64,000 bases of DNA from a bacterium (lineage in GTDB: Bacteria > SM23-81 > DAOVCL01): NCBI GenBank assembly GCA_029932675.1, contig JAOZPP010000008.1, positions 130 to 64,129 on the forward strand. The letters run 5' to 3'. The notes beneath the pieces were generated by a model that was given only the letters and a program-made list of their open reading frames with translations, did no database searches and had not been told where the DNA came from. Both the position numbers and the translations under genes were made by a program. How positions within the stretch are numbered: position 1 is the stretch's first letter; each line of letters begins with the position of its first letter. Shown here one piece after another: positions 1 to 64,000 of the stretch.

Positions 1-112
1 CGAGGTCCCTCCCTCGGCGGCCTTTTCCTTTGAGGCCATTTCACCAGAGAAAAACCAGGAACCCGAAGGTACCTATTGGGCCACCTTGAGGGTAGAAAGT
101 TACCAGTTGTAG
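1..112 (+). CDS. 3' end of a gene entering from the left edge (unknown product)
   Basis: Frame 2 is open from the edge (EVPPSAAFSFEAISPEK...ESYQL) to TAG at 110-112, converging on the next gene's stop. Confidence 0.4.
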   Translation, partial: EVPPSAAFSFEAISPEKNQEPEGTYWATLRVESYQL

Positions 113-114
113 AT

Positions 115-1053
115 CTATGGAGAAGCCTTGAATACCGGGAATTTGGCCATCACCGGTCGGTGGTCTGATATATCCTGGAAGTAGTTGGGTAGCTCATCAT
201 CAAGCCTAAGGGTGGTGGTGGTTCCCCCCCTGTATTCATCGATAGCGTCTTTGGAGATGAGAATGTGATCAATGAGGCTGGAGTAACGGGGGTAAGAAGC
301 GAAGTGAGGGTCACCGGCGAGGGGAAAGGTGAGAAAACGATAGTCAAGGGAGTCTTCAATGAAGACGGTGAAGGCATTTTCACCGGGGGGGTCGTTGATC
401 TGATCGTTCCAATCTCCGGCCACTACAAAATCCTTCTCCTCAGAGGAAGCTATCTGGGAATCAAGGTAGGCTTTTAGCTTCTTGGCCGCCTCTCGACGCC
501 GTTTAAGGTCAGTTGAGTCTGGCCCTGCCTTTAAATGAAGGACTAAAAGGCGGAAATCGAACCTCTGCCCATTGGCTTGGGCGACCACCGTCATCACTAA
601 TGGGGGACGAGGGAAGGCATAATGGTCATCCGTATAAATTTGGCCTACATTCAGAATGGTAATTAGGTTCTTTTTGTAGATGACTCCAGTTTTTTGATAC
701 CAATCCCTGTAATTATCTTTGGAGTAGAGCCCATTGTAGTCTGGAAGGCCCTGAAGAAGTTGGCGAAAAGCAACGGTATCACTGATCTCCTGGACGGCGA
801 AGAGGTCAACGTCGAGATCTTCAATGATCCGTTGAACCTCCCCCACCGTGGTTTCTCCGGCTAGGGGGAATGTCTCGATGTTCCAGGTAACGATCTCCAG
901 GGTTTCGTCATCCCCTTTTGGGGTCACCGAAGGAAGGGGGACATCATTGAGTATCCTCTTCTCTCGACGGCCACAGGAGATAACTAATAAACTAATTCCC
1001 AACAAGGAGATAGATAAACACCGGAAAAGGGAGATTCCCCATCTTCTGCTCAT
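115..1053 (-). CDS. Endonuclease/exonuclease/phosphatase (DNase I-like) family lipoprotein
   Basis: TWNIE, AVQE, LHLKA, AGDWN, IDHI, SDHRP motifs; N-terminal lipobox-like LVISC. Confidence 0.9.
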   Translation of the reverse strand: MSRRWGISLFRCLSISLLGISLLVISCGRREKRILNDVPLPSVTPKGDDETLEIVTWNIETFPLAGETTVGEVQRIIEDLDVDLFAVQEISDTVAFRQLLQGLPDYNGLYSKDNYRDWYQKTGVIYKKNLITILNVGQIYTDDHYAFPRPPLVMTVVAQANGQRFDFRLLVLHLKAGPDSTDLKRRREAAKKLKAYLDSQIASSEEKDFVVAGDWNDQINDPPGENAFTVFIEDSLDYRFLTFPLAGDPHFASYPRYSSLIDHILISKDAIDEYRGGTTTTLRLDDELPNYFQDISDHRPVMAKFPVFKASP

Positions 1054-1077
1054 CTCTGCCTCACCATTCTCTGAGGT

Positions 1078-1106
1078 AATCTAATGCTAAACCCTATCTT
1101 TGTCAA
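1078..1106 (-). promoter_or_regulatory. sigma70-type promoter for the nuclease gene
   Basis: TTGACA-17 nt-TAGATT on minus strand. Confidence 0.55.
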
Positions 1107-1219
1107 TAGGTTTAAATCCTTAGGTTCCCACACAATTTAAAATCTCCTTTAGTTTGAGAAGGACTTCCCTTCCCATTGCCTCCAGAGCGGGGTGATTTTT
1201 CCGGATTTAAAGAATTGGG

Positions 1220-1248
1220 TTGACAGGGAGGTGCTTTTTCGTTAAATT
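1220..1248 (+). promoter_or_regulatory. sigma70-type promoter for aldehyde dehydrogenase-lat operon
   Basis: TTGACA-17 nt-TAAATT, then AAGGAGG SD before ATG 1276. Confidence 0.6.
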
Positions 1249-1275
1249 TTGGGCACAACTACCTAAGGAGGAGGG

Positions 1276-2775
1276 ATGGCTAAAAAATTTCATAACTTTA
1301 TTGCTGGAAAGTGGTGTGAAGCCCAAAGCGGTCAGACCTTTGAGAACAGGAATCCGGCTAACTGGGATGAGGTCTTGGGGGTTTTCCCCAAGTCCGGAAA
1401 AGAGGACGTCGATAAAGCTGTGCGATCTGCCCAGGAGGGGTTCAAGGAATGGAGGAAGGTTCCTGCTCCCCAGCGGGGCCAGATTATGAAGAGGGTGGGG
1501 GATTTATTGGTCAAACACAAGGAAGATATCGCCCGTGGGATGACCAAGGAGATGGGGAAGGTGCTTATGGAAACAAGAGGAGATGTCCAGGAAGGGATTG
1601 ACACGGCTTACTATGCGGCGGGTGAGGGGAGAAGGCTCTTTGGACAGACTGCTCCTTCAGAACTTCCTAGCAAGTTTTGTGTCTCCATTCGTCAGCCCAT
1701 TGGAGTAGCAGGGGTAATTACTCCCTGGAACTTTCCTATGGCCATTCCCACTTGGAAGATCTTCCCCGCGCTTTTGTGCGGTAACTCCGTGGTCTTCAAA
1801 CCTGCTTCTGATGTCCCCCTGACCGGGACGAGATTGGTAGAACTCCTCTTGGAGGCCGGGGTTCCACCGAAGGCTATAAATCTCGTTCATGGGACCGGTT
1901 CCACCGTGGGGATTCCCTTGGTAGAACATCCGGGAGTTGATGTCATCTCTTTCACTGGTTCCTCAGCGGTGGGGAGACAGATTAGCTCCATCTCCGGTCA
2001 GGGCCTGAAGAGGCTTTCCTTGGAGCTGGGCGGAAAGAACGCCCAGATCGTTATGGATGATGCCAACCTCGATTTGGCCTTGGAAGGCGTTATCTGGGGA
2101 GCGTTTGGTACTACCGGGCAGAGGTGCACGGCCACCAGCAGGCTAATCCTTCAGGAGGGGATATATGAGGAGTTCGTAGAGCGGTTGGTGGAGAGGACGA
2201 GGAACCTTAAACTGGGCGATGGGTTGGATAGCTCCACGGATGTAGGACCAGTGATAAATGAGAAACAGAGGGAGAATATCCACAGCTACGTGGAGGTTGG
2301 CCAAAGGGAGGGGGCAAGGCTCCTTTGCGGTGGGGAATCAGCCAACGAGGGAAAGCTCTCCAAGGGATTTTTCTATAGGCCAACGATATTTGTGGATGTT
2401 ACCCCCCAGATGAGGATAGCTAAGGAGGAGATATTTGGGCCTGTCCTCGCTGTTTTGAAGGTGAAGACCCTGGATGAAGCCATCGAGGTCCTTAATGCTA
2501 CTCCTTATGGCCTCTCCTCTTCTATTTATACCCAGGATGTAAACCAGGCCTTTCGCGCCATAGAGGATATAGAGGCGGGGATAACCTATATCAACGGTCC
2601 CACAATTGGGGCGGAGGCACATCTTCCCTTTGGTGGCGTTAAGGATACCGGAAATGGACATCGGGAAGGAGGATGGACCGTATATGATATCTTCACTGAG
2701 TGGAAGACAATCTATGTGGATTACAGTGGGAAACTGCAGAAAGCTCAGATAGATACAGAGAAAGAAAGGGCTTGA
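1276..2775 (+). CDS. Aldehyde dehydrogenase (likely aminoadipate-semialdehyde/piperideine-6-carboxylate dehydrogenase)
   Basis: PWNFP, FTGS, LELGGKN, GQRCTA, EEIFGP motifs; directly upstream of lat. Confidence 0.92.
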   Translation: MAKKFHNFIAGKWCEAQSGQTFENRNPANWDEVLGVFPKSGKEDVDKAVRSAQEGFKEWRKVPAPQRGQIMKRVGDLLVKHKEDIARGMTKEMGKVLMETRGDVQEGIDTAYYAAGEGRRLFGQTAPSELPSKFCVSIRQPIGVAGVITPWNFPMAIPTWKIFPALLCGNSVVFKPASDVPLTGTRLVELLLEAGVPPKAINLVHGTGSTVGIPLVEHPGVDVISFTGSSAVGRQISSISGQGLKRLSLELGGKNAQIVMDDANLDLALEGVIWGAFGTTGQRCTATSRLILQEGIYEEFVERLVERTRNLKLGDGLDSSTDVGPVINEKQRENIHSYVEVGQREGARLLCGGESANEGKLSKGFFYRPTIFVDVTPQMRIAKEEIFGPVLAVLKVKTLDEAIEVLNATPYGLSSSIYTQDVNQAFRAIEDIEAGITYINGPTIGAEAHLPFGGVKDTGNGHREGGWTVYDIFTEWKTIYVDYSGKLQKAQIDTEKERA

Positions 2776-2776
2776 T

Positions 2777-4099
2777 ATGGAGAAGATCACACCCCAAAAT
2801 GTGCATGCGGTCTTGAAGAAGCATATGCTCATCGATGGATACGATCTGGTCTTTGACCTGAAGAAAAGCCAGGGCTCCTATATTTATGACTCCAGGAAAG
2901 GGAGGAAGCTCTTAGACTTTTTTACCTTCTTTGCTTCCTCCCCCATAGGTTATAACCACCCTAAGCTAATTTCACCTGAGTTCCAGGAGAAGTTGGCCTA
3001 TGTAGCCGTAAACAAGGTTACCAACTCCGATTTCTACACCGTTGAGCTGGCCGAATTCGTCGATACTTTTGCCCGAGTGGCTATCCCCCAGTATCTCCCT
3101 CACCTCTTTCTGATCAGTGGGGGAGCTCTGGCCGTGGAAAATGCCTTGAAGACAGCCTTTGACTGGAAGGTGAGGAAGAACTTTGCCAAAGGATACTCAA
3201 AGGAGAAGGGGCATCAGGTAATCGGCTTCGAGCAAGCCTTCCATGGGCGCACTGGTTATACCCTCTCCTTGACCAATACTTTTGATCTGCGTAAGACGAT
3301 GTATTTTCCCAAGTTTAGATGGCCAAGGGTATTAAATCCCAAGCTTACTTTCCCCCTGAATGAGGAGAATTTGAGGGAAGTAGAGAAGGCGGAGAAGGAG
3401 AGCTTGGCTCAGATCAAGGATGCTCTAGCGAAAAACCGGGATGATGTTGCCGCCATAATTATTGAGCCAATCCAGGGGGAAGGGGGGGATAACCACTTCC
3501 GGGGCGAATTCCTGCGCGCCTTAAAGGAGATTGCCGATGAGGAGGAATTATTCCTTATCTTGGATGAGGTGCAGACGGGCATAGGCCTAACCGGCAAGAT
3601 GTGGGCCCATCAGCATTTTGATCTGGAGCCGGATATAATCTGTTTTGGTAAGAAGAGTCAGGTTTGTGGGATACTCTGTGGATCGAAAGTTGATGAAGTG
3701 GAGGGAAATGTCTTTCAGGAGTCGAGCAGGCTCAACTCCACATTTGGAGGAAACATAGTGGATATGGTGAGGTTTCAGCGATACCTGGAGGTCATCGAGG
3801 AGGAAAATTTAGTGGAGAATGCCCGCAGGATGGGGGACTATCTCCTCTCTAAGCTTCAGGAAATCCGGGAATCCTTTCCCGAAAAGGTAAGTAATGTCCG
3901 GGGGAGGGGGCTGATGGCCGCCTTTGACTTGCCTGACTCCAGAATAAGGGATGAGCTTAAGGAAAGAATCTACCAGAACGGTATGCTTTGCCTTGGCTGC
4001 GGCGAGCGAACGATAAGGTTTAGACCCCCGCTGAACATTTCCTCCGAGGAGATAGATGAAGGAGCCAGGATTCTGTGGAAGAGCTTAAGGGAGGTTTAA
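2777..4099 (+). CDS. lat: L-lysine 6-aminotransferase (class III PLP)
   Basis: SGGALAVENALKTAFDWK, AFHGRTGY, EPIQGEGGD, DEVQTG, FGKK motifs typical of Lat. Confidence 0.9.
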   Translation: MEKITPQNVHAVLKKHMLIDGYDLVFDLKKSQGSYIYDSRKGRKLLDFFTFFASSPIGYNHPKLISPEFQEKLAYVAVNKVTNSDFYTVELAEFVDTFARVAIPQYLPHLFLISGGALAVENALKTAFDWKVRKNFAKGYSKEKGHQVIGFEQAFHGRTGYTLSLTNTFDLRKTMYFPKFRWPRVLNPKLTFPLNEENLREVEKAEKESLAQIKDALAKNRDDVAAIIIEPIQGEGGDNHFRGEFLRALKEIADEEELFLILDEVQTGIGLTGKMWAHQHFDLEPDIICFGKKSQVCGILCGSKVDEVEGNVFQESSRLNSTFGGNIVDMVRFQRYLEVIEEENLVENARRMGDYLLSKLQEIRESFPEKVSNVRGRGLMAAFDLPDSRIRDELKERIYQNGMLCLGCGERTIRFRPPLNISSEEIDEGARILWKSLREV

Positions 4100-4138
4100 A
4101 TCCGAATAACCAACTTCAGCCCTTAGACTTCCCACCAC

Positions 4139-4175
4139 GAGGTGGCAGACCCAAGATCTGCCACCTCAACTTTTC
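4139..4175 (+). terminator. Probable intrinsic terminator after lat
   Basis: gaggtggcaga-loop-tctgccacctc hairpin followed by aactttt. Confidence 0.5.
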
Positions 4176-4260
4176 TCCGCAGGAGAAGGGCCCACGGCTT
4201 CTGGGGCTTGAATGGGAGGTTCTCTTGCCGTAAACCAAGGGGAATAAATCAAACATTTGC

Positions 4261-4289
4261 TTGACAATTGGATTCGGCTTTATTATTAT
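4261..4289 (+). promoter_or_regulatory. sigma70-type promoter for carD-sigma operon
   Basis: TTGACA-17 nt-TATTAT. Confidence 0.55.
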
Positions 4290-4320
4290 GAGAGAAAGAA
4301 CCCTTAGAAGGATGAGAGCA

Positions 4321-4815
4321 ATGAGTGAAGTTTTTTCCCCAGGTGACAAAGTTGTCCACAAGAGGTTGGGGGGAGGTTATATAAGGTCAGTAACCAAAAA
4401 GGAAATAGACGGAGAAGAGATAAATTGTTTGGAGATAGATTTCATTCTCAGCGATATGCGGGCCTATGTTCCCCTTTCTCAAACCGGACTAGAGGGGTTG
4501 CGGAAACCAATAAGTTCAGAGGAGATCGATGAGATGAGGGGAACTCTTCTCGCCCCTGCCACAGAGTTAGAGGGCGATTGGAAGAACAGGGCTAAATATC
4601 TCCGGGATAAACTCTGTCAGGGAAATCCTTATCAAATCGCAGAGATTATCAGGGACCTTTATCCGGGGGCAATTTTAGATAAGTTAACCGCCACGGAAAA
4701 GTCGATCTTGGAGAGGGCCAAACACCTTTTGGCTAGCGAGGTGAGCCTGGTAGAGGGAATCACCCTTGACGAGGCGGTGGAGATAATAGAGGAGACCGTA
4801 GGAGAGAAGAGTTAG
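4321..4815 (+). CDS. carD: CarD/CdnL family RNA polymerase-binding regulator
   Basis: F.PGDKVVH..GGG N-terminus, YVP, LRKPIS, conserved Trp in DWKNR; start taken at MSEVF (4321). Confidence 0.8.
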   Translation: MSEVFSPGDKVVHKRLGGGYIRSVTKKEIDGEEINCLEIDFILSDMRAYVPLSQTGLEGLRKPISSEEIDEMRGTLLAPATELEGDWKNRAKYLRDKLCQGNPYQIAEIIRDLYPGAILDKLTATEKSILERAKHLLASEVSLVEGITLDEAVEIIEETVGEKS

Positions 4816-4823
4816 GGGAGAAG

Positions 4824-5684
4824 ATGTCTAGGGTAAGAAGGGCCAGATCAAGGAGGAGAGAATCATTGATATTGGAGAGATATCTCAAAGATGTAAATAC
4901 TATTCCCCTTCTCTCCCCGGAACAGGAGGCTGAGCTCTCCCAACGGATAAAGGAGGGAAGCCAGGAGGCTTTGCAACAACTGGTAAAGGCAAACCTCAGA
5001 TTTGTGGTGAGCGTAGCGAAGCAATATCAGAATCAAGGGATGCCCCTCTTAGATCTGATCAATGAGGGGAACATTGGCCTGATTGAGGCTGCAAAAAGGT
5101 TTGATGCGAGCAAAGGCTACAAATTCATCTCCTATGCGGTTTGGTGGATAAGACAAGCCATCCTTAAGGCGCTTGCTGAACAGTCTCGTTTGGTCAGGCT
5201 GCCCCTAAACAGGATAAGTGAGCTCTGTAAGATAGTCCAAAAGTCCAGATATCTCGAACAAAAACTACATCGAGCCCCTCAGATAAAGGAGATAGTTGAG
5301 GAATTAGGGATTGCCGAGGATGAAGCTACTGATATCATCCAGCTATCGGGCCTTCCCGCCCCTTTAGATGCCCCCTTGGATAGGGACGATGATCGCAGCC
5401 TTCTCCATATCTTGCCCAACGAGAGGCAGCCTTCTCCTGACAAGGAGACTATGGATAAAAGCTTGATCAGAGAGTTAAGGAGGATATTGGCTACCTTGGC
5501 TCCCAGAGAAGCGGAGATAATCAAGCTATATTATGGATTGGAGGGGGAGAGGCCCCATACCTTAGAGGAGATTGGAAGGAAATTTGGGCTCTCCAGAGAG
5601 AGGGCGAGGCAGATTAAGAAGAAGGCCCTCATTAAACTCAGGCACACCTCCCGGAGTAGTTCTCTCAGGCCATATATAAGTTGA
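4824..5684 (+). CDS. RNA polymerase sigma70 factor (short RpoD/SigA type, no region 1.1)
   Basis: ANLRFVVSVAKQY, DLINEGNIGL, FISYAVWWIRQ, TLEEIG..FGLSRERARQI. Confidence 0.93.
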   Translation: MSRVRRARSRRRESLILERYLKDVNTIPLLSPEQEAELSQRIKEGSQEALQQLVKANLRFVVSVAKQYQNQGMPLLDLINEGNIGLIEAAKRFDASKGYKFISYAVWWIRQAILKALAEQSRLVRLPLNRISELCKIVQKSRYLEQKLHRAPQIKEIVEELGIAEDEATDIIQLSGLPAPLDAPLDRDDDRSLLHILPNERQPSPDKETMDKSLIRELRRILATLAPREAEIIKLYYGLEGERPHTLEEIGRKFGLSRERARQIKKKALIKLRHTSRSSSLRPYIS

Positions 5685-5723
5685 CCTTGGTTATAAATAT
5701 ATAGGAAATTCTCTGGAGGAAAA

Positions 5724-5888
5724 ATGTTAGATGATGAGCTCTTACAAATTTTGGCCTGCCCAAAATGCAAGGGGGATCTGGAGTATGACCCCCAAGGGGG
5801 ATGGCTCATCTGCCACCATTGTAGGTTGAAGTATCCCATCCGGGACGAGATCCCCGTAATGCTTATCGATGAGGCTGAAGAGTTCTAA
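5724..5888 (+). CDS. Trm112/YcaR family small protein (not in ORF track)
   Basis: Own translation MLDDELLQILACPKCKGDLEY...LICHHCRLKYPIRDEIPVMLIDEAEEF; GGAGG SD upstream. Confidence 0.9.
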   Translation: MLDDELLQILACPKCKGDLEYDPQGGWLICHHCRLKYPIRDEIPVMLIDEAEEF

Positions 5889-5891
5889 GGG

Positions 5892-6677
5892 ATGCAAGTT
5901 CCTTTCCGACTTACCGCTGCCCATCTGAAGTATGTAGTCCTTATCTTTACCCTCCTTCTTTCCCTAATTATTATGGGTCTAAACCAGAGGGAAAAGACCC
6001 AGTTGGCCAAGGCCGGTTCTCTGGCCTTTATCCCCGCCCAAAGGCTGCTCTTTTACCTGGTGAGAATGGGAAATATCTATGAGGAGAATAGGAGGCTCAG
6101 GTTGCTGAACACTAAGCTCTCCCTTGAGGTGAGGAGGATGGAGCACCTAAAGGAGGAAAACGATAGGCTGCGGAAGATACTCAACTTCAAGGAGAGGGCC
6201 CCCTACAGGTTGGTTCCTGCTGAGATCATCGGGAGGGGACCGGAGAGATCGGCCAATTCCTTGATCATAGATAGTGGAGAGGCCGAAGGGATAAGGGTGA
6301 ACCAGCCCGTGATCTCCGCTGAGGGTTTGGTGGGGAGGATAATAGAGGTGCGGGGAGGGAGATCAACTGTCCTCCTCCTCTTGGACCCAAACTGCAGGGC
6401 CAGCTCTCTGGTGGAGAGGAGCAAGGTCTATTCCTTAATGGAATGTGATGGGGGGAGATGCTACTTAAAGGGCGTTCCCCTCTACGCTGACGTTCAAAAG
6501 GGGGATGTAGTAGTCACTTCCGGATGGGGGGGGATATTCCCCCCAAACTTGAGGCTGGGAACGGTGAGGAGGGTTTCTACCCGCAAGTCAAAGCTTCTCA
6601 AGGAAGTAGAGGTAAAGCCAGCGGTTGATTTCACCGGTCTCAAGGAAGTCTTTGTCCTGCAAAGGGAAGAGGATTGA
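5892..6677 (+). CDS. mreC: Rod shape-determining protein MreC
   Basis: TM plus coiled coil (ENDRLRKIL), GLVGRI, VTSG.GGIFPP; gene order. Confidence 0.9.
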   Translation: MQVPFRLTAAHLKYVVLIFTLLLSLIIMGLNQREKTQLAKAGSLAFIPAQRLLFYLVRMGNIYEENRRLRLLNTKLSLEVRRMEHLKEENDRLRKILNFKERAPYRLVPAEIIGRGPERSANSLIIDSGEAEGIRVNQPVISAEGLVGRIIEVRGGRSTVLLLLDPNCRASSLVERSKVYSLMECDGGRCYLKGVPLYADVQKGDVVVTSGWGGIFPPNLRLGTVRRVSTRKSKLLKEVEVKPAVDFTGLKEVFVLQREED

Positions 6678-6680
6678 ATT

Positions 6681-7217
6681 ATGGCCCAGAAGATCATCAA
6701 ATATCTTCTCGTCTTCCTTTTGGTCACTATCCTTCAATCCACAGTAGTGGATGCCTTCTCCATCCAGGGAATAAAACCAGATCTGATCCTCTTCTTTCTC
6801 TTCTACATCGCGCTTAAGGAGGGACCTGTTTGGGGGGCCATTTGGGGGTTTATCTTTGGGTTGACCATTGACTCCACCTATACCCCCCTCCAGTTGGGGA
6901 TTGGTTCCTTTAGCCAGGCCAGTTTCGGTTTCCTGGCCGGTAATTGGGGGGATAAGATCTACCTGGAGACCCCTCGTTCTAAGAGCCTTTTCCTCTTCTC
7001 TTTAGTCATCATTCATGATATCCTCAGGTATGGGTTGGGGAGGATAGGCGACTGCGGACTTGCCTTTTGGCACCTTCTCCTCACTAAGACCCTCCCCGCG
7101 GCTGCCTATACAGCTATCCTCGGGGGGGGTATCTACTATCTCCTTAAGAGACAGGCTGAAAAGGGATATATAATTGGTTCACTCAAGGGGAAAGAGGAGG
7201 CAGGGAGGGGAGCCTAA
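6681..7217 (+). CDS. mreD: Rod shape-determining protein MreD
   Basis: Hydrophobic, PDLIL motif, between mreC and mrdA. Confidence 0.85.
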   Translation: MAQKIIKYLLVFLLVTILQSTVVDAFSIQGIKPDLILFFLFYIALKEGPVWGAIWGFIFGLTIDSTYTPLQLGIGSFSQASFGFLAGNWGDKIYLETPRSKSLFLFSLVIIHDILRYGLGRIGDCGLAFWHLLLTKTLPAAAYTAILGGGIYYLLKRQAEKGYIIGSLKGKEEAGRGA

Positions 7218-8952
7218 ATACAGGGCCTCGATTTGGCTTCTCCTGGTCCTCTTCGGTCTTCTCTCCTTAAGGCTTATCTGGCTCCAGGGGCTTCAATCGG
7301 CAAGGTATAGGAGATGGGCGGAGAACAATCGGGTCAGGGCGCTTAGGATTCAGGCTCCCCGGGGTGAGATAAGGGACCGAGAGGGGAATATCCTCGCGCA
7401 GGATCGGCCCTCCTATACAGTTTCCATCATTCCCTCCCAATTCAACAGGGATGAGGAGCCCATCTTGGTCAGGCTTCTCTCCCTCGATTCGGCTTCCGTC
7501 GATAAGAAGATTGGCCAGAGGGGACTTCCACCCTTTGAACCCCTCCGGCTGAAGAGGGATGTGGACTTTCACCTGATTTGTTGGCTGGAGGAACATGGCC
7601 TTTCCGGGGTGATCTATGAATTGGAGCCGAGAAGGTTCTATCCCTATGGGGAGGCAACTGCTCACCTCTTGGGGTATGTAGGCCAGCTTTCCAGGGGGGA
7701 GTACGAAAGGCTTAGATCCTTAGGGTATGGATATAATTCTGTCATCGGCAGATTTGGGTTGGAAAAGGAATACGAAAGCCTTCTGCGGGGTCGGGATGGG
7801 GTGGAATACTGGGAAGTAACCGCCTATGGCAAGCCGGTGGGAAGATTTGAAGGCAAACCCACCCAATTACCCCAACCAGGGTCCCAGCTCGATCTCACTT
7901 TGGACCTCCAGCTCCAGATCTGGATCAGAGATAACTTTCCTGATACCCTAAATGGCTCTGTTGTAGCCATAGACCCACGTAACGGGGGGGTATTAGCCCT
8001 TTATAGTTCACCCTCATTCGACCCCAATCTCCTCTCCGGGGTTACCCAGGAGAGCACATGGACCAACCTGAGGGAAGATCCCCGTTCCCCCCTTATCAAC
8101 CGGGCCATTCAGGCTGCCTATCCACCAGGATCAACCCTGAAACCTATAGTGGCGGGCGCGGCACTTCAGGAAGGCCTGGTGGAGGAGTCAACTAGGCTTA
8201 CCCCTTGCCAGGGGGCGTTTAGGTATGGCAATAGGCTGTTTAGGTGTTGGAAGGTTCATGGAGATTTGGATCTCGAGGGGGCCATAGTCCAATCCTGTGA
8301 TATATACCACTACCAACTGGGGATTATGCTTGGGGTGGAGGGGCTTTCGGCTTATGCGCTCAAATGTGGGTTGGGAAGAAAGCAGGGTATTGACCTCCCC
8401 GGAGAGGTTCCTGGTCTGGTCCCCACCCCCCGCTACTTCAACGAAAGATATGGTAAGGGGAGATGGACAACGGGGTTAGCCCTTAACCTGGCTATTGGAC
8501 AGGGGGAGACCTTGGTGACTCCCCTGCAGATTGCGGTGATCTACTCCGCAATCGCTAATGGAGGGTGGCTTTATACCCCTTTCTTGGTTAAGGGAATAAA
8601 GGGTCCAGATGGTTCCTATAGGCGGCCGAAGAGGGACAACCCTCAGAGGCTGCCCTTTTCCCCTGCCGTGCTTAAGGTGCTCAGGAAGGCTCTCATAGGG
8701 GTAGTCAACGATGAGGAGGGAACGGGCCAGAGGGCACAGCTAAAGAAGGTTTTGGTAGCCGGGAAGACTGGAACTGCTCAGAACCCTCATGGCCCGGATC
8801 ACGCCTGGTTTGTTGGCTATGCACCCGCCGATAATCCGAAGATAGCGGTTGCGGTTCTGTTGGAAAATGGAGGACATGGGGGGACTACTGCTGCCCCTTT
8901 AGCCGGTGAAATCATGCGCTTTTACCTAAGAGGCGAAGATGAGGGGCTTTGA
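7174..8952 (+). CDS. mrdA: Penicillin-binding protein 2
   Basis: RGEIRDR, PGSTLK (SxxK), SCD, KTGTAQ. Confidence 0.93.
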   Translation: MVHSRGKRRQGGEPKYRASIWLLLVLFGLLSLRLIWLQGLQSARYRRWAENNRVRALRIQAPRGEIRDREGNILAQDRPSYTVSIIPSQFNRDEEPILVRLLSLDSASVDKKIGQRGLPPFEPLRLKRDVDFHLICWLEEHGLSGVIYELEPRRFYPYGEATAHLLGYVGQLSRGEYERLRSLGYGYNSVIGRFGLEKEYESLLRGRDGVEYWEVTAYGKPVGRFEGKPTQLPQPGSQLDLTLDLQLQIWIRDNFPDTLNGSVVAIDPRNGGVLALYSSPSFDPNLLSGVTQESTWTNLREDPRSPLINRAIQAAYPPGSTLKPIVAGAALQEGLVEESTRLTPCQGAFRYGNRLFRCWKVHGDLDLEGAIVQSCDIYHYQLGIMLGVEGLSAYALKCGLGRKQGIDLPGEVPGLVPTPRYFNERYGKGRWTTGLALNLAIGQGETLVTPLQIAVIYSAIANGGWLYTPFLVKGIKGPDGSYRRPKRDNPQRLPFSPAVLKVLRKALIGVVNDEEGTGQRAQLKKVLVAGKTGTAQNPHGPDHAWFVGYAPADNPKIAVAVLLENGGHGGTTAAPLAGEIMRFYLRGEDEGL

Positions 8953-10135
8953 CCTGAAGATCGTTGTCCCTGTCCTTCTCTTGGCAGGGATAGGGCTGGC
9001 CCTAATCTATAGTAGCACCATTCATCCCTCACCGCCCGGGGAAGCATCCAAGTTTGCCCTTAGGCAGTTGGTCTGGTTGGGGATTGGTCTCATCCTCTTG
9101 GCCATAACCTATACCTTGCCCCTCAGGTTTCACTTAGCCTTCAGCTACATCTACTACTTGGTGGTCCTACTCCTTCTGATGTTTCTCCTGGCCAAAGGGG
9201 GGGGACGGTGGATAGATATGGGTCCTCTACACCTCCAGCCCTCCGAACTGGCCAAGCTGGCCCTCATCTTTGGACTCTCCCGCTATCTTTCTTTGGAGAG
9301 GGTAAATCTCTCCCGGATTAGGGGCTTTGCCCCTCCTCTCCTTTTGGGGTTAGTCCCTGCCCTCCTCGTCCTCAAACAGCCGGACTTAGGGACATCGATC
9401 CTCCTGCTCATCCTTCCCCTTCCCCTTCTTTGGTGGGCTGGGATGGACCCCCCGCAGCTTTTTTTTCTCTCCTCTGTGGGTTTGAGCCTTGTCTCCGCCT
9501 CCCATTGGCTTGCCTGGGGAGCCTTCCTCACCCTTTTGATTATCCTTCTCCTCCACTCCTCTCAGTCCATCCTCACCAAGGCCTCTATCCTCTTGGCCAA
9601 CCTCTCAGTGGGGGTCCTTACCCCTTTGATCTGGTCACACCTGCAGGAATACCAGAGGCAGAGGGTGATAGCTTTCCTCAATCCAACCCGGGACCCGTTT
9701 AGGGCCGGTTATCAGATAATCCAATCCAAGATAGCGATAGGTTCTGGTGGGGTCTGGGGGAAGGGGTTTATGCAGGGGACCCAAGCCAAGCTCTTCTTTC
9801 TCCCTGCTCAACATACGGACTTCATCTTCTCTGTAGCCGGTGAGGAATTGGGCCTTTGGGGTTGCCTCTTGATCCTTGGCCTCTACCTGCTCCTTCTGCT
9901 GGAGGCGATAAAGATTGCTTATCGGGCAAAGAACTCCTTTTCCAGGCTGGTAGCAGTGGGGATAGTGAGCGTATTTCTCCTCCAAATAGGGGTGAATGTG
10001 GGGATGACCCTGGGAGTTATGCCCATCACTGGCCTCCCCCTTCCCTTTTTAAGCTATGGTGGTTCAGCCATGTTGGTGGATATGATTATGGTCGGATTGC
10101 TTTTGCGGATCAACTCTGAGTTGAGGGAGTATTGA
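8939..10135 (+). CDS. rodA: SEDS peptidoglycan polymerase RodA
   Basis: QPSELAK, QPDLGT, HTDFIF, LPLPFLSYGGS. Confidence 0.93.
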   Translation: MRGFDLKIVVPVLLLAGIGLALIYSSTIHPSPPGEASKFALRQLVWLGIGLILLAITYTLPLRFHLAFSYIYYLVVLLLLMFLLAKGGGRWIDMGPLHLQPSELAKLALIFGLSRYLSLERVNLSRIRGFAPPLLLGLVPALLVLKQPDLGTSILLLILPLPLLWWAGMDPPQLFFLSSVGLSLVSASHWLAWGAFLTLLIILLLHSSQSILTKASILLANLSVGVLTPLIWSHLQEYQRQRVIAFLNPTRDPFRAGYQIIQSKIAIGSGGVWGKGFMQGTQAKLFFLPAQHTDFIFSVAGEELGLWGCLLILGLYLLLLLEAIKIAYRAKNSFSRLVAVGIVSVFLLQIGVNVGMTLGVMPITGLPLPFLSYGGSAMLVDMIMVGLLLRINSELREY

Positions 10136-10989
10136 TGCATCCCATCCTCTTTCAATTGGGGCCATTTGAGATAAGATCTTGGGGGGTGATGTTTGCCATC
10201 TCCTGTGTGGTGGGGGCCTGGTTCGCCCAGCGGCGGGCCAGAAATCAGGGGGTAAATCCCAACCTTATAATGAACCTAACTTTGGTCATCGTCGGGTCAG
10301 CTTTAATCGGCTCCCGGTTTTTCTATGTGGCCTTCCATTGGAATGAGTTTGCCCCCCATCCCTTAGACATAATTAGCCCTTATCAGAGCACAGGGGAGTG
10401 GGGGATTGGGGGGCTCTCTATGATAGGGGGAGTTGTTTTAGCGTTTTTGACTTCTCTTCTTTACCTTCACCTAAAGGGGGAAGATCCATGGAAGTTTGCT
10501 GATGTTGTTGCCCCGTCTTTCCCTTTAGGGATTTTCTTCACCCGCATAGGCTGTTTTCTCAATGGATGCTGTTTTGGTAAACCCTCCTCCCTCCCCTTTG
10601 CGGTGACCTTTCCCCTCCAGAGTCCAGCAGGCTTAGTCTATCCCCACCGTCCTCTTCACCCTACTCAGCTATATTCCTCCCTCTATGGCCTTGGTATCTT
10701 AGGCTTGCTTCTTTACTTAGAGAGATACAAGAGGTTCTCCGGTTTTACTACCTGGTTGATGGTTGGTCTTTACTGCTTCGCCCGTTTTCTGGTCGATTTC
10801 CTCCGCTACTATGAGGAAAGTATGGCCCTGATGAGGATAGGGGGGATAGCCTTCTCGGTAAATCAGGGTGTATGTTTAGCCACCATGCTGGTAGCTGGGG
10901 TAGGTTGGAACCTTATGCGTATAAGGCAAAAGGGGGGGCGGAGGGAGAACCCCCACCCTGCCGCCGGGGATCCTGATGACCTCCATTAA
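10135..10989 (+). CDS. lgt: Prolipoprotein diacylglyceryl transferase
   Basis: MHPILF, RIGCFLNGCCFG, HPTQLY. Confidence 0.9.
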   Translation: MHPILFQLGPFEIRSWGVMFAISCVVGAWFAQRRARNQGVNPNLIMNLTLVIVGSALIGSRFFYVAFHWNEFAPHPLDIISPYQSTGEWGIGGLSMIGGVVLAFLTSLLYLHLKGEDPWKFADVVAPSFPLGIFFTRIGCFLNGCCFGKPSSLPFAVTFPLQSPAGLVYPHRPLHPTQLYSSLYGLGILGLLLYLERYKRFSGFTTWLMVGLYCFARFLVDFLRYYEESMALMRIGGIAFSVNQGVCLATMLVAGVGWNLMRIRQKGGRRENPHPAAGDPDDLH

Positions 10990-11725
10990 GCTGCGTCCTA
11001 AAGCATCTGTCCGCCAGGCCTTAAATTCATTTCTAAATTTTCTCTTTCCTTCCTACTGTCTCCTCTGTGATGCGCCCCTGGGGGTGGGGGAGAGGATTGT
11101 CTGCGGGAGGTGTTGGGCAAGGCTGGAGATAATCACAGATCGCTTCTGCCCCAAATGTAGCGCTCTTCTAAGAAAAGGAAGGGGTATCTGTGCCTCCTGT
11201 TCAAAAACAGGTTATTACTTCAGCTTTAACCGTTCATTGGGGCCGTTTGACCAGAGGTATCAAACCCTCATCCATCACCTGAAATACGAACGGATGACCA
11301 GCCTGGCCGTGAGGTTGGGGGAGAAACTCGTCTTTCTCCTCAGAACCGAACCGAGGTTTGCCCCTGCAGAGGGGATAGTCCCCGTTCCTCTCCATCCCAC
11401 AAAGCTCCGGGAGCGGGGATACAACCAGAGCCTTCTCCTCGCCCAGGAGGTCTCTCGGGGCTCAGGCCTCCCCCTGATTGATGATGCCCTCCAGAAGGTG
11501 AGGAGGACAAAGAGCCAGACCATGTTGACCTTCCAGGAGAGGGTGGAAAATCTGCGAGGGGCTTTTCGGGTGAAATTAAGGGAGAAGGTGGAGGGGAAAA
11601 AGCTCATTCTAATAGATGATGTCTTTACCACCGGCTCTACCCTAAACAATTGCGCACAGGCCTTGCTGGAGGCAGGGGCATGTGAGGTTTATGGCCTTAC
11701 CCTGGCCATAGCCAAGGGGAGCTGA
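10976..11725 (+). CDS. comF: ComF family protein (double zinc ribbon plus PRTase)
   Basis: CxxC repeats, RGYNQ, LIDDVFTTGST. Confidence 0.88.
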   Translation: MTSIKLRPKASVRQALNSFLNFLFPSYCLLCDAPLGVGERIVCGRCWARLEIITDRFCPKCSALLRKGRGICASCSKTGYYFSFNRSLGPFDQRYQTLIHHLKYERMTSLAVRLGEKLVFLLRTEPRFAPAEGIVPVPLHPTKLRERGYNQSLLLAQEVSRGSGLPLIDDALQKVRRTKSQTMLTFQERVENLRGAFRVKLREKVEGKKLILIDDVFTTGSTLNNCAQALLEAGACEVYGLTLAIAKGS

Positions 11726-11902
11726 TCTGGGTCAATCTGAAAAGTCTATCCAAAGGGTGGGCTAAGTTCGAATAGGTCAACTAAAGCTCTTTAGCTGATC
11801 CAAACTTGATTTCGGAGTGAAGTTTTGATTGAGGAAAGCAAAGAGGGAATGGTTTTCATTTCAGGCCAAAGCTACAAAGCGGGGTTGGTGAAGAGGGGCA
11901 CT

Positions 11903-14331
11903 TTACCCCTCGGCCACTACCCTGGCCACATCGGTGACCCTATCACCTGGGGCCAGATCGATGAGCTTCACCCCTTGGGAGGCCCGACCACATCTTCTAA
12001 TCCCTCCCACCTTGAGCCTGATGATCACCCCATTTACCGTGGCCAACATTATCTCGTCCTTCTCTACCACCTCCATTATGGAGACCACCGGCCCGTTCTT
12101 AGAAGTTATCTTGGCTGCCACTATACCCTTTCCTCCGCGGTTAGTTACTCGATAGTCGGAGATGTCCGTTCGCTTACCGAAGCCATTCTCGGTGACTACT
12201 AAGAGGTCAGCCTTCCTCCTGACCACCACCATCCCCACAACCCAGTCATCCTTTCCCAATTGCATTCCCCTTACCCCGCGGGCCCCTCTTCCCATACTCC
12301 TCACCTTGGCCTCTGGAAACCTTATCGCCTTGCCTAACCTGCTTCCTAAGATCACCTCCGCTTTCCCATCAGTAAGTTCTGCACCGATTAGTTTGTCATC
12401 CTCATCGATAGTAGCCGCCTTTACCCCTCCCTTGCGGGGGCGGGAGAGGTCATCGAGTTTGACCTTTTTAATCATCCCTTTCATAGTAGCCAGGAGGACA
12501 AACCCCTGGGGATGGAAATCGCCCACTGCCACCGAGGCAGCGACTTTCTCCTCTTTGCCCAACTGGAGGAGGTTGACAATCGGTCTTCCCTTGGCCAACC
12601 TCCCCCCAGAGGGGAGCTGATAGACCTTCACCCCATAACACCTGCCCCGGGTGGTGAAGAAGAGAAGCCAGGAGTGGGTGGAGGCGATAAGAAGGTGCTC
12701 AACGAAATCCTCTTCCTTTGTTCCCATTCCAAGAAGGCCCTTACCTCCCCTATGCTGTCTCCTGTAGCTGGAGATGGGCAGCCTCTTTATATATCCGCTG
12801 TGGGAGATGGTGATGGCCATATCCTCCTCAGCGATGAGGTCCTCCATCTTGAACTCCTCCTCTTCCTCCACTATCTCTGTGCGCCGCGGGTCACCGTACT
12901 TCTTCCCCAAGGCCAAGAGCTCCTCTCTGATTATACCCATTCTCTGGGGTCTGCTCTCCAATATCCCCTTTAGCCTGGCGATAAACTTTATCTTCTCTAA
13001 GTATTCCTCCTCTATCTTCTCCCTCTCCAGTCCGGTAAGCCTGGCCAGCCTCATATCGAGGATGGCTTGTGCTTGGATCTCTGAGAGGCGAAACCTCTCC
13101 ATCAGGGAAGCCTTCGCGGCCTCCGGATTTCTGGCTTTCTTGATGATCCCCACTACCTCATCGATGTTCTCCACAGCAACCTTTAATCCCTCCAAGATGT
13201 GTGCCCTCTCCTCGGCCTTACGCAGCTCGAACTGAGTCCTCCTGGTTACTACCTCGTGGCGGTGGTCCAAGAAGAGGGAGAGGAGCTCCTTTAGATTCAT
13301 TACCTTTGGCTGACCAGCGGAGAGGGAGAGGAGAATTATACCAAAGGTGACTTGGAGTTGAGTATGTTTAAATAATTGATTTAGAACCACCTCTGGTTGA
13401 GCATCCCTCTTCAGCTCAACCACTATTCTCATCCCCTCCCTATCTGACTCATCCCTTAACTCAGCCATCCCCTCAACCACCTTATCCCTGGCCAGGCGGG
13501 CTATATCTTCTAAGAGGTGGGTCTTGTTCACCTGATAGGGGATTTCGGTGATGACCAGGTTTACCTTGCCGTTCTTTAGCCTCTCTATGTTTGCCCTTCC
13601 CCTAAGGGTTATCTTCCCCTTGCCTGTACGGTAGGCCTGGCTGATCCCCCCAGAGCCGGTGATGATCCCCCCGGTGGGGAAGTCGGGTCCCTGTATGTAA
13701 CCCTTCAACCCATCGATATCCATCTGAGGATCGTCGATGAGGGCAACCAGGGCTTCCACCACCTCCGAGAGGTTATGGGGGGGGATATTAGTCGCCATCC
13801 CCACAGCGATCCCTGATGAGCCGTTGCAGATCAGGTTGGGAAATCTACCTGGCAGGACAACAGGTTCGCTGCGCGTTCCGTCGTAGTTAGGAACAAAATC
13901 TACCGTATCCTTATCCAGATCGACCAGCATCTCCATGGCAAAGGGGGAAAGCCTAGCCTCAGTATATCTCATCGCCGCCGGGGCATCACCATCTATGGAC
14001 CCGAAGTTACCCTGTCCCTCCACCAAGGGATACCTCATATTGAACTCCTGGGCCATCCTCACCAGGGTGGGGTAGATGACCTGTTCTCCGTGAGGGTGGT
14101 AATTTCCCGAGGTGTCTCCGGCTATCTTAGCACACTTGCGAAAGGGGCTGTTTGGGGAGAGCTTGAGGTCGTTCATCGCCACTAAAATGCGTCGATGGGA
14201 AGGCTTGAGCCCATCCCTTAGATCGGGTAGAGCACGGGAGACGATGACGCTCATCGAATAGTCTATATAGGAGGCCTTCATCTCCTCCTCTATATTTACC
14301 GGAACTATCCTTTCTCTAAGCTCGTGTGCCA

Positions 14332-14332
<1 letters not shown>
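11903..14332 (-). CDS. gyrA: DNA gyrase subunit A
   Basis: RALPD.RDGLKP, YHPHG, AAMRYTE, GyrA-box QHRGGKG. Confidence 0.97.
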
Positions 14333-16530
<2,198 letters not shown>

Positions 16531-16534
<4 letters not shown>

Positions 16535-17640
16535 TCGACAAGTTTCAGGGGCATAACCAAGCAGAGATAGTCCTCTCCTTCCTTGGGGATCTCCTCCCTC
16601 ACCAGCCCTGGATTGAGAGGCCCCTTTAACTCAATTACCACCCTCTCTCCCTCTATCTGTTTCAAGGCGTCCAATATCAGGTAGGCGTTGTATCCGATCT
16701 CCATCTTCTCCCCTTTATATTCCACCTCCACTATCTCCTTTGCTTCTCCTCCCAAATCTGGGTTGGCCGCGTCCAACTCCAACTCCTTTGGTTTAAGGGA
16801 AAAACGGATTTGGTGGGTTGTTTGGTTGGAGAGGATGGAGACCCTCTTGATAGCCGAGGTGAGGAGTTCCCTGTTGGCCACCAAAAGCTTATCGTTCTCC
16901 TTGGGGATGACCATTTCGTAATCAGGGTAGGGTCCTTCCAGCAGTCGGGAGTAGAGGAGGGTTGGGCCTAAGTTGAAGATGAGGCTGTTTGGCTGAAGGA
17001 GCACCTCAACCTCTTCACGGGGGGCAAATCGGAGGAGGTGCTGAAGGACCTTGGGAGGAACGATTACCTCCTCTTCCACCCCCTCAGGGGAGATCCCTTC
17101 CATGCCTATCTTGGCCAGCCGATGGCCATCTGTGGCCACCATATTCATCCTTTTCTCCCTTATCTGCCAGAGGACCCCATTTAAGACAGGTCTGGCCTGA
17201 TCTGTAGAGACGGCGAATACGGTCTTCTCCACCATCCGACAGAGTTTCTCTCCGGAGATGCTAAATTTTTTCTCCGCCTCCGGTTTAGGAAACTTCGGGA
17301 AGTCTTCCTTCTCCGCGCCTCCCAGTTCATAGACCCCTTCTCCGCATCTTATCGTTATCCGCTTTCCCTCTGATTCTACTTCCACCTCCGCAGGGGGAAG
17401 CTCTCTGATGATCTCTGCAAACTTCCGACCCGGGACGGCTATTCCCTCATCCCCTTCCGGAGTGATGTCTACCAACTGGGATATGGAGATATCCAGATCT
17501 GTGGCATAAAGCCTTAGCTTTTCCCCCTCCGGTTCCATCAGGAAGTTGCTGAGGATGGGGAGCGTGGTCCTGAGAGGCACAACAGATAAGACATCCCCTA
17601 TGGCAGAGGCTAAAACTTCCTTCTGAGCTACTATCCTCAT
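16531..17640 (-). CDS. dnaN: DNA polymerase III beta clamp
   Basis: ATDLD, VATDGHRL, GPYPDY, C-terminal LVMP. Confidence 0.95.
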
Positions 17641-17879
17641 CTCCCCTCCTTAAATCAGGTGAGGACCTTTATCCATGAGCACCAGCTATTGGGAAGTCGC
17701 TTTTTTAATCGGCTTCCTTTTGTTGTGCTGGATCGCTCTCTCTTATTCAATCCCAATACTGGCCTTTTCTGCCCGGATGAAAAAGTTTACAGAACTCCTC
17801 TTGCCTTTTAGCTCATCCTGGTTAAAAGGCCTCTTGTTATCCAATTATAACCCAAAACCCTGCTAAAGGCAAGGGAAAT

Positions 17880-19031
17880 CTACCCCAGCTTGGCCGCCAT
17901 ATCTGTCGATTCCCAGGTGAAGTCAGGGTCCTCTCGGCCGAAGTGGCCGTAGACTGAGGTCTTCTGGTAGATGGGTCTGAGGAGGTCGAGCATCTCTATT
18001 ATGCCCTGGGGGGTAAGCTGAAAGTGAGAGGTTACCAACTTCACCAATTCCTCATCAGGTATCTTCCCCGTTCCCTGGGTATCTACCAATACCGATACCG
18101 GTTCGGGCAGGCCAATTGCATAGGCCAACTGGACCAGGCAGGTATCGGCCAGACCAGCAGCGACTATGTTCTTGGCTATATACCTGGCCATATAGGTAGC
18201 CGATCGATCGACCTTGGTGGGGTCCTTCCCGGAGAATGCCCCCCCTCCATGGGGAACCGCTCCCCCGTAGGTGTCCACGATGACCTTTCTGCCAGTCATC
18301 CCCGTATCGGACTGGGGCCCGCCCACAACAAACTTTCCTGTGGGATTAACATAGAACTTTGTCCCCTCATCGACTAACTCCTCCGGGATGATTGGCTTGG
18401 CTACTTCCTTGATCACTTTCTCTTTGGCCTCTTCGGTCATCTGGCTTCCCGTAGGGTCTAAAACGGCTTCTGTGTGCTGACAGGAGATAACCACTGCCTC
18501 TATCCTCCTCGGTTTTCCCCCATTATATTCAACGGTTACCTGGGATTTCCCGTCTGGGCCGAGGAAGTCGAGGGTCCCCCTCTTCCTCACTTCGGCCAAC
18601 CTCTTTACCAATTTATGGGCTAAGACGATGGGCAGGGGCATATATTCAGGTGTTTCCCGGCAGGCATATCCAACCATTAAGCCCTGGTCTCCTGCCCCAC
18701 CGCGATCGACCCCCTGGGCAATGTCTGGGGATTGATGGCCTATGGCGTTGAGGATGGCGCAACAGTTGTAGGTAAACCCCAAAGAGGGGTCGGTGTAGCC
18801 GACGTCTTTAATCACCCCTCTCACTAAGGTGGGAAGGTCTACCCAACCGGTGGTAGTGATCTCTCCCCCCACCACTACTAAGCCAACGGTGACAAAGGTC
18901 TCGCAGGCAACCCTTCCCTTGATATCCTGACGCAGAACATCATCTAAGACGGCATCAGATATCTGATCACAAAGTTTATCTGGGTGTCCTTCAGTTACCG
19001 ATTCTGAGGTCAAAAATCTTATCCTGGGCAT
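17880..19031 (-). CDS. metK: S-adenosylmethionine synthetase
   Basis: [26 protein letters not shown]. Confidence 0.97.
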
Positions 19032-19043
19032 TTCCCCCCCTAT

Positions 19044-20027
19044 CTAAAGAGATTTGAGGTTAATAGCTGATGAGTCACCCACGTTCAACTTGGTGAAGTT
19101 CCCCCTTACTATGGCGTTGTCCCCCACTAGGGATGAACGAAGAAGGCAGTTAGTTACCTCTGCCCGTTTTCCAATTATAGAGTTGGCGATGATTGACCCC
19201 CTTATCTCCGCACCATCACCCACTGAGAGGTAAGGGCCGAGGATGGAGTTTTCCACCATGGCTGTAGGGGAGAGGTAGGTTGGGGGATGGATGAGGCATC
19301 CCTCCCTCTCTTCTGGCCTGGGTAATCCTTCCAGGAGGTGACGGTTGGTGACCAGAAGGCTTTCTGGCCGGCCACAGTCCCACCAGTTCTCCACCGGAAA
19401 GACAGTTAGCTTTGCCCCCCTCTCCACCATAAGCTGGAAGGCATCGGTTAGCTGGTACTCTCCCTTAGTGGTTATTCCCTTCTCCATAAGCTCATCCAAA
19501 CAGGAGAAGAGGAGATCGGGGTTATAGATGAAATTTACTCCCACTATGGCCAGTCCAGGGGAAGAAATCCCTGGTTTCTCCACCAACCTTTTCACTATTC
19601 CCCCTTCGGTTTCCACTACTCCAAAGGAGCTGGCATCCTCTACCCTCTTCACCCCAATGGAGCCATCTCCTCCCGGTTTCATGCCCTCCCCCAGCTTGCC
19701 CTCAAATATGGTATCCCCATAGACAATGAGAAGGGGCCTCCCCTTAACCTTATTGCGTGTCAGCCAAATGGAATGGCCTAAACCCCTTAGCCTTCTCTGG
19801 TGGACGAAACTGATCGGAACCCTATATCTGCCCTTTACCCATTCCCTTATCTTCTCCCCCATTGTGCCCACCACGAGGATTACCTCTTCCAAGTCCAACC
19901 CCATAATCCCATCCATTATGTGGCCTAAGATTGGCTTTCCAGCTACCTGCAAGAGGGCCTTAGGGAGGCTGTGGGTATGGGGGCGAAGCCTCCTCCCCTC
20001 CCCAGCAGCGGGAATTATACAGATCAT
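19044..20027 (-). CDS. Sugar-phosphate nucleotidyltransferase (glucose-1-P thymidylyltransferase-like)
   Basis: PAAGEGRRLRPHT, PKAL, LVEKP, C-terminal hexapeptide repeats. Confidence 0.85.
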   Translation of the reverse strand: MICIIPAAGEGRRLRPHTHSLPKALLQVAGKPILGHIMDGIMGLDLEEVILVVGTMGEKIREWVKGRYRVPISFVHQRRLRGLGHSIWLTRNKVKGRPLLIVYGDTIFEGKLGEGMKPGGDGSIGVKRVEDASSFGVVETEGGIVKRLVEKPGISSPGLAIVGVNFIYNPDLLFSCLDELMEKGITTKGEYQLTDAFQLMVERGAKLTVFPVENWWDCGRPESLLVTNRHLLEGLPRPEEREGCLIHPPTYLSPTAMVENSILGPYLSVGDGAEIRGSIIANSIIGKRAEVTNCLLRSSLVGDNAIVRGNFTKLNVGDSSAINLKSL

Positions 20028-21085
20028 AACTTAGCTAACCTCCCCTTGAACCAATCTATCCTCTTTACCGGGGTAGGGTCAATCCCCTCCAAGAGGGCGA
20101 GATATAGGCTTACCCAATCTCCCAAGTGAATAAGGGATAAGACCCTTTGTAGAAGGTTCCTTCCCACGCCCTTTAGCTTCAAAACCTCAACTCCATCGTT
20201 TTCCATCATCTCTGCAGTGAGCTCCATCCGGGAGAGGATCCTGGGATGATAATCCACATCTTGGAGGAATAGGGAGATGGCCTTTTCCTTCACCCCTCCC
20301 CCCACTTCCCAGCCAACCACCTCATTGTGGTTTAACTCGGGGAAGAGGTTGGTGAAGGAGAGGGTTTTTGCATTCTCCGCTAACTGTCCCTTCCATCTTG
20401 TGGCCACCGCCTCAAAAGGGCCAGGGGCAGAGTAGATAAGGGGAAGCCTCCCGTAGAGCTTTGTGGCCACTTTTTTGGCTAAGTTCTCTTCAGTGGGGCT
20501 TTCCGGACGGTATTTTTCCCTCAATCCGCGCAGGTGATCGGCTACCCCATTGGTTTCTTGATCTCCCAGGCCGAAGAGCCTGCTGAGGACTAAAAGGGTG
20601 GGGAAGAGGGAGTAGGCCAGGGCGGCCCGGGGGGGGTAGCCGGGGGGGATCCTTATCCAGGGACAGCCATCTTTGATGGCTAGCTCACCTAACTTTCCTC
20701 CAGTGGTGATCGCGATGACCTTAGCCCCTCTCCGGAGGGCCTCCTGGTAACCGCTCAAGGTCTCCTCCGTATTACCAGAATAGCTGGAGCTAATTACCAG
20801 CCACCCTCGGTTTACCCATTGGGGAAGGGTATAGTCCCTCACCACTCCAATGGGAAGCTCAAAGGACCCAGAGAGGTAGCCGCGCACCAGGTCTCCCCCA
20901 ATCGCTGAGCCACCCATTCCTAATACGGTAACTCCCTTCAACCCTTTCCAGGAGGGGAGTTGCGCTTTATTGCCAATTCCCATGGCTTCTTCTACTTGCT
21001 CAGGGAATCCCAAGATGTGATTTACCATCTTGGATTTGTCCACCTTCTTGATAAGGGATGGTTGATCCAAAATATCGCCTCTCAA
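20024..21085 (-). CDS. Bifunctional phosphoglucose/phosphomannose isomerase
   Basis: GMGGSAIGG, SYSGNTEET, ENAK, PELNHNE. Confidence 0.9.
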   Translation of the reverse strand: MRGDILDQPSLIKKVDKSKMVNHILGFPEQVEEAMGIGNKAQLPSWKGLKGVTVLGMGGSAIGGDLVRGYLSGSFELPIGVVRDYTLPQWVNRGWLVISSSYSGNTEETLSGYQEALRRGAKVIAITTGGKLGELAIKDGCPWIRIPPGYPPRAALAYSLFPTLLVLSRLFGLGDQETNGVADHLRGLREKYRPESPTEENLAKKVATKLYGRLPLIYSAPGPFEAVATRWKGQLAENAKTLSFTNLFPELNHNEVVGWEVGGGVKEKAISLFLQDVDYHPRILSRMELTAEMMENDGVEVLKLKGVGRNLLQRVLSLIHLGDWVSLYLALLEGIDPTPVKRIDWFKGRLAKL

Positions 21086-21138
21086 ATCTTCTCCTTTCTT
21101 GACAGTCCCACATCCTGGAGGAGATGGCCTCCTCCTGA

Positions 21139-21178
21139 GTCATTGCGAGCCCCGATGAAATCAGGGCGAAGCAATGAC
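21139..21178. repeat. REP-like intergenic palindrome
   Basis: gtcattgc...gcaatgac inverted repeat enclosing an inner gccc/gggc hairpin. Confidence 0.5.
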
Positions 21179-21206
21179 AGGAACTTTTTATGGGTTGTTC
21201 TATTGC

Positions 21207-22955
21207 TCACCTGGGGTGAACAAGATTTAACTGGGGGAAGTTGTTTTTTAACAAACTGTTCAAGTACTCCCTTACCCCCTGGGGGGTGGGAATTTCGAGG
21301 GCTTCTTTCGCCACCTTTTGGGCAAGGGAGTAAGCAGTTCCTCTAATCACTAGTTTTACCCGGGGGATGGCCACGGGGGAAACGCTAAGTTCATCCAAAC
21401 CCAATCCTAAGAGGGCTATTACAGCCGCCGGATCTGCCCCCACCTCTCCACAGAGCCCCACCCAGATCCCTCGGCGGTGACCTGCCTCCACTGTGCGCTT
21501 GATCAGTTTGAGGACTGCCGGATGGAGGGGCTCATAGAGATAGGAGACATTGGGGTTTACCCTGTCCACCGCCAAGCAATATTGGGTGAGGTCATTTGTG
21601 CCTATGCTGAAGAAATCCACCTCCTGGGCCATTAGGTCGGCTAAGATGGCCGCAGAGGGAACCTCCACCATCATTCCTATTTGAACCTTCTCATCAAACT
21701 CTATCCCTTGGTTTCTCAACTCCTCTTTGGCCTCCTCGACCACCTTCTTGGCCTCCCTGATCTCCTCAACATCGGAGACCATAGGAAACATGATTCCTAC
21801 CTTACCATAGGCGGAGGCGCGGAGGATGGCCCGTAGTTGCACCTTGAAGAATTTCCTGTTATGCAGGCAGAGCCTTATTCCCCTCCATCCCAAGAAGGGA
21901 TTTACCTCTTGGGGAAGGCGAAAACGGGAGACAAATTTGTCCCCTCCTAAGTCTACTGTCCTAATGATCACCAGACATTCACCACAGGAGCGGACCACTT
22001 GAGAGTAAACCCCAAATTGCTCATCTTCTGTGGGGAGGGTCTCCCTCATGAAGAGGTATTCGGTACGAAAGAGCCCCACCCCAAAGCCTCCTTTCCTGGC
22101 GATCTCCTCAGTCTCCTCCGCTGCCTCGATATTGGCGGAAAGCTCCACCCTCCTTCCATCCGGGGTTACTGCGGGAAGTTCTCTCAACCCAGCGAGGGTC
22201 TCCTCCAGATGGATGAGCCTTGCCCTTATCCCTTCATACTCTTTCAGAGTAGCCTTGGAAGGGGAAAGGATGACAATCCCCTTCTGGCCATCGACGATGA
22301 GCGTATCCCCTGGCTCTACCCCTTCAGAAAGGCGGCCGGTTCCCACCACTGCGGGTATCTCCAAGGAACGGGCCATAATCGCTGTATGGGATGTCCTCCC
22401 CCCTAAGTCGGTGACAAAGCCAATTACCCTCTCCTTCCGCATCTGGGCTGTATCCGAAGGGGAGAGATCGTGGGCGACGACTATCACCTCCTCCTTGAGC
22501 TTGGCCAGGACATCCCTCTCCGTTCCCAATAGGTGGGCCATCACCCTAGCCCCCACATCCCTGATGTCGGCCACCCTTCCACGAAAGTGCTCATCATCTA
22601 AGTTTTGAAAATGGGAGATGATCTCCTCCATCCTCCTTCCGAATACGTGGGCCACAGAAATCCTTTTCTTCCTCACCTCCTCCTCTATCTCCTGAAGGAA
22701 GACAGGATCCTCCAACATCAGGAGGTGGGCACCAAATATCCCGGCAACTTCCCCATAAGAGCTCTCCTTCAATTTCGTGAGCTCCTCTTTGGCCCGTGAG
22801 ACGGCCAAGTGGAAGTCCTCTATCTCCCTCTCCACCCCTTCAGGGGGAATCCTCTTTGGGGGGGCCTTAAGCTCATCTACCCCGAAGAGGAAAGCCTTTC
22901 CTATGGCCACTCCCGGAGAAACCCCCACCCCCTTTATCCTCTGTTCACTCCTCAT
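21207..22955 (-). CDS. ptsI: PTS enzyme I
   Basis: GGRTSHTAIMARS phospho-His, GLFRTE, NPFLGWRG, SIGTNDL. Confidence 0.95.
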   Translation of the reverse strand: MRSEQRIKGVGVSPGVAIGKAFLFGVDELKAPPKRIPPEGVEREIEDFHLAVSRAKEELTKLKESSYGEVAGIFGAHLLMLEDPVFLQEIEEEVRKKRISVAHVFGRRMEEIISHFQNLDDEHFRGRVADIRDVGARVMAHLLGTERDVLAKLKEEVIVVAHDLSPSDTAQMRKERVIGFVTDLGGRTSHTAIMARSLEIPAVVGTGRLSEGVEPGDTLIVDGQKGIVILSPSKATLKEYEGIRARLIHLEETLAGLRELPAVTPDGRRVELSANIEAAEETEEIARKGGFGVGLFRTEYLFMRETLPTEDEQFGVYSQVVRSCGECLVIIRTVDLGGDKFVSRFRLPQEVNPFLGWRGIRLCLHNRKFFKVQLRAILRASAYGKVGIMFPMVSDVEEIREAKKVVEEAKEELRNQGIEFDEKVQIGMMVEVPSAAILADLMAQEVDFFSIGTNDLTQYCLAVDRVNPNVSYLYEPLHPAVLKLIKRTVEAGHRRGIWVGLCGEVGADPAAVIALLGLGLDELSVSPVAIPRVKLVIRGTAYSLAQKVAKEALEIPTPQGVREYLNSLLKNNFPQLNLVHPR

Positions 22956-23211
22956 TAAATCCAGACCTTACCAGTTCGCTGAGGGCAGCAACTGCCTCCT
23001 TCTCATCGGGGCCCTCAGCCCTAATCTTCAATTTGCTCCCCATCCCTGCGGCCAACATCATTACCCCCATTATGCTTTTCGCGTTCACCTCCTCTTCATC
23101 CTTAGCTAATTTTACCTCGCTTTCGAACTTGGAGGCTACCTGGACGATGAGCGCGGCAGGTCGCACATGGATCCCCAACCTATTTGGGATGGTAACAGTT
23201 ACCTCCTCCAC
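22945..23211 (-). CDS. ptsH: Phosphocarrier HPr
   Basis: GIHVRPA (His15), NAKSIMG (Ser46). Confidence 0.93.
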   Translation of the reverse strand: MEEVTVTIPNRLGIHVRPAALIVQVASKFESEVKLAKDEEEVNAKSIMGVMMLAAGMGSKLKIRAEGPDEKEAVAALSELVRSGFNEE

Positions 23212-24290
23212 TAAGCCCTCACGAATTGTTTTCCAGAGAGTTGTCTTACCAAGCCTTTAAGCTCTAAGGAGAGGAGAAGGGAGAGCACCCGCGAGGAAGA
23301 ATATCCAGTTTGGCGAATGATCCTATCCACATGCACTGGCTCTGAGGAGAGTAGTTCAAAGACGGTTGCCTCATCCCCTTCCAACTGTGGGGGGGAGTAA
23401 TCTGAGGGACCGCTAGCCATTCCCAACTCTTCAAGGATGTCTTCAATTCCAGCAACGAGTTTAGCACCTTCCTTGATCAGTTTGTTTGTCCCCTTGCTGG
23501 TGCGCACATTTATATTTCCGGGGATAGCAAATACCTCCCTCCCCTGATCAAGGGCACATTGGGCGGTGATGAGGGCCCCGCTTCGCTCACTGGCTTCCAC
23601 CACGATGACCCCCAAACTGAGGCCGCTGATCAATCTGTTCCTCTGCGGGAAGTTTCCTGGTTCAGGAGGGGTGCCCAGGGGGAACTCAGAGATAACAGCC
23701 CCCCTGGCCATTATCTGCTCCATCAGCCCTTTGTTCTCCGGGGGGTAGATGACATCAACCCCACATCCCAAGACGGCAAGGGTCCTTCCCCCCGCCTTGA
23801 GTGCCCCTTGGTGGGCTGCTGAATCGATTCCCCGGGCTAGGCCGCTGACGATAGTTATCCCCCGTTTGGCTAGCTGGAAGGCTAACCTCTCCGTGACCAA
23901 CCTTCCATAGACAGTAGCTAACCTTGAACCCACTATGGCCAGAGCAGAACTATCCTCCTTGGTAAGCTCCCCTCTGAGGAAGAGCAGTGGGGGAGGATCA
24001 AAGATCTGACGCAAAAGGGAGGGATAATCTTCAGAGGAGATGGTCAAAAGGTGCACCCCCTTTGCTTCCATCTTGGCGACCTGCTCCTGGGCCCACCTTC
24101 GGTTACCCCCTTGCCGGATGGATGAGATCACCCTTCTATCCATATCCGGAATTGCAGAGAGCTCGGCGGGGGTAGCGGAGAAGACCCTTTGGGGTGAGCC
24201 AAACCTGTGGATAAGGGTGGAAAACCTCTTCGGCCCGATCCCGGGGACTGAAGCTAAAAGGAGCCAGTCTTCAATCTCTTCTCTCTTCAT
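23211..24290 (-). CDS. dprA: DNA-processing protein DprA
   Basis: AIVGSR, SGLARGID, FPQRNRLISG. Confidence 0.95.
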   Translation of the reverse strand: MKREEIEDWLLLASVPGIGPKRFSTLIHRFGSPQRVFSATPAELSAIPDMDRRVISSIRQGGNRRWAQEQVAKMEAKGVHLLTISSEDYPSLLRQIFDPPPLLFLRGELTKEDSSALAIVGSRLATVYGRLVTERLAFQLAKRGITIVSGLARGIDSAAHQGALKAGGRTLAVLGCGVDVIYPPENKGLMEQIMARGAVISEFPLGTPPEPGNFPQRNRLISGLSLGVIVVEASERSGALITAQCALDQGREVFAIPGNINVRTSKGTNKLIKEGAKLVAGIEDILEELGMASGPSDYSPPQLEGDEATVFELLSSEPVHVDRIIRQTGYSSSRVLSLLLSLELKGLVRQLSGKQFVRA

Positions 24291-24876
24291 CCTTAGGGGT
24301 GGCCTTCTTGACCGCTTTACGGAATGATTTAAGTACTTTATCCGCTTCTGGCCCCCTATTTCCGGAGAGGGCCCCCTTTACCCTCTCTCCCAATTGGGGA
24401 TCGAGCCGGGAGGCCAACTCTGCCATCCGATTAGCCCCCTCGGGCTCCATTCCTTGAAGCACCTTGGCAAGTTTATCAGAGGAGAAGAGCTTGGTGAGGG
24501 CTGAGGCCGCTGCCTGTCTTACCCCCACATTCTCGTCTCTCAACCGCTCAGAAAGTGGTTCTAAGGCCCTCAAATCCCCGATCTTGCCTAAGGCTAAAGC
24601 GGCACATTCCCTGACATACCAGAGGCCTTTCTCCAAGGCCTCGATAAGGGCGGGAACAGCCCCCTTTCCCAGCCGGGAGAGGGCATCTACGGCCTTAAGC
24701 CGGGTAACATAATCCTCTTTTTCCAGAACGGAGATGAGTTTAGATATAGCTCTCCTCCCTCCCATCATCCCCAGGGCTTCTATACCCCTTTCCTTCTCCT
24801 TTCTATCCCCCTGGAGGAGCTCAAGCACTTGGGCGTAGGTCAGCTTCTCTGTGGCCTCGTCAATCGTAAACTTCAA
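24271..24876 (-). CDS. HEAT repeat protein
   Basis: Repeated VR..AA.ALG.IG helical units. Confidence 0.75.
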   Translation of the reverse strand: MKFTIDEATEKLTYAQVLELLQGDRKEKERGIEALGMMGGRRAISKLISVLEKEDYVTRLKAVDALSRLGKGAVPALIEALEKGLWYVRECAALALGKIGDLRALEPLSERLRDENVGVRQAAASALTKLFSSDKLAKVLQGMEPEGANRMAELASRLDPQLGERVKGALSGNRGPEADKVLKSFRKAVKKATPKDEERRD

Positions 24877-25846
24877 TTTCCTCTCCTCTTTTAAGCATTC
24901 TTCCCAATCTCCTTAGGAAATCATTAATACCTTCACCGGTTAGGGCAGAAAGGCAAGAGAAAGAAGGGGGGAAATGGCTCCGATCCCTCACTAAGTCTAT
25001 CTTATTTACCGCTACCAAGGAGGGCTTATCGGGGAGCGCCTGGTTGAAGAGCTTCAGCTCCTGGCGCAAGGAGTCTAGTTCCTTTAAGGGGTCCTCTGAT
25101 TGGGCATCCAACAGAAAGACTAAAACCTTTGTTCTTTCTATATGCTTGAGGAACTGGGCTCCCAACCCCTTCCCCTTGTGTGCGCCTTCCACCAGCCCCG
25201 GTATATCGGCCATAACGAAGCTCCGATATTGGTTTAGCCTCACCAGCCCCAGGTGGGGGCGGAGGGTGGTGAAGGGGTAGTTACCGACCCTCGGCCTGGC
25301 CGCCGAGAGCCGGCGGAGGAGGGTTGACTTCCCCACATTGGGCCTTCCCACCAGGCCGACATCAGCAAGGAGCTTCAGTTCCAAGATTAGTTCCCTTTTC
25401 TCTCCCTTTTCTCCCTTTTCGGCCCATCTTGGCGCCTTTTGAATCGGGGTGGCGAACCTGGCGTTTCCTCTGCCTCCCCTTCCTCCCCGGGCCACCAGTA
25501 CCGGATTAGAGCCGGGGGCAAGATCAGCGATGATCTCATTGGTTTGAGCATCCTTAACCACTGTTCCTGGAGGAACCTTTAAGAGCACATCCCGTCCCCC
25601 TCTGCCGCTCATCCTCTTTCCCTTACCATTGCCTCCATTTCCAGCTCGCACCCTCCTCAGGTGTTTGAAATCCAAGAGGGTACCAATCCTCATATCTACC
25701 ACCATAAAGACATCCCCTCCCTTTCCTCCGTCACCACCATCTGGTCCCCCTTTTGGTACATGCTTTTCTCGGCGAAAGCTCACACATCCATCCCCTCCAT
25801 TGCCTCCCTCCACCCAGATGCGCGCCCAATCGGCGAACCCATTCAT
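24860..25846 (-). CDS. obgE: GTPase ObgE
   Basis: Gly-rich Obg fold, GRPNVGKST, YPFTT, DIPG, NKID. Confidence 0.95.
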   Translation of the reverse strand: MNGFADWARIWVEGGNGGDGCVSFRREKHVPKGGPDGGDGGKGGDVFMVVDMRIGTLLDFKHLRRVRAGNGGNGKGKRMSGRGGRDVLLKVPPGTVVKDAQTNEIIADLAPGSNPVLVARGGRGGRGNARFATPIQKAPRWAEKGEKGEKRELILELKLLADVGLVGRPNVGKSTLLRRLSAARPRVGNYPFTTLRPHLGLVRLNQYRSFVMADIPGLVEGAHKGKGLGAQFLKHIERTKVLVFLLDAQSEDPLKELDSLRQELKLFNQALPDKPSLVAVNKIDLVRDRSHFPPSFSCLSALTGEGINDFLRRLGRMLKRGEEIEVYD

Positions 25847-26625
25847 TTAGTGGTGAAGAGGGAAAGAAGATCTGCCTTTAGGGTGGGGCCATCAAGGTCT
25901 CTCTTTAACCTCCCTCCCACCACCAAGGATATGGCCCCTGTCTCCTCGGAGACAACAACCACCACCGCATCTGACTGCTCAGTGAGCCCTACCGCGGCGC
26001 GGTGCCTCATCCCATAGAGCCTTTCATACCTGATGCTTTGGGTCAAGGGAAGGGCACAACCGGCGGCCAGGATCTCCCCCCTTCTGATGAGCACTGCCCC
26101 ATCATGCAAGGGTCCTGGGGGGGTGAAGATAGTAACCAGCAAGTCCGCCGATACCTTAGCCTCCACCAGCCTCCCTGTCTCTAAGATATCCTTTAGGCCT
26201 ACCTCCCTTTCCAGAACCATTAGCCCTCCCAAGCCCTTTTCGGAGAGCCTCACTGATGCTTTAACAACCTCGTCGAGAGCCTCCGCCTCCCCCGGGACAA
26301 AGAGGCGGCGAAGGGGAGGGTTTTGGCCTAATTTAGCTAGTGCCGATCTCAACTCCGGTTGAAAGAGGATGACAAAGGCTATTACCCCTACCGTGAGGAC
26401 CCTGCTGATCATCCATCTGAGGGCGTCAAGTTGCAGCCAGGCGGCAGCAAACCAGGCGGCCAAAAAGAAGACCGCCCCCAAAAGCATCTGTGCTGCCTTG
26501 GTCCCCTTCATCAAGAGGAGAAGATAATAGAAGATGAGGGCAACAACAACTATATCCACCAGATCGGTGAGCCCTATGGAGAGAAAACCAATCTTAAAGA
26601 GATCCATTTGCCTCTGCAATCGCAT
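25843..26625 (-). CDS. cdaA: Diadenylate cyclase CdaA
   Basis: 3 TM helices, FQPELR, LHDGA, GMRHRAA. Confidence 0.92.
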   Translation of the reverse strand: MRLQRQMDLFKIGFLSIGLTDLVDIVVVALIFYYLLLLMKGTKAAQMLLGAVFFLAAWFAAAWLQLDALRWMISRVLTVGVIAFVILFQPELRSALAKLGQNPPLRRLFVPGEAEALDEVVKASVRLSEKGLGGLMVLEREVGLKDILETGRLVEAKVSADLLVTIFTPPGPLHDGAVLIRRGEILAAGCALPLTQSIRYERLYGMRHRAAVGLTEQSDAVVVVVSEETGAISLVVGGRLKRDLDGPTLKADLLSLFTTK

Positions 26626-27796
26626 AGGCCATTTGGGCCACCCTCCTCATCTGTCTCACATCGTGTACCCGCAGGATTTTTGCCCCCCTGGCCACCCCTA
26701 AAGCCACGGCCGCTGCAGTTCCCTCCAACCTTTCCCCCACGGGAAGGCCGAGGACCTCCCCGATGAAGGACTTGCGCGATGGCCCGATGAGGATGGGATA
26801 ACCCAGCCCCTTAAGCTCATCGAGCCTGCGGAGGATGACCAAGTTATCCTTTGGCCTCTTGCCAAAGCCTATCCCTGGATCAACAACGATCTTGGCTTCG
26901 GCTACCCCCGCCTGGAGGGCAAGCTGGATGCCTTGATCAAGCCAAGAGTATATCTCCCCCATGAGGTCATCATACTGGGGGTTGATCTGCATATCCTTTG
27001 GCCTACCCTTTATATGCATAATCACCAAACCGGCCCCGGTTTCAGCTATCATCCGGGCCATTTTAGGATCAAACCTCAGGCCGCTGATGTCATTTATCAG
27101 ATGGGCGCCAGCCTCTATTGCCCTTTGAGCTACCTCTGACTTATAGGTATCTACCGAGATGATTACCTCCTGGGAGGAGAGGCGTTCTACAACGGGGATG
27201 ACCCGGCGGAGTTCCTCAGAGAGGGGGACAGGATCTGCACCTGGCCTTGTTGACTCCCCCCCGATATCGATGATGTCTGCCCCTTCCTCTATCATTTGGT
27301 GGGCTCTCTCTAAGGCCCTCTCCGGATCGATGTATCTCCCCCCATTTGAGAAGGAGTCCGGCGTTACATTTAAGACCCCCATTATATAGGGCCGAAGGGA
27401 AAGGTCCACGACCCTACCGCAAAAGTTGAGGAGCCACCTTCTTCTCTTCTTCTCTCTCTCGATAAGCCCCTGCAACTGCTGGGCTAAAAGGTTTAGCCCA
27501 AAGGGCTGATCCTTGAGCTTGGTAATCAGTTTATTCAATTGTCGAAGGTTGCCTAAGAGGAGAAGGTCAGAGCTCTTTGCCTCTCCGGTGACCACCCCCT
27601 TAGCCACGGCAGCATCCCCTCCCAAGCTGAGCATCTCCTGTTTGAGTATGTTTGCTGCTGGAAGGCTGACCTTTTCCAACTTGACCACGAGGTGAAGCGC
27701 CTTCTGGGCGAGGGACTCCCAGGCACGGGGGTCAACCCCTATTCTTCTCAGCTCCTCCTTCGCCTGATAATCTGTCTCTATCCCCAACCTTCTCAC
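26594..27796 (-). CDS. folP: Dihydropteroate synthase with N-terminal extension
   Basis: [37 protein letters not shown]. Confidence 0.95.
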
Positions 27797-29675
27797 CCTT
27801 AGCCCCCTTTATTATCTCATCCAACCGGTGGCCATCTATTATCTCCCTCTCCAGCAGCTCCCCAGCCACCCTGTGGAGCAGGTTGATATTCTCCTCGAGG
27901 AGCTTTTTTGCCCTCTTCTGCGCCCTCTCCACAGTCTCCTTTACTTCGGCATCGATTAACCTTGCCGTTGCCTCGCTGTAGTCCCTTCTCTGGCTTATCT
28001 CCCGGCCAAGGAATATCTCCTCTCTCTTCCCCCCAAAGGTTAAAGGGCCCAGCTTTTCGCTCATCCCCCACTCACAGACCATCTTCCGGGCCAATTCGGT
28101 GGCCTTTTCGATGTCGTTGCCCGCTCCAGTGGTTAGCTCCCCAAAGATGAGCTTTTCTGCTTCCCTTCCCCCTAAGAGGTGGACGAGTTTGGTCTCCAAA
28201 TACTTTTTGGAATAGTTGTGCTTCTCATCTAAGGGGAGGTAATGGGTGACCCCCAAGGCCATCCCCCGCGGAATTATGGTTACCTTGTGAACAGGATCAG
28301 ACCCAGGGATGAGCTTGGCTACTAAGGCATGGCCTGCCTCGTGGTAGGCGATGTTCTTCTTCTCCTCCTCGCTGATTACCATGCTCTTCCTCTCGGTGCC
28401 CATCATCACCTTGTCCTTTGCTGCCTCGAAGTCGCTCATATTCACCCTTTTATGGTTCCGACGAGCAGCTAAGAGCGCGGCCTCGTTCACTATATTGGCC
28501 AGATCTGCCCCAGATAACCCAGGAGTCCCCCGGGCAAGCACGGAGAGGTTGACATCCTTGCCCAAAGGTATATTTCGGGTATGGACCTTAAGGATTCCTT
28601 CCCTTCCCCGCACATCGGGCCTGTCCACAACTATCTGGCGGTCAAACCTCCCTGGTCGCAGGAGGGCTGGATCAAGGACATCGGGTCTGTTTGTGGCTGC
28701 CAGAAGGATAACCCCTTCGTTGGCCTCAAAGCCATCCATCTCCACCAAGAGTTGATTGAGGGTCTGTTCTCTTTCATCATGTCCCCCACCTAAGCCTGCT
28801 CCCCGATGTCTCCCCACCGCATCTATCTCATCAATGAAGATGATGCAAGGGGCATTTCTCTTTCCCTGATCGAAGAGGTCCCTCACCCTTGATGCTCCCA
28901 CCCCAACGAACATCTCCACAAAGTCTGAACCGCTCATACTGAAGAAAGGGACACCGGCCTCTCCGGCCACAGCCCGGGCCAGGAGGGTCTTCCCAGTTCC
29001 TGGAGGACCCAGGAGGAGGACCCCCTTGGGGATCTTTCCCCCCAGCCTCTGGAATTTCTTCGGATTCTTCAGGAATTCAATTACCTCCTCTAACTCCTCC
29101 TTGGCCTCATCTGCCCCAGCTACGTCACTAAAGGTTACCTTGGGTTTATTCTCCACAAGGAGCTTTGCCCTCGATTTACCAAAGGAGAAGACCCCCCGTT
29201 GGCTGCCCTGCATCTGTTTAATAAAGAAGATCCAAAGCAGGGCGAAGAAGAGGAAAGGGGCCATCTGAATTAGGATGGAGAGAATAGGGGTTCGCCTTGG
29301 TTTGGCATCGACCTCTACTCCTTTCTCCTCCAGCCTCCCCAGTAACTGAGGGTCCTTGAGGGGGATGTGCACATAAAAGCGGGAGAACTCTTCTTCCCTC
29401 CCCTTTACCACTCTGGTTGCCGGAGCGGTGAGCTCCCCGTGGATGTCGCTCTCCACAATGGTCACCTTCTTCACCTGAGAACCCTTGACCAGATCCATGA
29501 ATTGGGTGTAGGTGATGGAAACCTCCTCCCCGCGGGAAGGGGTGAGAATCCGATAAGCCCAGAGGAAGGCTAAGGTCAAAAGAGTCCAGATAAGGAGGGT
29601 CTTCCAGGTCTTCCCCTTCTGGGGCGATGAGATAGGTCTTTTTGTTCCCCGGGGAGGGGATGGTTTGTCCTTCAT
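27732..29675 (-). CDS. ftsH: ATP-dependent zinc metalloprotease FtsH
   Basis: [19 protein letters not shown]. Confidence 0.97.
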
Positions 29676-29790
29676 AGTTTAAACCTCATTTCCACCGATT
29701 TACAGGATCAGCAATCAGTCGTTATAAGGATATGCGGCCCGAGCTGCAGGGATAGACATCTGTGGCTCTCCGCTTTCCTGCCATTGGGGA

Positions 29791-30321
29791 TTATATCTCC
29801 CTCTTATCTTCCAAGGCCCCGATGTAGGGGAGGTTACGATATCTCTCCTGGTAGTCGAGGCCATAGCCGACCACAAATCTGTCCGGGATCACGAAACCCA
29901 CGTAGTCAACCGGGACATCGACCACCCTCCTCTCCCTTTTGTCCAATAAGGTAACTATGCGCAGAGACGATGGATTTCTGGTGAGGAGATTGTTTCTGAT
30001 ATACCGCCAAGTCAAACCCGTATCTACGATGTCCTCCACCACCAAAACATCCCGCCCCTCTATATTTGTCCCTAAGTCTTGGAGCAACCTGACCACTCCG
30101 CTGGAATGGGTAGATGATCCATAGCTGGAGACGGAGATGAAGTCAATCTGGTGAGGAAGATGGATGGCCCTGGTCAGATCGGCGAGGAAGAGGAAGCTTC
30201 CCTTGAGGATGGAGACAAGTATGGGATTAAGTCCCTGATAATCCAAGGAGATCTCTCTCCCTAGTTCCCTCACCCGTGCTTTTATCTTCGAGCCCGGGAT
30301 CAATAATTGGATTTTTTCCAT
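29791..30321 (-). CDS. hpt: Hypoxanthine phosphoribosyltransferase
   Basis: VEDIVDTGLT, FVVGYGLD. Confidence 0.95.
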   Translation of the reverse strand: MEKIQLLIPGSKIKARVRELGREISLDYQGLNPILVSILKGSFLFLADLTRAIHLPHQIDFISVSSYGSSTHSSGVVRLLQDLGTNIEGRDVLVVEDIVDTGLTWRYIRNNLLTRNPSSLRIVTLLDKRERRVVDVPVDYVGFVIPDRFVVGYGLDYQERYRNLPYIGALEDKREI

Positions 30322-31670
30322 TTGGCTACAGCCTTTAAGGCTACCTTTGTTTCCTCCCTCACTTTAAATTGTTCGGCAATCCGATAGCCAATTACCCAGA
30401 CGATCCCCTTTGGGCAGGTCAAAAGTGGAATTAGCCCGCGCGCTGGCCTGGGGATATGCAGGTCTACAAAGAGATCTTGTAGCTTCTTTCTCCCCTCCAT
30501 TCCGAGGAGCTGCATTCTATCCCCTCTTTCCCATCCCCGCAGCTTAAATGGTCCCTCAAGCCTTTCCCAGTCGAAATAAGCCACCATCCTACCCCCTTTC
30601 TGGATGAGGTCCAGAGGGGGAGGGGAGATGAGCTCAGTGCTTAAGGATAAGCCATCTTCGGTCTCTGCCCTCCCAGGGATTTCTACCCTCGTGGGCACTC
30701 GCCGGAGGGCCGCACGGAGAAAGAAGAGTTTACCCTCCTTTCCCTCTGCCTCAATCCCTCCGGGAAGGGAGGTCCTCCCCCTCAGGGGAGAGCTGGCCAA
30801 CCTCTGCAGGTGTGAGTAGGGGAGTTCCTTTTCTCCTAACTCCCGAAAGGCTTCCTTGAGCACTGCTTGCCTGATGACCTTATCATAAGCAAAAAGTTGA
30901 TCCAAATCAAGGATTATTTCCCCACCCGTTTGGCGATGGGCAATCTGGTGGAGGACCTTCCTGGCTAAGCCAGTGAGGAATTCCCCCTGTTCCCAAAGGA
31001 TCATCCCCGATCTGGCCAAGGCCTCGGTTATCTTGGGATTATAAGCACTTAGTTGGGGAAGGAGCCGCCACCTGATGCGGTTTCTTAAATAGCAGAGATC
31101 CCGATTGGAGCTGTCCTCACGGAAGGAGAGCCCCCTTCGTTGGAGCCAATCCCTAAGCTCTCCTCTCCTCACCTCTATCAGGGGACGGATGATCTCCCCC
31201 CAAACCGGCCTAATTCCTTCCAAGCCGGTAGGCCCAGATCCCCGCAAAAGCCTCATTAAAACCGTCTCTGCTTGATCATCCTGAGTATGGCCGGTAGCGA
31301 TCTTCTGAGCCCCCAGGTCTGCAGCAACTTCCCGGAGGAACCTGTATCTAAGGACCCTTGCCCCTTCCTCCAAACTTAGGCCTTTCTCCTTGCAGAAGCT
31401 CCTCACCTCCTCTTGGCCGATCCGGCAGGGAATATGCAGGCCCTGGCAGAGTTTCTCCACCCACCTGGCGTCCTCCTCGGCTTCCTCCCCTCTTAGCCGG
31501 TGGTTGAGGTGCGCGGCAGCCAACTTTAACTGGTATTCATCCCTGATCTCTAAGAGGATATTGAGCAGGGCTACGGAATCTGAGCCTCCGGAAAGGGCCA
31601 CCAGGATCCGATCCCCATAGCTTAACATCCCATATTTAGCAATGGTTTCCTTTACCTTCTCTACAAGCAT
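30300..31670 (-). CDS. tilS: tRNA(Ile) lysidine synthetase
   Basis: ALSGGSDS, GHTQDDQAET, RPL, RNRIR; start at MLVEK; TTGACA-17-TATATT at 31709-31681 implies an almost leaderless mRNA. Confidence 0.93.
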   Translation of the reverse strand: MLVEKVKETIAKYGMLSYGDRILVALSGGSDSVALLNILLEIRDEYQLKLAAAHLNHRLRGEEAEEDARWVEKLCQGLHIPCRIGQEEVRSFCKEKGLSLEEGARVLRYRFLREVAADLGAQKIATGHTQDDQAETVLMRLLRGSGPTGLEGIRPVWGEIIRPLIEVRRGELRDWLQRRGLSFREDSSNRDLCYLRNRIRWRLLPQLSAYNPKITEALARSGMILWEQGEFLTGLARKVLHQIAHRQTGGEIILDLDQLFAYDKVIRQAVLKEAFRELGEKELPYSHLQRLASSPLRGRTSLPGGIEAEGKEGKLFFLRAALRRVPTRVEIPGRAETEDGLSLSTELISPPPLDLIQKGGRMVAYFDWERLEGPFKLRGWERGDRMQLLGMEGRKKLQDLFVDLHIPRPARGLIPLLTCPKGIVWVIGYRIAEQFKVREETKVALKAVAKWKKSNY

Positions 31671-31711
31671 AACCACATAAAATATAAACCTTTTTTGTCT
31701 TTTTGTCAAAT

Positions 31712-31738
31712 AAAAAAGGGCGACAAAGATGTCGCCCT
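31712..31738 (-). terminator. Intrinsic terminator after tRNA
   Basis: agggcgaca-tctt-tgtcgccct followed by a U tract on minus strand. Confidence 0.8.
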
Positions 31739-31739
31739 A

Positions 31740-31813
31740 TAGCGGTGCAGGGATTCGAACCCCGGACCCACGGATTATGATTCCGCTGCTCTAACCAACT
31801 GAGCTACACCGCC
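31740..31813 (-). tRNA. tRNA-Met(CAT), elongator type; CCA not encoded
   Basis: GGCGGTG acceptor, TAGCTCAG, anticodon arm GCGGA-ATCATAA-TCCGT, GGTTCGAATC; promoter TTGACA-17-TAAATT just upstream. Confidence 0.92.
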
Positions 31814-32047
31814 ACTTCCTTAAATTTAATCTTGAATCACCCACTTGTCAACAATTTTTTGAGGACGCAGGTAACCCCATTTGGAAACTGCCTGGCTATT
31901 CCGGCCCAGCTCTTTACCGCTGGTTCCACCGGAGGTAACGGAATGCCCTCTTCGGCGGAGAGTCTCGTATGCTACTCTTTTACCCGGCTTCAGCCGGGCC
32001 CTTTGGGTTTCAACCCTGTGCGGGCAGCTACTCCGGTAGCAAAGAAG

Positions 32048-32082
32048 TTATGAGGAGGGCCTCAGGTGGGCCCTCCTCATAA
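32048..32082. terminator. Strong hairpin ending the secreted-protease operon
   Basis: ttatgaggagggcc...ggccctcctcataa; no clear U tract. Confidence 0.55.
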
Positions 32083-32092
32083 GGCTATGGCC

Positions 32093-35017
32093 TTATTTCA
32101 ATAAGACCATCTTCTTAATGGAGGAGAAATCACCCGCCCTCAGCCTACAGAAGTAGATACCCGAGGCCATACTATGAGCATTCCAGGTGATGGTCTTATA
32201 GCCAGGAGCCTGTTTCTCATCCACCAAGGTAGCTACCTTCTCCCCTAAGATGTTGTATACCTCCAAAAGAACGTGGATCGTGCTCGTAGCTCGTGAACCC
32301 TCTTCTGCCAGACCCTTAAGGTTAGTGTGGGAGGAGTGATCTCCGGGTAACGAGTAACGAATAACGGTAGTGGAGTTAAACGGGTTGGGGTAGTTCTGTT
32401 CCAGGGCAAACTCCTTGGGTAAATTGCTCTTCCCAGCTTTGACTACCCATTCCACAGATAGAGGTTGCACCTTAGACCCATATATCTCAACATTCTTCCA
32501 ACTCAGCCCCATATTACCCTTCTTCTTAACCTCAAAGGCTACCTTACCAATCCGATGTGTCCCAGGCTTCAGCAGCTTGGCCATCTCTATGTCTGGCACA
32601 GCCCCTATCCGCACTACTCCTGCTTGCCGAGTATCCACCGCCCAGAAGTCATACTCATCCCCACCTTCTACTTCCTTGAACAGCAGAGTGGTAGCGTCAT
32701 AGCCCAGGGAGATGTCCAACCCACATACCGACTCAGCTACCGTCAGATCAACAGGTACCTGCACCAATCCATCATTTATTACAGGATTCCCGGCTACCAA
32801 CTTGTCCATCGCACCCAACCTGCTTACTGAGGGTTTATAGGGCACAGTTTTGCCCCCCATGCAGAATCGATGCCAGATACAGTGCAAATTATCCTCAGTA
32901 GGGTCGATACCACAGTTCGGGTAGGGAGGTGGAGGGAGAATAGACTTTGGAACTCCAAAGATGAATTGTAACGCCATCAAAGGATCATTGGTCAGAATAC
33001 TACCGTCATCATCGTAATCGGCAGCGTCCTCACAGGAAGCAGGAAATGCCCCAGGAACTCCAAAGATCGACTGTAGCTCCATCAGGGGGTCCTGGGTCGA
33101 CACCACCCCATCGCTATTATAGTCCCCCCGGATGAACTGATTGCTCCCTCCCCATACGACGGTCATCGCAGGATCACCTAAAAGACAAAGCTGATAGTAA
33201 CACCATCTTATTGCTCCATATTCGTCTGATGAGACGTATGCTGCATTGTCCTCCTTGGAGTCATCAAAAGATAATCCCAAGGTGACCAAGCCTTCCCCGA
33301 AGATGGCATCGAAAAACTGCCTATCGAACAATTGATTGGGTCCACAAGTGTTATCCATATACCCCCAGCCAAAACGCGTATTGCCGATGAAGGCCACTGC
33401 TCCATAGGGGCCGGAAGTAAAATGTTCGGATATGGCATCAGTACCTGGGTGTACTCTCCCATCTCCATAAGGAGGGGGAGGTTCCCGGTTGTCGAAAGCG
33501 TTAGAATAGCAGCCCTGACAGTAGACGATATAATAGCCACCGCTAATCCCATCATTGGTTAACGCTGTATCGACATCATCATTTACCATCCTCATCGTAT
33601 AGGAGACATTGGAGTGGCCTAGGTGATTTACCAGGTTTACCCCTCCATTGAGTAAGGGAATGAGAGTATACTTATCCCACCGTTCTGGATCAAGGTCTCT
33701 GTCGTATAAGGTGGTCACTTGAAAGCGGTCCGGAAATCCGGCAGTGGTGAAGCCGCAGGTGCTACAGCTATCCTTCACCTCATCCTTATAATCTCCCCCC
33801 CATACTGTACTTCCTACTCCCAGGTACTCACCTACCATCAAGGCCCTGTTAACATCCCCCCACACCGGTTGTTGTTGATAGGAGATCACCTTGTGGATGA
33901 AATTGTCAGCCTCGGTTGTCGTATTAACGCAAGCCCGGCCAACCGATACCTCGGCAAAAAGGTCCACCTCCCCTCCATCAGGACCATCATTCGGCTCACC
34001 ATAAATATTGTTCTGGTTATAGTCGAATGTCCCATCTAAGCATCCGTAGTAGAGATCTGCTGGAATGTCATAGTCTGTCCATCCGGAAGCAGATCCATAG
34101 AAACCCTTATGAGGAATTAGATCATCATCACCGCCTAAAAGAACATAGCTTATCCCAAAGGTTTGGTAGTAAAGGGTGATCAGATTACGTATCAGCTCCG
34201 GCGTGGCCTCACCAGTTATGGTTCGGACAACAGCAGATAGCCCTCTCGAATTGTAGTAGTCTGCTAGACTCTGAAAACTGGGGACAAGATCATTGGTGGT
34301 GATGATAAGATAATCATAAGTTGTTTGAGAAGGTGGCAAAGACGCTGTCTGGGGATATCTCCGCAGAGCATGATAAGAGGCGATCTCCTGTGGGTTGTCC
34401 ACCAATCTCTTCACCCGTGCTTGGACGTTGGGAGAGTTCCTGATCATCCGCTCGCTCTCCGCCAGGGCCTTTGTTGATCTCCGGGTAGTTATCTTCAACT
34501 CCAATTGAGGGAAATATAAAAGTGTCCGATCTTTGGGCATATATACTACTGGATAGAGATTAATTAGGACAATTCGATAGCCACAGACTCTCTGGATGGA
34601 GACCAGATCATAAAGCTTAGCTGGATATTGATTGGGGGAAGCATAGATCTTCGGGTCTGGTGCCACTGGCTTCAATCGATACGGAAAGGATATGGGGATA
34701 ACAGGTTGCCCGGGTTTTATCAGGTAACCACTACCGAACCTCTCCATTTTGGGGTGGAAAACCTGCACAGAGTCAACATTGAAACCCGCCGGGAGCAGCA
34801 CCTTCACGCTTTTCACTGGTAGAACCGGTTTCCCCACCTGACCTAAAGAAGGCACTCCCTCGATGGAAACCTGATCATAAGACCCGATTCTTTGGATAGT
34901 GGGCGGAGGAAATCTAAAGCTTAACCTAATCGTCCTCGCAGATCCACTTACCTGGGAGGTTATAGTGAGGGAGAAAGGTATCAATAGGAACCCTAAGGCT
35001 ATCTTTCCTCTTTTCAT
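32093..35017 (-). CDS. Secreted gingipain-family (C25) cysteine peptidase with propeptide, dockerin-like and cohesin-like domains and C-terminal sorting (Por-tail/FlgD-like) domain
   Basis: Signal peptide; YVLLGGD, DLYY, VGR, NHLGHS and QGCYS catalytic His/Cys; FIRGDYNSDG...AADYDDDG; QNYPNPFN...KKMVLLK. Confidence 0.85.
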   Translation of the reverse strand: MKRGKIALGFLLIPFSLTITSQVSGSARTIRLSFRFPPPTIQRIGSYDQVSIEGVPSLGQVGKPVLPVKSVKVLLPAGFNVDSVQVFHPKMERFGSGYLIKPGQPVIPISFPYRLKPVAPDPKIYASPNQYPAKLYDLVSIQRVCGYRIVLINLYPVVYMPKDRTLLYFPQLELKITTRRSTKALAESERMIRNSPNVQARVKRLVDNPQEIASYHALRRYPQTASLPPSQTTYDYLIITTNDLVPSFQSLADYYNSRGLSAVVRTITGEATPELIRNLITLYYQTFGISYVLLGGDDDLIPHKGFYGSASGWTDYDIPADLYYGCLDGTFDYNQNNIYGEPNDGPDGGEVDLFAEVSVGRACVNTTTEADNFIHKVISYQQQPVWGDVNRALMVGEYLGVGSTVWGGDYKDEVKDSCSTCGFTTAGFPDRFQVTTLYDRDLDPERWDKYTLIPLLNGGVNLVNHLGHSNVSYTMRMVNDDVDTALTNDGISGGYYIVYCQGCYSNAFDNREPPPPYGDGRVHPGTDAISEHFTSGPYGAVAFIGNTRFGWGYMDNTCGPNQLFDRQFFDAIFGEGLVTLGLSFDDSKEDNAAYVSSDEYGAIRWCYYQLCLLGDPAMTVVWGGSNQFIRGDYNSDGVVSTQDPLMELQSIFGVPGAFPASCEDAADYDDDGSILTNDPLMALQFIFGVPKSILPPPPYPNCGIDPTEDNLHCIWHRFCMGGKTVPYKPSVSRLGAMDKLVAGNPVINDGLVQVPVDLTVAESVCGLDISLGYDATTLLFKEVEGGDEYDFWAVDTRQAGVVRIGAVPDIEMAKLLKPGTHRIGKVAFEVKKKGNMGLSWKNVEIYGSKVQPLSVEWVVKAGKSNLPKEFALEQNYPNPFNSTTVIRYSLPGDHSSHTNLKGLAEEGSRATSTIHVLLEVYNILGEKVATLVDEKQAPGYKTITWNAHSMASGIYFCRLRAGDFSSIKKMVLLK

Positions 35018-35026
35018 CGTTCCCTC

Positions 35027-38000
35027 CTATTTTAATAGAACTATTCTACGTGTGGCAGTATAGCCACCTGTCTGCAACCTCAGAAGATAAATACCCGAGG
35101 CCAGACCACTGGCATTCCAGGTAACACTCTTGTAACCAGGGGGTTGCTTCCCATTCACCAGGGTGGCCACTTTTTCCCCTAAGATGTTGTATATCTCCAA
35201 AAGAACGTGTATCCTGCTCGTAGCTCGTGAACGATCTACGGGTAACGAGTAACGAATAACGGTAGTTGCATTGAAGGGATTGGGATAGTTCTGGGAGAGG
35301 CTGAAGTATTGGGGAAGGTCCTCTGCCCGATTCTCGGATAGGCCTACTGGGATAAGCTGAAAGTCCACCACCGTAGTCTCTGCCTCAATACTCTCCACTC
35401 CTGGTTGAGCTAAGCTTCCATAGCCTTCCTTAGAGACTGAGACCTTGTAGGTGTCGGGGAGCACATAGGAGATGCTATAATAGCCATCTCCAGTAGTGGT
35501 ATCCTCACCTACTACCAGTGTGTCCTTCTCAATCTGCACCAATACACCTTGTAGGGGATTCTCATCGTTATCCTTTACCCAGCCGGCAATACAACTCCCA
35601 GGAGATTTAGCCCATACCGTGTCACTGCCCTGAAAGCTTCCTGCCCCTGTGACTGTGCCGCTAATGGTGGCAGAAGTACAGTGAAGGGGATCAATAACTC
35701 GCAGTGCAGTGAGTTGATCGAAGGTAACCATTAGATCCTCTTGCCCATCATTATCATAGTCGCCAACAACCCAGGGTTCTGGATAAGGTTGCATACTCTT
35801 ACCTCCGCATCCACGCAGGGTAACCTCCGTTATATCCTCCACGGGAATCCCATCTGAGAGTTCGATATAACATTCAACAGGAGGAAGATCAGGGACCAAA
35901 TCCAAAGTATCAGGAACGAATTGGACAACAACCTTTGCTGGACCTACCCTAAGGTGCAGGGGAATAGTGACCAGGGAATCCAAGGGATCGTTACTGGAGA
36001 CGAAAATGTTTGCATAGTAATCATCAGAGGGAAGATCAGTTACATTGAAGACCATTGCTACATCGACTCCATCCCCAGCCTGAATGGTGCCGGAAGCAGG
36101 GCCGTAATCACACCACCTCTTATCTACATGATATCGATAAATAGGTCCGTCCCAATCAGATACAAGAATATAATTGCCATCGTAGGTGATACCATCGTAG
36201 CAGGGTTGGTTGTGTATAGAGTTAAAGGAATTTATCTCCAGAGCACTGGTGAAGGATACATCCCACGAACGAGCAATCCTATCCGCTGATCCAATTGTCC
36301 ATAGGAGACCATATGCCCAGGTGGCACCGCTGACCGCATCTCCAATACTGGCATTTACAGTCCGGACAACTATCCCAGAAGTATCTACCTGGTATAATGT
36401 TGGGTTGTCAACCCAACTCGCCTCCGATAGCCATAAATAATTGCCATCCCAGGCAATGGCCGGTTGGGAGATTAAGGGAGCAGCAAATGAACCAATGTTA
36501 TTACCAGTGGTATCGTATTCGTAGATCGTTGAGCTATTACTCCCGATCCACAGATTGGTTCCATCGAAGGTTAAGCCATAGGGAGAACTATGAATGGCAT
36601 ATTGGGCTAATACATCCCCAGAGACAGAGTCCATTTTATAAAGGATTCCATCATCAAGGTCAACCCCCCAGAGATTGATGCCATCAAAGGTGAGCCCAGT
36701 GCATCCGGTAAATGGAAGCCTTAACCGACTCACTCTATTGCCAAAGTTTGCTAATAGATCATCCGTGAGGGTGTAGTGCAATGGTCCGGTCCCCCTATTG
36801 GTAATAGTGAGGGTATGAAATAAATCAATCTGTCCTGGGGACAAAGCTACATCAAAAGACGTTGGAGTAATTCCGATGTTAGGCGGAAAATTCCCTGAAC
36901 CTTTCATAAGAACCCAAATGAGGGGGTCATCTGGATCATTTGATGTAATGGATAAAACTCCAAACTGGTCACCTAAGCTGGTGGGAGCAAACACAACCGC
37001 CACCTCTTGAGTCATGCCTACATCCAAGGTGAAAACAGTGGGCTGGACGGTAAAATGCTCATTGCTACTGGCAATACCAGTAACATCCAATACAGTGGTG
37101 CCCACATTGTGTACCAGAAGCTTCAAGGTCTTTGGGAATCCAAGACTGGTTTCTCCGAAATCGAGCAGATCAGGTTGCACACCAATGACCGTTTTTTGGG
37201 GCACGATACCTGATGAAAGCTGTGCGTAAACACAGTCACCCTGGACGGTGGGGACCGGAGGATCATCTGATGTCACCGTATAGTAGGGTATTCTCGACCT
37301 ATAATTGCCATAGTATTCAATGGAAAACTTTTTGATCTCCCCGGTTGTGCTACTTCCGCGATCATAGGCCTCCAACCAGTAGTTAGAGGAGTCTCCATCA
37401 ATCAACTCGCTGATATCAAAGACGATGTCATTTGCAGGAAAAGGCCATGGACCGGCATTAGTATACTTGGGGTTGAATTCTTTCACCTGGTCAGGGTTAC
37501 CTAAGTCACCTGAACCGATCCTTATCAAACATCTATTTCTTTCGGGATAATCTATGTTAAAGACTGAAACAAGTGTGGGCTGATAGCCAATGCGATCGTA
37601 ATAATACATACAGTATTCAACCCTCTGCCTCATCGCTTCGTAGGACATCCACCAACATCCATCACTGTCCTCCTCTCCATTCCAGGTTGGCCCCCAGGAA
37701 TTGGCGATCTTGAATGCCCCATAACGAACCTCCCCCTCCTCTACATACGATTTGCTATCATCGAATCCCACCACCGTATTAAGATGGTTAAAAAGTGGGT
37801 TGACATAGTTATCCAATGTGGCCATCTCATGTAGCTGGTATCCATCAACACCTATTACTGGAAGGATGGTGGGCACAGATAGCAGCAAGTTCCTCAAATT
37901 CTGGATTGATGAACTCAGATCGATATACCTTATACCATCTGCCTCTGCCCGGTAAAGCGGAGCCTCCCTCCAGGCCGATTCTGAGGGCCAACTTGAGTGG

Positions 38001-38650
38001 TCATCGGGATCATTGGGCATCTCCTTCCAGGTGCAAGCACCAATTCTCTGGAGCACATCCCAGGCATCATCAGGGCTACTCCCGCAATTACATCCCCTAT
38101 TGATCTGGTGATAGATGAAAGCAGGACTGAATATCTTATCCTGATAAGCACTTGATGGATGGCCGTAATAAATCCCTCCTACCCAATCTGCTGCGGAAAG
38201 GTCCCAGTTGTGCTCCTCTGCCTCCTGAAATGTCTTCGCATAGTAAACTATAGCCCAACAGGTGCAAGAACCTTGCATACCCTGGCTACCAATGGGCGGG
38301 AAGAACTTGCTCTGGCTGTGATCTATATGGATAACTCCCTTGCGTTGCGGATCGGTGAGGATGATTTCATCTACCATCTTGGCCTCTTGGGCTATCTCTT
38401 CCCAGCCTTTTTCAGTGGGTGGCTGCAGACCTGTGCCGTGGCCATCAATTATCTCATTGTAATTCTTCCCTTCCTTGTAGGTGCCGAAGTGTTGCTTTAG
38501 CTTTTCCAACTCATCAGGCCTGATCTTATGGGATACCTCAATGAAGTTCCTCTTGGCCAGAACAGTTGAACCAAAGAGAAAACAACTCAAGTTGGCAACC
38601 ACAGCCAAACTTATTGCCAGTTTAAACCTAAACCCTTGTGGAATAGGCAT
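35027..38650 (-). CDS. Secreted papain-family (C1) cysteine peptidase with Ig-like, beta-propeller-like, carboxypeptidase-regulatory-like and C-terminal sorting domains
   Basis: QGMQGSCTCWA, NHLNTVVGFDD, IANSWG; SNDPD Ig-like repeats; GLTFDG.NLW repeats; QNYPNPFN tail. Confidence 0.85.
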   Translation of the reverse strand: MPIPQGFRFKLAISLAVVANLSCFLFGSTVLAKRNFIEVSHKIRPDELEKLKQHFGTYKEGKNYNEIIDGHGTGLQPPTEKGWEEIAQEAKMVDEIILTDPQRKGVIHIDHSQSKFFPPIGSQGMQGSCTCWAIVYYAKTFQEAEEHNWDLSAADWVGGIYYGHPSSAYQDKIFSPAFIYHQINRGCNCGSSPDDAWDVLQRIGACTWKEMPNDPDDHSSWPSESAWREAPLYRAEADGIRYIDLSSSIQNLRNLLLSVPTILPVIGVDGYQLHEMATLDNYVNPLFNHLNTVVGFDDSKSYVEEGEVRYGAFKIANSWGPTWNGEEDSDGCWWMSYEAMRQRVEYCMYYYDRIGYQPTLVSVFNIDYPERNRCLIRIGSGDLGNPDQVKEFNPKYTNAGPWPFPANDIVFDISELIDGDSSNYWLEAYDRGSSTTGEIKKFSIEYYGNYRSRIPYYTVTSDDPPVPTVQGDCVYAQLSSGIVPQKTVIGVQPDLLDFGETSLGFPKTLKLLVHNVGTTVLDVTGIASSNEHFTVQPTVFTLDVGMTQEVAVVFAPTSLGDQFGVLSITSNDPDDPLIWVLMKGSGNFPPNIGITPTSFDVALSPGQIDLFHTLTITNRGTGPLHYTLTDDLLANFGNRVSRLRLPFTGCTGLTFDGINLWGVDLDDGILYKMDSVSGDVLAQYAIHSSPYGLTFDGTNLWIGSNSSTIYEYDTTGNNIGSFAAPLISQPAIAWDGNYLWLSEASWVDNPTLYQVDTSGIVVRTVNASIGDAVSGATWAYGLLWTIGSADRIARSWDVSFTSALEINSFNSIHNQPCYDGITYDGNYILVSDWDGPIYRYHVDKRWCDYGPASGTIQAGDGVDVAMVFNVTDLPSDDYYANIFVSSNDPLDSLVTIPLHLRVGPAKVVVQFVPDTLDLVPDLPPVECYIELSDGIPVEDITEVTLRGCGGKSMQPYPEPWVVGDYDNDGQEDLMVTFDQLTALRVIDPLHCTSATISGTVTGAGSFQGSDTVWAKSPGSCIAGWVKDNDENPLQGVLVQIEKDTLVVGEDTTTGDGYYSISYVLPDTYKVSVSKEGYGSLAQPGVESIEAETTVVDFQLIPVGLSENRAEDLPQYFSLSQNYPNPFNATTVIRYSLPVDRSRATSRIHVLLEIYNILGEKVATLVNGKQPPGYKSVTWNASGLASGIYLLRLQTGGYTATRRIVLLK

Positions 38651-38737
38651 CTTAAATCACTCCTTTGTTATTCTTTGATTGACTGTGGGGATGTTAGGAA
38701 ATGCTGAAAATTCCGGTTGTAATTCCTCCTCTCCTTT

Positions 38738-38836
38738 TTAAGCAAAAAAGGCCCTCCATCTTGCCCATGGGACAAAAAGAGAGCCTTTAAAGGTTTTTCA
38801 TTCTACCTCACCCCCTTAAAGATCAAAGGGATTTTT
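38738..38836 (-). promoter_or_regulatory. Leader/attenuator copy A (SD hairpin, uORF MKNL 38787-38801, terminator)
   Basis: Near-identical to 42054-42152; hairpin followed by U6. Confidence 0.7.
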
Positions 38837-38930
38837 TTCCTTTTACACCTATGGTGGTGCAACAAAAAATATGGAATAGGCAGCTATAGGCATTAGCTGA
38901 CGAAAGGAAATTCCATAAGTCAACCACTTA

Positions 38931-38954
38931 CGCAACCTGAAAGGTTGCGGCTAC
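38931..38954 (-). repeat. GTAG-type REP-like palindrome
   Basis: Minus strand gtagc-cgcaacct-ttc-aggttgcg; related copy at 61016-61037. Confidence 0.45.
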
Positions 38955-38988
38955 CCTATTTTGCGACTTTTGCCTAATTATCACCTAT

Positions 38989-39355
38989 CACTACTGTCCG
39001 GTTATTAGTTGAATAATGACAATTGCTTATAGCATTCGCCCTTCAGCTCTTTGCGAGCGAAATCCGTAAGCACCTGTAAGATAGGCGATTTTTCGAAAAC
39101 GGTGACGCTCAGACTCTGTAGAATTGTGTAGAGACTGAGGTCCAGATGAGCCCGTTTCTTAACAATGGCGACGAGGACAAACACTGAGATGGCAGTCCAT
39201 ATTGGAGTCTTCACGGCATTTTCGGATGCGCCGTAGAAAGTGGAATGACCATAGTATACAAAGGATTTGAAATCGATAACAGTTATTTTCGCTCGCAACT
39301 CAATTTCATCAATGCAGTTACAACAAAGTCAAGAGCAAACAATCGGACAGTAGTG
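38989..39355 (-). mobile_element. Internally deleted IS4-family element (367 bp) retaining the transposase C-terminus
   Basis: TIRs cactactgtccggtt / aatcggacagtagtg; 9-bp direct repeat atcacctat at 38980-38988 and 39356-39364; FYGASENAVKTPIW..ISVFVLVAIVKK...LYTILQ resembles the IS4 transposase C-terminus. Confidence 0.88.
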
Positions 39356-39368
39356 ATCACCTATATAT

Positions 39369-39397
39369 AATTTACTCCTTTGGCCTGTGGATGTCAA
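39369..39397 (-). promoter_or_regulatory. sigma70-type promoter for the C1/C25 operon
   Basis: TTGACA-17 nt-TAAATT. Confidence 0.55.
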
Positions 39398-39454
39398 GGG
39401 TTTTTTCGGCCCCTCGAAAGGGAGGGCCCTTTTGGACCCTCCCCTTATCGGGCC

Positions 39455-41740
39455 TTATTTCAACAGCAACATCTTCCTGACGGCGGTAAACTCCCCAGCT
39501 TTGAGCCTATAGAAGTAAATGCCTGAGGCCATCCCTTCGGCATCCCAGGTAACTGTCTTGTACCCAGGGGTTTGCTTCTCATCCACCAGAGTGGCCACCT
39601 TTTGCGCTAAGATGTTGTATACCTCCAAACGGACGTATATCCTGCTCGTAGCTCGTGAACCCTCTTCTGCCAGACCCTTGAGGGTAGTGGGGGAGGAGTG
39701 ATCTACGGGTAACGAGTAACGAATAACGGTAGTTGCATTGAACGGATTGGGGTAGTTCTGGAAGAGGGCAAACTTCTTAGGTAGAGCGGCAACTTCTCCG
39801 TTTGGTTCAATCCCTACCCTTACGGAATCCACCACTTCAATCGTTGGTTCGTCTCTACTCCCGCCGAGCACGCTGAACTCCGCCCTGTGATTGGGAATAG
39901 AGATGGGATAGACGCCTGGGGTTGCCCCTTCATCCACAGCAAAATCTATCTGGGCTAAGCTCTGCTCTCCCTCTTCTGGTTTGAGGTACTTGGAATTGTC
40001 GCAGTCAAAGCTAAAGAGAACCCCCAGATGAAGGACATCGTACCCCTCAAGAGAAGGTGTACCTGTGGTGTCGTAATACCACTGATGGTAATCGGCAGAG
40101 GCCGCTTTGCCGAAGTAGCGGACCTCAAAAGGTGTTAAACACTCCGGGTATAAAAGTTCATCTATCCCCACAGCCTCCACCGGATTTGTTCCTGCCTGGG
40201 CAACCACAACTACCGATAAGGTATCACCTGGTTCTGCAGAACCCTCTGGGACAAATTTTAACCTGTCCCCCTCTTTTGGAGTATTCAGTTGGCCTTTTCT
40301 GCCGGATTGGGTAATTATTGCGTTGCCACTTTGACTATAAAAGTCAGGGATCAGCCCCTCAGGGTTACAGGGTGGGAAGCGGTCGCAGCCGAGGTTGTCA
40401 TTGGTGGAATCTGTGCCACAATCAGGAAAAGGTGGTGGTGGGGATGGGCCTAAATTGTTAAGATACAAGAGCAGATACATAGGATCGGCTATCCCCACCC
40501 AACCATCGTCATTGGCATCATAGGAGTCGTCGCATCTGAAGGCTGGCTGGAAGCCGGAATACAAGTAGTTCAATAGTCCTATAACATCGCCCATGTCCAC
40601 CGCAGTTGTGGCATCGTAATCCCCTCGTATAAAGCGGACGGGTTTACAGACGGAGCCATCGTCCAGCTCTGGATGGATCGTGGTATCCCCACACATCCAG
40701 TAGGTGCTATCCGGTCCAGAGATAGTGAGGAGGCAGCAATGGCCGGCAGGAATGCTGTCGGCAACTTCAAAAATGAGATCCCAGAACCGGTACATATCTG
40801 GCGGCCAATCCGGAGAACCAGTAAGGCTCGCTAATAAACCGCAGAGGATATACGCCTGATGGTAGTTGCAGGAAACATTAAAGATTGCTGGGGTAGGGAT
40901 GACATCATAAAGCGTGGTATAATCATTACCCAAGGGGTCGGTGCCGGTGACCTCATAGTCTATCCCCATGCAGCGGAGACAGCTTGTATCGAAATCTGCT
41001 CTGAAGGTTATGGCATCAAGGCCATCACAGCAGACTCGGCCGTAAATAGGTACCCTAACTCTACATGGACTAATTGGTGGTGCCATAACGCTGTCCGGGA
41101 TGATCATCTTGTCCTGGCAGCATTTGCCATATACCCCAATGGCCCATCTGGTGGAGCAGCTCAGGGCCACCGCGTTTGTCTGCCAGGTGGTCCCTGTATC
41201 TGAGGTGAAGAACCCATTCTCATCCGGGTCTGAACCGCAGCTATCGGAGGCCATAAATGTAAGGGCTGTAGCACTATCCCCGGAGAGGATATAAGCGAAG
41301 TAATAGGCTCCAGGGGAGAGGAGCAGATCGATACCATCGATCGTGGCAAAGACCCAGCCTGAATTTCCAGGTAGGGCAACTGGGGGTGAGGTGTATATTG
41401 TGTTAGCAGCGTCTGGTCCATCTGCATCCCCATCGTGATAGACATAGAAATTCACATAGATGCCTGGAACATAATACCCTGGGTAATTGTAAAAGAGCGC
41501 ACGCATTGTTTTCAAGGAACAGGGAAGGGTTACCTCGCATCTGTTTGCCCCACCCTCTCCAGGATGGCCTAAATCGGACCATAATTTGATCCCTGGGTAG
41601 GCGCATATGGTGTCCACTTGGGGACTGCTGAGATCACTGAGGAGAGCCATTTTGGCCCCGGTGCTGGTGGTAGAAAGGTTCAGGCCTATCAGGGGTAAGG
41701 CGAAAATCGCCAAACTGATTAAGACAAATCTCTTGGCCAT
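39455..41740 (-). CDS. Secreted Cys-rich protein with cohesin-like, dockerin-like and cohesin-like domains and C-terminal sorting domain; no catalytic motif recognised
   Basis: Signal peptide; FIRGDYD...DANDDGWVGIAD; VRVPIY...ITFRADFD and PGDTLSVVV beta-sandwich patterns; QNYPNPFN tail. Confidence 0.7.
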   Translation of the reverse strand: MAKRFVLISLAIFALPLIGLNLSTTSTGAKMALLSDLSSPQVDTICAYPGIKLWSDLGHPGEGGANRCEVTLPCSLKTMRALFYNYPGYYVPGIYVNFYVYHDGDADGPDAANTIYTSPPVALPGNSGWVFATIDGIDLLLSPGAYYFAYILSGDSATALTFMASDSCGSDPDENGFFTSDTGTTWQTNAVALSCSTRWAIGVYGKCCQDKMIIPDSVMAPPISPCRVRVPIYGRVCCDGLDAITFRADFDTSCLRCMGIDYEVTGTDPLGNDYTTLYDVIPTPAIFNVSCNYHQAYILCGLLASLTGSPDWPPDMYRFWDLIFEVADSIPAGHCCLLTISGPDSTYWMCGDTTIHPELDDGSVCKPVRFIRGDYDATTAVDMGDVIGLLNYLYSGFQPAFRCDDSYDANDDGWVGIADPMYLLLYLNNLGPSPPPPFPDCGTDSTNDNLGCDRFPPCNPEGLIPDFYSQSGNAIITQSGRKGQLNTPKEGDRLKFVPEGSAEPGDTLSVVVVAQAGTNPVEAVGIDELLYPECLTPFEVRYFGKAASADYHQWYYDTTGTPSLEGYDVLHLGVLFSFDCDNSKYLKPEEGEQSLAQIDFAVDEGATPGVYPISIPNHRAEFSVLGGSRDEPTIEVVDSVRVGIEPNGEVAALPKKFALFQNYPNPFNATTVIRYSLPVDHSSPTTLKGLAEEGSRATSRIYVRLEVYNILAQKVATLVDEKQTPGYKTVTWDAEGMASGIYFYRLKAGEFTAVRKMLLLK

Positions 41741-42053
41741 TTTCCCCTCCTTACACTAAAACACCTAAAGGTGATCAATCAGGTTTGATCCCCTTTGCAA
41801 CAAGAGCCAGTTGAACTATCTAAAATCCGTCCCCCCTTTCCTCAACTTGATTTGGCTCTCAAATCTTAGCTTGAAGGGGAGTAATCTTTCCTTGGTTACC
41901 TGGTGGCAAAGCAATAGACAAACTTGCTGATATTGCTAATTTCGTGGCAGAACAGGGGCTCTGCCAGTTCACTTTCGGTAATATGATTATTCCTAACATC
42001 CAGGGTGAGTGCAGATTAGACTGAACCGTCGAAAATTTATGAACAATTCGGGT

Positions 42054-42152
42054 TTAAGCAAAAAAAAGCCCTCCATCTTGCCCATAGGGCAAAAAGAGAG
42101 CCTTAAAGGTTTTCCATTCTACATCACCCCCTTAAAGTTCAAAGGGATTTTT
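42054..42152 (-). promoter_or_regulatory. Leader/attenuator copy B (uORF MENL 42103-42117)
   Basis: Near-identical to 38738-38836; terminator with U8; TTGACA-17-TAGTAT promoter at 42195-42167. Confidence 0.7.
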
Positions 42153-42254
42153 TCGACTCCGATTATATACTACTACTTCGGGCGATGAATGTCAAGGGTT
42201 TTTAGAACCCCCTGGGAAGAGGGAGGGTTCAAGAGAACCCTCCCTCATTTGACT

Positions 42255-45200
42255 TTATTTCAACAGGATCATCTTTTTGACGGCGGTAAACTCCCCGGCT
42301 TTGAGCCTATAGAAGTAGATACCAGAGGCTATACTATGAGCATTCCAAGTGATGGTCTTATAGCCAGGGGTCTGTTTACCATCCACCAGGATGGCTACTT
42401 TCTGTCCCAAGACGTTGTAGACCTCCAGGCTAACCGCTGATCGTTGATCGCTGACCGCTGGAATAGTGTAACGAATCACAGTGGTTGCATTGAAGGGATT
42501 AGGATAGTTCTGGGAGAGGCTGAACTTCTCCGGAAGCCTCTCGTTGGAGGGGGTTTCTTCCGCTTTTACTCCTGTCCAGGGGGTGACCTCGAAATCGTCA
42601 ATAAACCAACCGCCATAGGTGACATAGCCGTCTGACCCAAATCGGAAACGAAACCTTACCGTCCCCGAATAACCGGAGAGATCGAATTCGACTTTGGACC
42701 AGTCAGATTGGCCAGAGAAACAGGGGGTACCAGGATTGAAGGGGCTTGCTGGGTTGTCTATGATCAAGTATGGATAGCCGCCGATTGGGGTTATCTGCTG
42801 CCAACCGCTTCCACTGTCTATCTCCACGATGCCACCGTCCCAGGCCCAGGTAGCATCCTCTGTCTCAGCGCTGATCCAGTGCCAGAAGGAGAGTTTTGCG
42901 TTCTGGCCCAGCCTCACCTCTGGGGAGACAAGTCCCGCATCATCAAGGTTGGAATAGCTGCTTGAGACCTTGCCGCACTTCCAACTATATCGTCCTCCAG
43001 AGGTATGGTTTCTCTCGGTGCTCAAGTGCCATTCGTCCTTGTAACCTGGGGTGACTGAGTAGTGCATCCAATCCTCCCTCCACCAATCTTCCATAGGGTC
43101 TACATAGCCTGTGCTATCCCCTACAGAGGTATTGAAGCTGGCAGACCCCTTAAATCCCCTTTCTCCTCGGATCTCCAGATCAAAAACGACTATATACGGG
43201 TCGATTGAACAGCCGGGTGCGACAGAGAATTCAAAGGGGAAGGTGGGGGAGACCGTACTGTCGGGAAGGGCATTGGGATAACCTGCGCTATCCACCAAGA
43301 TATTCACCCAGGAGGCACTAGTGGAAATCCTTGCCCAAAGGGAGGTCAGATCTGCCGTTCCCTGGTTGAGAAGCTCGATGTAAAGCTGCACAGTATCCCC
43401 TGGATCGGCGTTTCCATCTCCATTCCCGGAAGCGGTATCCACAATACTATAGGAATTAAAAACCAGATCGGGGGCCTTTGTGAGCAGCTCTATAATCTGG
43501 TGGCGTTGGAAACCTCCGCTGGCCGTAACATCCACCCTCAGATTGGCTCTATGCTCAGGCGGAGAGGTACCGGCGAGGGAAAGAGCAAAGGGTTGGAGGC
43601 TCGGGACCCTTGACCAGGGAGAGGCATCTGGGAAGTTGACATTCTCAGTCAAGATGTTTACCAGCGTATCTTCAGTAGAGAGGGTGGCTGATATTTGGGT
43701 GAGGCTCTGACTGCTCATATTCTCCAGAACCACCTCCATCTCTATTGTCTCCCCGGCCTCGAATTCCCCATCCCCGTCCCCATCGCTTTGCCCTGCTTGG
43801 TCATCATCAATTGTTTGGGAAAGAAAATAGAGCCCATCAGCCTTTCTGCACAGCCCAGGCTCCCCATATAGGGTGAACTCATAAACGTTTTGGAGTTCCG
43901 TATCCCCGAAATGATCAATGTAGTTGAGCTTGGCACTCATCAGGGCATCCCCTACTTTTTCCGAATTGTTAATTAGGTGGTGATAGAACCAGTAGTCCAA
44001 GGAATTGCAGCCTCCATCGTTTTCATCGTCCCAACCCCAGGCTCCAAAGGCGACCCTGGTGGCGACCACAATTCCTGCAGAGCCATTTTTCAAAAGCTCC
44101 TTGCCGATGTTGTCCTCCTCAGGCACCCCGTTAGAGCAGGAAGAGCCAAAGATGATAGACGGGTAGCTGTCATCGAGAAGGGGAACCTGATCCGTGGAGA
44201 TGAAGGGAGTACCGTGAAACTCAGGAGGATCACAGGTATCCTCAGGCACTCCATCGCCGTCGTCCCAGCTCCAAATCCTCCGGTAGGAACCATACCAGTT
44301 GCCATGGCCAGACCAGTTGCAGATCCCATAATGGCCTGAATTCCAATAGGAGACCACATTCGAGGTGCAGAGGGAGTCCTCATGGGGATAGGATGAAGGG
44401 TCAAGGCCGGCATCCTCGTAGAGGCGGGTATAGCTTGAGGTTGGGGGAAGGATATCGGCTATCATCTTCTCCATCAGACAAGCCCCATCGGTTTTTAGGC
44501 TTCCCCCTCCGTTCTCATTCCCATACCAGGTTATCGCCGCCAAAAGCAGAGCGTCATCCTTCCAATCCCCTCCATCTGATTCAAACCTCACCAGCTTCTC
44601 ACAGATTGTCTGCACTGTGGCCGGATCGCCCCAAGGGATTCTCCCCGGTGTTATCTCCGGGATTAAGTCGAAATCGTCCTCCCCGACCTCACCATAGTAG
44701 CCATCACCATCTGAATCCCAGTCCCCAGTTAGGTCGGCGTAGTAGTAGTCAGTCCAGGGGGAATACCAGCCAGCGGAATCATGCTCAGAGGGATAGGGGA
44801 AGCATTGCCGCATAGGGACATCCGTGATGTCTCCCACAAACAGCACCCACCTTATCCCCCACTGGGATTGGGGATACTTGTCGATGAGGAAGTTTCTTAT
44901 CCTCTCGGCCAGGTCCTCCCCGGTGTAATGGGCAGAGATCCAGGAAGTGGTAACGACCTCCACCCCATAGCCTATACCCTCTTTCCAGGCAACGAGGGTG
45001 TCCACCGCGCTCTCCAGGGCGTCAGTGGTGACTATCACATACTCGTAGGTGCTTTTGGAATCCCCCATGGAAGGAGGATACCAACTTTTGATCTGGGGGT
45101 AATTGACAAACAGTTTGGAGGCCAGTTCTTCAGCCAGGATATCGGAGGCTAACCTTTTGGCCTCCTTCTCCTGCTGGCTGCCCTTTGAGGGAAGGGAATA

Positions 45201-45746
45201 GTTTACCGAAACAACTAAGGAGCTCCGGTAGGTGAGCCTTCCTGATCTGGGGAAATAGGAGAAGGGATAAAAGGCAACCCTCACCAAGGGATATCTCCTT
45301 AGTGCCCCAAAGCCGAGGTACTTACCCCCCTGGGAAGGATAGGCTGCATTAGATTCATAGGTCTCTTCATAGTTAGTGCGGTACTCCTGGAGAGCCCTCT
45401 TTATGAGAGCGGGAATAGGATCCATCGGGAGCATAGGCGGAGCCGGCCTGATCCTATATTTTCCTGCTAAATCCAAGGGGCTCCCCTCACCGATCTCCAC
45501 TGAAGAGACCTCTGCTCCCGGGGGTAGGGCAATGGTAAAGACCTTCATCGGCAATTTAGGTTTACCGGAAATCAGGAGGCTGCCGAACTCCTCCATCACT
45601 ATCTCATCATATCCCTCAACATCCTTGAGGATCTCGTAAGGGTTAGCCCTCAAGGTCACCTTTAGGTTCTCAGCTCTTGCACCCCTCCCTAAGAGGGACA
45701 AGAGCAAAGCCAACGCTGCGGTAAAGCCCAATCTCGGTGAGATCAT
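42255..45746 (-). CDS. Secreted C25 cysteine peptidase with propeptide, Ig-like domains, InhA/adhesin-like beta-sandwich and C-terminal sorting domain
   Basis: VLFVGD, DYYYADL, PGRIP, NWSGHG, SSCSNG; LSFWHW...DGGIVE...FRFRFGSD...GWFIDD; QNYPNPFN tail. Confidence 0.85.
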   Translation of the reverse strand: MISPRLGFTAALALLLSLLGRGARAENLKVTLRANPYEILKDVEGYDEIVMEEFGSLLISGKPKLPMKVFTIALPPGAEVSSVEIGEGSPLDLAGKYRIRPAPPMLPMDPIPALIKRALQEYRTNYEETYESNAAYPSQGGKYLGFGALRRYPLVRVAFYPFSYFPRSGRLTYRSSLVVSVNYSLPSKGSQQEKEAKRLASDILAEELASKLFVNYPQIKSWYPPSMGDSKSTYEYVIVTTDALESAVDTLVAWKEGIGYGVEVVTTSWISAHYTGEDLAERIRNFLIDKYPQSQWGIRWVLFVGDITDVPMRQCFPYPSEHDSAGWYSPWTDYYYADLTGDWDSDGDGYYGEVGEDDFDLIPEITPGRIPWGDPATVQTICEKLVRFESDGGDWKDDALLLAAITWYGNENGGGSLKTDGACLMEKMIADILPPTSSYTRLYEDAGLDPSSYPHEDSLCTSNVVSYWNSGHYGICNWSGHGNWYGSYRRIWSWDDGDGVPEDTCDPPEFHGTPFISTDQVPLLDDSYPSIIFGSSCSNGVPEEDNIGKELLKNGSAGIVVATRVAFGAWGWDDENDGGCNSLDYWFYHHLINNSEKVGDALMSAKLNYIDHFGDTELQNVYEFTLYGEPGLCRKADGLYFLSQTIDDDQAGQSDGDGDGEFEAGETIEMEVVLENMSSQSLTQISATLSTEDTLVNILTENVNFPDASPWSRVPSLQPFALSLAGTSPPEHRANLRVDVTASGGFQRHQIIELLTKAPDLVFNSYSIVDTASGNGDGNADPGDTVQLYIELLNQGTADLTSLWARISTSASWVNILVDSAGYPNALPDSTVSPTFPFEFSVAPGCSIDPYIVVFDLEIRGERGFKGSASFNTSVGDSTGYVDPMEDWWREDWMHYSVTPGYKDEWHLSTERNHTSGGRYSWKCGKVSSSYSNLDDAGLVSPEVRLGQNAKLSFWHWISAETEDATWAWDGGIVEIDSGSGWQQITPIGGYPYLIIDNPASPFNPGTPCFSGQSDWSKVEFDLSGYSGTVRFRFRFGSDGYVTYGGWFIDDFEVTPWTGVKAEETPSNERLPEKFSLSQNYPNPFNATTVIRYTIPAVSDQRSAVSLEVYNVLGQKVAILVDGKQTPGYKTITWNAHSIASGIYFYRLKAGEFTAVKKMILLK

Positions 45747-45800
45747 AGTTTCTCCTTGTTTTAATTTCGAAGTAAAAAAGTGGATATAAAACAGGCATTT

Positions 45801-48113
45801 CTATTTGAGCAAGATCATCTTCCTGACGGAGGTAAACCCCCCGGCCTTAAGCCTGGAGAAGTAGATACCGGAGGCCATCCCTGCGGCATCCCAGGTAACC
45901 ATCTTGTACCCAGGGGTTTGCTTCTCATCCACCAGAGTGGCCACCCTCTGCCCTAAGATGTTGTATACCTCCAAACGGACGTGTATCGTGCTCGTGGCTC
46001 GTGCTCGTGAACCCCCCTCTGCCAGACCCTTGAGGTTAGTGGGGGAGGAACGATCTCCGGGTAACGAGTAACGAATAACGGTAGTGGAGTTAAACGGGTT
46101 GGGGTAGTTCTGGAAAAGCCCAAACTTAGTGGGAAGATCTAAGGAGGACCCCCCTTCGGTTACGCCCACGCCAATGGTCACTGGCTTTAATTGGCTGAAA
46201 TCCCCCCAGCTATGGGCCTGGTTGTGTCCCCTAACGCGATAGTAGTAGGTGGCATCAGGTCTACCCTCTACCTGGTAGAAGGTATCTGTGAGGGCAGCAG
46301 AGAGGGTATCGATCTTGCTGAAGTAGGGCACAGGATGGATATCGTCCACATAGAAGCCTTCGTTTTGGGTGGCGTCGTCGGTTATATATCTAAATTGCAA
46401 AAATATGGATCCCCCTGCGAACCCCTCTAAGCTATAGGACTTCCTCATCCAGCTCTTTTGTTCCCCCGTAAACTGGTCTAAGATATACCACTGCCTCCCT
46501 TGAGGGGAAACCTCTACATACGCATAATCCCATCCCTCTTCTATGTCATACCAGCACCAGAAACTCAGGGAGTCGCCGGAGGAGACAGGAAGGGGATACT
46601 TGGTGGTCATGGTGGTCACATCGTTTCCCGATTGGGTGGTGGAATAATAGCTGTGGGTTGAGCTATGGTATCTGGAAGTGTTCACCGAAAAGCCACCCAT
46701 CTCCCAGAGGGAGTTGGTCCATCCTTCACCCTCATCTGTGGGCAAATAGAGGCCGGAGAGCTCATCAAGCTCGTATCGATCCGGCTGAGCAGCAGGGTTC
46801 TGGGGTGCCCACCTGATGGTGTAGGACCCAGCGGAGATACTATCCGGGGTAGCCACAACCGGGGGCATGACCCTGGGGGTTAAGAGGCCAGCCACGCTGT
46901 CGGCTACATCACAGAGGTAGAGGGCACCATTGAGGTTCTCCCTCTCCACCTGGTTTAAGACCGACTCTGAGGGATGAAAATCACTGCAGGCCTCAACCGT
47001 ATAGGGCAATGAATTCCCCCCGGCCACAAAGAGCATAAATCCATATACCCAATCATCTGTGTCTCCAGTAGTGGGATACATCCCTGGGCCAGCAGATTGG
47101 AAGGCATCATAGGTGCCGCTTCCTCCTTGTCTGGTAATGCGCGCAGCCATCTCTTGACCTATGCCAGAGATGAGCTCGTTGTCTGGAACCTGCACCCCGA
47201 TGTGATAACCCCAGGGCCACATCACACATTCCGAATAAGTGTGATAGGAAACGGTAAAGACGAAGTTGTGGACCGCTACCAGGTCCCTCACTGCTTGGGT
47301 CTCCTCTTCGGAAAAGGGGGAGGGACCATCATAAAGTGAGTAGCTTGGCCAATGGGTGGTGGCCCATCCTGGTATGCAACCCCACTCCCCTCTCCGGTCC
47401 CCGTTGCAACTGCCATCATAGTTCCTGTTCAGATCAACCCCATAAGTGTTGAACTCTGGGAAGTACCTCCGATTCTTCCTCCAATCATGTCCCAGGTCAT
47501 GGCAGTAATGGTAGCCATCGGGGTTGACACAGGGGATGATCCAGATCTCCCTTTGGTTCACCACCTCCGTGATGTGAGGATCTGAACCATAGCCCCTCAC
47601 TAAGGTGTCGGCAAAGAATAGGGGTATCTCCAAGGCAGGCCATTCCCGGGCATGGTGGAGGCCCATAAAGAGGAGCTCGGCCTCCCCTTCCTCGGCCCCT
47701 ACGTTGTCGGAGATCTTTAAGGCCAGAATCTCCCTCCCCTCATAGGTCCATCCCAGGGTGTCTAAGGAGACGATCTCCGGATGATCTATGGCTAGGGCCC
47801 GCAAGCTATCCACTACCTGCTGGTAGGTATGATATTCTCCCTTCACCTGGCGTTCATACCTTTCAATGTCCGGGATACGCACTTGGACCTTCCACCCAAG
47901 GCTTTTCAACTTGAGCAAACCCTCATCCGTGGTGACCAAATCGAACCATTCACCCCTCTTGAATCCAGCAATATCCAAGCCCTTGAATAGGGGGGGAGCC
48001 TTGGTCAAATCGGTTGTGTAGACCCTCACCAATAGCTTGGTCCCACCAGCCACCTGAGGTGCTAACAGCATCCCTCCCACCAATACAGCCAAGAAAAATA
48101 TCCTCCTCCTCAT
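45801..48113 (-). CDS. Secreted M14 zinc carboxypeptidase (carboxypeptidase T-like) with beta-sandwich, FN3-like and C-terminal sorting domains
   Basis: HHAREW, NPDG, WRKNR, DLNRN, HTYSE; start at MRRRIFF. Confidence 0.9.
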   Translation of the reverse strand: MRRRIFFLAVLVGGMLLAPQVAGGTKLLVRVYTTDLTKAPPLFKGLDIAGFKRGEWFDLVTTDEGLLKLKSLGWKVQVRIPDIERYERQVKGEYHTYQQVVDSLRALAIDHPEIVSLDTLGWTYEGREILALKISDNVGAEEGEAELLFMGLHHAREWPALEIPLFFADTLVRGYGSDPHITEVVNQREIWIIPCVNPDGYHYCHDLGHDWRKNRRYFPEFNTYGVDLNRNYDGSCNGDRRGEWGCIPGWATTHWPSYSLYDGPSPFSEEETQAVRDLVAVHNFVFTVSYHTYSECVMWPWGYHIGVQVPDNELISGIGQEMAARITRQGGSGTYDAFQSAGPGMYPTTGDTDDWVYGFMLFVAGGNSLPYTVEACSDFHPSESVLNQVERENLNGALYLCDVADSVAGLLTPRVMPPVVATPDSISAGSYTIRWAPQNPAAQPDRYELDELSGLYLPTDEGEGWTNSLWEMGGFSVNTSRYHSSTHSYYSTTQSGNDVTTMTTKYPLPVSSGDSLSFWCWYDIEEGWDYAYVEVSPQGRQWYILDQFTGEQKSWMRKSYSLEGFAGGSIFLQFRYITDDATQNEGFYVDDIHPVPYFSKIDTLSAALTDTFYQVEGRPDATYYYRVRGHNQAHSWGDFSQLKPVTIGVGVTEGGSSLDLPTKFGLFQNYPNPFNSTTVIRYSLPGDRSSPTNLKGLAEGGSRARATSTIHVRLEVYNILGQRVATLVDEKQTPGYKMVTWDAAGMASGIYFSRLKAGGFTSVRKMILLK

Positions 48114-48419
48114 CTCCCTTTCCAGGCTAAATGTTGATAACCCGTTCACCGATCTACAGTCCTTCTCAAATCGCCAAGGATCCTTTCGGAACCTTGGAGG
48201 ATCTGAAGGGGCTCTCTGGGTAAAGCCCCTCCATAGATCAATTTACCAACTTCATCGGTTTAAGTCTTTTTTTTTCAGCCCTTTTCCGATCTTACCCTAA
48301 ATTTAACTAAATTTAAGCCAATAAGCAAGCGATTTCTACATTTTCAGTGGCCAAGTAGCTAACCCAACTTTTCCCATTAGGACTTTTCAACCCTTCCCGC
48401 CTCGGCCTTTGCCTGAGGA

Positions 48420-50150
48420 TCAGGGAGGGGGGGGACGTTTTGGTTCCACAAAAAGCGTCCTTTCCCTCTGGACGACTACCATCCCTGGCTTGGCTCCCCT
48501 GGGCCGCCGTACCCACTTCTTCAGGGTATAGATTACTGGGACAACCTTCGATGTACGGGCTCGACTGAAAAAGGCTGCCGCAGAGGCGGCCTCAGAGAGG
48601 GCCCTTTGGGAGGGGGCATCCTTCCTCCCGCCCCTTCTGATGATCACATGGGAACCAGGGACCCCTTGGGCATGAAGCCAGACATCATCTGGGTTGGCTA
48701 TCCGATGGGTTAGTTCCTCGTTTTGACTTGCCCCTTTCCCCACGAGAACCTCCCAGCCATCAGAGGTGTGAAACTTGATAAATTTAGTCCTTGCTTCCTC
48801 CTCAGCCTTCCTTGCCGGAGGGGGGATAACCCCTAATTGCCGAAGCTTTGCCTCCGCCCTTTCTACCATAAGGGGGTCATTCGATCCCTCTAAGCCATCC
48901 CGCAGGGTTTCCATTGCCTTTAACCTTTCATTCAGTTCGGCTATTCTCCTCTTTAAATGGACTTTGGCCCTTTTGGCCTTTCCATAAAGTCGGTAATAGA
49001 GTTGGGCGTTTTCCTGAGGAGTTCGCTGGGGATCGAGTTCCACCTCTATTGGTTCCCCTTCCGGATCGTAGAGGTTGGGCAACCTAACCTTATTCGCCCC
49101 TTTTTTCAATTCCCTGAGGTGAGAGATGATCAAATCACCCTTGAGCTTATAATCCTCGGCATTCTCCGCCCGTAGGTAGTCTTCCCCCAGTTTGCTGAGG
49201 AGAACCTCCAGATTTTTAGATTTCCGGCCCAAGAGCTTAAGCAGATAGGCCTTTTGGTTAGAGAGCCTCAGGTGGCTTCTTTTTTCATCGAATAGGTAAC
49301 AGAGGGCTTCATTAACCGAGCCAAACCTTTTCCTTCTCTCCGGTGGTATCCCCCTGATTTCTGTGATGCTCAGCCAGTCTGGTCTACCCTCCTGATCAAA
49401 GATAACCTCTGGGTTGACTACCCCTTTTCTCCACTCATCGAGGACCTTCCCCAATTCCCTGAGGAGAAGATCCATCCTTTTGGTCTCTATAGGGTGGTCT
49501 TTAGGGTCGATCCCCACCCTACCCAATATCTCTCCAACCAGTTTCTCCGTAATCCCCCTTATCCCCTGCTCCACGGCTAGACCAATGGGGATTCCCCTCC
49601 TCGCCTCCAACTCCTTCCTTATTTCGGTTAGGGATGATTGGAGGGGGTTTAGACCCGGAAGGGGTGGGGGGGGATGGTAATTGGCTCCTGGGGATATCTC
49701 CCTTGTCCCTCCCCTTGGTGAACTGCGCAAGGTGGCCAGGACCTTCCCTAAGCGATCGAGAAGGATGAGGTTGCTGTGCCTGCCGAGAAGCTCGGCTACC
49801 AGGGTATACTCCTCAAAGGGGATTAGATCGGTCCTCTTTCGAAAGACAAACCTGAGGATCCTGTCGAAGTCCGGTTGGTATACAGCGAATAGGGTAGAAC
49901 CGCCGATTACCCTCTGGAGGGTGGAGCCAAAACCAGATGGGGATTTGGGGCGCTCTTTCCCCAAGCGAAAGCAGATATGGGAGAGGGTAGGGTGGGCGGA
50001 GAGCCTCAAGAGCCAGATCTGGCCGGCCTGAGAGATCCCCACTTCCACCTCTTCCCCTGCAGGCTGTCCCACTCCCAGTACCCTCCCCCCTAGCAAGCAA
50101 CCCTTAATCTCGGATTGAAGGAAGTGGATTATCGGTCCATCAAGGGACAT
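48420..50150 (-). CDS. rqcH: NFACT/Rqc2 (FbpA-like) ribosome quality control protein
   Basis: MSLDG, DRIL, ELLGRHSNLIL, ENAQ.YY, WLHA..PGSHV. Confidence 0.9.
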   Translation of the reverse strand: MSLDGPIIHFLQSEIKGCLLGGRVLGVGQPAGEEVEVGISQAGQIWLLRLSAHPTLSHICFRLGKERPKSPSGFGSTLQRVIGGSTLFAVYQPDFDRILRFVFRKRTDLIPFEEYTLVAELLGRHSNLILLDRLGKVLATLRSSPRGGTREISPGANYHPPPPLPGLNPLQSSLTEIRKELEARRGIPIGLAVEQGIRGITEKLVGEILGRVGIDPKDHPIETKRMDLLLRELGKVLDEWRKGVVNPEVIFDQEGRPDWLSITEIRGIPPERRKRFGSVNEALCYLFDEKRSHLRLSNQKAYLLKLLGRKSKNLEVLLSKLGEDYLRAENAEDYKLKGDLIISHLRELKKGANKVRLPNLYDPEGEPIEVELDPQRTPQENAQLYYRLYGKAKRAKVHLKRRIAELNERLKAMETLRDGLEGSNDPLMVERAEAKLRQLGVIPPPARKAEEEARTKFIKFHTSDGWEVLVGKGASQNEELTHRIANPDDVWLHAQGVPGSHVIIRRGGRKDAPSQRALSEAASAAAFFSRARTSKVVPVIYTLKKWVRRPRGAKPGMVVVQRERTLFVEPKRPPPP

Positions 50151-50314
50151 AGAAACACCTCAGCGGTTAAGTCTAATAATGACAAAAACTCAAACCTCAT
50201 AAGCGAGAGGGCAAGCTGGGATGGGCCTCAGCAAGAGGTAATAGGGAAGATGGGGAATTGGGCTGGCAGAACTGGGGAAACCAAGGAGGTGATACCCCTT
50301 ATTTAAGGGAGAGA

Positions 50315-50917
50315 CTAAGCGGTCTTCTTTAAACCCTGCACAAGGGATCGTCCAGCTTCGAAGGCAGTTAGGTTCACCTCTAAGGCCTTTGGAGGGATCC
50401 TCCCCTCGATGGCTTTTCTCCAGGACTGGGGGGAAAGGGAAAGGTAGGAGGAGAGGCAACCTAAGAGGGCGACATTGACGGTGCGCAGGTTGCCTACTTT
50501 TCTGGCGATCTGCAGGCCATCGAGGAAGACAGCCTCCCTCTGGGAGCTGACCCTTTCCTTAATATTTCCCGGGTATGATTCTCCCTTGGCGGAGAGGGAG
50601 AGGGGGACAATTCTCTGTAGGTTGACCAAGATCAGACCGTCTTCTTTAAGGTAGTGGACCCACCGCAAGGTCTCCAGTTCCTCGAAACTGAGGAGGAAGT
50701 CCGCTTCTCCCTGGGGGATGAGGGGGGAGAAGACCTTCTCACCGAACCTGATATTGCTGACCACACTGCCCCCTCTCTGGGCCATCCCGTGCACCTCACT
50801 CTTCTTCACATCCCAGCCATCCCCAATTGCGGCCAGGGCGAGGACCTCACTGGCCAGGAGGATCCCCTGCCCACCAACCCCGCAGATAAGGATATTGGTT
50901 GGCTTATCCCTCTTCAA
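50315..50917 (-). CDS. iorB: Indolepyruvate:ferredoxin oxidoreductase beta subunit
   Basis: GVGGQG, SEVHGMAQRGGSV; TTG start at 50917 overlapping iorA end. Confidence 0.9.
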   Translation of the reverse strand: MKRDKPTNILICGVGGQGILLASEVLALAAIGDGWDVKKSEVHGMAQRGGSVVSNIRFGEKVFSPLIPQGEADFLLSFEELETLRWVHYLKEDGLILVNLQRIVPLSLSAKGESYPGNIKERVSSQREAVFLDGLQIARKVGNLRTVNVALLGCLSSYLSLSPQSWRKAIEGRIPPKALEVNLTAFEAGRSLVQGLKKTA

Positions 50918-52640
50918 TTGCCCCCACCTTACAGACCTGTTGGCACATATTACAACCTGGCATACAGAGGAGGGGGTCGATGGCTGCTTTCCCCTCCTTA
51001 TGGTAGATCGCCGGGCAGCCGAGCTCAAGACAGAGGCCACAGTCTACACATTTATCCGGGTTGACCTTATGGATTTTGCCCTCGCGCCGTGCCTTGAGGG
51101 CACAGACTCGGCGAAAGATGAGCACCGAGGGTTCAGGGATTGCTGTCTCCTCCTTAAGGGCCTCGATGACCGCGGAAAGATCGTAGGGGTCAATAACCTT
51201 TACCCTTTCAATTCCGGCTGCTTGAGCAAGTTTGCTGTAATCCAGCCTCGCCGTCGGTTCCCCCCGTAGCGTCCTTCCCGTTCCTGGGTGATCTTGGTGG
51301 CCAGTCATTGCGGTGAACTCATTATCCAAGATACAGAGGGTTATCCCCCCCTGGTTATAGGCCACATCGATGAGGCCAGTGATCCCGGAGTGGACAAAGG
51401 TCGAATCCCCAATGGTGGCAATTATGGGTGATTCTCCCCTTCCCCTGAGCGCCTTCTCCATCCCTAAGGCATTTCCCACACTGGCTCCCATACAGACACA
51501 GGTGTCCAAGGCAGAAAGGGGGGGCAGAACAGCCAGGGTGTAGCAGCCGATATCCCCGGTGGCAGTGAGGCCCAGCTTCTTCACCCCATAATAAAAGCCC
51601 CGATGAGGGCACCCCGGGCAGAGGGCGGGGGGCCTGGACGGGAGGTCTTCTACCCTAACAGTAGCGGTGGTTCCTCCCCTATAGGCTTCCCTCAGCCGAT
51701 CCGGGTTTAGCTCCCCACAGATGGGCACCTTCTCCTTGCCTACCACATCGATGCCCATTGCCCTTATCTCCTCCTCTAAGAAGGGGTCATTTTCCTCAAT
51801 AACCCACAGCCTATCCACCATCTGGGAGAATCTCCTGACCAGCCCCTTAGGCAGCGGATGGCTCATCCCCAGTTTCAGGATTGAAGCCTGGGGAAAAGCC
51901 TCTTTGGCATACTGGTAGGAGATGCCGCTGGTAATGATCCCCAGTGATGGTTCATCCCCGGGCTCGATCCTGTTTATCTCCGTCCTTTCGCTAAATGCTT
52001 CTAACCTCTGCAACCTCTCTTCGACCAGGATATGGAGCCTCCTGGCATGGGCAGGGATCACCACCCACTTTTTTATATCCTTGATGTAAGGCTTGGCCTC
52101 TACCTCCTTCCTGGTTCCCGGTCTGACCAAGGATTTGGAATGGGAGAGCCTGGTGGTGGAGCGGATGAGAACTGGGGTGTCAAACTCCTCAGATATGTTA
52201 AAGGCTAAGCCCACAAAATCCTTTGCCTCCTGGCTGTCTGAGGGTTCTAAACAGGGGATCTTGGCAAACTTGGCATAGTTTCTGTTGTCCTGTTCGTTCT
52301 GAGAGCTGTGCATTCCGGGGTCATCTGCAGAGATGATGACAAACCCCCCGTTGACCCCGGTATAGGAGGAGGTAAAAAGGGGATCAGCGGCCACATTTAA
52401 GCCCACATGCTTCATAGCCACCAGGGAGCGGACCCCCCCAATGGAGGCCCCCATCGCCACTTCAAAGGCTACCTTTTCGTTGGGGGACCATTGGGCATCG
52501 ATCTCCGGATAACGGAGGCCGATCTCCTCCAGGATCTCCGTGCTCGGAGTTCCTGGATAGGCAGAGGCAAACTTTGCTCCCGACTCCCAGGCCCCGCGGG
52601 CAAAGGCCTCATTTCCAGAGAGGAAGAGTCTGTCGCTCAT
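50904..52640 (-). CDS. iorA: Indolepyruvate:ferredoxin oxidoreductase alpha subunit
   Basis: YPGTPSTE, MKHVGLNVAAD, CPGCPHR, GDSTF, C-terminal ferredoxin Cys motifs. Confidence 0.95.
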   Translation of the reverse strand: MSDRLFLSGNEAFARGAWESGAKFASAYPGTPSTEILEEIGLRYPEIDAQWSPNEKVAFEVAMGASIGGVRSLVAMKHVGLNVAADPLFTSSYTGVNGGFVIISADDPGMHSSQNEQDNRNYAKFAKIPCLEPSDSQEAKDFVGLAFNISEEFDTPVLIRSTTRLSHSKSLVRPGTRKEVEAKPYIKDIKKWVVIPAHARRLHILVEERLQRLEAFSERTEINRIEPGDEPSLGIITSGISYQYAKEAFPQASILKLGMSHPLPKGLVRRFSQMVDRLWVIEENDPFLEEEIRAMGIDVVGKEKVPICGELNPDRLREAYRGGTTATVRVEDLPSRPPALCPGCPHRGFYYGVKKLGLTATGDIGCYTLAVLPPLSALDTCVCMGASVGNALGMEKALRGRGESPIIATIGDSTFVHSGITGLIDVAYNQGGITLCILDNEFTAMTGHQDHPGTGRTLRGEPTARLDYSKLAQAAGIERVKVIDPYDLSAVIEALKEETAIPEPSVLIFRRVCALKARREGKIHKVNPDKCVDCGLCLELGCPAIYHKEGKAAIDPLLCMPGCNMCQQVCKVGAIEEG

Positions 52641-53107
52641 CTCTTAAAGCTGCGCGCAACCTTGCGCAGGGCACGCAGGCTCTTTTCGTCCAAAACCTCC
52701 CTCAGGGTATTTCCTGAACTGGCTTGGGGTCTACTCTCCTTGGTCCCTTCGATCAGATTCCAACCCCGCAGGCCCTTGGCCCCTAATTTACGGGCCTGAG
52801 CAAGGAGGTCCTTGTCCGAAGAGGCAACGGAGACCTTCTTCACATCTACGCTTCGGCTAACCAAATCCAGGATTAACGAGTTTACCTCCTCCCCTTTCTT
52901 GGTGAATACAACCCTCATCCCTTCTCTCCTGGGCAACCTATTTGACCCCTCCCGGGAGCTGAAGACCACCACCAGTCGGCAGCCCTTGGTCTTAGAGTAA
53001 TCTCCCAGAAGTTTGAGAAGGCGCGTTCTTGCCGATTTTGGACCCTTTGGGGAACGAGGTAGGTGGGAAAGCATAGTTTGGCCATCTACAATAACAGTTT
53101 CTTGCAT
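52637..53107 (-). CDS. YacP/Rae1-like NYN (PIN-like) protein, degenerate
   Basis: IVDG, VVVF, VVFT, SSDKDL pattern. Confidence 0.6.
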   Translation of the reverse strand: MQETVIVDGQTMLSHLPRSPKGPKSARTRLLKLLGDYSKTKGCRLVVVFSSREGSNRLPRREGMRVVFTKKGEEVNSLILDLVSRSVDVKKVSVASSDKDLLAQARKLGAKGLRGWNLIEGTKESRPQASSGNTLREVLDEKSLRALRKVARSFKR

Positions 53108-53120
53108 CTGATCTCCTCCC

Positions 53121-54608
53121 TTAAATTGGCTCCCGTAAAGGGGCTTCAGACCTCATCAGGAGGGCCTCGGTGATCGGGTAGTATTCATCGGCTGCCTCCA
53201 TCAGGTCCCTGGCCGTATTATGAGGAAAGGAAAAGACCTCAACCTTTGGTCCCATAGTCTTGAGAAGGTTTACGAGGTCAACGAAGTCCCCGTCTCCGCT
53301 GACCAACACCACCACATCGAGCTTGTCAGCCAAGCTAATCATATCAATGGCCATTCCCATATCCCAATCCCCTTTGGCCGAACCATCGGCCCTCAACCGC
53401 AAGTCCTTCCGCTTGACCTGGTAGTTTAACTGTTGGAGCATGCTCACAAAGCCTGATTGATCGCTCTCCGGGTTCTGGACCACATAAGCCTTGGCCGCTA
53501 TCAGCCTTCTATCCCTAAGGGCTGAGTGGAGGAGTTTCTGGAAGTCCAGCCGGCCATTGAACTGTTTGGCTGCGTAAAACATGTTCTGCACATCGACGAA
53601 GATGCCTACCCTCTCCCTTTCTCCCCTTCTCTTCCTCCTCACCGTTTGAGATGTCTCTATGAGGGGCTTGAGCTCAGCTATCCCTACCTTTATCCCTTTA
53701 ATCTCCCTGGCCAGGGCCTGGAGGGTCTCTTTCTCCTCATCGATTGCTTCCCTGATCCGCATGGCCTGAGATTGCAGTGCGGTGAGGGTTTCCCCTATGG
53801 CCTCCTCCACCCCTCTTTCCTTGGGTGGGGGGGAAGGGTTTTCCAGTTGATACCTTAATTTTCTGTTCTCCCTCTCCAACTTCTTAATCTGGGAGGCTAA
53901 CCTCTCCTCACGCTCCCGATCAAATTTCAGGTCCTGGATCTTTTGGGTAAGCTTGAGGACCTTTTGCTCCAACTCCCTCTTCTCGTTTTGCCAAAGGTTT
54001 CTTTCCCGGGAGAGGTCGCTGTTCTCCTTTTGGAGCTTTCTCAACCTCCCCTGAATCATCTGGAGTTTGGACTTCAGCTTAGAGATCTCCCCCTCTAAGT
54101 CCCTCTGTTTGGAGTCTGTGGGGTGGTCCCCATCCCCAGTAGAGGGGAGGTCCTCCTCAGGGAGAACTTCATCTAACCTGGCGAGGAGGTCTGGGAGGAG
54201 GCTGTTTACCTCCTGGCGGGGATCAACCGCTAAGGCGAAGAGAAGTCGGCCCACACGGTTTTCCCCCATGAGTTCAACCGGCTCTTTGAGGAGCGCTCTT
54301 ACACCGGAAGGGTCAGTATGGGCAACCTGCGAGAGGAGTGAGGAGTTGGCTTTCTTCAAAGCCTTTACTATCCGTTGGGCCGAACTCTCCATCTCATAGA
54401 AGTCCTCCACCAGATCGACCACCAGCCGCTCCGGGGGCAATGATTTTGTCCTCATCCCATCATAACTGATGCCCAAACTGTTGCATAGCTTAGCCAGCTC
54501 CTTTGGGGAGAAGGAATCGGAGATAACCAGCCAAAGCTCTGCTGGCGAAAGAAGTTCTGCCAATCGATGAATTTCAGACAACTCCTTGCTCCTGGAGAAA
54601 GGCCTCAA
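53121..54608 (-). CDS. Coiled-coil protein with C-terminal NYN (LabA/DUF88) domain
   Basis: IFVDVQN, KGDWD, LVSGDGDF; long central coiled coil. Confidence 0.8.
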   Translation of the reverse strand: MRPFSRSKELSEIHRLAELLSPAELWLVISDSFSPKELAKLCNSLGISYDGMRTKSLPPERLVVDLVEDFYEMESSAQRIVKALKKANSSLLSQVAHTDPSGVRALLKEPVELMGENRVGRLLFALAVDPRQEVNSLLPDLLARLDEVLPEEDLPSTGDGDHPTDSKQRDLEGEISKLKSKLQMIQGRLRKLQKENSDLSRERNLWQNEKRELEQKVLKLTQKIQDLKFDREREERLASQIKKLERENRKLRYQLENPSPPPKERGVEEAIGETLTALQSQAMRIREAIDEEKETLQALAREIKGIKVGIAELKPLIETSQTVRRKRRGERERVGIFVDVQNMFYAAKQFNGRLDFQKLLHSALRDRRLIAAKAYVVQNPESDQSGFVSMLQQLNYQVKRKDLRLRADGSAKGDWDMGMAIDMISLADKLDVVVLVSGDGDFVDLVNLLKTMGPKVEVFSFPHNTARDLMEAADEYYPITEALLMRSEAPLREPI

Positions 54609-54990
54609 AATGAGCCAGGGTGGGGAAGACCCTGGTGGAGAAGAACTTCACCACCCAATTTTCCCCCATTGGGGAGATAGTCCAGACAGGGACCCCTGAT
54701 TTGTAACACTCCCAAATCTCTATGGCTGTCCCTAAGCTTGCTTCTGGGAGGTAGGCGACCAAAAGGTCAGCTCTCTTGGCTTCTTCTATCATCTGCAGGA
54801 AGGTTTCCTTCCCCTTCTTACTATCGTAGTCTATAGAGTTAGGGTGTAGCTCATAGGGGCAGAATATCTCCGCTTGGGGAAATCTCTCCTTTAAGGCCCT
54901 CTTTATCCTCTCCCGGTAATCTTGCGGGTAGAGCCTCTTCCCTTTCTGAGAGCCTTGGATGATTCCGGCCAGAAAGAACCTCTTAGGCAT
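54574..54990 (-). CDS. Nucleoside 2-deoxyribosyltransferase-like protein
   Basis: FLAG, ADLLVAY, SLGTAIE. Confidence 0.65.
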   Translation of the reverse strand: MPKRFFLAGIIQGSQKGKRLYPQDYRERIKRALKERFPQAEIFCPYELHPNSIDYDSKKGKETFLQMIEEAKRADLLVAYLPEASLGTAIEIWECYKSGVPVWTISPMGENWVVKFFSTRVFPTLAHFEAFLQEQGVV

Positions 54991-56065
54991 ATTCGGCCAA
55001 ATTCTTTTCCCCTACCTCTACCCCCAAGCCCATAGTGCCCAGGAGCCGATTGGCCCCCTCTTCTATGATGATCCCCCCCCTCACCGGGCTGGAGGTCAGG
55101 TAGAGGTAACCATCGAGGTCCGCATATTTTACATTGGCCAGGGCCAGGGCGAGGTGGGTGCCGGCGGTGACCCCCACCTTAGTCTCTACCATACAACCTA
55201 CCATACACCATATCCCTGAACCCTCCAGGAGGGAGGAGATCTTGACACATTTCCTTATCCCGCCCATCTTCATCAGCTTGAGGTTAACCAGATCGCAGGC
55301 CTCCAACTGGGCTACCCTTTGGGCATCCTGGAGGCTTTTAACGCTCTCATCGGCCATAATGGGCATCCCTACACTATCCTTCACCCTCTTCATCCCCTCC
55401 AGGTCCCCCTCGGCTACCGGCTGCTCGCAGAACTCGATCCCGTAGGGTTCCATCTCCTTTAAGACAGAGATGGCCTGTTCCGGGGTATAACCTTGGTTGG
55501 CATCCACCCAAAGCTTCACCCCCTCATCCAGCTCCCTTATCCTTTTCACCTTCTCCAGGTCCTCTTCAGGGTCGAGCCCAATCTTAAGCTTCAGGGCCTT
55601 TGTCCCTTCCCTGATCAGTTCGCCCGCCTTCTTGAGGGTCTCGTTGATCCCCTTTATGCCAATTGTGATCGATGTCTCTATGGAGTCCTTGTGGCCGCCT
55701 AAGAGGTTTTTGACCTTAAGGTTTGTCCTCTTCCCTAAGATGTCAAAGAGGGCTATATCCACCGCCGCCTTTGTGGAGTTATGCCCTTCCAATTCGGCAT
55801 CTATAAGCTCCCAAAGGGCCTCGGCCTCTAAGGGGTCCCTGCCCACTAAGAGCCCCCTGATTTGGTCCAGGCCAGCAAGAACATCCTTTACCGTCTCCCC
55901 AGTTATCCTCTGGGAGGGTGAGGCTTCCCCCCACCCCACTATTCCTATATCCGTGGTAAGCTTTACCAGAACCCCCTCGTAAGAGGAAGATTCCCCGGTG
56001 GCTATTTTAAATGGGGTTTGGAGGGGGATCTTGAGGGGAAACGATTCTACTTTGGATATCTTCAT
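54983..56065 (-). CDS. Dipeptide epimerase (L-Ala-D/L-Glu epimerase family)
   Basis: KLKIG, DANQG, EQP, DES, KLMKMGG, DLD. Confidence 0.88.
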   Translation of the reverse strand: MKISKVESFPLKIPLQTPFKIATGESSSYEGVLVKLTTDIGIVGWGEASPSQRITGETVKDVLAGLDQIRGLLVGRDPLEAEALWELIDAELEGHNSTKAAVDIALFDILGKRTNLKVKNLLGGHKDSIETSITIGIKGINETLKKAGELIREGTKALKLKIGLDPEEDLEKVKRIRELDEGVKLWVDANQGYTPEQAISVLKEMEPYGIEFCEQPVAEGDLEGMKRVKDSVGMPIMADESVKSLQDAQRVAQLEACDLVNLKLMKMGGIRKCVKISSLLEGSGIWCMVGCMVETKVGVTAGTHLALALANVKYADLDGYLYLTSSPVRGGIIIEEGANRLLGTMGLGVEVGEKNLAEYA

Positions 56066-56066
56066 T

Positions 56067-56825
56067 TTACACCTCTATGGAACTTAGCTGCTCGATCAGA
56101 TCTGCTAAGGCCTTTATCATAGAGAGCCATAGTTCCTCTCCTTTTTCTTTACTGGCCTTTGTTGGATCTCCCAAAACCCCTTGGGGGGAGAGCTCCCCCA
56201 CATCAAACCCCCAGCTCACCCTTTGGGGAGAGGAGAACTCCAGATAAGGGGAGGGATATTTCACCTCTGGCTGGGGGATCTTTTCCCTTCTCACCATCTC
56301 CTCCCTGTTAGCTAAGGTAGTGGATGTCTCATACTCTCCGGCGTGAACATCGTTTCTGGTGGTGATAAGTTTCTCCCTTAAGGGGGCGACTAAGCCCCCG
56401 GATTCGATGAAGAGGACCAACCCTACCTTCTGTTTCAAGCTTTGAGCGGCAGCTCTCAGGGCTGGCTCATTACCTCCATGACCGTTTACCACCAGTAGCT
56501 TCTTTATTCCCTGAGCCCGTAGGCTCTCTCCTATCTCACAGATTAGGTTGTAGAGGGTTGGTGGGGAGATGGAGATAGTTCCCGCAAAACCCATATGGTG
56601 GTAGGACACCCCATAGGGGATGGGGGGGAGGATTAAGGGCTTTTCGCCTTTGACCAACCTTACCGCCTCTTGGGACAAGTGGTAGGCATCCCAGGAGTCG
56701 GTATCCAAAGGCAGATGGGGACCATGTTGTTCCAGGCTCCCCACGGGGAGGATGGCCAAACCTGTTCTCCTTAACCTCTCCTCTGCCTCTGGGGAGGTTA
56801 GCTCTCCTAAAAGGTTCGTCTCCAT
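56067..56825 (-). CDS. Creatininase-family amidohydrolase
   Basis: GSLEQHGPHLPLDTD, NGHGGN, HAGEYET. Confidence 0.88.
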   Translation of the reverse strand: METNLLGELTSPEAEERLRRTGLAILPVGSLEQHGPHLPLDTDSWDAYHLSQEAVRLVKGEKPLILPPIPYGVSYHHMGFAGTISISPPTLYNLICEIGESLRAQGIKKLLVVNGHGGNEPALRAAAQSLKQKVGLVLFIESGGLVAPLREKLITTRNDVHAGEYETSTTLANREEMVRREKIPQPEVKYPSPYLEFSSPQRVSWGFDVGELSPQGVLGDPTKASKEKGEELWLSMIKALADLIEQLSSIEV

Positions 56826-57040
56826 TTTATCCCATCGATTCTCTCCCAAAATGGGAATCCCTCAGGTATAAATAGGCATGGATTTTCAACCACAGTCCAG
56901 CCACAACCAAATAAAAAACGACTGGGGAAACTTTGTCAAAAAGAGAAAATCTGGCAGAATTTTGGTCATCTACCCGAATCGTTCAGGTCACATCTCAGCT
57001 TGCTGGGGTCCGCGGCTAAGCCCGCATTCCTCAGGGGGTT

Positions 57041-58033
57041 CTAATGGGCCATAGCTAAAGTTATGGCTGCCAGGTTGACCACATCATCAACGCTACAACC
57101 GCGGGAGAGGTCATTGGCTGGTTTGGAAAGCCCTTGGATTATAGGGCCTATTGCCTGTGCACCGGCTAGCCTCTGCACCAATTTGTAGGAGATATTCCCT
57201 GTGTTCAGATCTGGAAAGATGAGCACATTGGCCCTTCCTGCAACCTCGCTTTGGGGGGCTTTCTTTTGGGCCACCTGAGGGATGAGGGCGGCGTCGGCTT
57301 GCAGCTCCCCATCGAGCTTCAATTGGGGGGAAGCCTTCCGCGCCCGCTCGGTCGCTTCCTTGACCTTCTCCACCAAGCTATGTTGGGCACTCCCCTTGGT
57401 GGAAAAGGAGAGGATGGCCACCCTGGGCTCATCTCCCACAAGCTCTCTGTAGGTTTGAGCGGAGCTTATGGCAATAGAGGCAAGTTGATTGGGGGTGGGA
57501 TCGGGGACAACGGCACAGTCAGCAAAGAGGAGGGGTTTATCCTTTTCCCCTAAGAGAGAGGGGATGATCATGAGGAAGGCCCCAGAGATTACCTCTATCC
57601 CCGGTGCCAGTCCCACCACCTGCAGCCCAGCCCGCAGGGTATCTGCAGTAGGATGGGAGGCCCCAGCTACATAACCGTCTACCTCCCCCAGTCTGAGCAT
57701 CATGGCTCCAAAGAAGAGGGGTTCCTTCATCCTCTCCTTGGACTCGGAGAGGCTGATCGGCCTCTTCTTGCGCAGTTCTTGGAATCTACGCGCATACCCT
57801 TCCAAAGCCCCATCCCCTTCCGGATCCCTAATCTCTACCCCTTGCAAGTCAACTTCCAGGCTACTGGCAAGTTCCCCAATCCTTTTTCTTTCCCCCAAAA
57901 GGGTAACTTGGGCAATCCCCTGGATGGTTATCTCCCTTGCTGCCCGCAGAATCCTTTCATCGTCTGCTTCAGGAAGGACGATCTTACGCCTATTCTTCTT
58001 TGCTTTCTCCTTTATCTTTGCCAATAGCTCCAT
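57041..58033 (-). CDS. pta: Phosphate acetyltransferase
   Basis: ADCAV.PDP, SFSTKGS, DGELQADAA, NDLSRGC. Confidence 0.93.
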   Translation of the reverse strand: MELLAKIKEKAKKNRRKIVLPEADDERILRAAREITIQGIAQVTLLGERKRIGELASSLEVDLQGVEIRDPEGDGALEGYARRFQELRKKRPISLSESKERMKEPLFFGAMMLRLGEVDGYVAGASHPTADTLRAGLQVVGLAPGIEVISGAFLMIIPSLLGEKDKPLLFADCAVVPDPTPNQLASIAISSAQTYRELVGDEPRVAILSFSTKGSAQHSLVEKVKEATERARKASPQLKLDGELQADAALIPQVAQKKAPQSEVAGRANVLIFPDLNTGNISYKLVQRLAGAQAIGPIIQGLSKPANDLSRGCSVDDVVNLAAITLAMAH

Positions 58034-58037
58034 AAGT

Positions 58038-58526
58038 TCACTTCCTTCTTAGCTTCCTTTTGATTGACTCGGCTACCAATGGGGGGACGAAGGCGCTTAA
58101 CTCTCCTCCCAACTCGGCTATATTCTTCACTAAGGTTGAACTGAGGAAGGTGTAGTTTTCGCTGGGCATAAGAAAGACGGTCTCCACCTGAGGATTGAGC
58201 CGCCGGTTGGTAAGGGCCATCTGGAATTCGTATTCGAAGTCGGAAATAGCGCGCAGCCCCCTGACGATGGCTATTGCCCCTTTCCTCTGAGCATAATTGG
58301 CCAGAAGCCCTTTCAGGATTTCTACATCCACATTGTCCATCCCCTCAGTGAGTCCCTTGAGCAGATTTAACCTCTCCTTTGCCGAGAAGAAGGAGGACTT
58401 TAACGGATTTTCGGCTACCGCCACTATCAGCTTATCAAAGAGCTTACCGGCCCTCAATAATATGTCCAAATGGCCTCTGGTAGGGGGATCAAATGTCCCC
58501 GGATAGATGGCCAGCCTTAAACCCAC
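58038..58526 (-). CDS. coaD: Pantetheine-phosphate adenylyltransferase
   Basis: YPGTFDP.T.GH, RGLRAISDFEYE; GTG start after AAGGAGG. Confidence 0.93.
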   Translation of the reverse strand: MGLRLAIYPGTFDPPTRGHLDILLRAGKLFDKLIVAVAENPLKSSFFSAKERLNLLKGLTEGMDNVDVEILKGLLANYAQRKGAIAIVRGLRAISDFEYEFQMALTNRRLNPQVETVFLMPSENYTFLSSTLVKNIAELGGELSAFVPPLVAESIKRKLRRK

Positions 58527-58684
58527 GCCTCCTTGGCGCTCTCCAGGCCGGAGAACAGGGTTATCCTCAATTCCAGCCATGATTGATAGCTCTCCTCGGC
58601 CTCCAATAAAGGGGAGACCTTTCCCTCTCCGATAGTTGTGGGGAGGAAGATTTATCTCTTTGCGTCCCTCAGATTAATGGGGTT

Positions 58685-59212
58685 TCAATCCGCGCTAAAG
58701 ATGGAGACTATAGTCTCCCCAAACCTCTTTTCCTTCCAAAGGAGCCCTTTCTCAAAGGGCCAGGTATCGTGTTGGGAGTGTTCAATGATTGCTAAGCCCC
58801 TCTCCCTTAAGGGGAGCTGAGGAAACATCCCCAATTCGGAGAGGGACCCATAGGGAGGATCGGCAAAGATGAGATCAAATTTAGACCCTTCCTTATTTAT
58901 CTTCCCTATGGCTCGAATTACATCACTCTGCCATACCCTGGCTTCCAGGTCAAACCTCCGCAGGTTTTCCCTGATTAGCTCAACAGCTTCCCTTTTTTTC
59001 TCCACGAAGAGGACCTGGCTAGCCCCGCGGCTTAAGGCCTCTATTCCCAGGGAGCCGATTCCAGCATAGAGATCTAAAACTTTAGCCCCCTCCACCCTTT
59101 CCCCGATCACTGAGAAGATCCACTCCCGCACTCGTCCCAGAGTGGGCCGCACCCTCTTTCCAGGAGAGGACTTGAGCCTTGCCCCCTTTAACCTTCCCCC
59201 TATTATCCTTAC
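58685..59212 (-). CDS. rsmD: 16S rRNA m2G966 methyltransferase; start codon anomalous
   Basis: VRIIGG...RPT, LDLYAGIGSLGIEALSRGA, DPPY. Confidence 0.85.
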   Translation of the reverse strand, partial: VRIIGGRLKGARLKSSPGKRVRPTLGRVREWIFSVIGERVEGAKVLDLYAGIGSLGIEALSRGASQVLFVEKKREAVELIRENLRRFDLEARVWQSDVIRAIGKINKEGSKFDLIFADPPYGSLSELGMFPQLPLRERGLAIIEHSQHDTWPFEKGLLWKEKRFGETIVSIFSAD

Positions 59213-59218
59213 CCCACG

Positions 59219-59581
59219 CTACTCTTGCCAGCTTGGATGGCCATTCTTTATGGAACCATGGCCATTGGGGCATTCGACTACAAAATCAGTGGAGTCAGCG
59301 GTAATCTTATACTCTGCGCCATCAAGAGGACAGGTATGGGCAATGGTCTTCGGCATAAGGGGTACAAGTAGGGTAAGACTATCTGTGTAAGTCCCGCTCT
59401 GGTTGAAATACTGGAATTCCGCCCTGGAAAGAGCAACCATCTGAGAACGGCAAAGGGCCTCTATCTTCCCCTTTTCCCTCTCCTTTAGTTGGGGAACAAC
59501 CAAAACAGCGACTATTCCTGCCAGAAGGATGATAATCAGAGCTACCAGAAGGGTTAGCCCTTTCTCCTCTTTCCGGTGCAT
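59219..59581 (-). CDS. Type IV pilin/pseudopilin-like small protein
   Basis: KG|LTLLV cleavage-like motif, hydrophobic helix, CPLDG...CPNGHG; promoter TTGACA-17-TATGCT at 59698-59670. Confidence 0.6.
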   Translation of the reverse strand: MHRKEEKGLTLLVALIIILLAGIVAVLVVPQLKEREKGKIEALCRSQMVALSRAEFQYFNQSGTYTDSLTLLVPLMPKTIAHTCPLDGAEYKITADSTDFVVECPNGHGSIKNGHPSWQE

Positions 59582-59984
59582 CTTTCCCCCTTTTTAAGTA
59601 AGGTTTTCTCTTAGCAAAATTAGCCTTTGGCCTCCTCTACTAACTAACCCTAAAGTTAAATTTAGGTAAAGCATACAAATTATATTCACCCTTGTCAAGG
59701 GGAAAATGTCCCCTCTCCTTTTATTAAGGGGCATTCAAAGGGCAGGATGGTTGAAATATAATTCGTATATCCAAAGGGTCTCAAGCCTTAGCATCCCAGG
59801 TCAGTTCCCTGGTATAAGGGAGAGGTTTCGGTAAACAAGGGATGTTCACCGTTGTTTCCTGGACTTGGTGAGCTGGTAGAGATTTTCCTTGATATATGCA
59901 GGATTTAACCATATATTCCTCTCGGAAGTTGCCTCAAAGAGGAGGGGTAACCCATGAGAGCCCCTCGGAGGAGCGAATCTGATT

Positions 59985-60785
59985 ATGACCTTCCCAGGAT
60001 CAGAAGACTACGGCCCTGGTTGGTGGAGGGAGTATTACCCGGTTGTTTTTCCCCTTTGGAAACCCTGGAACCAGCCGCTGGAGGGGGAAGCGGAAAAGGT
60101 GATCGGCTTTATCCTCCAGAACGTAAATTGGGACCCGCAAGCCCCCTTCTTGGATCTGGGTTGTGGTGAGGGAAGGCATAGTCGATGGCTGGTGAGGCGA
60201 GGCCTTCAAGGTTATGCCCTCGACTTCTTTAGGGATAGGATTAGCTGGGGAGTGGAGAGGAGCAGTGCCCAGGGCCTCAGTGGTCCTGGGTTCATCCAGG
60301 CCGATATGAGGTTACCTCCCTTCAAGCATCATAGCTTTGGCCTAATCCTGCTTATGGATACCACATTTGGCATATTTGACGATCCCACTAATCTCTTGCT
60401 CCTTCAGCAGCTCTACCAACTACTTGCCCAAGGAGGAACCCTCTTTATGCAGGTGCTCAACCCCCAGTTTTGGGGAAGGGGTGAGATGGTAGTTGACCTG
60501 GGGAAGGGGAATGGATGGAGGGGGAGGCTGATGAGGCGCTACCGGTTTGATCAGGGATCTAGCCTCCTCTATGACCAATTATGGCTGGAAGGCGAAAGGG
60601 GAGAGGTGCTCCACCGCTATCCCGATCAGATATTGAGGCTCTACAGAACTGAGGAGATGGTGGCTCTCTGCCTCCAATCTGGCTTTCAGAAGGTCAAATT
60701 CTGCTCTGCTGCGGATTGGGGGCCACCGGATTCCCTCTATGAATTCCACCCAGACAGCCCAGAATATTATGTGTTTGCCCAATAG
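59985..60785 (+). CDS. Class I SAM-dependent methyltransferase
   Basis: LDLGCGEGRH, ADMR. Confidence 0.85.
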   Translation: MTFPGSEDYGPGWWREYYPVVFPLWKPWNQPLEGEAEKVIGFILQNVNWDPQAPFLDLGCGEGRHSRWLVRRGLQGYALDFFRDRISWGVERSSAQGLSGPGFIQADMRLPPFKHHSFGLILLMDTTFGIFDDPTNLLLLQQLYQLLAQGGTLFMQVLNPQFWGRGEMVVDLGKGNGWRGRLMRRYRFDQGSSLLYDQLWLEGERGEVLHRYPDQILRLYRTEEMVALCLQSGFQKVKFCSAADWGPPDSLYEFHPDSPEYYVFAQ

Positions 60786-61092
60786 AGAAATGCTTACCCC
60801 CCTGAGAATGCATCCTTTAAAGTGACAATTTACCAGGAAATCTGATGGGATGGACCGTAATCAATGGCAAATTAGCAATTAGGAACTTGGTGCTCTGCGG
60901 GCAAGCTATATGGGCCGCAGATGAGCGGGATTTCTAATTTAAGTTGAGGGTGATTGGAGGAGAGATTTGTAGGAAGAGCCATTTATATCTCTCCCTCTAT
61001 GGAGAAGCAACCATAAGACCTAAAGGTTTGCGGCTACTTAATTTTCAATCTTTTTGCAGTAGAACCATTGATCATTACTAAAGGAGGGGACT

Positions 61093-61539
61093 ATGGCCAA
61101 GTTGATGATCATCTACTATTCCCGCACCGGGAATACCAAGGAGATGGCAGAGGAGGTGACCAAGGGGGCAAGGGTTGTGGAAGGGGTGGAGGTGGTTTGT
61201 AAAGAAGTCGATGAGGCCACAAGCGAGGACCTCCTCTCCTCTGCCGGGATAATCCTCGGCTCCCCTACCTATTTCCGCCAGATGGCTGCTGAGCTTAAGT
61301 CCTTTATCGATAAGACAATAGATGTCTACGGTCAGTTGAAGGGAAGGGTCGGGGGGGTTTTCTCCTCTTCTGGCTCCCCGGAGGATGGGGAGAAGTGCCT
61401 TATTTCCCTCTCTGAGGTATTGGACTGTCATGGGGTAGCAGTCCTTGGAAAAGTTCTGGCCGTTGTGACCCCAGGGGAGAGGGAAAGGGAGGAGTGCAGG
61501 AAGCTGGGGGAAATGGTGGCCAGGAGGATATTGGGCTAA
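61093..61539 (+). CDS. Flavodoxin/WrbA-like protein
   Basis: YYSRTGNT, LGSPTY. Confidence 0.85.
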   Translation: MAKLMIIYYSRTGNTKEMAEEVTKGARVVEGVEVVCKEVDEATSEDLLSSAGIILGSPTYFRQMAAELKSFIDKTIDVYGQLKGRVGGVFSSSGSPEDGEKCLISLSEVLDCHGVAVLGKVLAVVTPGEREREECRKLGEMVARRILG

Positions 61540-61760
61540 AGGGGGGCCTCGAATGCCTTCACCCTCGTGGGGGGAAAAGCTATACCGAGATTCGTCTGTC
61601 CTCCGGGGGGTCACACAACATATTGAATAAGGAATTTGGCTAATCCCCATTGTATTCATAAGTTAGTTTGAGGATCTCTGAATTGCTAAGGTTTCATGTT
61701 TTCAAGGATAGAACTTTGGCCCTATCCGAAAATAGGAGATAGACTTTAGTTGCTAATAAA

Positions 61761-64000
61761 ATGGTGAGAAGAATTAGAAATGCAGACCCAACTCAAACTG
61801 CCTTGTCCTTTCCTGGGATTCAAGATGTTTGGGAAACGAAGGGGATCTTTTCGGAACATTATATTCGAACTAGATTGAAAAACAGCCTGTATTGGCCTCG
61901 GGAAGAGGAAGTTAAACCACTTTGGGAATTCTGTTCTAATCTATGGAGTAAGCGCTACCTTGGATTGGCTCGGGGAAACGAAGCTGTTACGCGACAGGAG
62001 TTCATAGACAAGGTGCTTGCGAAGTTAGGATTTGCATATCTACCAGATACTCGCTTACCTGTTGGACAAAGGCAACAGGAACCGGATTATATTTTGTTCG
62101 CAGATGAAGCGATAAAGAATGAAGTGTTGGCTCAAAGTAGGATAGCTCAATATACTGCGGCAATTTCGTTATTAGAAGCAAAAAAGGTGAACCATCCTCT
62201 CGATGCTGTATCACGACATGAAACCCCGGGGAGATTCCCACACCAACAGATCCGTGATTACCTTCAAGCAGCAACAGATCAATCAGGTAAGCCCTTCTTT
62301 AATTGGGCAATCTTAACCAATGGCAATCGCTGGCGACTCTACTGTCGGGATGCACATCCGGGAAGTTATTTTGAGTACAATTTTGAGATCGGTGTAAGAG
62401 CCCTCCAAAGTTTTATGGTTTTTGTTGCTCTTTTTAGACCTGCAGCCTTTATTCAAGACGCTGAGGGCAAGTGCCCTCTTGATTACTTACGAGCTGAGGC
62501 ATTGCAATATCAAAGTAAACTTGAGGATGATCTTCGGGGAAGAATTTTTAGGATCCTTGAAAAGTTGGCTAATGGTTTTTATCGGCGACGTGAGAACAGA
62601 ATCAGCAAAAACGATTTAAGCGAATTGTACCAAAACTCCCTTATTTTTCTCTATCGTCTCCTTTTTATCCTATATGCAGAAGGGAGGGGTCTTTTGCCCG
62701 CTAAAACTGGGGTTGGAGGAAATAAGAATTACCGAGAACGTTATAGCTTGCAAAGGTTGTTGCCCCAGCTTGGCGATTTTCGCCGTTTCCCATCGGATGA
62801 ATTTACAGAACTATATGAAAGTCTACTTGGTTTGTTTCACTTAATCAATGGTGATCAACCTTCTCGTAATAGAGCTTGTGAAGTTCCCCGCTATAATGGC
62901 GGTTTATTTAACCCTAAAGAATATCCACTGATAGAGCATTGGCGAATAGGGGAAAGAACTCTTGCTGATATCTTACGAGGTCTCATGTTCAGCCCTCTCC
63001 CAGTTGCAAAAGGTGAGCAAGGACAATTGGATTTTGGTGAAACTATCGATTATGCCGATTTAGAAGTTAGACAACTGGGATCTATCTACGAGGGGCTATT
63101 AGAAAATCATCTGGAACTCGAGGGCAGCCGTCTTGTTCTGCGGGGTGATAGAGCTGAACGGAAAGCTACTGGTACATATTATACACCAGACTATATCGTT
63201 CAATACATTGTGAAAAACACATTGGGTCCCCTTTGTGAGGAAATTAACAATTCACCCAAAGTTCAAGAGGCGATTAAGAGAAAGGCTAAGGATAACTCTT
63301 TTGCCAAAGGGGTACTCAAGCTCAGTGTTCTTGATCCGGCAATGGGTAGTGGGCATTTCCTGGTTAGAGCAACTGAGTTCTTAGCTGATGAGATTGTGAG
63401 GCATCCAACAACGGAATTTCAGACGGAGTCAGTATCTATGCCATTCTCAAGGGAAGAAATCATTTCCCATAATAAATTACCAGTGACTAGGGGATTGTCA
63501 CATGAAGAAGCGGAAATCTCTTACTGGCGGCGCCGAGTAGTAGAATCTTGCATCTATGGAGTAGACTTAAATCCGTTAGCAGTAGAGTTGGCAAAGCTCT
63601 CCTTGTGGCTGACCTGTATCGCCATTGATCAACCACTTAGTTTTCTCGATCACCATCTTCGGTCTGGCAATTCCCTAATTGGGGCAAGATTGGCAGATCT
63701 TGATGTCCTGCCTGAAAGGAGAAAGACATTACAGACTTCACTATCTTTTGGTCCAGAGTTCTACAACTCAGTGGGCAAAGCTATTCAAGCGATAGAAGAG
63801 ATAGAGAAAACAGAAAGTACAGATGTTCAAGCTATAAAGGATAAAGAATCCCGGTGGCATAGAGAAGTGCGTGATCGTCTAAAACCTTATAGAACTATTG
63901 CTGACTTATGGACTTCTAAGTTTTTTGGAGTGGATATAGACCAAGAGACTTACCAATATTTGGCAAAAATGTTGATCCTGAAATCGGCAAGTAACTTGCC
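61761..64000 (+). CDS. Type IIG (Eco57I-like) restriction endonuclease-N6 adenine methyltransferase fusion, truncated by window end (not in ORF track)
   Basis: Translated by eye: MVRRIRN..., PDY...EAK nuclease motif, ILTNG, LGSIYEGLL, RKATGTYYTP, VLDPAMGSGHFL, IYGVDLNPLAVELAKLSLWL. Confidence 0.88.
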   Translation, partial: MVRRIRNADPTQTALSFPGIQDVWETKGIFSEHYIRTRLKNSLYWPREEEVKPLWEFCSNLWSKRYLGLARGNEAVTRQEFIDKVLAKLGFAYLPDTRLPVGQRQQEPDYILFADEAIKNEVLAQSRIAQYTAAISLLEAKKVNHPLDAVSRHETPGRFPHQQIRDYLQAATDQSGKPFFNWAILTNGNRWRLYCRDAHPGSYFEYNFEIGVRALQSFMVFVALFRPAAFIQDAEGKCPLDYLRAEALQYQSKLEDDLRGRIFRILEKLANGFYRRRENRISKNDLSELYQNSLIFLYRLLFILYAEGRGLLPAKTGVGGNKNYRERYSLQRLLPQLGDFRRFPSDEFTELYESLLGLFHLINGDQPSRNRACEVPRYNGGLFNPKEYPLIEHWRIGERTLADILRGLMFSPLPVAKGEQGQLDFGETIDYADLEVRQLGSIYEGLLENHLELEGSRLVLRGDRAERKATGTYYTPDYIVQYIVKNTLGPLCEEINNSPKVQEAIKRKAKDNSFAKGVLKLSVLDPAMGSGHFLVRATEFLADEIVRHPTTEFQTESVSMPFSREEIISHNKLPVTRGLSHEEAEISYWRRRVVESCIYGVDLNPLAVELAKLSLWLTCIAIDQPLSFLDHHLRSGNSLIGARLADLDVLPERRKTLQTSLSFGPEFYNSVGKAIQAIEEIEKTESTDVQAIKDKESRWHREVRDRLKPYRTIADLWTSKFFGVDIDQETYQYLAKMLILKSASNL

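What the first reader, a model, noticed from the sequence alone, without database searches (positions are those of the whole stretch)
32093..48149. Candidate cellulosome-like multi-protease complex
Seen: five tandem same-strand secreted proteins (C25, C1, non-catalytic, C25, M14), all with the same C-terminal sorting-type domain. Two carry a duplicated Ca-loop dockerin-like module (about 32860-33136 and 40360-40633) followed by a cohesin-like sandwich. Known: cohesin-dockerin pairs assemble cellulosomes, and Por-tail domains route proteins to the T9SS in Bacteroidetes. Inference: endo- and exopeptidases assembled on the cell surface into a proteolytic complex. Only one of the four peptidases has an evident dockerin, and no secretion machinery is in the window.
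Basis: partly seen in the sequence, partly recalled or inferred. Interest (0 to 1): 0.75.

Follow-up and report, generated by a model that had tools for sequence, protein, structure and literature searches.

The report
Secreted peptidase cluster with dockerin-cohesin tails
An uncultured bacterium encodes five neighbouring exported proteins, four of them protein-cutting enzymes, and two of the five end in a genuine dockerin-plus-cohesin "plug and socket" tail that is common in this group of bacteria, so a small surface assembly is plausible but a five-enzyme cellulosome-like machine is not supported.

Summary
Five minus-strand genes encode a C25, a divergent C1-like protein, a non-catalytic protein, a second C25 and an M14. 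All five end in a T9SS type A sorting domain.

The module pairs are real. The two-loop module matches solved dockerins by profile (E 1.2e-5). The sandwich after it models as a cohesin in both proteins (Z 14.5). The non-catalytic protein has a second cohesin fold before its dockerin (Z 13.9).

- Only 2 of the 5 proteins carry these modules. The M14, the C1-like protein and the second C25 carry none.
- The sorting tail sits on 146 ORFs of this genome, so it does not mark a complex.
- PorU and SprA are present elsewhere in the genome.
- The dockerin-cohesin-CTD tail is a general cargo tail. Peptidases are 7 of 38 foreign tail-bearers and 2 of 7 in this genome.
- Binding was never tested, because the complex-prediction job never ran.

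A cellulosome-like peptidase complex on a CTD-bearing scaffoldin was already proposed for Cloacimonadota (PMC8542988). Notes from this scan record a Zixibacteria-like set of dockerin-tagged peptidases on other DNA (e1-2101763).

Verdict: a new variant of a known kind, of moderate interest.

The parts
45801..48149 (-). P0005. Signal peptide (by eye; the real start is probably the Met 12 codons in), M14 carboxypeptidase (aa 114-407, nt 46929-47810), InhA-like MAM domain (aa 489-604) and T9SS CTD (nt 45804-46124). No dockerin or cohesin.
   Evidence: HHAREW and SYHTYSE zinc-ligand-like motifs and TVEA were located by script; their meaning is recalled from carboxypeptidase A.
42255..45746 (-). P0004. 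C25 propeptide, gingipain-like C25 peptidase (aa 236-631, nt 43854-45041), two unassigned repeats, a MAM-like domain and T9SS CTD (nt 42258-42524). No dockerin or cohesin.
   Evidence: It is not PorU (47.4 bits against a cut-off of 420). A profile of four C25 domains hits gingipain R 1cvr_A at E 1.8e-15, with the GHG histidine aligned.
39455..41740 (-). P0002, non-catalytic. Signal peptide, unknown N-domain (aa 28-207, nt 41120-41659), cohesin fold 1 (aa 207-369, nt 40634-41122), dockerin (aa 368-463, nt 40352-40639; first Ca loop degenerate), cohesin fold 2 (aa 487-651, nt 39788-40282) and T9SS CTD (nt 39458-39772).
   Evidence: AF2 model, mean pLDDT 59.9. VIA-align gives Z 14.5 (rmsd 2.5 over 140 aa, 5nrk_A) for aa 487-645 and Z 13.9 (rmsd 3.0 over 135 aa, 4uyp_A) for aa 209-369. 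hhalign of the domain-1 family against the tail cohesin gives probability 84.6%, against 0.1% for the controls. The ESM Atlas lead also points to cohesin.
35027..38650 (-). P0003. Signal peptide, divergent C1/papain-like domain (aa 40-480, nt 37211-38533), HYDIN-type Ig domain, a propeller-like repeat region, CarboxypepD_reg domain and T9SS CTD (nt 35030-35305). No dockerin or cohesin.
   Evidence: The Cys, His and Asn motifs were seen by eye and in local BLASTP matches to a C1 relative.
32093..35017 (-). P0001. C25 propeptide, gingipain-like C25 peptidase (aa 236-619), dockerin (aa 626-725, nt 32843-33142), cohesin (aa 733-871, nt 32405-32821) and T9SS CTD (nt 32096-32392).
   Evidence: It is not PorU (39.2 bits against 420).
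41741..42254 (-). Intergenic region upstream of P0002. It holds a palindromic hairpin just after the P0004 stop (42219-42246), a promoter-like site (42195-42167) and a shared ~100-nt leader element (42056-42153).
   Evidence: These are consensus matches and a repeat only; no function has been shown.
38651..39454 (-). Intergenic region upstream of P0003. It holds a promoter-like site (39397-39369), an inserted 371-nt element with terminal inverted repeats (38988-39358) and the same shared leader element (38740-38845).

Best explanation
This is a lineage-variable locus of probably three transcription units. It equips an uncultured FCB-group bacterium with T9SS-exported enzymes for digesting external protein: two gingipain-like C25 endopeptidases, one divergent papain-like C1 peptidase and one M14 carboxypeptidase.

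Two of the five products end in a modular tail of dockerin, a Cys-rich linker, cohesin and the T9SS sorting domain. These are the C25 enzyme P0001 and the non-catalytic P0002. The tail is a general C-terminal cassette of T9SS cargo in this and neighbouring candidate phyla. It places one plug and one socket next to the point where the cargo is handed to the outer membrane.

Most likely the tails make Ca-dependent cohesin-dockerin contacts in trans between tail-bearing surface proteins, of which this genome has about seven. P0002, with two cohesins and one half-degenerate dockerin, would act as a small adaptor that can hold P0001 or another tailed protein. The M14, the C1-like enzyme and the second C25 act beside this assembly as ordinary T9SS cargo, not as docked subunits.

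Shown here: gene anatomy, domain families, cohesin folds, dockerin homology, presence of a T9SS in the genome, and the distribution of the tail.

Inferred: export and surface retention, Ca dependence, binding at all, trans rather than cis binding, and a nutritional role.
For: ANATOMY.

COHESIN.
- The AF2 model of P0001 aa 622-875 has mean pLDDT 72.3, and 77-91 over the sandwich.
- All 39 Foldseek rows shown are cohesins or cohesin-containing scaffoldin fragments, the best E 5.8e-10.
- VIA-align gives Z 14.5; 49 of the 50 entries shown are cohesins.
- 13 of 18 aligned tail proteins match Pfam Cohesin at E<=0.01, the best 3.4e-12.

DOCKERIN.
- A profile of 23 modules matches solved structures. 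The 8 chains at E<=0.002 are six cellulosomal dockerins and two chains named 'Serine protease'. The alignments shown for the two best chains (2y3n_B, 4uyp_B) cover both Ca loops, and the table ranges for the others span the same profile positions 3-60.
- Both loops of P0001 fit DxDxDGxxxxxD by eye.
- More distant tails reach Pfam Dockerin_1 (2 of 18; 8 of 23 at E<=1).

P0002. It has two cohesin folds and a domain-1 family related to cohesin.

EVIDENCE FOR TRANS USE. Some relatives have unpaired modules.
- Extra cohesins occur in P0002 and in P0158, P0159, P0215, P0217 and P0292.
- 19 of 65 full-tail representatives lack long cargo and carry more than one module. The four scanned with Pfam (P0164, P0168, P0177, P0205) are dockerin/cohesin repeat proteins ending in a lone dockerin; they showed only Dockerin_1 and EF-hand matches and no sorting tail.

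LINK TO PEPTIDASES.
- The one close relative of P0002 (P0006) shares a 6183-bp longest-contig length with a C1-plus-tail protein (P0027). This suggests, but does not prove, that they are neighbours.
- Related clusters combine M14, C25 and tailed C1 genes (L010; L034).

T9SS.
Against: - No binding test of any kind was obtained.
- Every tail has exactly one dockerin and one cohesin joined by a conserved linker, which fits an intramolecular clasp equally well.
- The dockerin part of the P0001 model is of low confidence (pLDDT 48-77).
- Neither the dockerin nor the cohesin of P0001 reaches its Pfam gathering score (15.5 against 22.9; 21.2 against 24.1).
- P0002's second cohesin is so diverged that the tail-cohesin profile misses it (hhalign probability only 14.8%). 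Its first Ca loop is degenerate. It may therefore be a decaying copy rather than an adaptor.
- A mirror-tree comparison of 41 tails was uninformative (dockerin-cohesin rho 0.49, cohesin-CTD 0.67).
- Three of the four peptidases have no module at all.
- No expression data exist.
Confidence: 0.5

Rival explanations
1. Intramolecular clasp. The dockerin of each tail binds the cohesin of the same chain. This forms a rigid, Ca-stabilised stalk or folding unit between the cargo and the sorting domain. There is no inter-protein assembly, and the cluster is simply a set of independent secreted peptidases.
For: - There is one dockerin and one cohesin per tail, always in the same order, joined by a conserved linker of about 45 residues with four invariant Cys.
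- The tail travels as a unit on very different cargo.
- The pTM of 0.69 for the two-module model is higher than the roughly 0.59 that the cohesin alone could contribute by its share of the length. This is my inference, and no PAE or coordinates were available.
- In P0002 the dockerin and the cohesin that follows it have both diverged.
Against: - Proteins with unpaired modules exist and need partners in trans. Examples are P0002 with its extra cohesin, and relatives made of dockerin-cohesin repeats that end in a lone dockerin.
- In textbook scaffoldins, a cohesin and a dockerin in one chain have different specificities (recalled).
Confidence: 0.22
2. All five products, endo- and exopeptidases together, are assembled by cohesin-dockerin pairs into one cellulosome-like proteolytic complex on the cell surface.
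For: - The modules are real cohesins and dockerins.
- A non-catalytic two-cohesin protein lies inside the cluster.
- M14, C25 and C1 genes recur together in related genomes.
- A comparable model has been published for Cloacimonadota (PMC8542988, passages read).
Against: - The M14, the C1-like protein and the second C25 carry no dockerin or cohesin by any profile used.
- The M14 lacks the tail in 3 of 3 related clusters.
- There are only three cohesins and two dockerins in the window.
- The shared sorting tail is the genome's general export tag.
Confidence: 0.08
3. The cohesin and dockerin modules no longer pair with each other. They serve instead as spacers, as binders of another ligand such as glycan or substrate protein, or as elements that help T9SS passage, much as the Ig-like domain does that precedes the CTD in known cargo.
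For: - The tail always lies directly before the CTD. 35 of 38 foreign cargo-bearing tail proteins show a Por_Secre_tail or FlgD_ig match.
- A beta-sandwich before the CTD is usual in T9SS cargo (recalled).
- Neither module of P0001 reaches its Pfam threshold.
Against: - Both Ca loops and both helices are strongly conserved across phyla. D11, D22, D46, D49 and D57 are invariant in 23 sequences.
- That level of conservation argues for a maintained binding function of the dockerin type.
Confidence: 0.12

Closest known systems
Putative cellulosome-like complex of Candidatus Stygibacter (Cloacimonadota), Williams et al. 2021, PMC8542988 (abstract and passages read)
   Same: It is an uncultured FCB-group bacterium. 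It has secreted enzymes, including a gingipain-like C25 and an S8 peptidase, that carry dockerins. Its cohesin-bearing non-catalytic protein ends in a T9SS CTD. The inference there is surface degradation of polypeptides.
   Different: There, the enzymes carry a C-terminal dockerin only, and a single 3755-aa scaffoldin carries tandem cohesins and CBMs. Here, dockerin and cohesin sit together in one tail before the CTD, the largest cohesin-bearer has two cohesins, and most peptidases of the cluster have no module.
Clostridial cellulosome type I cohesin-dockerin pairs (for example PDB 1ohz, 6kgc, 5nrk, 4uyp)
   Same: The cohesin fold matches (Z 13-14.5). The dockerin has a duplicated Ca loop plus helix that aligns over both repeats.
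   Different: - The host is Gram-negative and export is by T9SS rather than Sec with SLH or sortase anchoring.
- The cargo is peptidases and adhesin-like domains, not glycoside hydrolases.
- The dockerin has an added PPxPPYPxCGxDPTxDxLxC...C extension with four invariant Cys.
- One cohesin and one dockerin occur per chain.
- Sequence identity to solved cohesins is 9-23%.
Non-cellulosomal cohesin/dockerin proteins of archaea (Archaeoglobus fulgidus cohesin 2xdh; ANME proteins, PMC9012536, passages read)
   Same: Cohesin and dockerin occur outside cellulose degradation, sometimes in the same protein, with no large scaffoldin. 2xdh is among the best structural matches (Z 13.2 and 12.9).
   Different: Those are archaeal, S-layer or membrane-linked, with no T9SS tail. 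That the A. fulgidus modules bind each other is cited there from papers I could not read (Haimovitz 2008; Peer 2009 is not held).
Gingipains and other T9SS type A cargo of Porphyromonas gingivalis (recalled; profile hits to 1cvr_A, 4ief and 5mun)
   Same: The layout is C25 propeptide, then C25 catalytic domain, then C-terminal sorting domain. A PorU sortase and a SprA translocon are present in the genome.
   Different: Sequence similarity is low: phmmer of P0001 alone finds no solved chain. Adhesin/haemagglutinin domains are replaced by the dockerin-cohesin tail (P0001) or by MAM-like domains (P0004). Anchoring chemistry in this lineage is unknown.

Membership tests
Cohesin (PF00963) | Nine-stranded jelly-roll beta-sandwich of the cohesin type | tested here: met
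   P0001 aa 733-871: Foldseek best E 5.8e-10, and all 39 rows shown are cohesins. VIA Z 14.5, rmsd 2.5 over 130 aa. P0002 aa 487-651 gives Z 14.5 and aa 207-369 gives Z 13.9. These are models, not structures.
Cohesin (PF00963) | Pfam gathering score (24.1 bits) | tested here: not met
   P0001 scores 18.4 bits as the whole protein and 21.2 bits as the excised tail. P0002 has no match. However, 13 of 18 aligned tail homologues match at E<=0.01, the best 3.4e-12, which links the tail to the family by transitivity.
Cohesin (PF00963) | Binds a cognate dockerin | not tested
   The complex-prediction job never ran.
Dockerin (PF00404) | Tandem duplicated segment, each an EF-hand-like Ca loop followed by a helix | tested here: met
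   P0001 has GDYNSDGVVSTQD and ADYDDDGSILTND, followed by helices at model residues 21-30 and 56-65. The DNA repeat D7 marks the duplication. P0002's loop 2 is intact and its loop 1 is degenerate (by eye), with helices at 383-395 and 418-427 at pLDDT 73-90.
Dockerin (PF00404) | Sequence membership | tested here: inconclusive
   Pfam gives 15.5 bits against a cut-off of 22.9 for P0001. The 23-sequence profile hits solved dockerins at E 1.2e-5 to 2e-3; the alignments shown for the two best chains cover both repeats. 8 of 23 members match Dockerin_1 at E<=1.
Dockerin (PF00404) | Ca-dependent fold and cohesin binding | not testable with these tools
   This needs ITC or native PAGE with and without EDTA.
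Cellulosome-like multi-enzyme complex | Each enzyme subunit carries a dockerin | tested here: not met
   Only 1 of 4 peptidases in the cluster (P0001) has one. Genome-wide dockerin profiles found no module in P0003, P0004 or P0005.
Cellulosome-like multi-enzyme complex | Non-catalytic scaffoldin with several cohesins | tested here: inconclusive
   P0002 is non-catalytic and has two cohesin folds. No ORF with more cohesins was found in the genome by Pfam Cohesin or by the tail profile. Diverged cohesins can escape both profiles, as P0002's did.
Cellulosome-like multi-enzyme complex | Anchoring of the complex to the cell surface | tested here: inconclusive
   A T9SS CTD is present on all five proteins, and PorU and SprA are in the genome. 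Whether cargo is retained or released in this lineage is unknown.
T9SS type A cargo | C-terminal TIGR04183 / Por_Secre_tail domain together with a T9SS in the genome | tested here: met
   TIGR04183 scores 27.2-44.6 bits against a cut-off of 23 on all five proteins. PorU scores 750 bits and SprA 758.7 bits. The PorV model matches only below its cut-off.
PorU sortase (NF033707) | Equivalog score of 420 bits | tested here: not met
   P0004 scores 47.4 bits and P0001 39.2 bits. The real PorU is on contig C55.
Peptidase C25 (gingipain family) | Pfam domain and catalytic His/Cys | tested here: met
   Pfam E 2.3e-47 and 1.7e-41. The profile hits gingipain R at E 1.8e-15 with GHG aligned to chain position 211 of 1cvr_A. 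That this His is catalytic, and the identity of the Cys seen by eye (C-Y-S-N and C-S-N-G), are recalled.
Peptidase C1 (papain family) | Pfam gathering score and the Cys-His-Asn triad | tested here: inconclusive
   P0003 scores 17.3 bits against 20.7, and phmmer finds no papain-family chain in the PDB. Some of its 483-member family carry PF00112 or C1A names. The QGSCTCW, NHLNTVVGFD and ANSWG motifs were seen by eye.
Peptidase M14 | Pfam domain and zinc-ligand motifs | tested here: met
   E 1.5e-58 over profile positions 3-285 of 286. HHAREW, SYHTYSE and TVEA are present; their meaning is recalled.

The most novel reading that the evidence does not exclude
The dockerin-linker-cohesin-CTD tail is a self-complementary 'hook-and-loop' unit. 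After T9SS export, tail-bearing cargo binds neighbouring tails head-to-tail, helped by small adaptors such as P0002 and, in relatives, by proteins made of dockerin-cohesin repeats. This builds a Ca-dependent protein lattice on the outer membrane that carries peptidases, adhesin-like domains and beta-helix proteins. It would be a general and undescribed way of organising the T9SS surface coat in uncultured FCB-group phyla.
Probability: 0.22. Interest if true: 0.75.

Novelty: new variant of a known kind. Interest (0 to 1): 0.45.

Why it matters
Cohesin-dockerin pairing is the textbook way in which Gram-positive cellulose degraders build multi-enzyme machines. How T9SS bacteria arrange the dozens to hundreds of proteins they export onto their surface is poorly understood outside Porphyromonas and Flavobacterium.

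A tail holding both a plug and a socket directly before the sorting signal occurs on many unrelated cargo proteins. A profile of the tail finds 326 representative clusters at E<=1e-30 and 26392 at E<=0.001; at the weaker threshold most are probably dockerin alone. Such a tail would be a simple, testable mechanism for lateral organisation of that coat, and a source of new orthogonal cohesin-dockerin pairs for protein engineering.

For this locus the practical message is more modest. It is a protein-foraging gene set of an uncultured bacterium, and at most two of its five products can dock.

Tried and rejected
1. COMPLEX PREDICTION. The job was tail cohesin plus dockerin plus 2 Ca, and it never ran. 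The job was not sent on. The tool gave no usable answer. This says nothing about binding.

2. PORU HYPOTHESIS. I considered that the C25 proteins might be PorU sortases. Rejected: 47 and 39 bits against a cut-off of 420, and the real PorU lies on C55.

3. SHARED CTD AS A MARK OF A COMPLEX. Rejected: 146 ORFs carry it.

4. TAIL SPECIFIC TO PEPTIDASES. Rejected: 7 of 38 abroad and 2 of 7 in this genome. The cargo of the other three Pfam-blank tail proteins resembles beta-helix or Ig-type proteins, not peptidases.

5. SEQUENCE SEARCHES AGAINST SOLVED STRUCTURES.
- Alignment A1 against the PDB was swamped by the C1 columns of full-length rows.
- phmmer of P0003 found only HYDIN-type Ig domains.
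- phmmer of the P0001 C25 region found nothing at E<=0.001.

6. TAIL-COHESIN PROFILE. It missed both P0002 cohesins. hhalign of P0002's second cohesin against the tail cohesin gave only 14.8%. The fold search was needed to find them.

7. P0002 N-DOMAIN (aa 28-207). It is unmodelled (pLDDT below 50). The Atlas gave only unnamed clusters and a lectin-like lead at 0.89. One relative exists, P0174. Its function is open.

8. MIRROR-TREE COVARIATION. Comparison of dockerin, linker, cohesin and CTD identities in 41 tails was uninformative.

9. RFAM. Nothing was found over 31500-48600 at E<=1 except a tRNA and three below-threshold chance-level hits.

10. EXPRESSION. No RNA holder is listed. The four listed runs are DNA runs of one study, and one of them is possibly the source of this DNA.

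11. SYNTENY. The neighbours NFACT and TilS lie on other contigs in the sister genome G002 than its tail/peptidase cluster. The locus position is therefore not shown to be conserved. Contig breaks limit this.

12. DOCKERIN FOLD BY STRUCTURE SEARCH. It was not tested. The VIA rows cover only model residues 112-250.

13. LITERATURE.
- Five full-text searches found no paper describing a dockerin-cohesin-CTD tail.
- 'Zixibacteria' with 'dockerin' returned 0 papers.
- The library lacks most subscription journals.
- Peer et al. 2009 is not held.
- Supplementary tables of PMC8542988 and PMC9012536 were not opened and may list similar architectures.

Full report
WHAT IS THERE

Between a tRNA gene plus tilS on one side and an NFACT-family gene on the other lie five minus-strand ORFs. 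In order of transcription they are:
- P0005 (45801-48149): M14 carboxypeptidase plus a MAM-like domain.
- P0004 (42255-45746): C25 propeptide, C25 peptidase and a MAM-like domain.
- P0002 (39455-41740): no catalytic domain.
- P0003 (35027-38650): a weak C1 match, a HYDIN-type Ig domain and a CarboxypepD_reg domain.
- P0001 (32093-35017): C25 propeptide and C25 peptidase.

All five begin with a signal-peptide-like N-terminus (by eye). All five end in a type A T9SS sorting domain.

The gene spacings suggest three transcription units:
- 54 nt between P0005 and P0004.
- 513 nt before P0002.
- 803 nt before P0003.
- 9 nt between P0003 and P0001.

The promoter- and terminator-like sites in those gaps are consensus matches only.

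ARE THE FOUR ENZYMES REAL?

- The M14 and both C25 matches are strong (E 1.5e-58, 1.7e-41 and 2.3e-47).
- A profile of four C25 domains reaches gingipain R (1cvr_A, E 1.8e-15), two gingipain prodomains and PorU. The GHG histidine aligns.
- The two C25 proteins are not the T9SS sortase (47 and 39 bits against a cut-off of 420). The true PorU is on contig C55.
- P0003 is below the Pfam C1 threshold. Even so, its first 440 residues belong to a large family: 483 relatives at 45-60% identity, from bacteria and archaea. Some of these carry PF00112 or are named C1A peptidases by their sources. Papain-like Cys, His and Asn motifs are visible by eye.

I accept P0003 as a divergent papain-like peptidase, with less certainty than the other three.

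THE MODULES

Dockerin. They belong to a module of about 98 residues with this layout: F-x-R-G-D, Ca loop, helix, a Cys, a D-A-A-D-Y-D-D-D-G loop, helix, then a proline-rich extension with three more invariant Cys.
- A profile of 23 such modules finds solved dockerins. Six of the eight chains at E<=0.002 are cellulosomal dockerins, the best 2y3n_B at 1.2e-5. The alignments shown for the two best chains cover both repeats.
- The P0001 module alone stays under the Pfam threshold (15.5 against 22.9 bits).

Cohesin in P0001. The sandwich after the dockerin is weak in Pfam (21.2 against 24.1 bits), but:
- 13 of 18 aligned homologues match Cohesin, the best at 3.4e-12.
- The AF2 model matches only cohesins in Foldseek (39 of 39 rows shown, best E 5.8e-10).
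- VIA-align gives Z 14.5, and 49 of the 50 entries shown are cohesins.

Cohesins in P0002. The full-length model is mediocre overall (pLDDT 59.9). It is usable over three parts:
- aa 211-366 (pLDDT 42-80).
- aa 371-430 (pLDDT 73-90).
- aa 491-605 (pLDDT 66-88).

It contains two cohesin folds, at aa 487-651 (Z 14.5) and aa 207-369 (Z 13.9). The first of these domains has its own small family, which hhalign relates to the tail cohesin at 84.6% probability, against 0.1% for controls.

P0002 therefore reads: unknown N-domain, cohesin, dockerin with one degenerate loop, cohesin, CTD.

WHAT THE SURROUNDINGS AND RELATIVES SAY

1. The sorting tail is not special to the cluster. 146 of 4587 ORFs of at least 90 aa carry it. 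PorU and SprA are present, along with PorV-like barrels that score below the model's cut-off.

2. The dockerin occurs in seven ORFs of the genome.
- In P0001, L001 and L004 it is followed by a closely similar cohesin and then the CTD. L002 shows the same dockerin and cohesin up to the end of its contig.
- L003 breaks off at its contig end just after the dockerin.
- P0002 carries a diverged version.
- L005, a third C25 protein, has the dockerin directly after the catalytic domain.
- Only P0001 and L005 are peptidases. The others carry LTD/GEVED, beta-helix-like or Ig-like cargo.

3. Outside the genome, the tail recurs with 40-70% identity on C1, C25 and unrelated cargo.
- A profile search of 1.84 billion representatives gives 326 hits at E<=1e-30 and 26392 at E<=0.001.
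- Of the best 150, 65 have dockerin and cohesin in one stretch.
- Of those 65, 40 have at least 250 residues of cargo, 19 carry several modules without long cargo, and 6 are short.
- Of the 38 foreign cargo-bearers, 7 are peptidases: three C25, two C1, one S8 and one C10/C39-like. 35 of the 38 show a T9SS-type C-terminal domain.
- The four multi-module proteins I scanned (P0164, P0168, P0177, P0205) match Pfam Dockerin_1 strongly (E 1e-12 to 1e-27) and show no sorting tail.

4. The nearest named records are a Candidatus Zixiibacteriota MAG, then records labelled Gemmatimonadota and Eisenbacteria. The dockerin alone also appears in records labelled Planctomycetota and Myxococcales.
- The genome's own phylum holds only 7 species genomes in the held set. 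3 of the 7 have the tail, and all three belong to one genus.

5. Related clusters have the same flavour.
- L010 encodes a MAM protein, a C25, an M14, a C1 with the tail, and another C1.
- L034 encodes an M14, a C1 with the tail, an FG-GAP protein with the tail, two DUF1670 genes, a C1 with the tail, and a CarboxypepD_reg protein with an extra cohesin and the tail.
- L012 and L034 show identical ORF lengths and may be the same DNA, so I count them once.
- The M14 has no tail in 3 of 3 clusters.
- The locus position is not shown to be conserved.

HOW IT MOST LIKELY WORKS

Shown: the anatomy, the module families, and the presence of a T9SS.

Inferred: the five proteins are exported by Sec and then by the T9SS. 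They digest external protein, with endopeptidases (C25 twice, and C1) feeding a carboxypeptidase (M14).

The dockerin-cohesin tail sits directly before the sorting domain, and so ends up next to the membrane attachment or release point. Two observations make contacts in trans between tailed proteins the more economical reading:
- Some relatives carry unpaired modules: an extra cohesin in P0002 and several relatives, and lone terminal dockerins in repeat proteins.
- The dockerin helices and Ca ligands are conserved across phyla.

On that reading P0002 is a small adaptor.

The equally simple alternative is that each tail closes on itself. I could not test this, because model coordinates and PAE are not available and the complex job never ran.

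I rate it low.

COMPARISON AND NOVELTY

- Non-cellulosomal cohesins and dockerins are long known (cited in PMC9012536, passages read).
- A cellulosome-like complex carrying C25 and S8 peptidases on a CTD-bearing scaffoldin has been proposed for Cloacimonadota (PMC8542988, passages read).
- Notes of this scan, unchecked by me, record a Zixibacteria-like genome with eleven dockerin-tagged secreted proteins beside a cohesin anchor (e1-2101763). They also mention a Dockerin-Cohesin-Por_Secre_tail tail on Bacteroidota giant proteins (e1-5699598).
- What I did not find in five literature searches is a description of the dockerin-linker-cohesin-CTD tail as a recurrent unit, or of its Cys-rich dockerin subtype.

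This is therefore a new variant of a known kind, of moderate interest.

Noticed in passing
window 38740-38845 and 42056-42153 (minus strand): The long gaps upstream of P0003 and of P0002 share an element of about 100 nt at 92% identity. It ends in a stem followed by a T-run, like a terminator. In both gaps a similar TTGACA-17-TAxxxT promoter-like site precedes it. There are only two full copies in the genome, and partial matches to its hairpin end occur on C102 and C93. It may be a common leader or attenuator for two of the three transcription units. Rfam has no match.
   Followed up: partly
window 38988-39358: A 371-nt element with terminal inverted repeats (CACTACTGTCCG / CGGACAGTAGTG) is inserted between the promoter-like site and the shared leader upstream of P0003. 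A 97.8% identical copy lies on contig C16. It looks like a recently active MITE-like element, and may relate to the repeats noted earlier in this genome (e1-923534, e1-923539). That link was not checked.
   Followed up: partly
window 32096-32392, 39458-39772 and 45804-46124: Three of the five sorting domains (P0001, P0002, P0005) carry an insertion of 15-20 residues (..SS.T.LKGLAEEGSRATS..) in the middle of the CTD. P0003 and P0004 lack it. The best non-cluster match to this long form is another C25 protein, on C75.
   Followed up: no
window 37211-38533 (P0003 aa 40-480): This divergent C1-like domain belongs to a large family found in bacteria and in archaea; sources name Asgard, Bathyarchaeota, Thermoplasmata and Methanofastidiosa. 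Of the 119 other proteins listed, 15 carry a precomputed Pfam dockerin and 2 a cohesin. Dockerin-tagged papain-like peptidases therefore seem common in uncultured lineages.
   Followed up: no
proteins P0164, P0168, P0177, P0205 (representative library): These proteins of 630-910 aa are built of alternating dockerin and cohesin modules and end in a lone dockerin. Pfam at E<=1e-5 shows only Dockerin_1 and EF-hand matches, with no catalytic domain and no sorting tail. They are candidate soluble linkers for tail-bearing surface proteins. None was found in the window's genome.
   Followed up: partly
genome contigs C75, C30, C27, C98 (two places), C104 and C81: The gingipain-like C25 family is expanded. 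Besides the two window genes and PorU, at least seven further places match the catalytic part of the PorU/C25 model or Pfam C25.
   Followed up: no
window 31740-31813 and 34001-40000: A tRNA gene lies about 280 nt downstream of the cluster's last gene. G+C falls to 0.46-0.48 across 34-40 kb, against 0.53-0.55 in the flanks. Together with the lack of shown synteny in the sister genome, this hints at a flexible or acquired region.
   Followed up: partly
L034 10600-12317 (G002:C9): Two adjacent DUF1670 genes interrupt the sister genome's tail/peptidase cluster.
   Followed up: no
window 39761-41659 (P0002 aa 28-207): The N-terminal domain of P0002 has no Pfam match and no confident model. It has one detectable relative, P0174, which shares the whole P0002 architecture. 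A lectin-like lead from the Atlas at 0.89 is below the tool's own trust level.
   Followed up: partly

Follow-up and report, generated by a model that had tools for sequence, protein, structure and literature searches.

The window, that is, the whole stretch of 64,000 nt that was analysed, carries two copies of a leader element. On comparison of sequences, they fall in a small family found in one genus, whose members are promoter-proximal leader cassettes ahead of genes for T9SS-exported proteins, in many cases cysteine peptidases. We surmise, at about an even chance, that this element acts in cis as a transcription attenuator working by ribosome occlusion, of the type known from pyrBI, pyrE and ampC. 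From its anatomy, conservation, position and orientation we infer that translation of a very short open reading frame (mini-ORF) may control read-through into the downstream gene in response to an input signal; the attenuator interpretation offered by an earlier sequence-only reading of this DNA is partly supported by these comparisons and withstands the refuting conditions that the reading itself had set.

Anatomy of the two copies and their neighbourhood

The element occupies positions 38842-38736 (copy 1) and 42158-42052 (copy 2) of the minus strand. Its parts, and the features that surround it, are as follows.

38832-38810, minus strand: hairpin 1 of copy 1, AUCCCUUUGA-UCU-UUAAGGGGGU, 10 bp, pairing the Shine-Dalgarno sequence (SD) at 38817-38808
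42148-42126, minus strand: hairpin 1 of copy 2, AUCCCUUUGA-ACU-UUAAGGGGGU, 10 bp, pairing the SD at 42133-42124
38801-38787, minus strand: mini-ORF of copy 1, AUG AAA AAC CUU UAA (MKNL)
42117-42103, minus strand: mini-ORF of copy 2, AUG GAA AAC CUU UAA (MENL)
38786-38744, minus strand: intrinsic terminator of copy 1 (stem of 17 bp, one bulge, U6; -22.1 kcal/mol), beginning 0-1 nt past the stop codon
42103-42060, minus strand: intrinsic terminator of copy 2 (stem of 16-17 bp, one bulge, U8; -21.5 kcal/mol), beginning 0 nt past the stop codon
42167-42195, minus strand: sigma-70-like promoter of copy 2, TTGACA-17-TAGTAT, with 17 nt between the end of the -10 box and the hairpin region
39369-39397, minus strand: paralogous promoter, originally that of copy 1, TTGACA-17-TAAATT, now 535 nt upstream of copy 1
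38988-39358, no strand assigned: inserted repeat of 371 nt, 97.8% identical to G000:C16:23903-24273 on another contig, splitting the promoter from copy 1
39455-41740, minus strand: gene for a 761-aa T9SS cargo protein, with signal peptide, SD and Por_Secre_tail, starting 312 nt after the copy 2 terminator
35027-38650, minus strand: gene for a 1207-aa T9SS cargo protein with Ig-like, CarboxypepD_reg and Por_Secre_tail domains, starting 82-88 nt after the copy 1 terminator
32093-35017, minus strand: C25 peptidase gene, beginning 9 nt after the 1207-aa gene
42255-45746, minus strand: C25 (gingipain-family) T9SS peptidase gene upstream of copy 2, with its 3' end, stop codon and the hairpin beyond lying in the duplicated block

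What the sequence-only reading had described in this pair was recovered, one promoter apart: both minus-strand copies are present, each with a 10-bp hairpin that buries the extended SD (AAGGGGGUGA) and differs between the copies in its loop only (UCU vs. ACU); MKNL and MENL can both be read; a long hairpin followed by U6 or U8 begins 0-1 nt after the stop in both copies; and a U-G vs. C-G change in the terminator stem keeps the pairing. Overall the copies are identical at 87/94 positions of the element, and all 7 differences fall in a loop or a single strand or exchange G-C for G-U, with no base pair broken. The fold is unusually stable in copies 1 and 2 (z-scores of -3.5 and -3.2, with 0/200 shuffles as stable), and the SD core is predicted to be almost fully paired, with an unpaired probability of 0.006 in copy 2 and 0.01 in copy 1 vs. 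a median of 0.395 over 300 gene starts. U-rich tracts are present in the 5' arm (CUCUCUUUUUG).

A TTGACA promoter had been claimed before each copy, and this holds for copy 2, where the promoter is directly upstream and transcription is predicted to start about 8-17 nt before hairpin 1, but not for copy 1, where an insertion of ~520 nt separates the element from the paralogous promoter that lies 3' of the 761-aa gene. The inserted repeat contains a 97-codon ORF (39005-39298) that had no family match. Also claimed was that the regulated genes encode proteases; some downstream products are indeed C25 or papain-like, but no catalytic domain was recognised in the 761-aa product encoded after copy 2, and the papain-like match of the 1207-aa protein is weak and below the Pfam cut-off. 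Neither protein has a full-length orthologue in the sister genomes G001 and G002, the sorting domain being mostly what matches. Between the copy 2 terminator and the 761-aa gene, no sigma-70-like match was found.

Family membership and conservation

A covariance model (R1) built from copies 1 and 2 only recovered two further members in this genome (C93 and C102) and one in the sister genome G001, and a second model (R2) added one in the sister genome G002, giving a family of six: four in this genome (3.03 Mb) and one in each of the other two genomes of the genus. The host is an uncultured hydrothermal-vent bacterium whose DNA occurs in four DNA runs of one hydrothermal-vent study, no RNA run being among those listed, and its genus belongs to a poorly sampled phylum. 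In the phylum's four remaining genomes the covariance-model search found no members, nhmmer gave no additional member in this genome (next best match, E 0.04), and a terminator-pattern scan of the genome collection yielded 0 matches outside it. The sequence-only reading had not recognised the motif as a described one, and Rfam 15 agrees, with no family at gathering threshold on the element (its best sub-threshold match being Clostridiales-2, 18.7 bits vs. a threshold of 58.6) and only a tRNA reaching threshold in the window. A dispersed repeat or MITE, which would show many copies, random orientation to genes and terminal inverted repeats, can be dismissed, with only four copies in 3.03 Mb, all co-oriented with the next gene.

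Several candidates were set aside. Scanning metagenomes with the pattern TTAAGGGGGTG-N5-7-ATG-N40-65-TTTTTT returned at least 117 stretches; among 80 of these, none fits the model at the element, one gives a weak match (E 0.19) elsewhere in its locus, and we regard them as chance SD+ATG sites. A DNA search of family-level genomes gave a 33-nt match in contig C42 of G002, which has no aligned AUG and is followed by no terminator; this match carries a GGGGGUGAU-type leader motif. Weak model matches at G002:C11, G001:C52, G001:C183 and G004:C300 resemble common terminators or unrelated hairpins.

Each of the six members has the orientation of the gene that follows it, and five lie 82-312 nt upstream of T9SS cargo genes, several encoding C25 or papain-like peptidases, in a genome where the baseline for such cargo is ~5% (149/3053 ORFs of at least 120 aa carry the CTD); the exception, C102, lies 544 nt upstream of mraZ. 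That homologues would keep the ATG and the stop is borne out in the same proportion: five of six, each with an extended SD, have an AUG-started ORF of 4-7 codons whose stop is 0-1 nt from the terminator stem, but C102 holds AUG-UAA and AUG-UGA start-stops only and no stem-abutting ORF, which counts against an attenuator. The peptides (MKNL, MENL, MPKIV, MPNLCFM and MRSEDR) vary freely in sequence, and the coding length, 12-21 nt, is a multiple of 3 each time, even across a 6-nt indel between the G001 and G002 members. The AUG follows the SD by 7-9 nt except in C93, where it is 2 nt after the SD core, again a point against an attenuator. In an alignment of five members, 94.4% of the cells are paired, and both partners differ in 7 pairs vs. 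2.8 in shuffles (3/500 shuffles reach 7), scores that lean toward the model because the alignment was fitted to it.

In 5/5 members the accessibility of the SD core is below that of the median gene start. Counting against an attenuator, sequestration is strong in copies 1 and 2 only, the other three having unpaired probabilities of 0.13-0.21 (about the 11th to 25th percentile of gene starts), and the G001 and G002 members use different pairing registers. The strength of the SD is inferred from the usual anti-SD, the 3' end of 16S being absent from the assembly. Genome-wide, 8/1989 terminator-like hairpins have an SD and a tiny ATG ORF ending -1 to +2 nt from the stem, two of the eight being copies 1 and 2; shifted-offset controls gave 9 and 11, so that the layout as such is not enriched.

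The ~200-bp promoter-leader cassettes of G001 and G002 are identical at 170/198 positions, with flanks at 33-40%, and for comparison the clpC coding DNA of these genomes is 87.2% identical; the differences between the cassettes are concentrated in the 5' arm of hairpin 1 and the mini-ORF. In copy 2 and in the G001 and G002 members, the promoter lies 17-27 nt upstream of the element. Member C93 follows clpC, and its site has no counterpart in the sister genomes because the clpC neighbourhoods are not syntenic.

A possible mechanism and its competitors

We postulate that transcription would start at the sigma-70-type promoter and that the first ~25 nt would fold into a hairpin hiding a very strong SD; if no ribosome were loaded, the strong terminator ~50 nt further on would end the transcript, leaving the gene off. 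A 30S or 70S on the SD would read the 4-7-codon ORF and come to be parked at the stop codon touching the 5' arm of the terminator, covering ~10 nt of that arm, whereupon the hairpin would be blocked and the polymerase would continue into the cargo gene. Candidate signals include ribosome availability, temperature or a factor opening hairpin 1. Temperature could serve as an input to hairpin 1, but an RNA thermometer of the ROSE or fourU type sequesters the SD of the regulated gene, and here the hidden SD serves the mini-ORF, the cargo genes carrying their own SDs 82-312 nt downstream of the element. Two features of a ribosome-occlusion attenuator are present: 1) a terminator between promoter and regulated gene on the same strand; 2) in five of six members, C102 excepted, a leader ORF with SD whose stop is near enough for a ribosome to cover the 5' arm. 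A candidate antiterminator between the 3' arm of hairpin 1 and the 5' arm of the terminator was rejected by eye (~7 pairs, mostly G-U), and any alternative antiterminator would be dominated by a terminator of -22 kcal/mol. The reading draws on only six members, in three genomes of one genus.

In the pyrBI and pyrE (rph-pyrE) attenuators, a promoter-proximal leader ORF is translated up to or into an intrinsic terminator, and a ribosome close behind the polymerase blocks the hairpin physically, making an elaborate alternative structure unnecessary. Our element differs in that its ORF is 4-7 codons long and its SD is pre-locked in a hairpin, its targets are T9SS-exported proteins instead of nucleotide biosynthesis enzymes, there is no sequence similarity, and a UTP-sensitive pause tract is a feature of pyrBI/pyrE with none shown for the element. 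As for ampC, Jaurin et al. are said to have described in 1981 a leader with an SD and AUG-UAA just before the hairpin, and to have proposed that ribosome binding blocks that hairpin; the ampC attenuator gives growth-rate-dependent antitermination. The E. coli ampC terminator is situated between promoter and regulated gene and can serve to terminate the operon upstream as well (PMC6045580). Our element shares that placement of the terminator, but its ORF has 4-7 codons, a hairpin locks its SD, and it forms part of a portable cassette that includes the promoter; organism, target genes and sequence all differ. The trp, his, pheL and antibiotic-sensing uORF attenuators likewise tie a short leader ORF to an intrinsic terminator; they depend on regulatory codons or stalling peptides and on antiterminator/terminator alternatives. 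The element has unconserved peptides and no codon runs, and a competing helix was not found.

The closest experimental parallel speaks for and against occlusion. At the E. coli terminator tR2, shifting the stop codon closer, to 5 bp upstream instead of 28 bp, cut termination from ~90% to <10%, and termination was restored when translation was removed (Li et al. 2016, PMC4824070); the element likewise has a stop codon just before the terminator, with a gap of 0-1 nt. That construct, however, was synthetic and its terminator followed a full-length gene, unlike that of the element, which is within ~100 nt of the start codon. In this range the same paper counts against an attenuator, a terminator 30 bp after the AUG being repressed only ~10% by translation because the first ribosome lags the polymerase and needs 100-200 nt to catch up (PMC4824070). 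It mentions a pausing-coupling idea for pyrBI and holds that short leaders such as pyrBI require a polymerase pause.

We think it unlikely, although we give the idea some weight, that the members are instead stand-alone small RNA genes, whose ~95-120-nt RNA would act in trans, either by itself or as what an attenuator releases on termination, with the T9SS adjacency left over from duplication history. Every unit has its own promoter and strong terminator, C102 stands far from an mraZ gene that by eye has its own TTGACA box, three GGAUG motifs occur in C102 and a CsrA homologue is encoded in the genome, and trans-acting RNAs derived from attenuators are known, as with rnTrpL (PMC6614838). The further marks of a trans-acting Hfq-type small RNA were not found, however: there is no conserved single-stranded seed, the stretch from hairpin 1 to the terminator being the most variable in sequence and length and yet keeping the ORF, and Hfq was not detected in this 97%-complete genome. 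Independent small RNA genes would also require neither uniform co-orientation nor a place before T9SS cargo genes, the G001/G002 conservation continues for ~50 nt past the terminator, and 4/5 cargo genes show no sigma-70-like match between terminator and gene, the promoter there being upstream of the element.

It seems improbable to us that the element is ordinary intergenic furniture, namely the terminator of an upstream operon and a chance promoter, with the mini-ORF and the SD hairpin as relics of a segmental duplication. The duplication that gave copies 1 and 2 does exceed the element, extending through the promoter and a hairpin into the 3' end of the gene upstream; since the hairpins that belong to the upstream genes have no U-tract on the coding strand, the terminator of the element may serve them; the clpC-linked member C93 has only a weak promoter match; and in E. 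coli the frd terminator doubles as the ampC attenuator in the same way (PMC6045580). Within the duplicated block, however, the element is best kept (87/94 vs. 131/166 for the coding 3' end and 28/38 for the promoter region), in G001 and G002 the cassette comes with its promoter and is flanked on both sides by unrelated genes, and the stem-abutting stop recurs in diverged members, where chance would give ~0.5% per terminator. A promoter just before a strong terminator would moreover be pointless unless a short RNA or conditional read-through matters.

Orphan SDs and T9SS cargo leaders

Very improbable in our judgment is a 5' mRNA stabiliser of the STAB-SD kind, in which a 30S on a 5'-proximal SD, together with the 5' hairpin, would protect the cargo mRNA and the terminator would be secondary. 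Orphan extended SDs, defined as [AG]GG[AG]GGTGAT in intergenic DNA 25-300 nt before a start codon, occur before 12/86 T9SS cargo genes vs. 6/1094 other genes (Fisher p = 1.4e-10), five of the 12 without a nearby start codon, and such a motif follows the terminator in G001, G002 and the analogue on contig C81. A STAB-SD is described for cry3A of Bacillus thuringiensis (PMC4113751), where, as here, a 5'-UTR sequence resembling an SD stands ahead of a highly expressed exported product without initiating the main gene. The STAB-SD is accessible, lacks a terminator behind it and acts against RNase J1, whereas in copies 1 and 2 a hairpin closes off the SD, contrary to what a standing 30S site would need, and the SD is followed 7-9 nt on by the AUG of the mini-ORF, then by the terminator. 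Stabilisation also leaves unexplained the -22 kcal/mol terminator right behind the ORF, gives no role to the conserved stop-to-stem adjacency, and would have to proceed in a 97%-complete genome in which no RNase J homologue was detected.

Returning to the attenuator, we tentatively extend it to a broader and more doubtful proposal: the portable ~200-bp promoter-leader cassette might be a regulon switch for T9SS-exported peptidases that reads free-ribosome supply or temperature (a locked super-SD, with a ribosome parked on the 4-7-codon ORF disabling the terminator), and a branch of some broader, undescribed role of orphan perfect SDs in the T9SS cargo mRNA leaders of the phylum. To our knowledge, very little is known about the control of T9SS cargo genes, a hundred-plus in number, in non-Bacteroidota lineages. 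No leader or attenuator linked to such genes turned up in a full-text literature search, the papers that contained both terms dealing, by title and abstract, with other subjects. Should the cassette operate in the way we postulate, it would be a minimal protein-free, ligand-free attenuator (hairpin, mini-ORF and terminator) of <100 nt, modular enough for relocation before unrelated genes, and would offer both a natural example of ribosome-occupancy sensing and a part for synthetic biology.

Terminator-like leader hairpins are no commoner before T9SS genes (16/127) than before others (310/2847), and a sigma-70-like promoter lies within 200 nt of only one of the 12 orphan SDs. The orphan perfect SDs before T9SS genes form a genome-wide pattern that the element has exposed.

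The duplicated element and the region around it

Every gene of the region is encoded on the minus strand. The six large ORFs tested all specify cargo of type IX secretion (T9SS), and the order along that strand is an M14 carboxypeptidase, a C25 peptidase, copy 2 of the leader element (c2), a 761-aa gene, an inserted repeat, copy 1 (c1), a 1207-aa gene and a second C25 peptidase. A sorting domain is the only domain found in the 761-aa protein; the 1207-aa protein has a sub-threshold papain-like match.

Features of the duplicated region (window positions)
38842-38736, minus strand: c1, aligning with c2 over ~100 nt
42158-42052, minus strand: c2, aligning with c1 over ~100 nt
39397-39369: paralogous promoter at c1, with ~520 nt between promoter and element
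38988-39358: 371-nt repeat between this promoter and c1, 97.8% identical to G000:C16:23903-24273 (contig C16 of the source genome, G000)

The sequence-only reading had described two minus-strand copies of a leader with a hairpin over the Shine-Dalgarno (SD) sequence, a 4-codon upstream ORF and an abutting terminator, and alignment, folding and a terminator scan showed this description to be accurate. Hairpin 1 of both copies comprises 10 bp (AUCCCUUUGA / UUAAGGGGGU) with an extended SD, AAGGGGGUGA, paired inside; a spacer of 8 nt leads to AUG, three codons and UAA (peptide MKNL in c1, MENL in c2), and 0-1 nt past the stop begins a 3' hairpin of 16-17 bp with one bulge, followed by U6 or U8. 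These 3' hairpins score -22.1 and -21.5 kcal/mol in the terminator scan made for this analysis, and folding gave z of -3.5 for c1 and -3.2 for c2, with 0/200 dinucleotide shuffles as good. Within the element 87/94 positions are identical, the 7 differences being one in each hairpin loop, two in single strands, an additional A following the stop and two G-C/G-U swaps in stems, which bears out the claim that a U-G versus C-G stem change preserves pairing.

The flanks of the ~100-nt alignment are mutually unrelated. The duplication extends beyond the element, which is its best-conserved part. It also covers ~166 nt at the 3' end of the upstream gene, which encode the T9SS sorting domain and are 131/166 identical, as well as a hairpin with GGGAGGG and the promoter AAAAACCCTTGACAT, identical at 28/38 positions. 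A TTGACA promoter had been claimed before each copy; this holds for c2, where TTGACA-17-TAGTAT ends 17 nt ahead of the hairpin region, and fails for c1, where the promoter is ~520 nt away. Of that distance, 371 nt are the repeat shared with the end of contig C16, the ORF of which (97 codons; ~97-107 across both contigs) matched no Pfam or NCBIfam model; this insertion is probably a piece of some mobile element.

At the end of each of the two upstream T9SS genes is a GGGAGGG...CCCUCCC hairpin with no coding-strand U-tract (window 42219-42246 and ~39412-39448), so the leader terminator may also end the upstream operon, much as the ampC attenuator ends frd. The 761-aa gene, starting at 41740, is preceded by a good SD and encodes a signal peptide. 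By eye, its 5' UTR (window ~41795-41760, minus strand) contains a hairpin, AAAGGGGAUCAA...UUGAUCACCUUU, in which an SD-like run pairs with a stretch that repeats the usual 16S tail, ~20 nt 5' of the real SD.

A leader family ahead of T9SS cargo genes

BLAST, nhmmer and a covariance model from c1 and c2 concur on four members in the source genome (3.03 Mb, 97% complete), which belongs to an uncultured organism. The collection covers the phylum with just seven species genomes; among them, the same model found one member in G001, and a second model from five members (R2) found one in G002 (46.4 bits), these being two other genomes of the genus, and neither model gave a convincing match in the four genomes of the phylum's other family. 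The covariance search of related genomes and Rfam proposed in the sequence-only reading thus produced six members in three genomes and no match in Rfam. A terminator-based pattern found no match across a 185,579-species collection, and a metagenome pattern scan gave chance sites only, among the matches listed.

Family members: next gene and its distance downstream; mini-ORF; gap from stop to terminator stem
c1: 1207-aa T9SS cargo, 82 nt; AUG + 3 codons + UAA; 1 nt
c2: 761-aa T9SS cargo, 312 nt; AUG + 3 codons + UAA; 0 nt
C93 (G000:C93:29728-29828): 876-aa T9SS cargo with papain/C39-like Cys motif, 141 nt; AUG AGA AGU GAA GAU AGA UGA; 0 nt
G001 (contig C43): 1124-aa cargo with weak C25 match (24.1 bits), 196 nt; AUG CCC AAA AUU GUC UGA; 1 nt
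G002 (contig C27): 1360-aa C25 peptidase with propeptide, 94 nt; AUG CCA AAU UUG UGU UUU AUG UGA; 1 nt
C102 (G000:C102:27771-27891; locus L003, ~1440-1552): mraZ, not T9SS, 544 nt; different 5' half, terminator in common with the family

A T9SS cargo gene is next in 5/6 members, which is far above chance even with c1 and c2 taken as a single event, because ORFs bearing the C-terminal sorting domain make up only 149 of the source genome's 3053 ORFs that reach 120 aa; orientation is that of the next gene in 6/6. Sigma-70-like promoters are located upstream of the element, and by sigma-70-like criteria only, the stretch from terminator to start codon is without a match in 4/5 cargo genes, the G002 member having one weak 9/12 match there. 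For genomes this small, the number of T9SS sorting domains is very high: G000 has 149 loci, G001 at least 82 and G002 at least 117, many of them in tandem arrays.

From the -35 box through ~50 nt beyond the terminator, the G001 and G002 members are identical at 170/198 positions, and in the flanks identity falls to 33-40%. As a yardstick, clpC coding DNA is 87.2% identical between these genomes and the DNA following it is unalignable across all three, indicating that a non-coding block has been preserved to much the same degree as a core gene. The genes 3' of the two cassettes are non-orthologous (24% identity over a part) and those 5' are unrelated; given these unlike flanks and neighbours, the cassette occupies different places, always ahead of a T9SS cargo gene. 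On this comparative evidence, the element is a real leader cassette, conserved, confined to its lineage and associated with T9SS cargo genes. The differences between the two cassettes are concentrated at the mini-ORF and at the 5' arm of hairpin 1. Right after the terminator, both (loci L030 and L162) carry a conserved stretch, UUUAUUUUUGCAAAAAUAAA, a perfect palindrome spanning the U-tract, and then GAGGGGGUG(A/G)UAA(G/A)GGAGAAGAAAAA, a second super-SD that lacks a start codon; a comparable motif lies ahead of a secreted FG-GAP protein gene on contig C42 of G002.

In the five-member alignment, which was fitted to the model and leans its way, 94.4% of cells pair and 7 pairs show both-sided changes (2.8 in shuffles, with 3/500 reaching 7); slid controls gave 36-69% pairing, and the terminator half is expected to pair in any case. 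The predicted unpaired probability of the SD core is 0.01 in c1, 0.006 in c2, 0.13 in C93, 0.21 in G001 and 0.16 in G002, vs. a median of 0.395 and a 25th percentile of 0.206 at 300 real gene starts, and the SD is hidden through different pairing registers in G001 and G002. Folding predictions therefore make sequestration of the SD clear for c1 and c2 only, and moderate in C93, G001 and G002.

Mini-ORF geometry and the attenuator model

The ATG and stop are kept in 5/6 homologues, with the stop 0-1 nt from the stem; the exception is C102, where the only start-stops, AUG-UGA and AUG-UAA, end 25 and 13 nt short of it. The five peptides have nothing in common, and mini-ORF lengths differ by whole codons, the G001 and G002 ORFs being set apart by a 6-nt indel. 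The AUG lies 7-9 nt past GGGGG, except in C93 (2 nt past GAGG). A control scan of the source genome for an SD and an ATG ORF of at most 10 codons whose end falls -1 to +2 nt from the stem found this layout at 8/1989 terminator-like hairpins, c1 and c2 being two of the 8, vs. 9 at offsets 6-9 and 11 at offsets 12-15. The layout is thus rare (~0.5%) and no general habit of this genome, which makes its recurrence among diverged members meaningful. Judged by sequence, conservation of frame and stop position with free sequence between them is what a ribosome-positioning ORF predicts, and an sRNA seed does not.

The scan also returned a non-homologous analogue at C81:18294-18327 (region G000:C81:18160-18430, locus L171; only 4.2 bits with R2), with a TTGACA-17-TATATT promoter, a 7-bp hairpin covering SD and AUG, an ORF (MVRVT) whose stop adjoins a 13-bp terminator, a GAGGGGGUGAUAAAGGA motif ~85 nt further on and, 336 nt downstream, a T9SS cargo gene for a 1499-aa protein with LTD and GEVED domains.

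The attenuator model of the sequence-only reading, in which a ribosome terminating at the mini-ORF stop would occlude the terminator, fits this geometry, and we regard it as the best available reading of the cassette, with belief and doubt evenly balanced. The ampC leader was reportedly described by Jaurin et al. in 1981 as SD-AUG-UAA. The AUG-to-U-tract distance in our element is only ~55-65 nt. For E. coli tR2, PMC4824070 states that bringing the stop codon closer, from 28 bp to 5 bp upstream, lowers termination from ~90% to <10%, and that deleting the RBS brings it back. The main objection comes from the same source (PMC4824070): a terminator 30 bp past the AUG loses only ~10% efficiency, since the leading ribosome typically catches up with polymerase only after 100-200 nt, and short leaders such as pyrBI depend on pausing. 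We surmise that compensation could arise in three ways: 1) the 11-nt SD, complement of the usual 16S tail, could hasten ribosome capture; 2) it could keep the ribosome placed on so short an ORF; 3) polymerase pausing could come from the U-rich 5' arm of the terminator. No convincing antiterminator helix was seen in the leader by eye. Candidate inputs would be temperature acting on hairpin 1, a factor binding its 5' arm, or ribosome availability, by analogy with ampC, for which PMC6045580 gives it as the proposed signal. The proposed mechanism belongs to the pyrBI/pyrE/ampC class and involves no new principle. The sequence-only reading did not recognise the element as a described motif, and neither Rfam nor a full-text search of the main texts of papers returned an earlier description.

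Alternative explanations and orphan SDs

That the element is a trans-acting sRNA appears unlikely: the members lack a conserved seed, no Hfq was detected in the 97% complete source genome, co-orientation with the next gene is strict and conservation runs on beyond the terminator. Three GGAUG motifs (GAGGAUGUGAUUAAGGAUGUAAGGAUGA), together with a CsrA homologue encoded elsewhere in the genome (C18:49015-49149, 35 bits), make C102 resemble an sRNA more than a leader, and it could be a CsrA-binding small RNA. C102 also has TTGACA with a TAGTAA-like -10 box, and a divergent sigma-factor gene adjoins it. A passive terminator is a still less probable reading, as it leaves a cassette with its own promoter unexplained.

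We consider quite improbable a 5' mRNA stabiliser with an SD-like sequence (STAB-SD), given that the SD is locked in c1 and c2, that a strong terminator comes after it and that no RNase J was detected in the same genome. In its favour, perfect orphan SDs ([AG]GG[AG]GGTGAT, intergenic, 25-300 nt 5' of a start codon) are over-represented upstream of T9SS cargo genes in the source genome (12/86 vs. 6/1094 other genes; Fisher p = 1.4e-10), e.g. on contigs C3, C13, C28, C71, C81, C85, C98, C104 and C108. Among the 12, five lack a start codon within 2-12 nt, whereas the others begin ORFs of 1-22 codons; in T9SS cargo mRNAs, such SDs may act as a STAB-SD-like or ribosome-standby feature.
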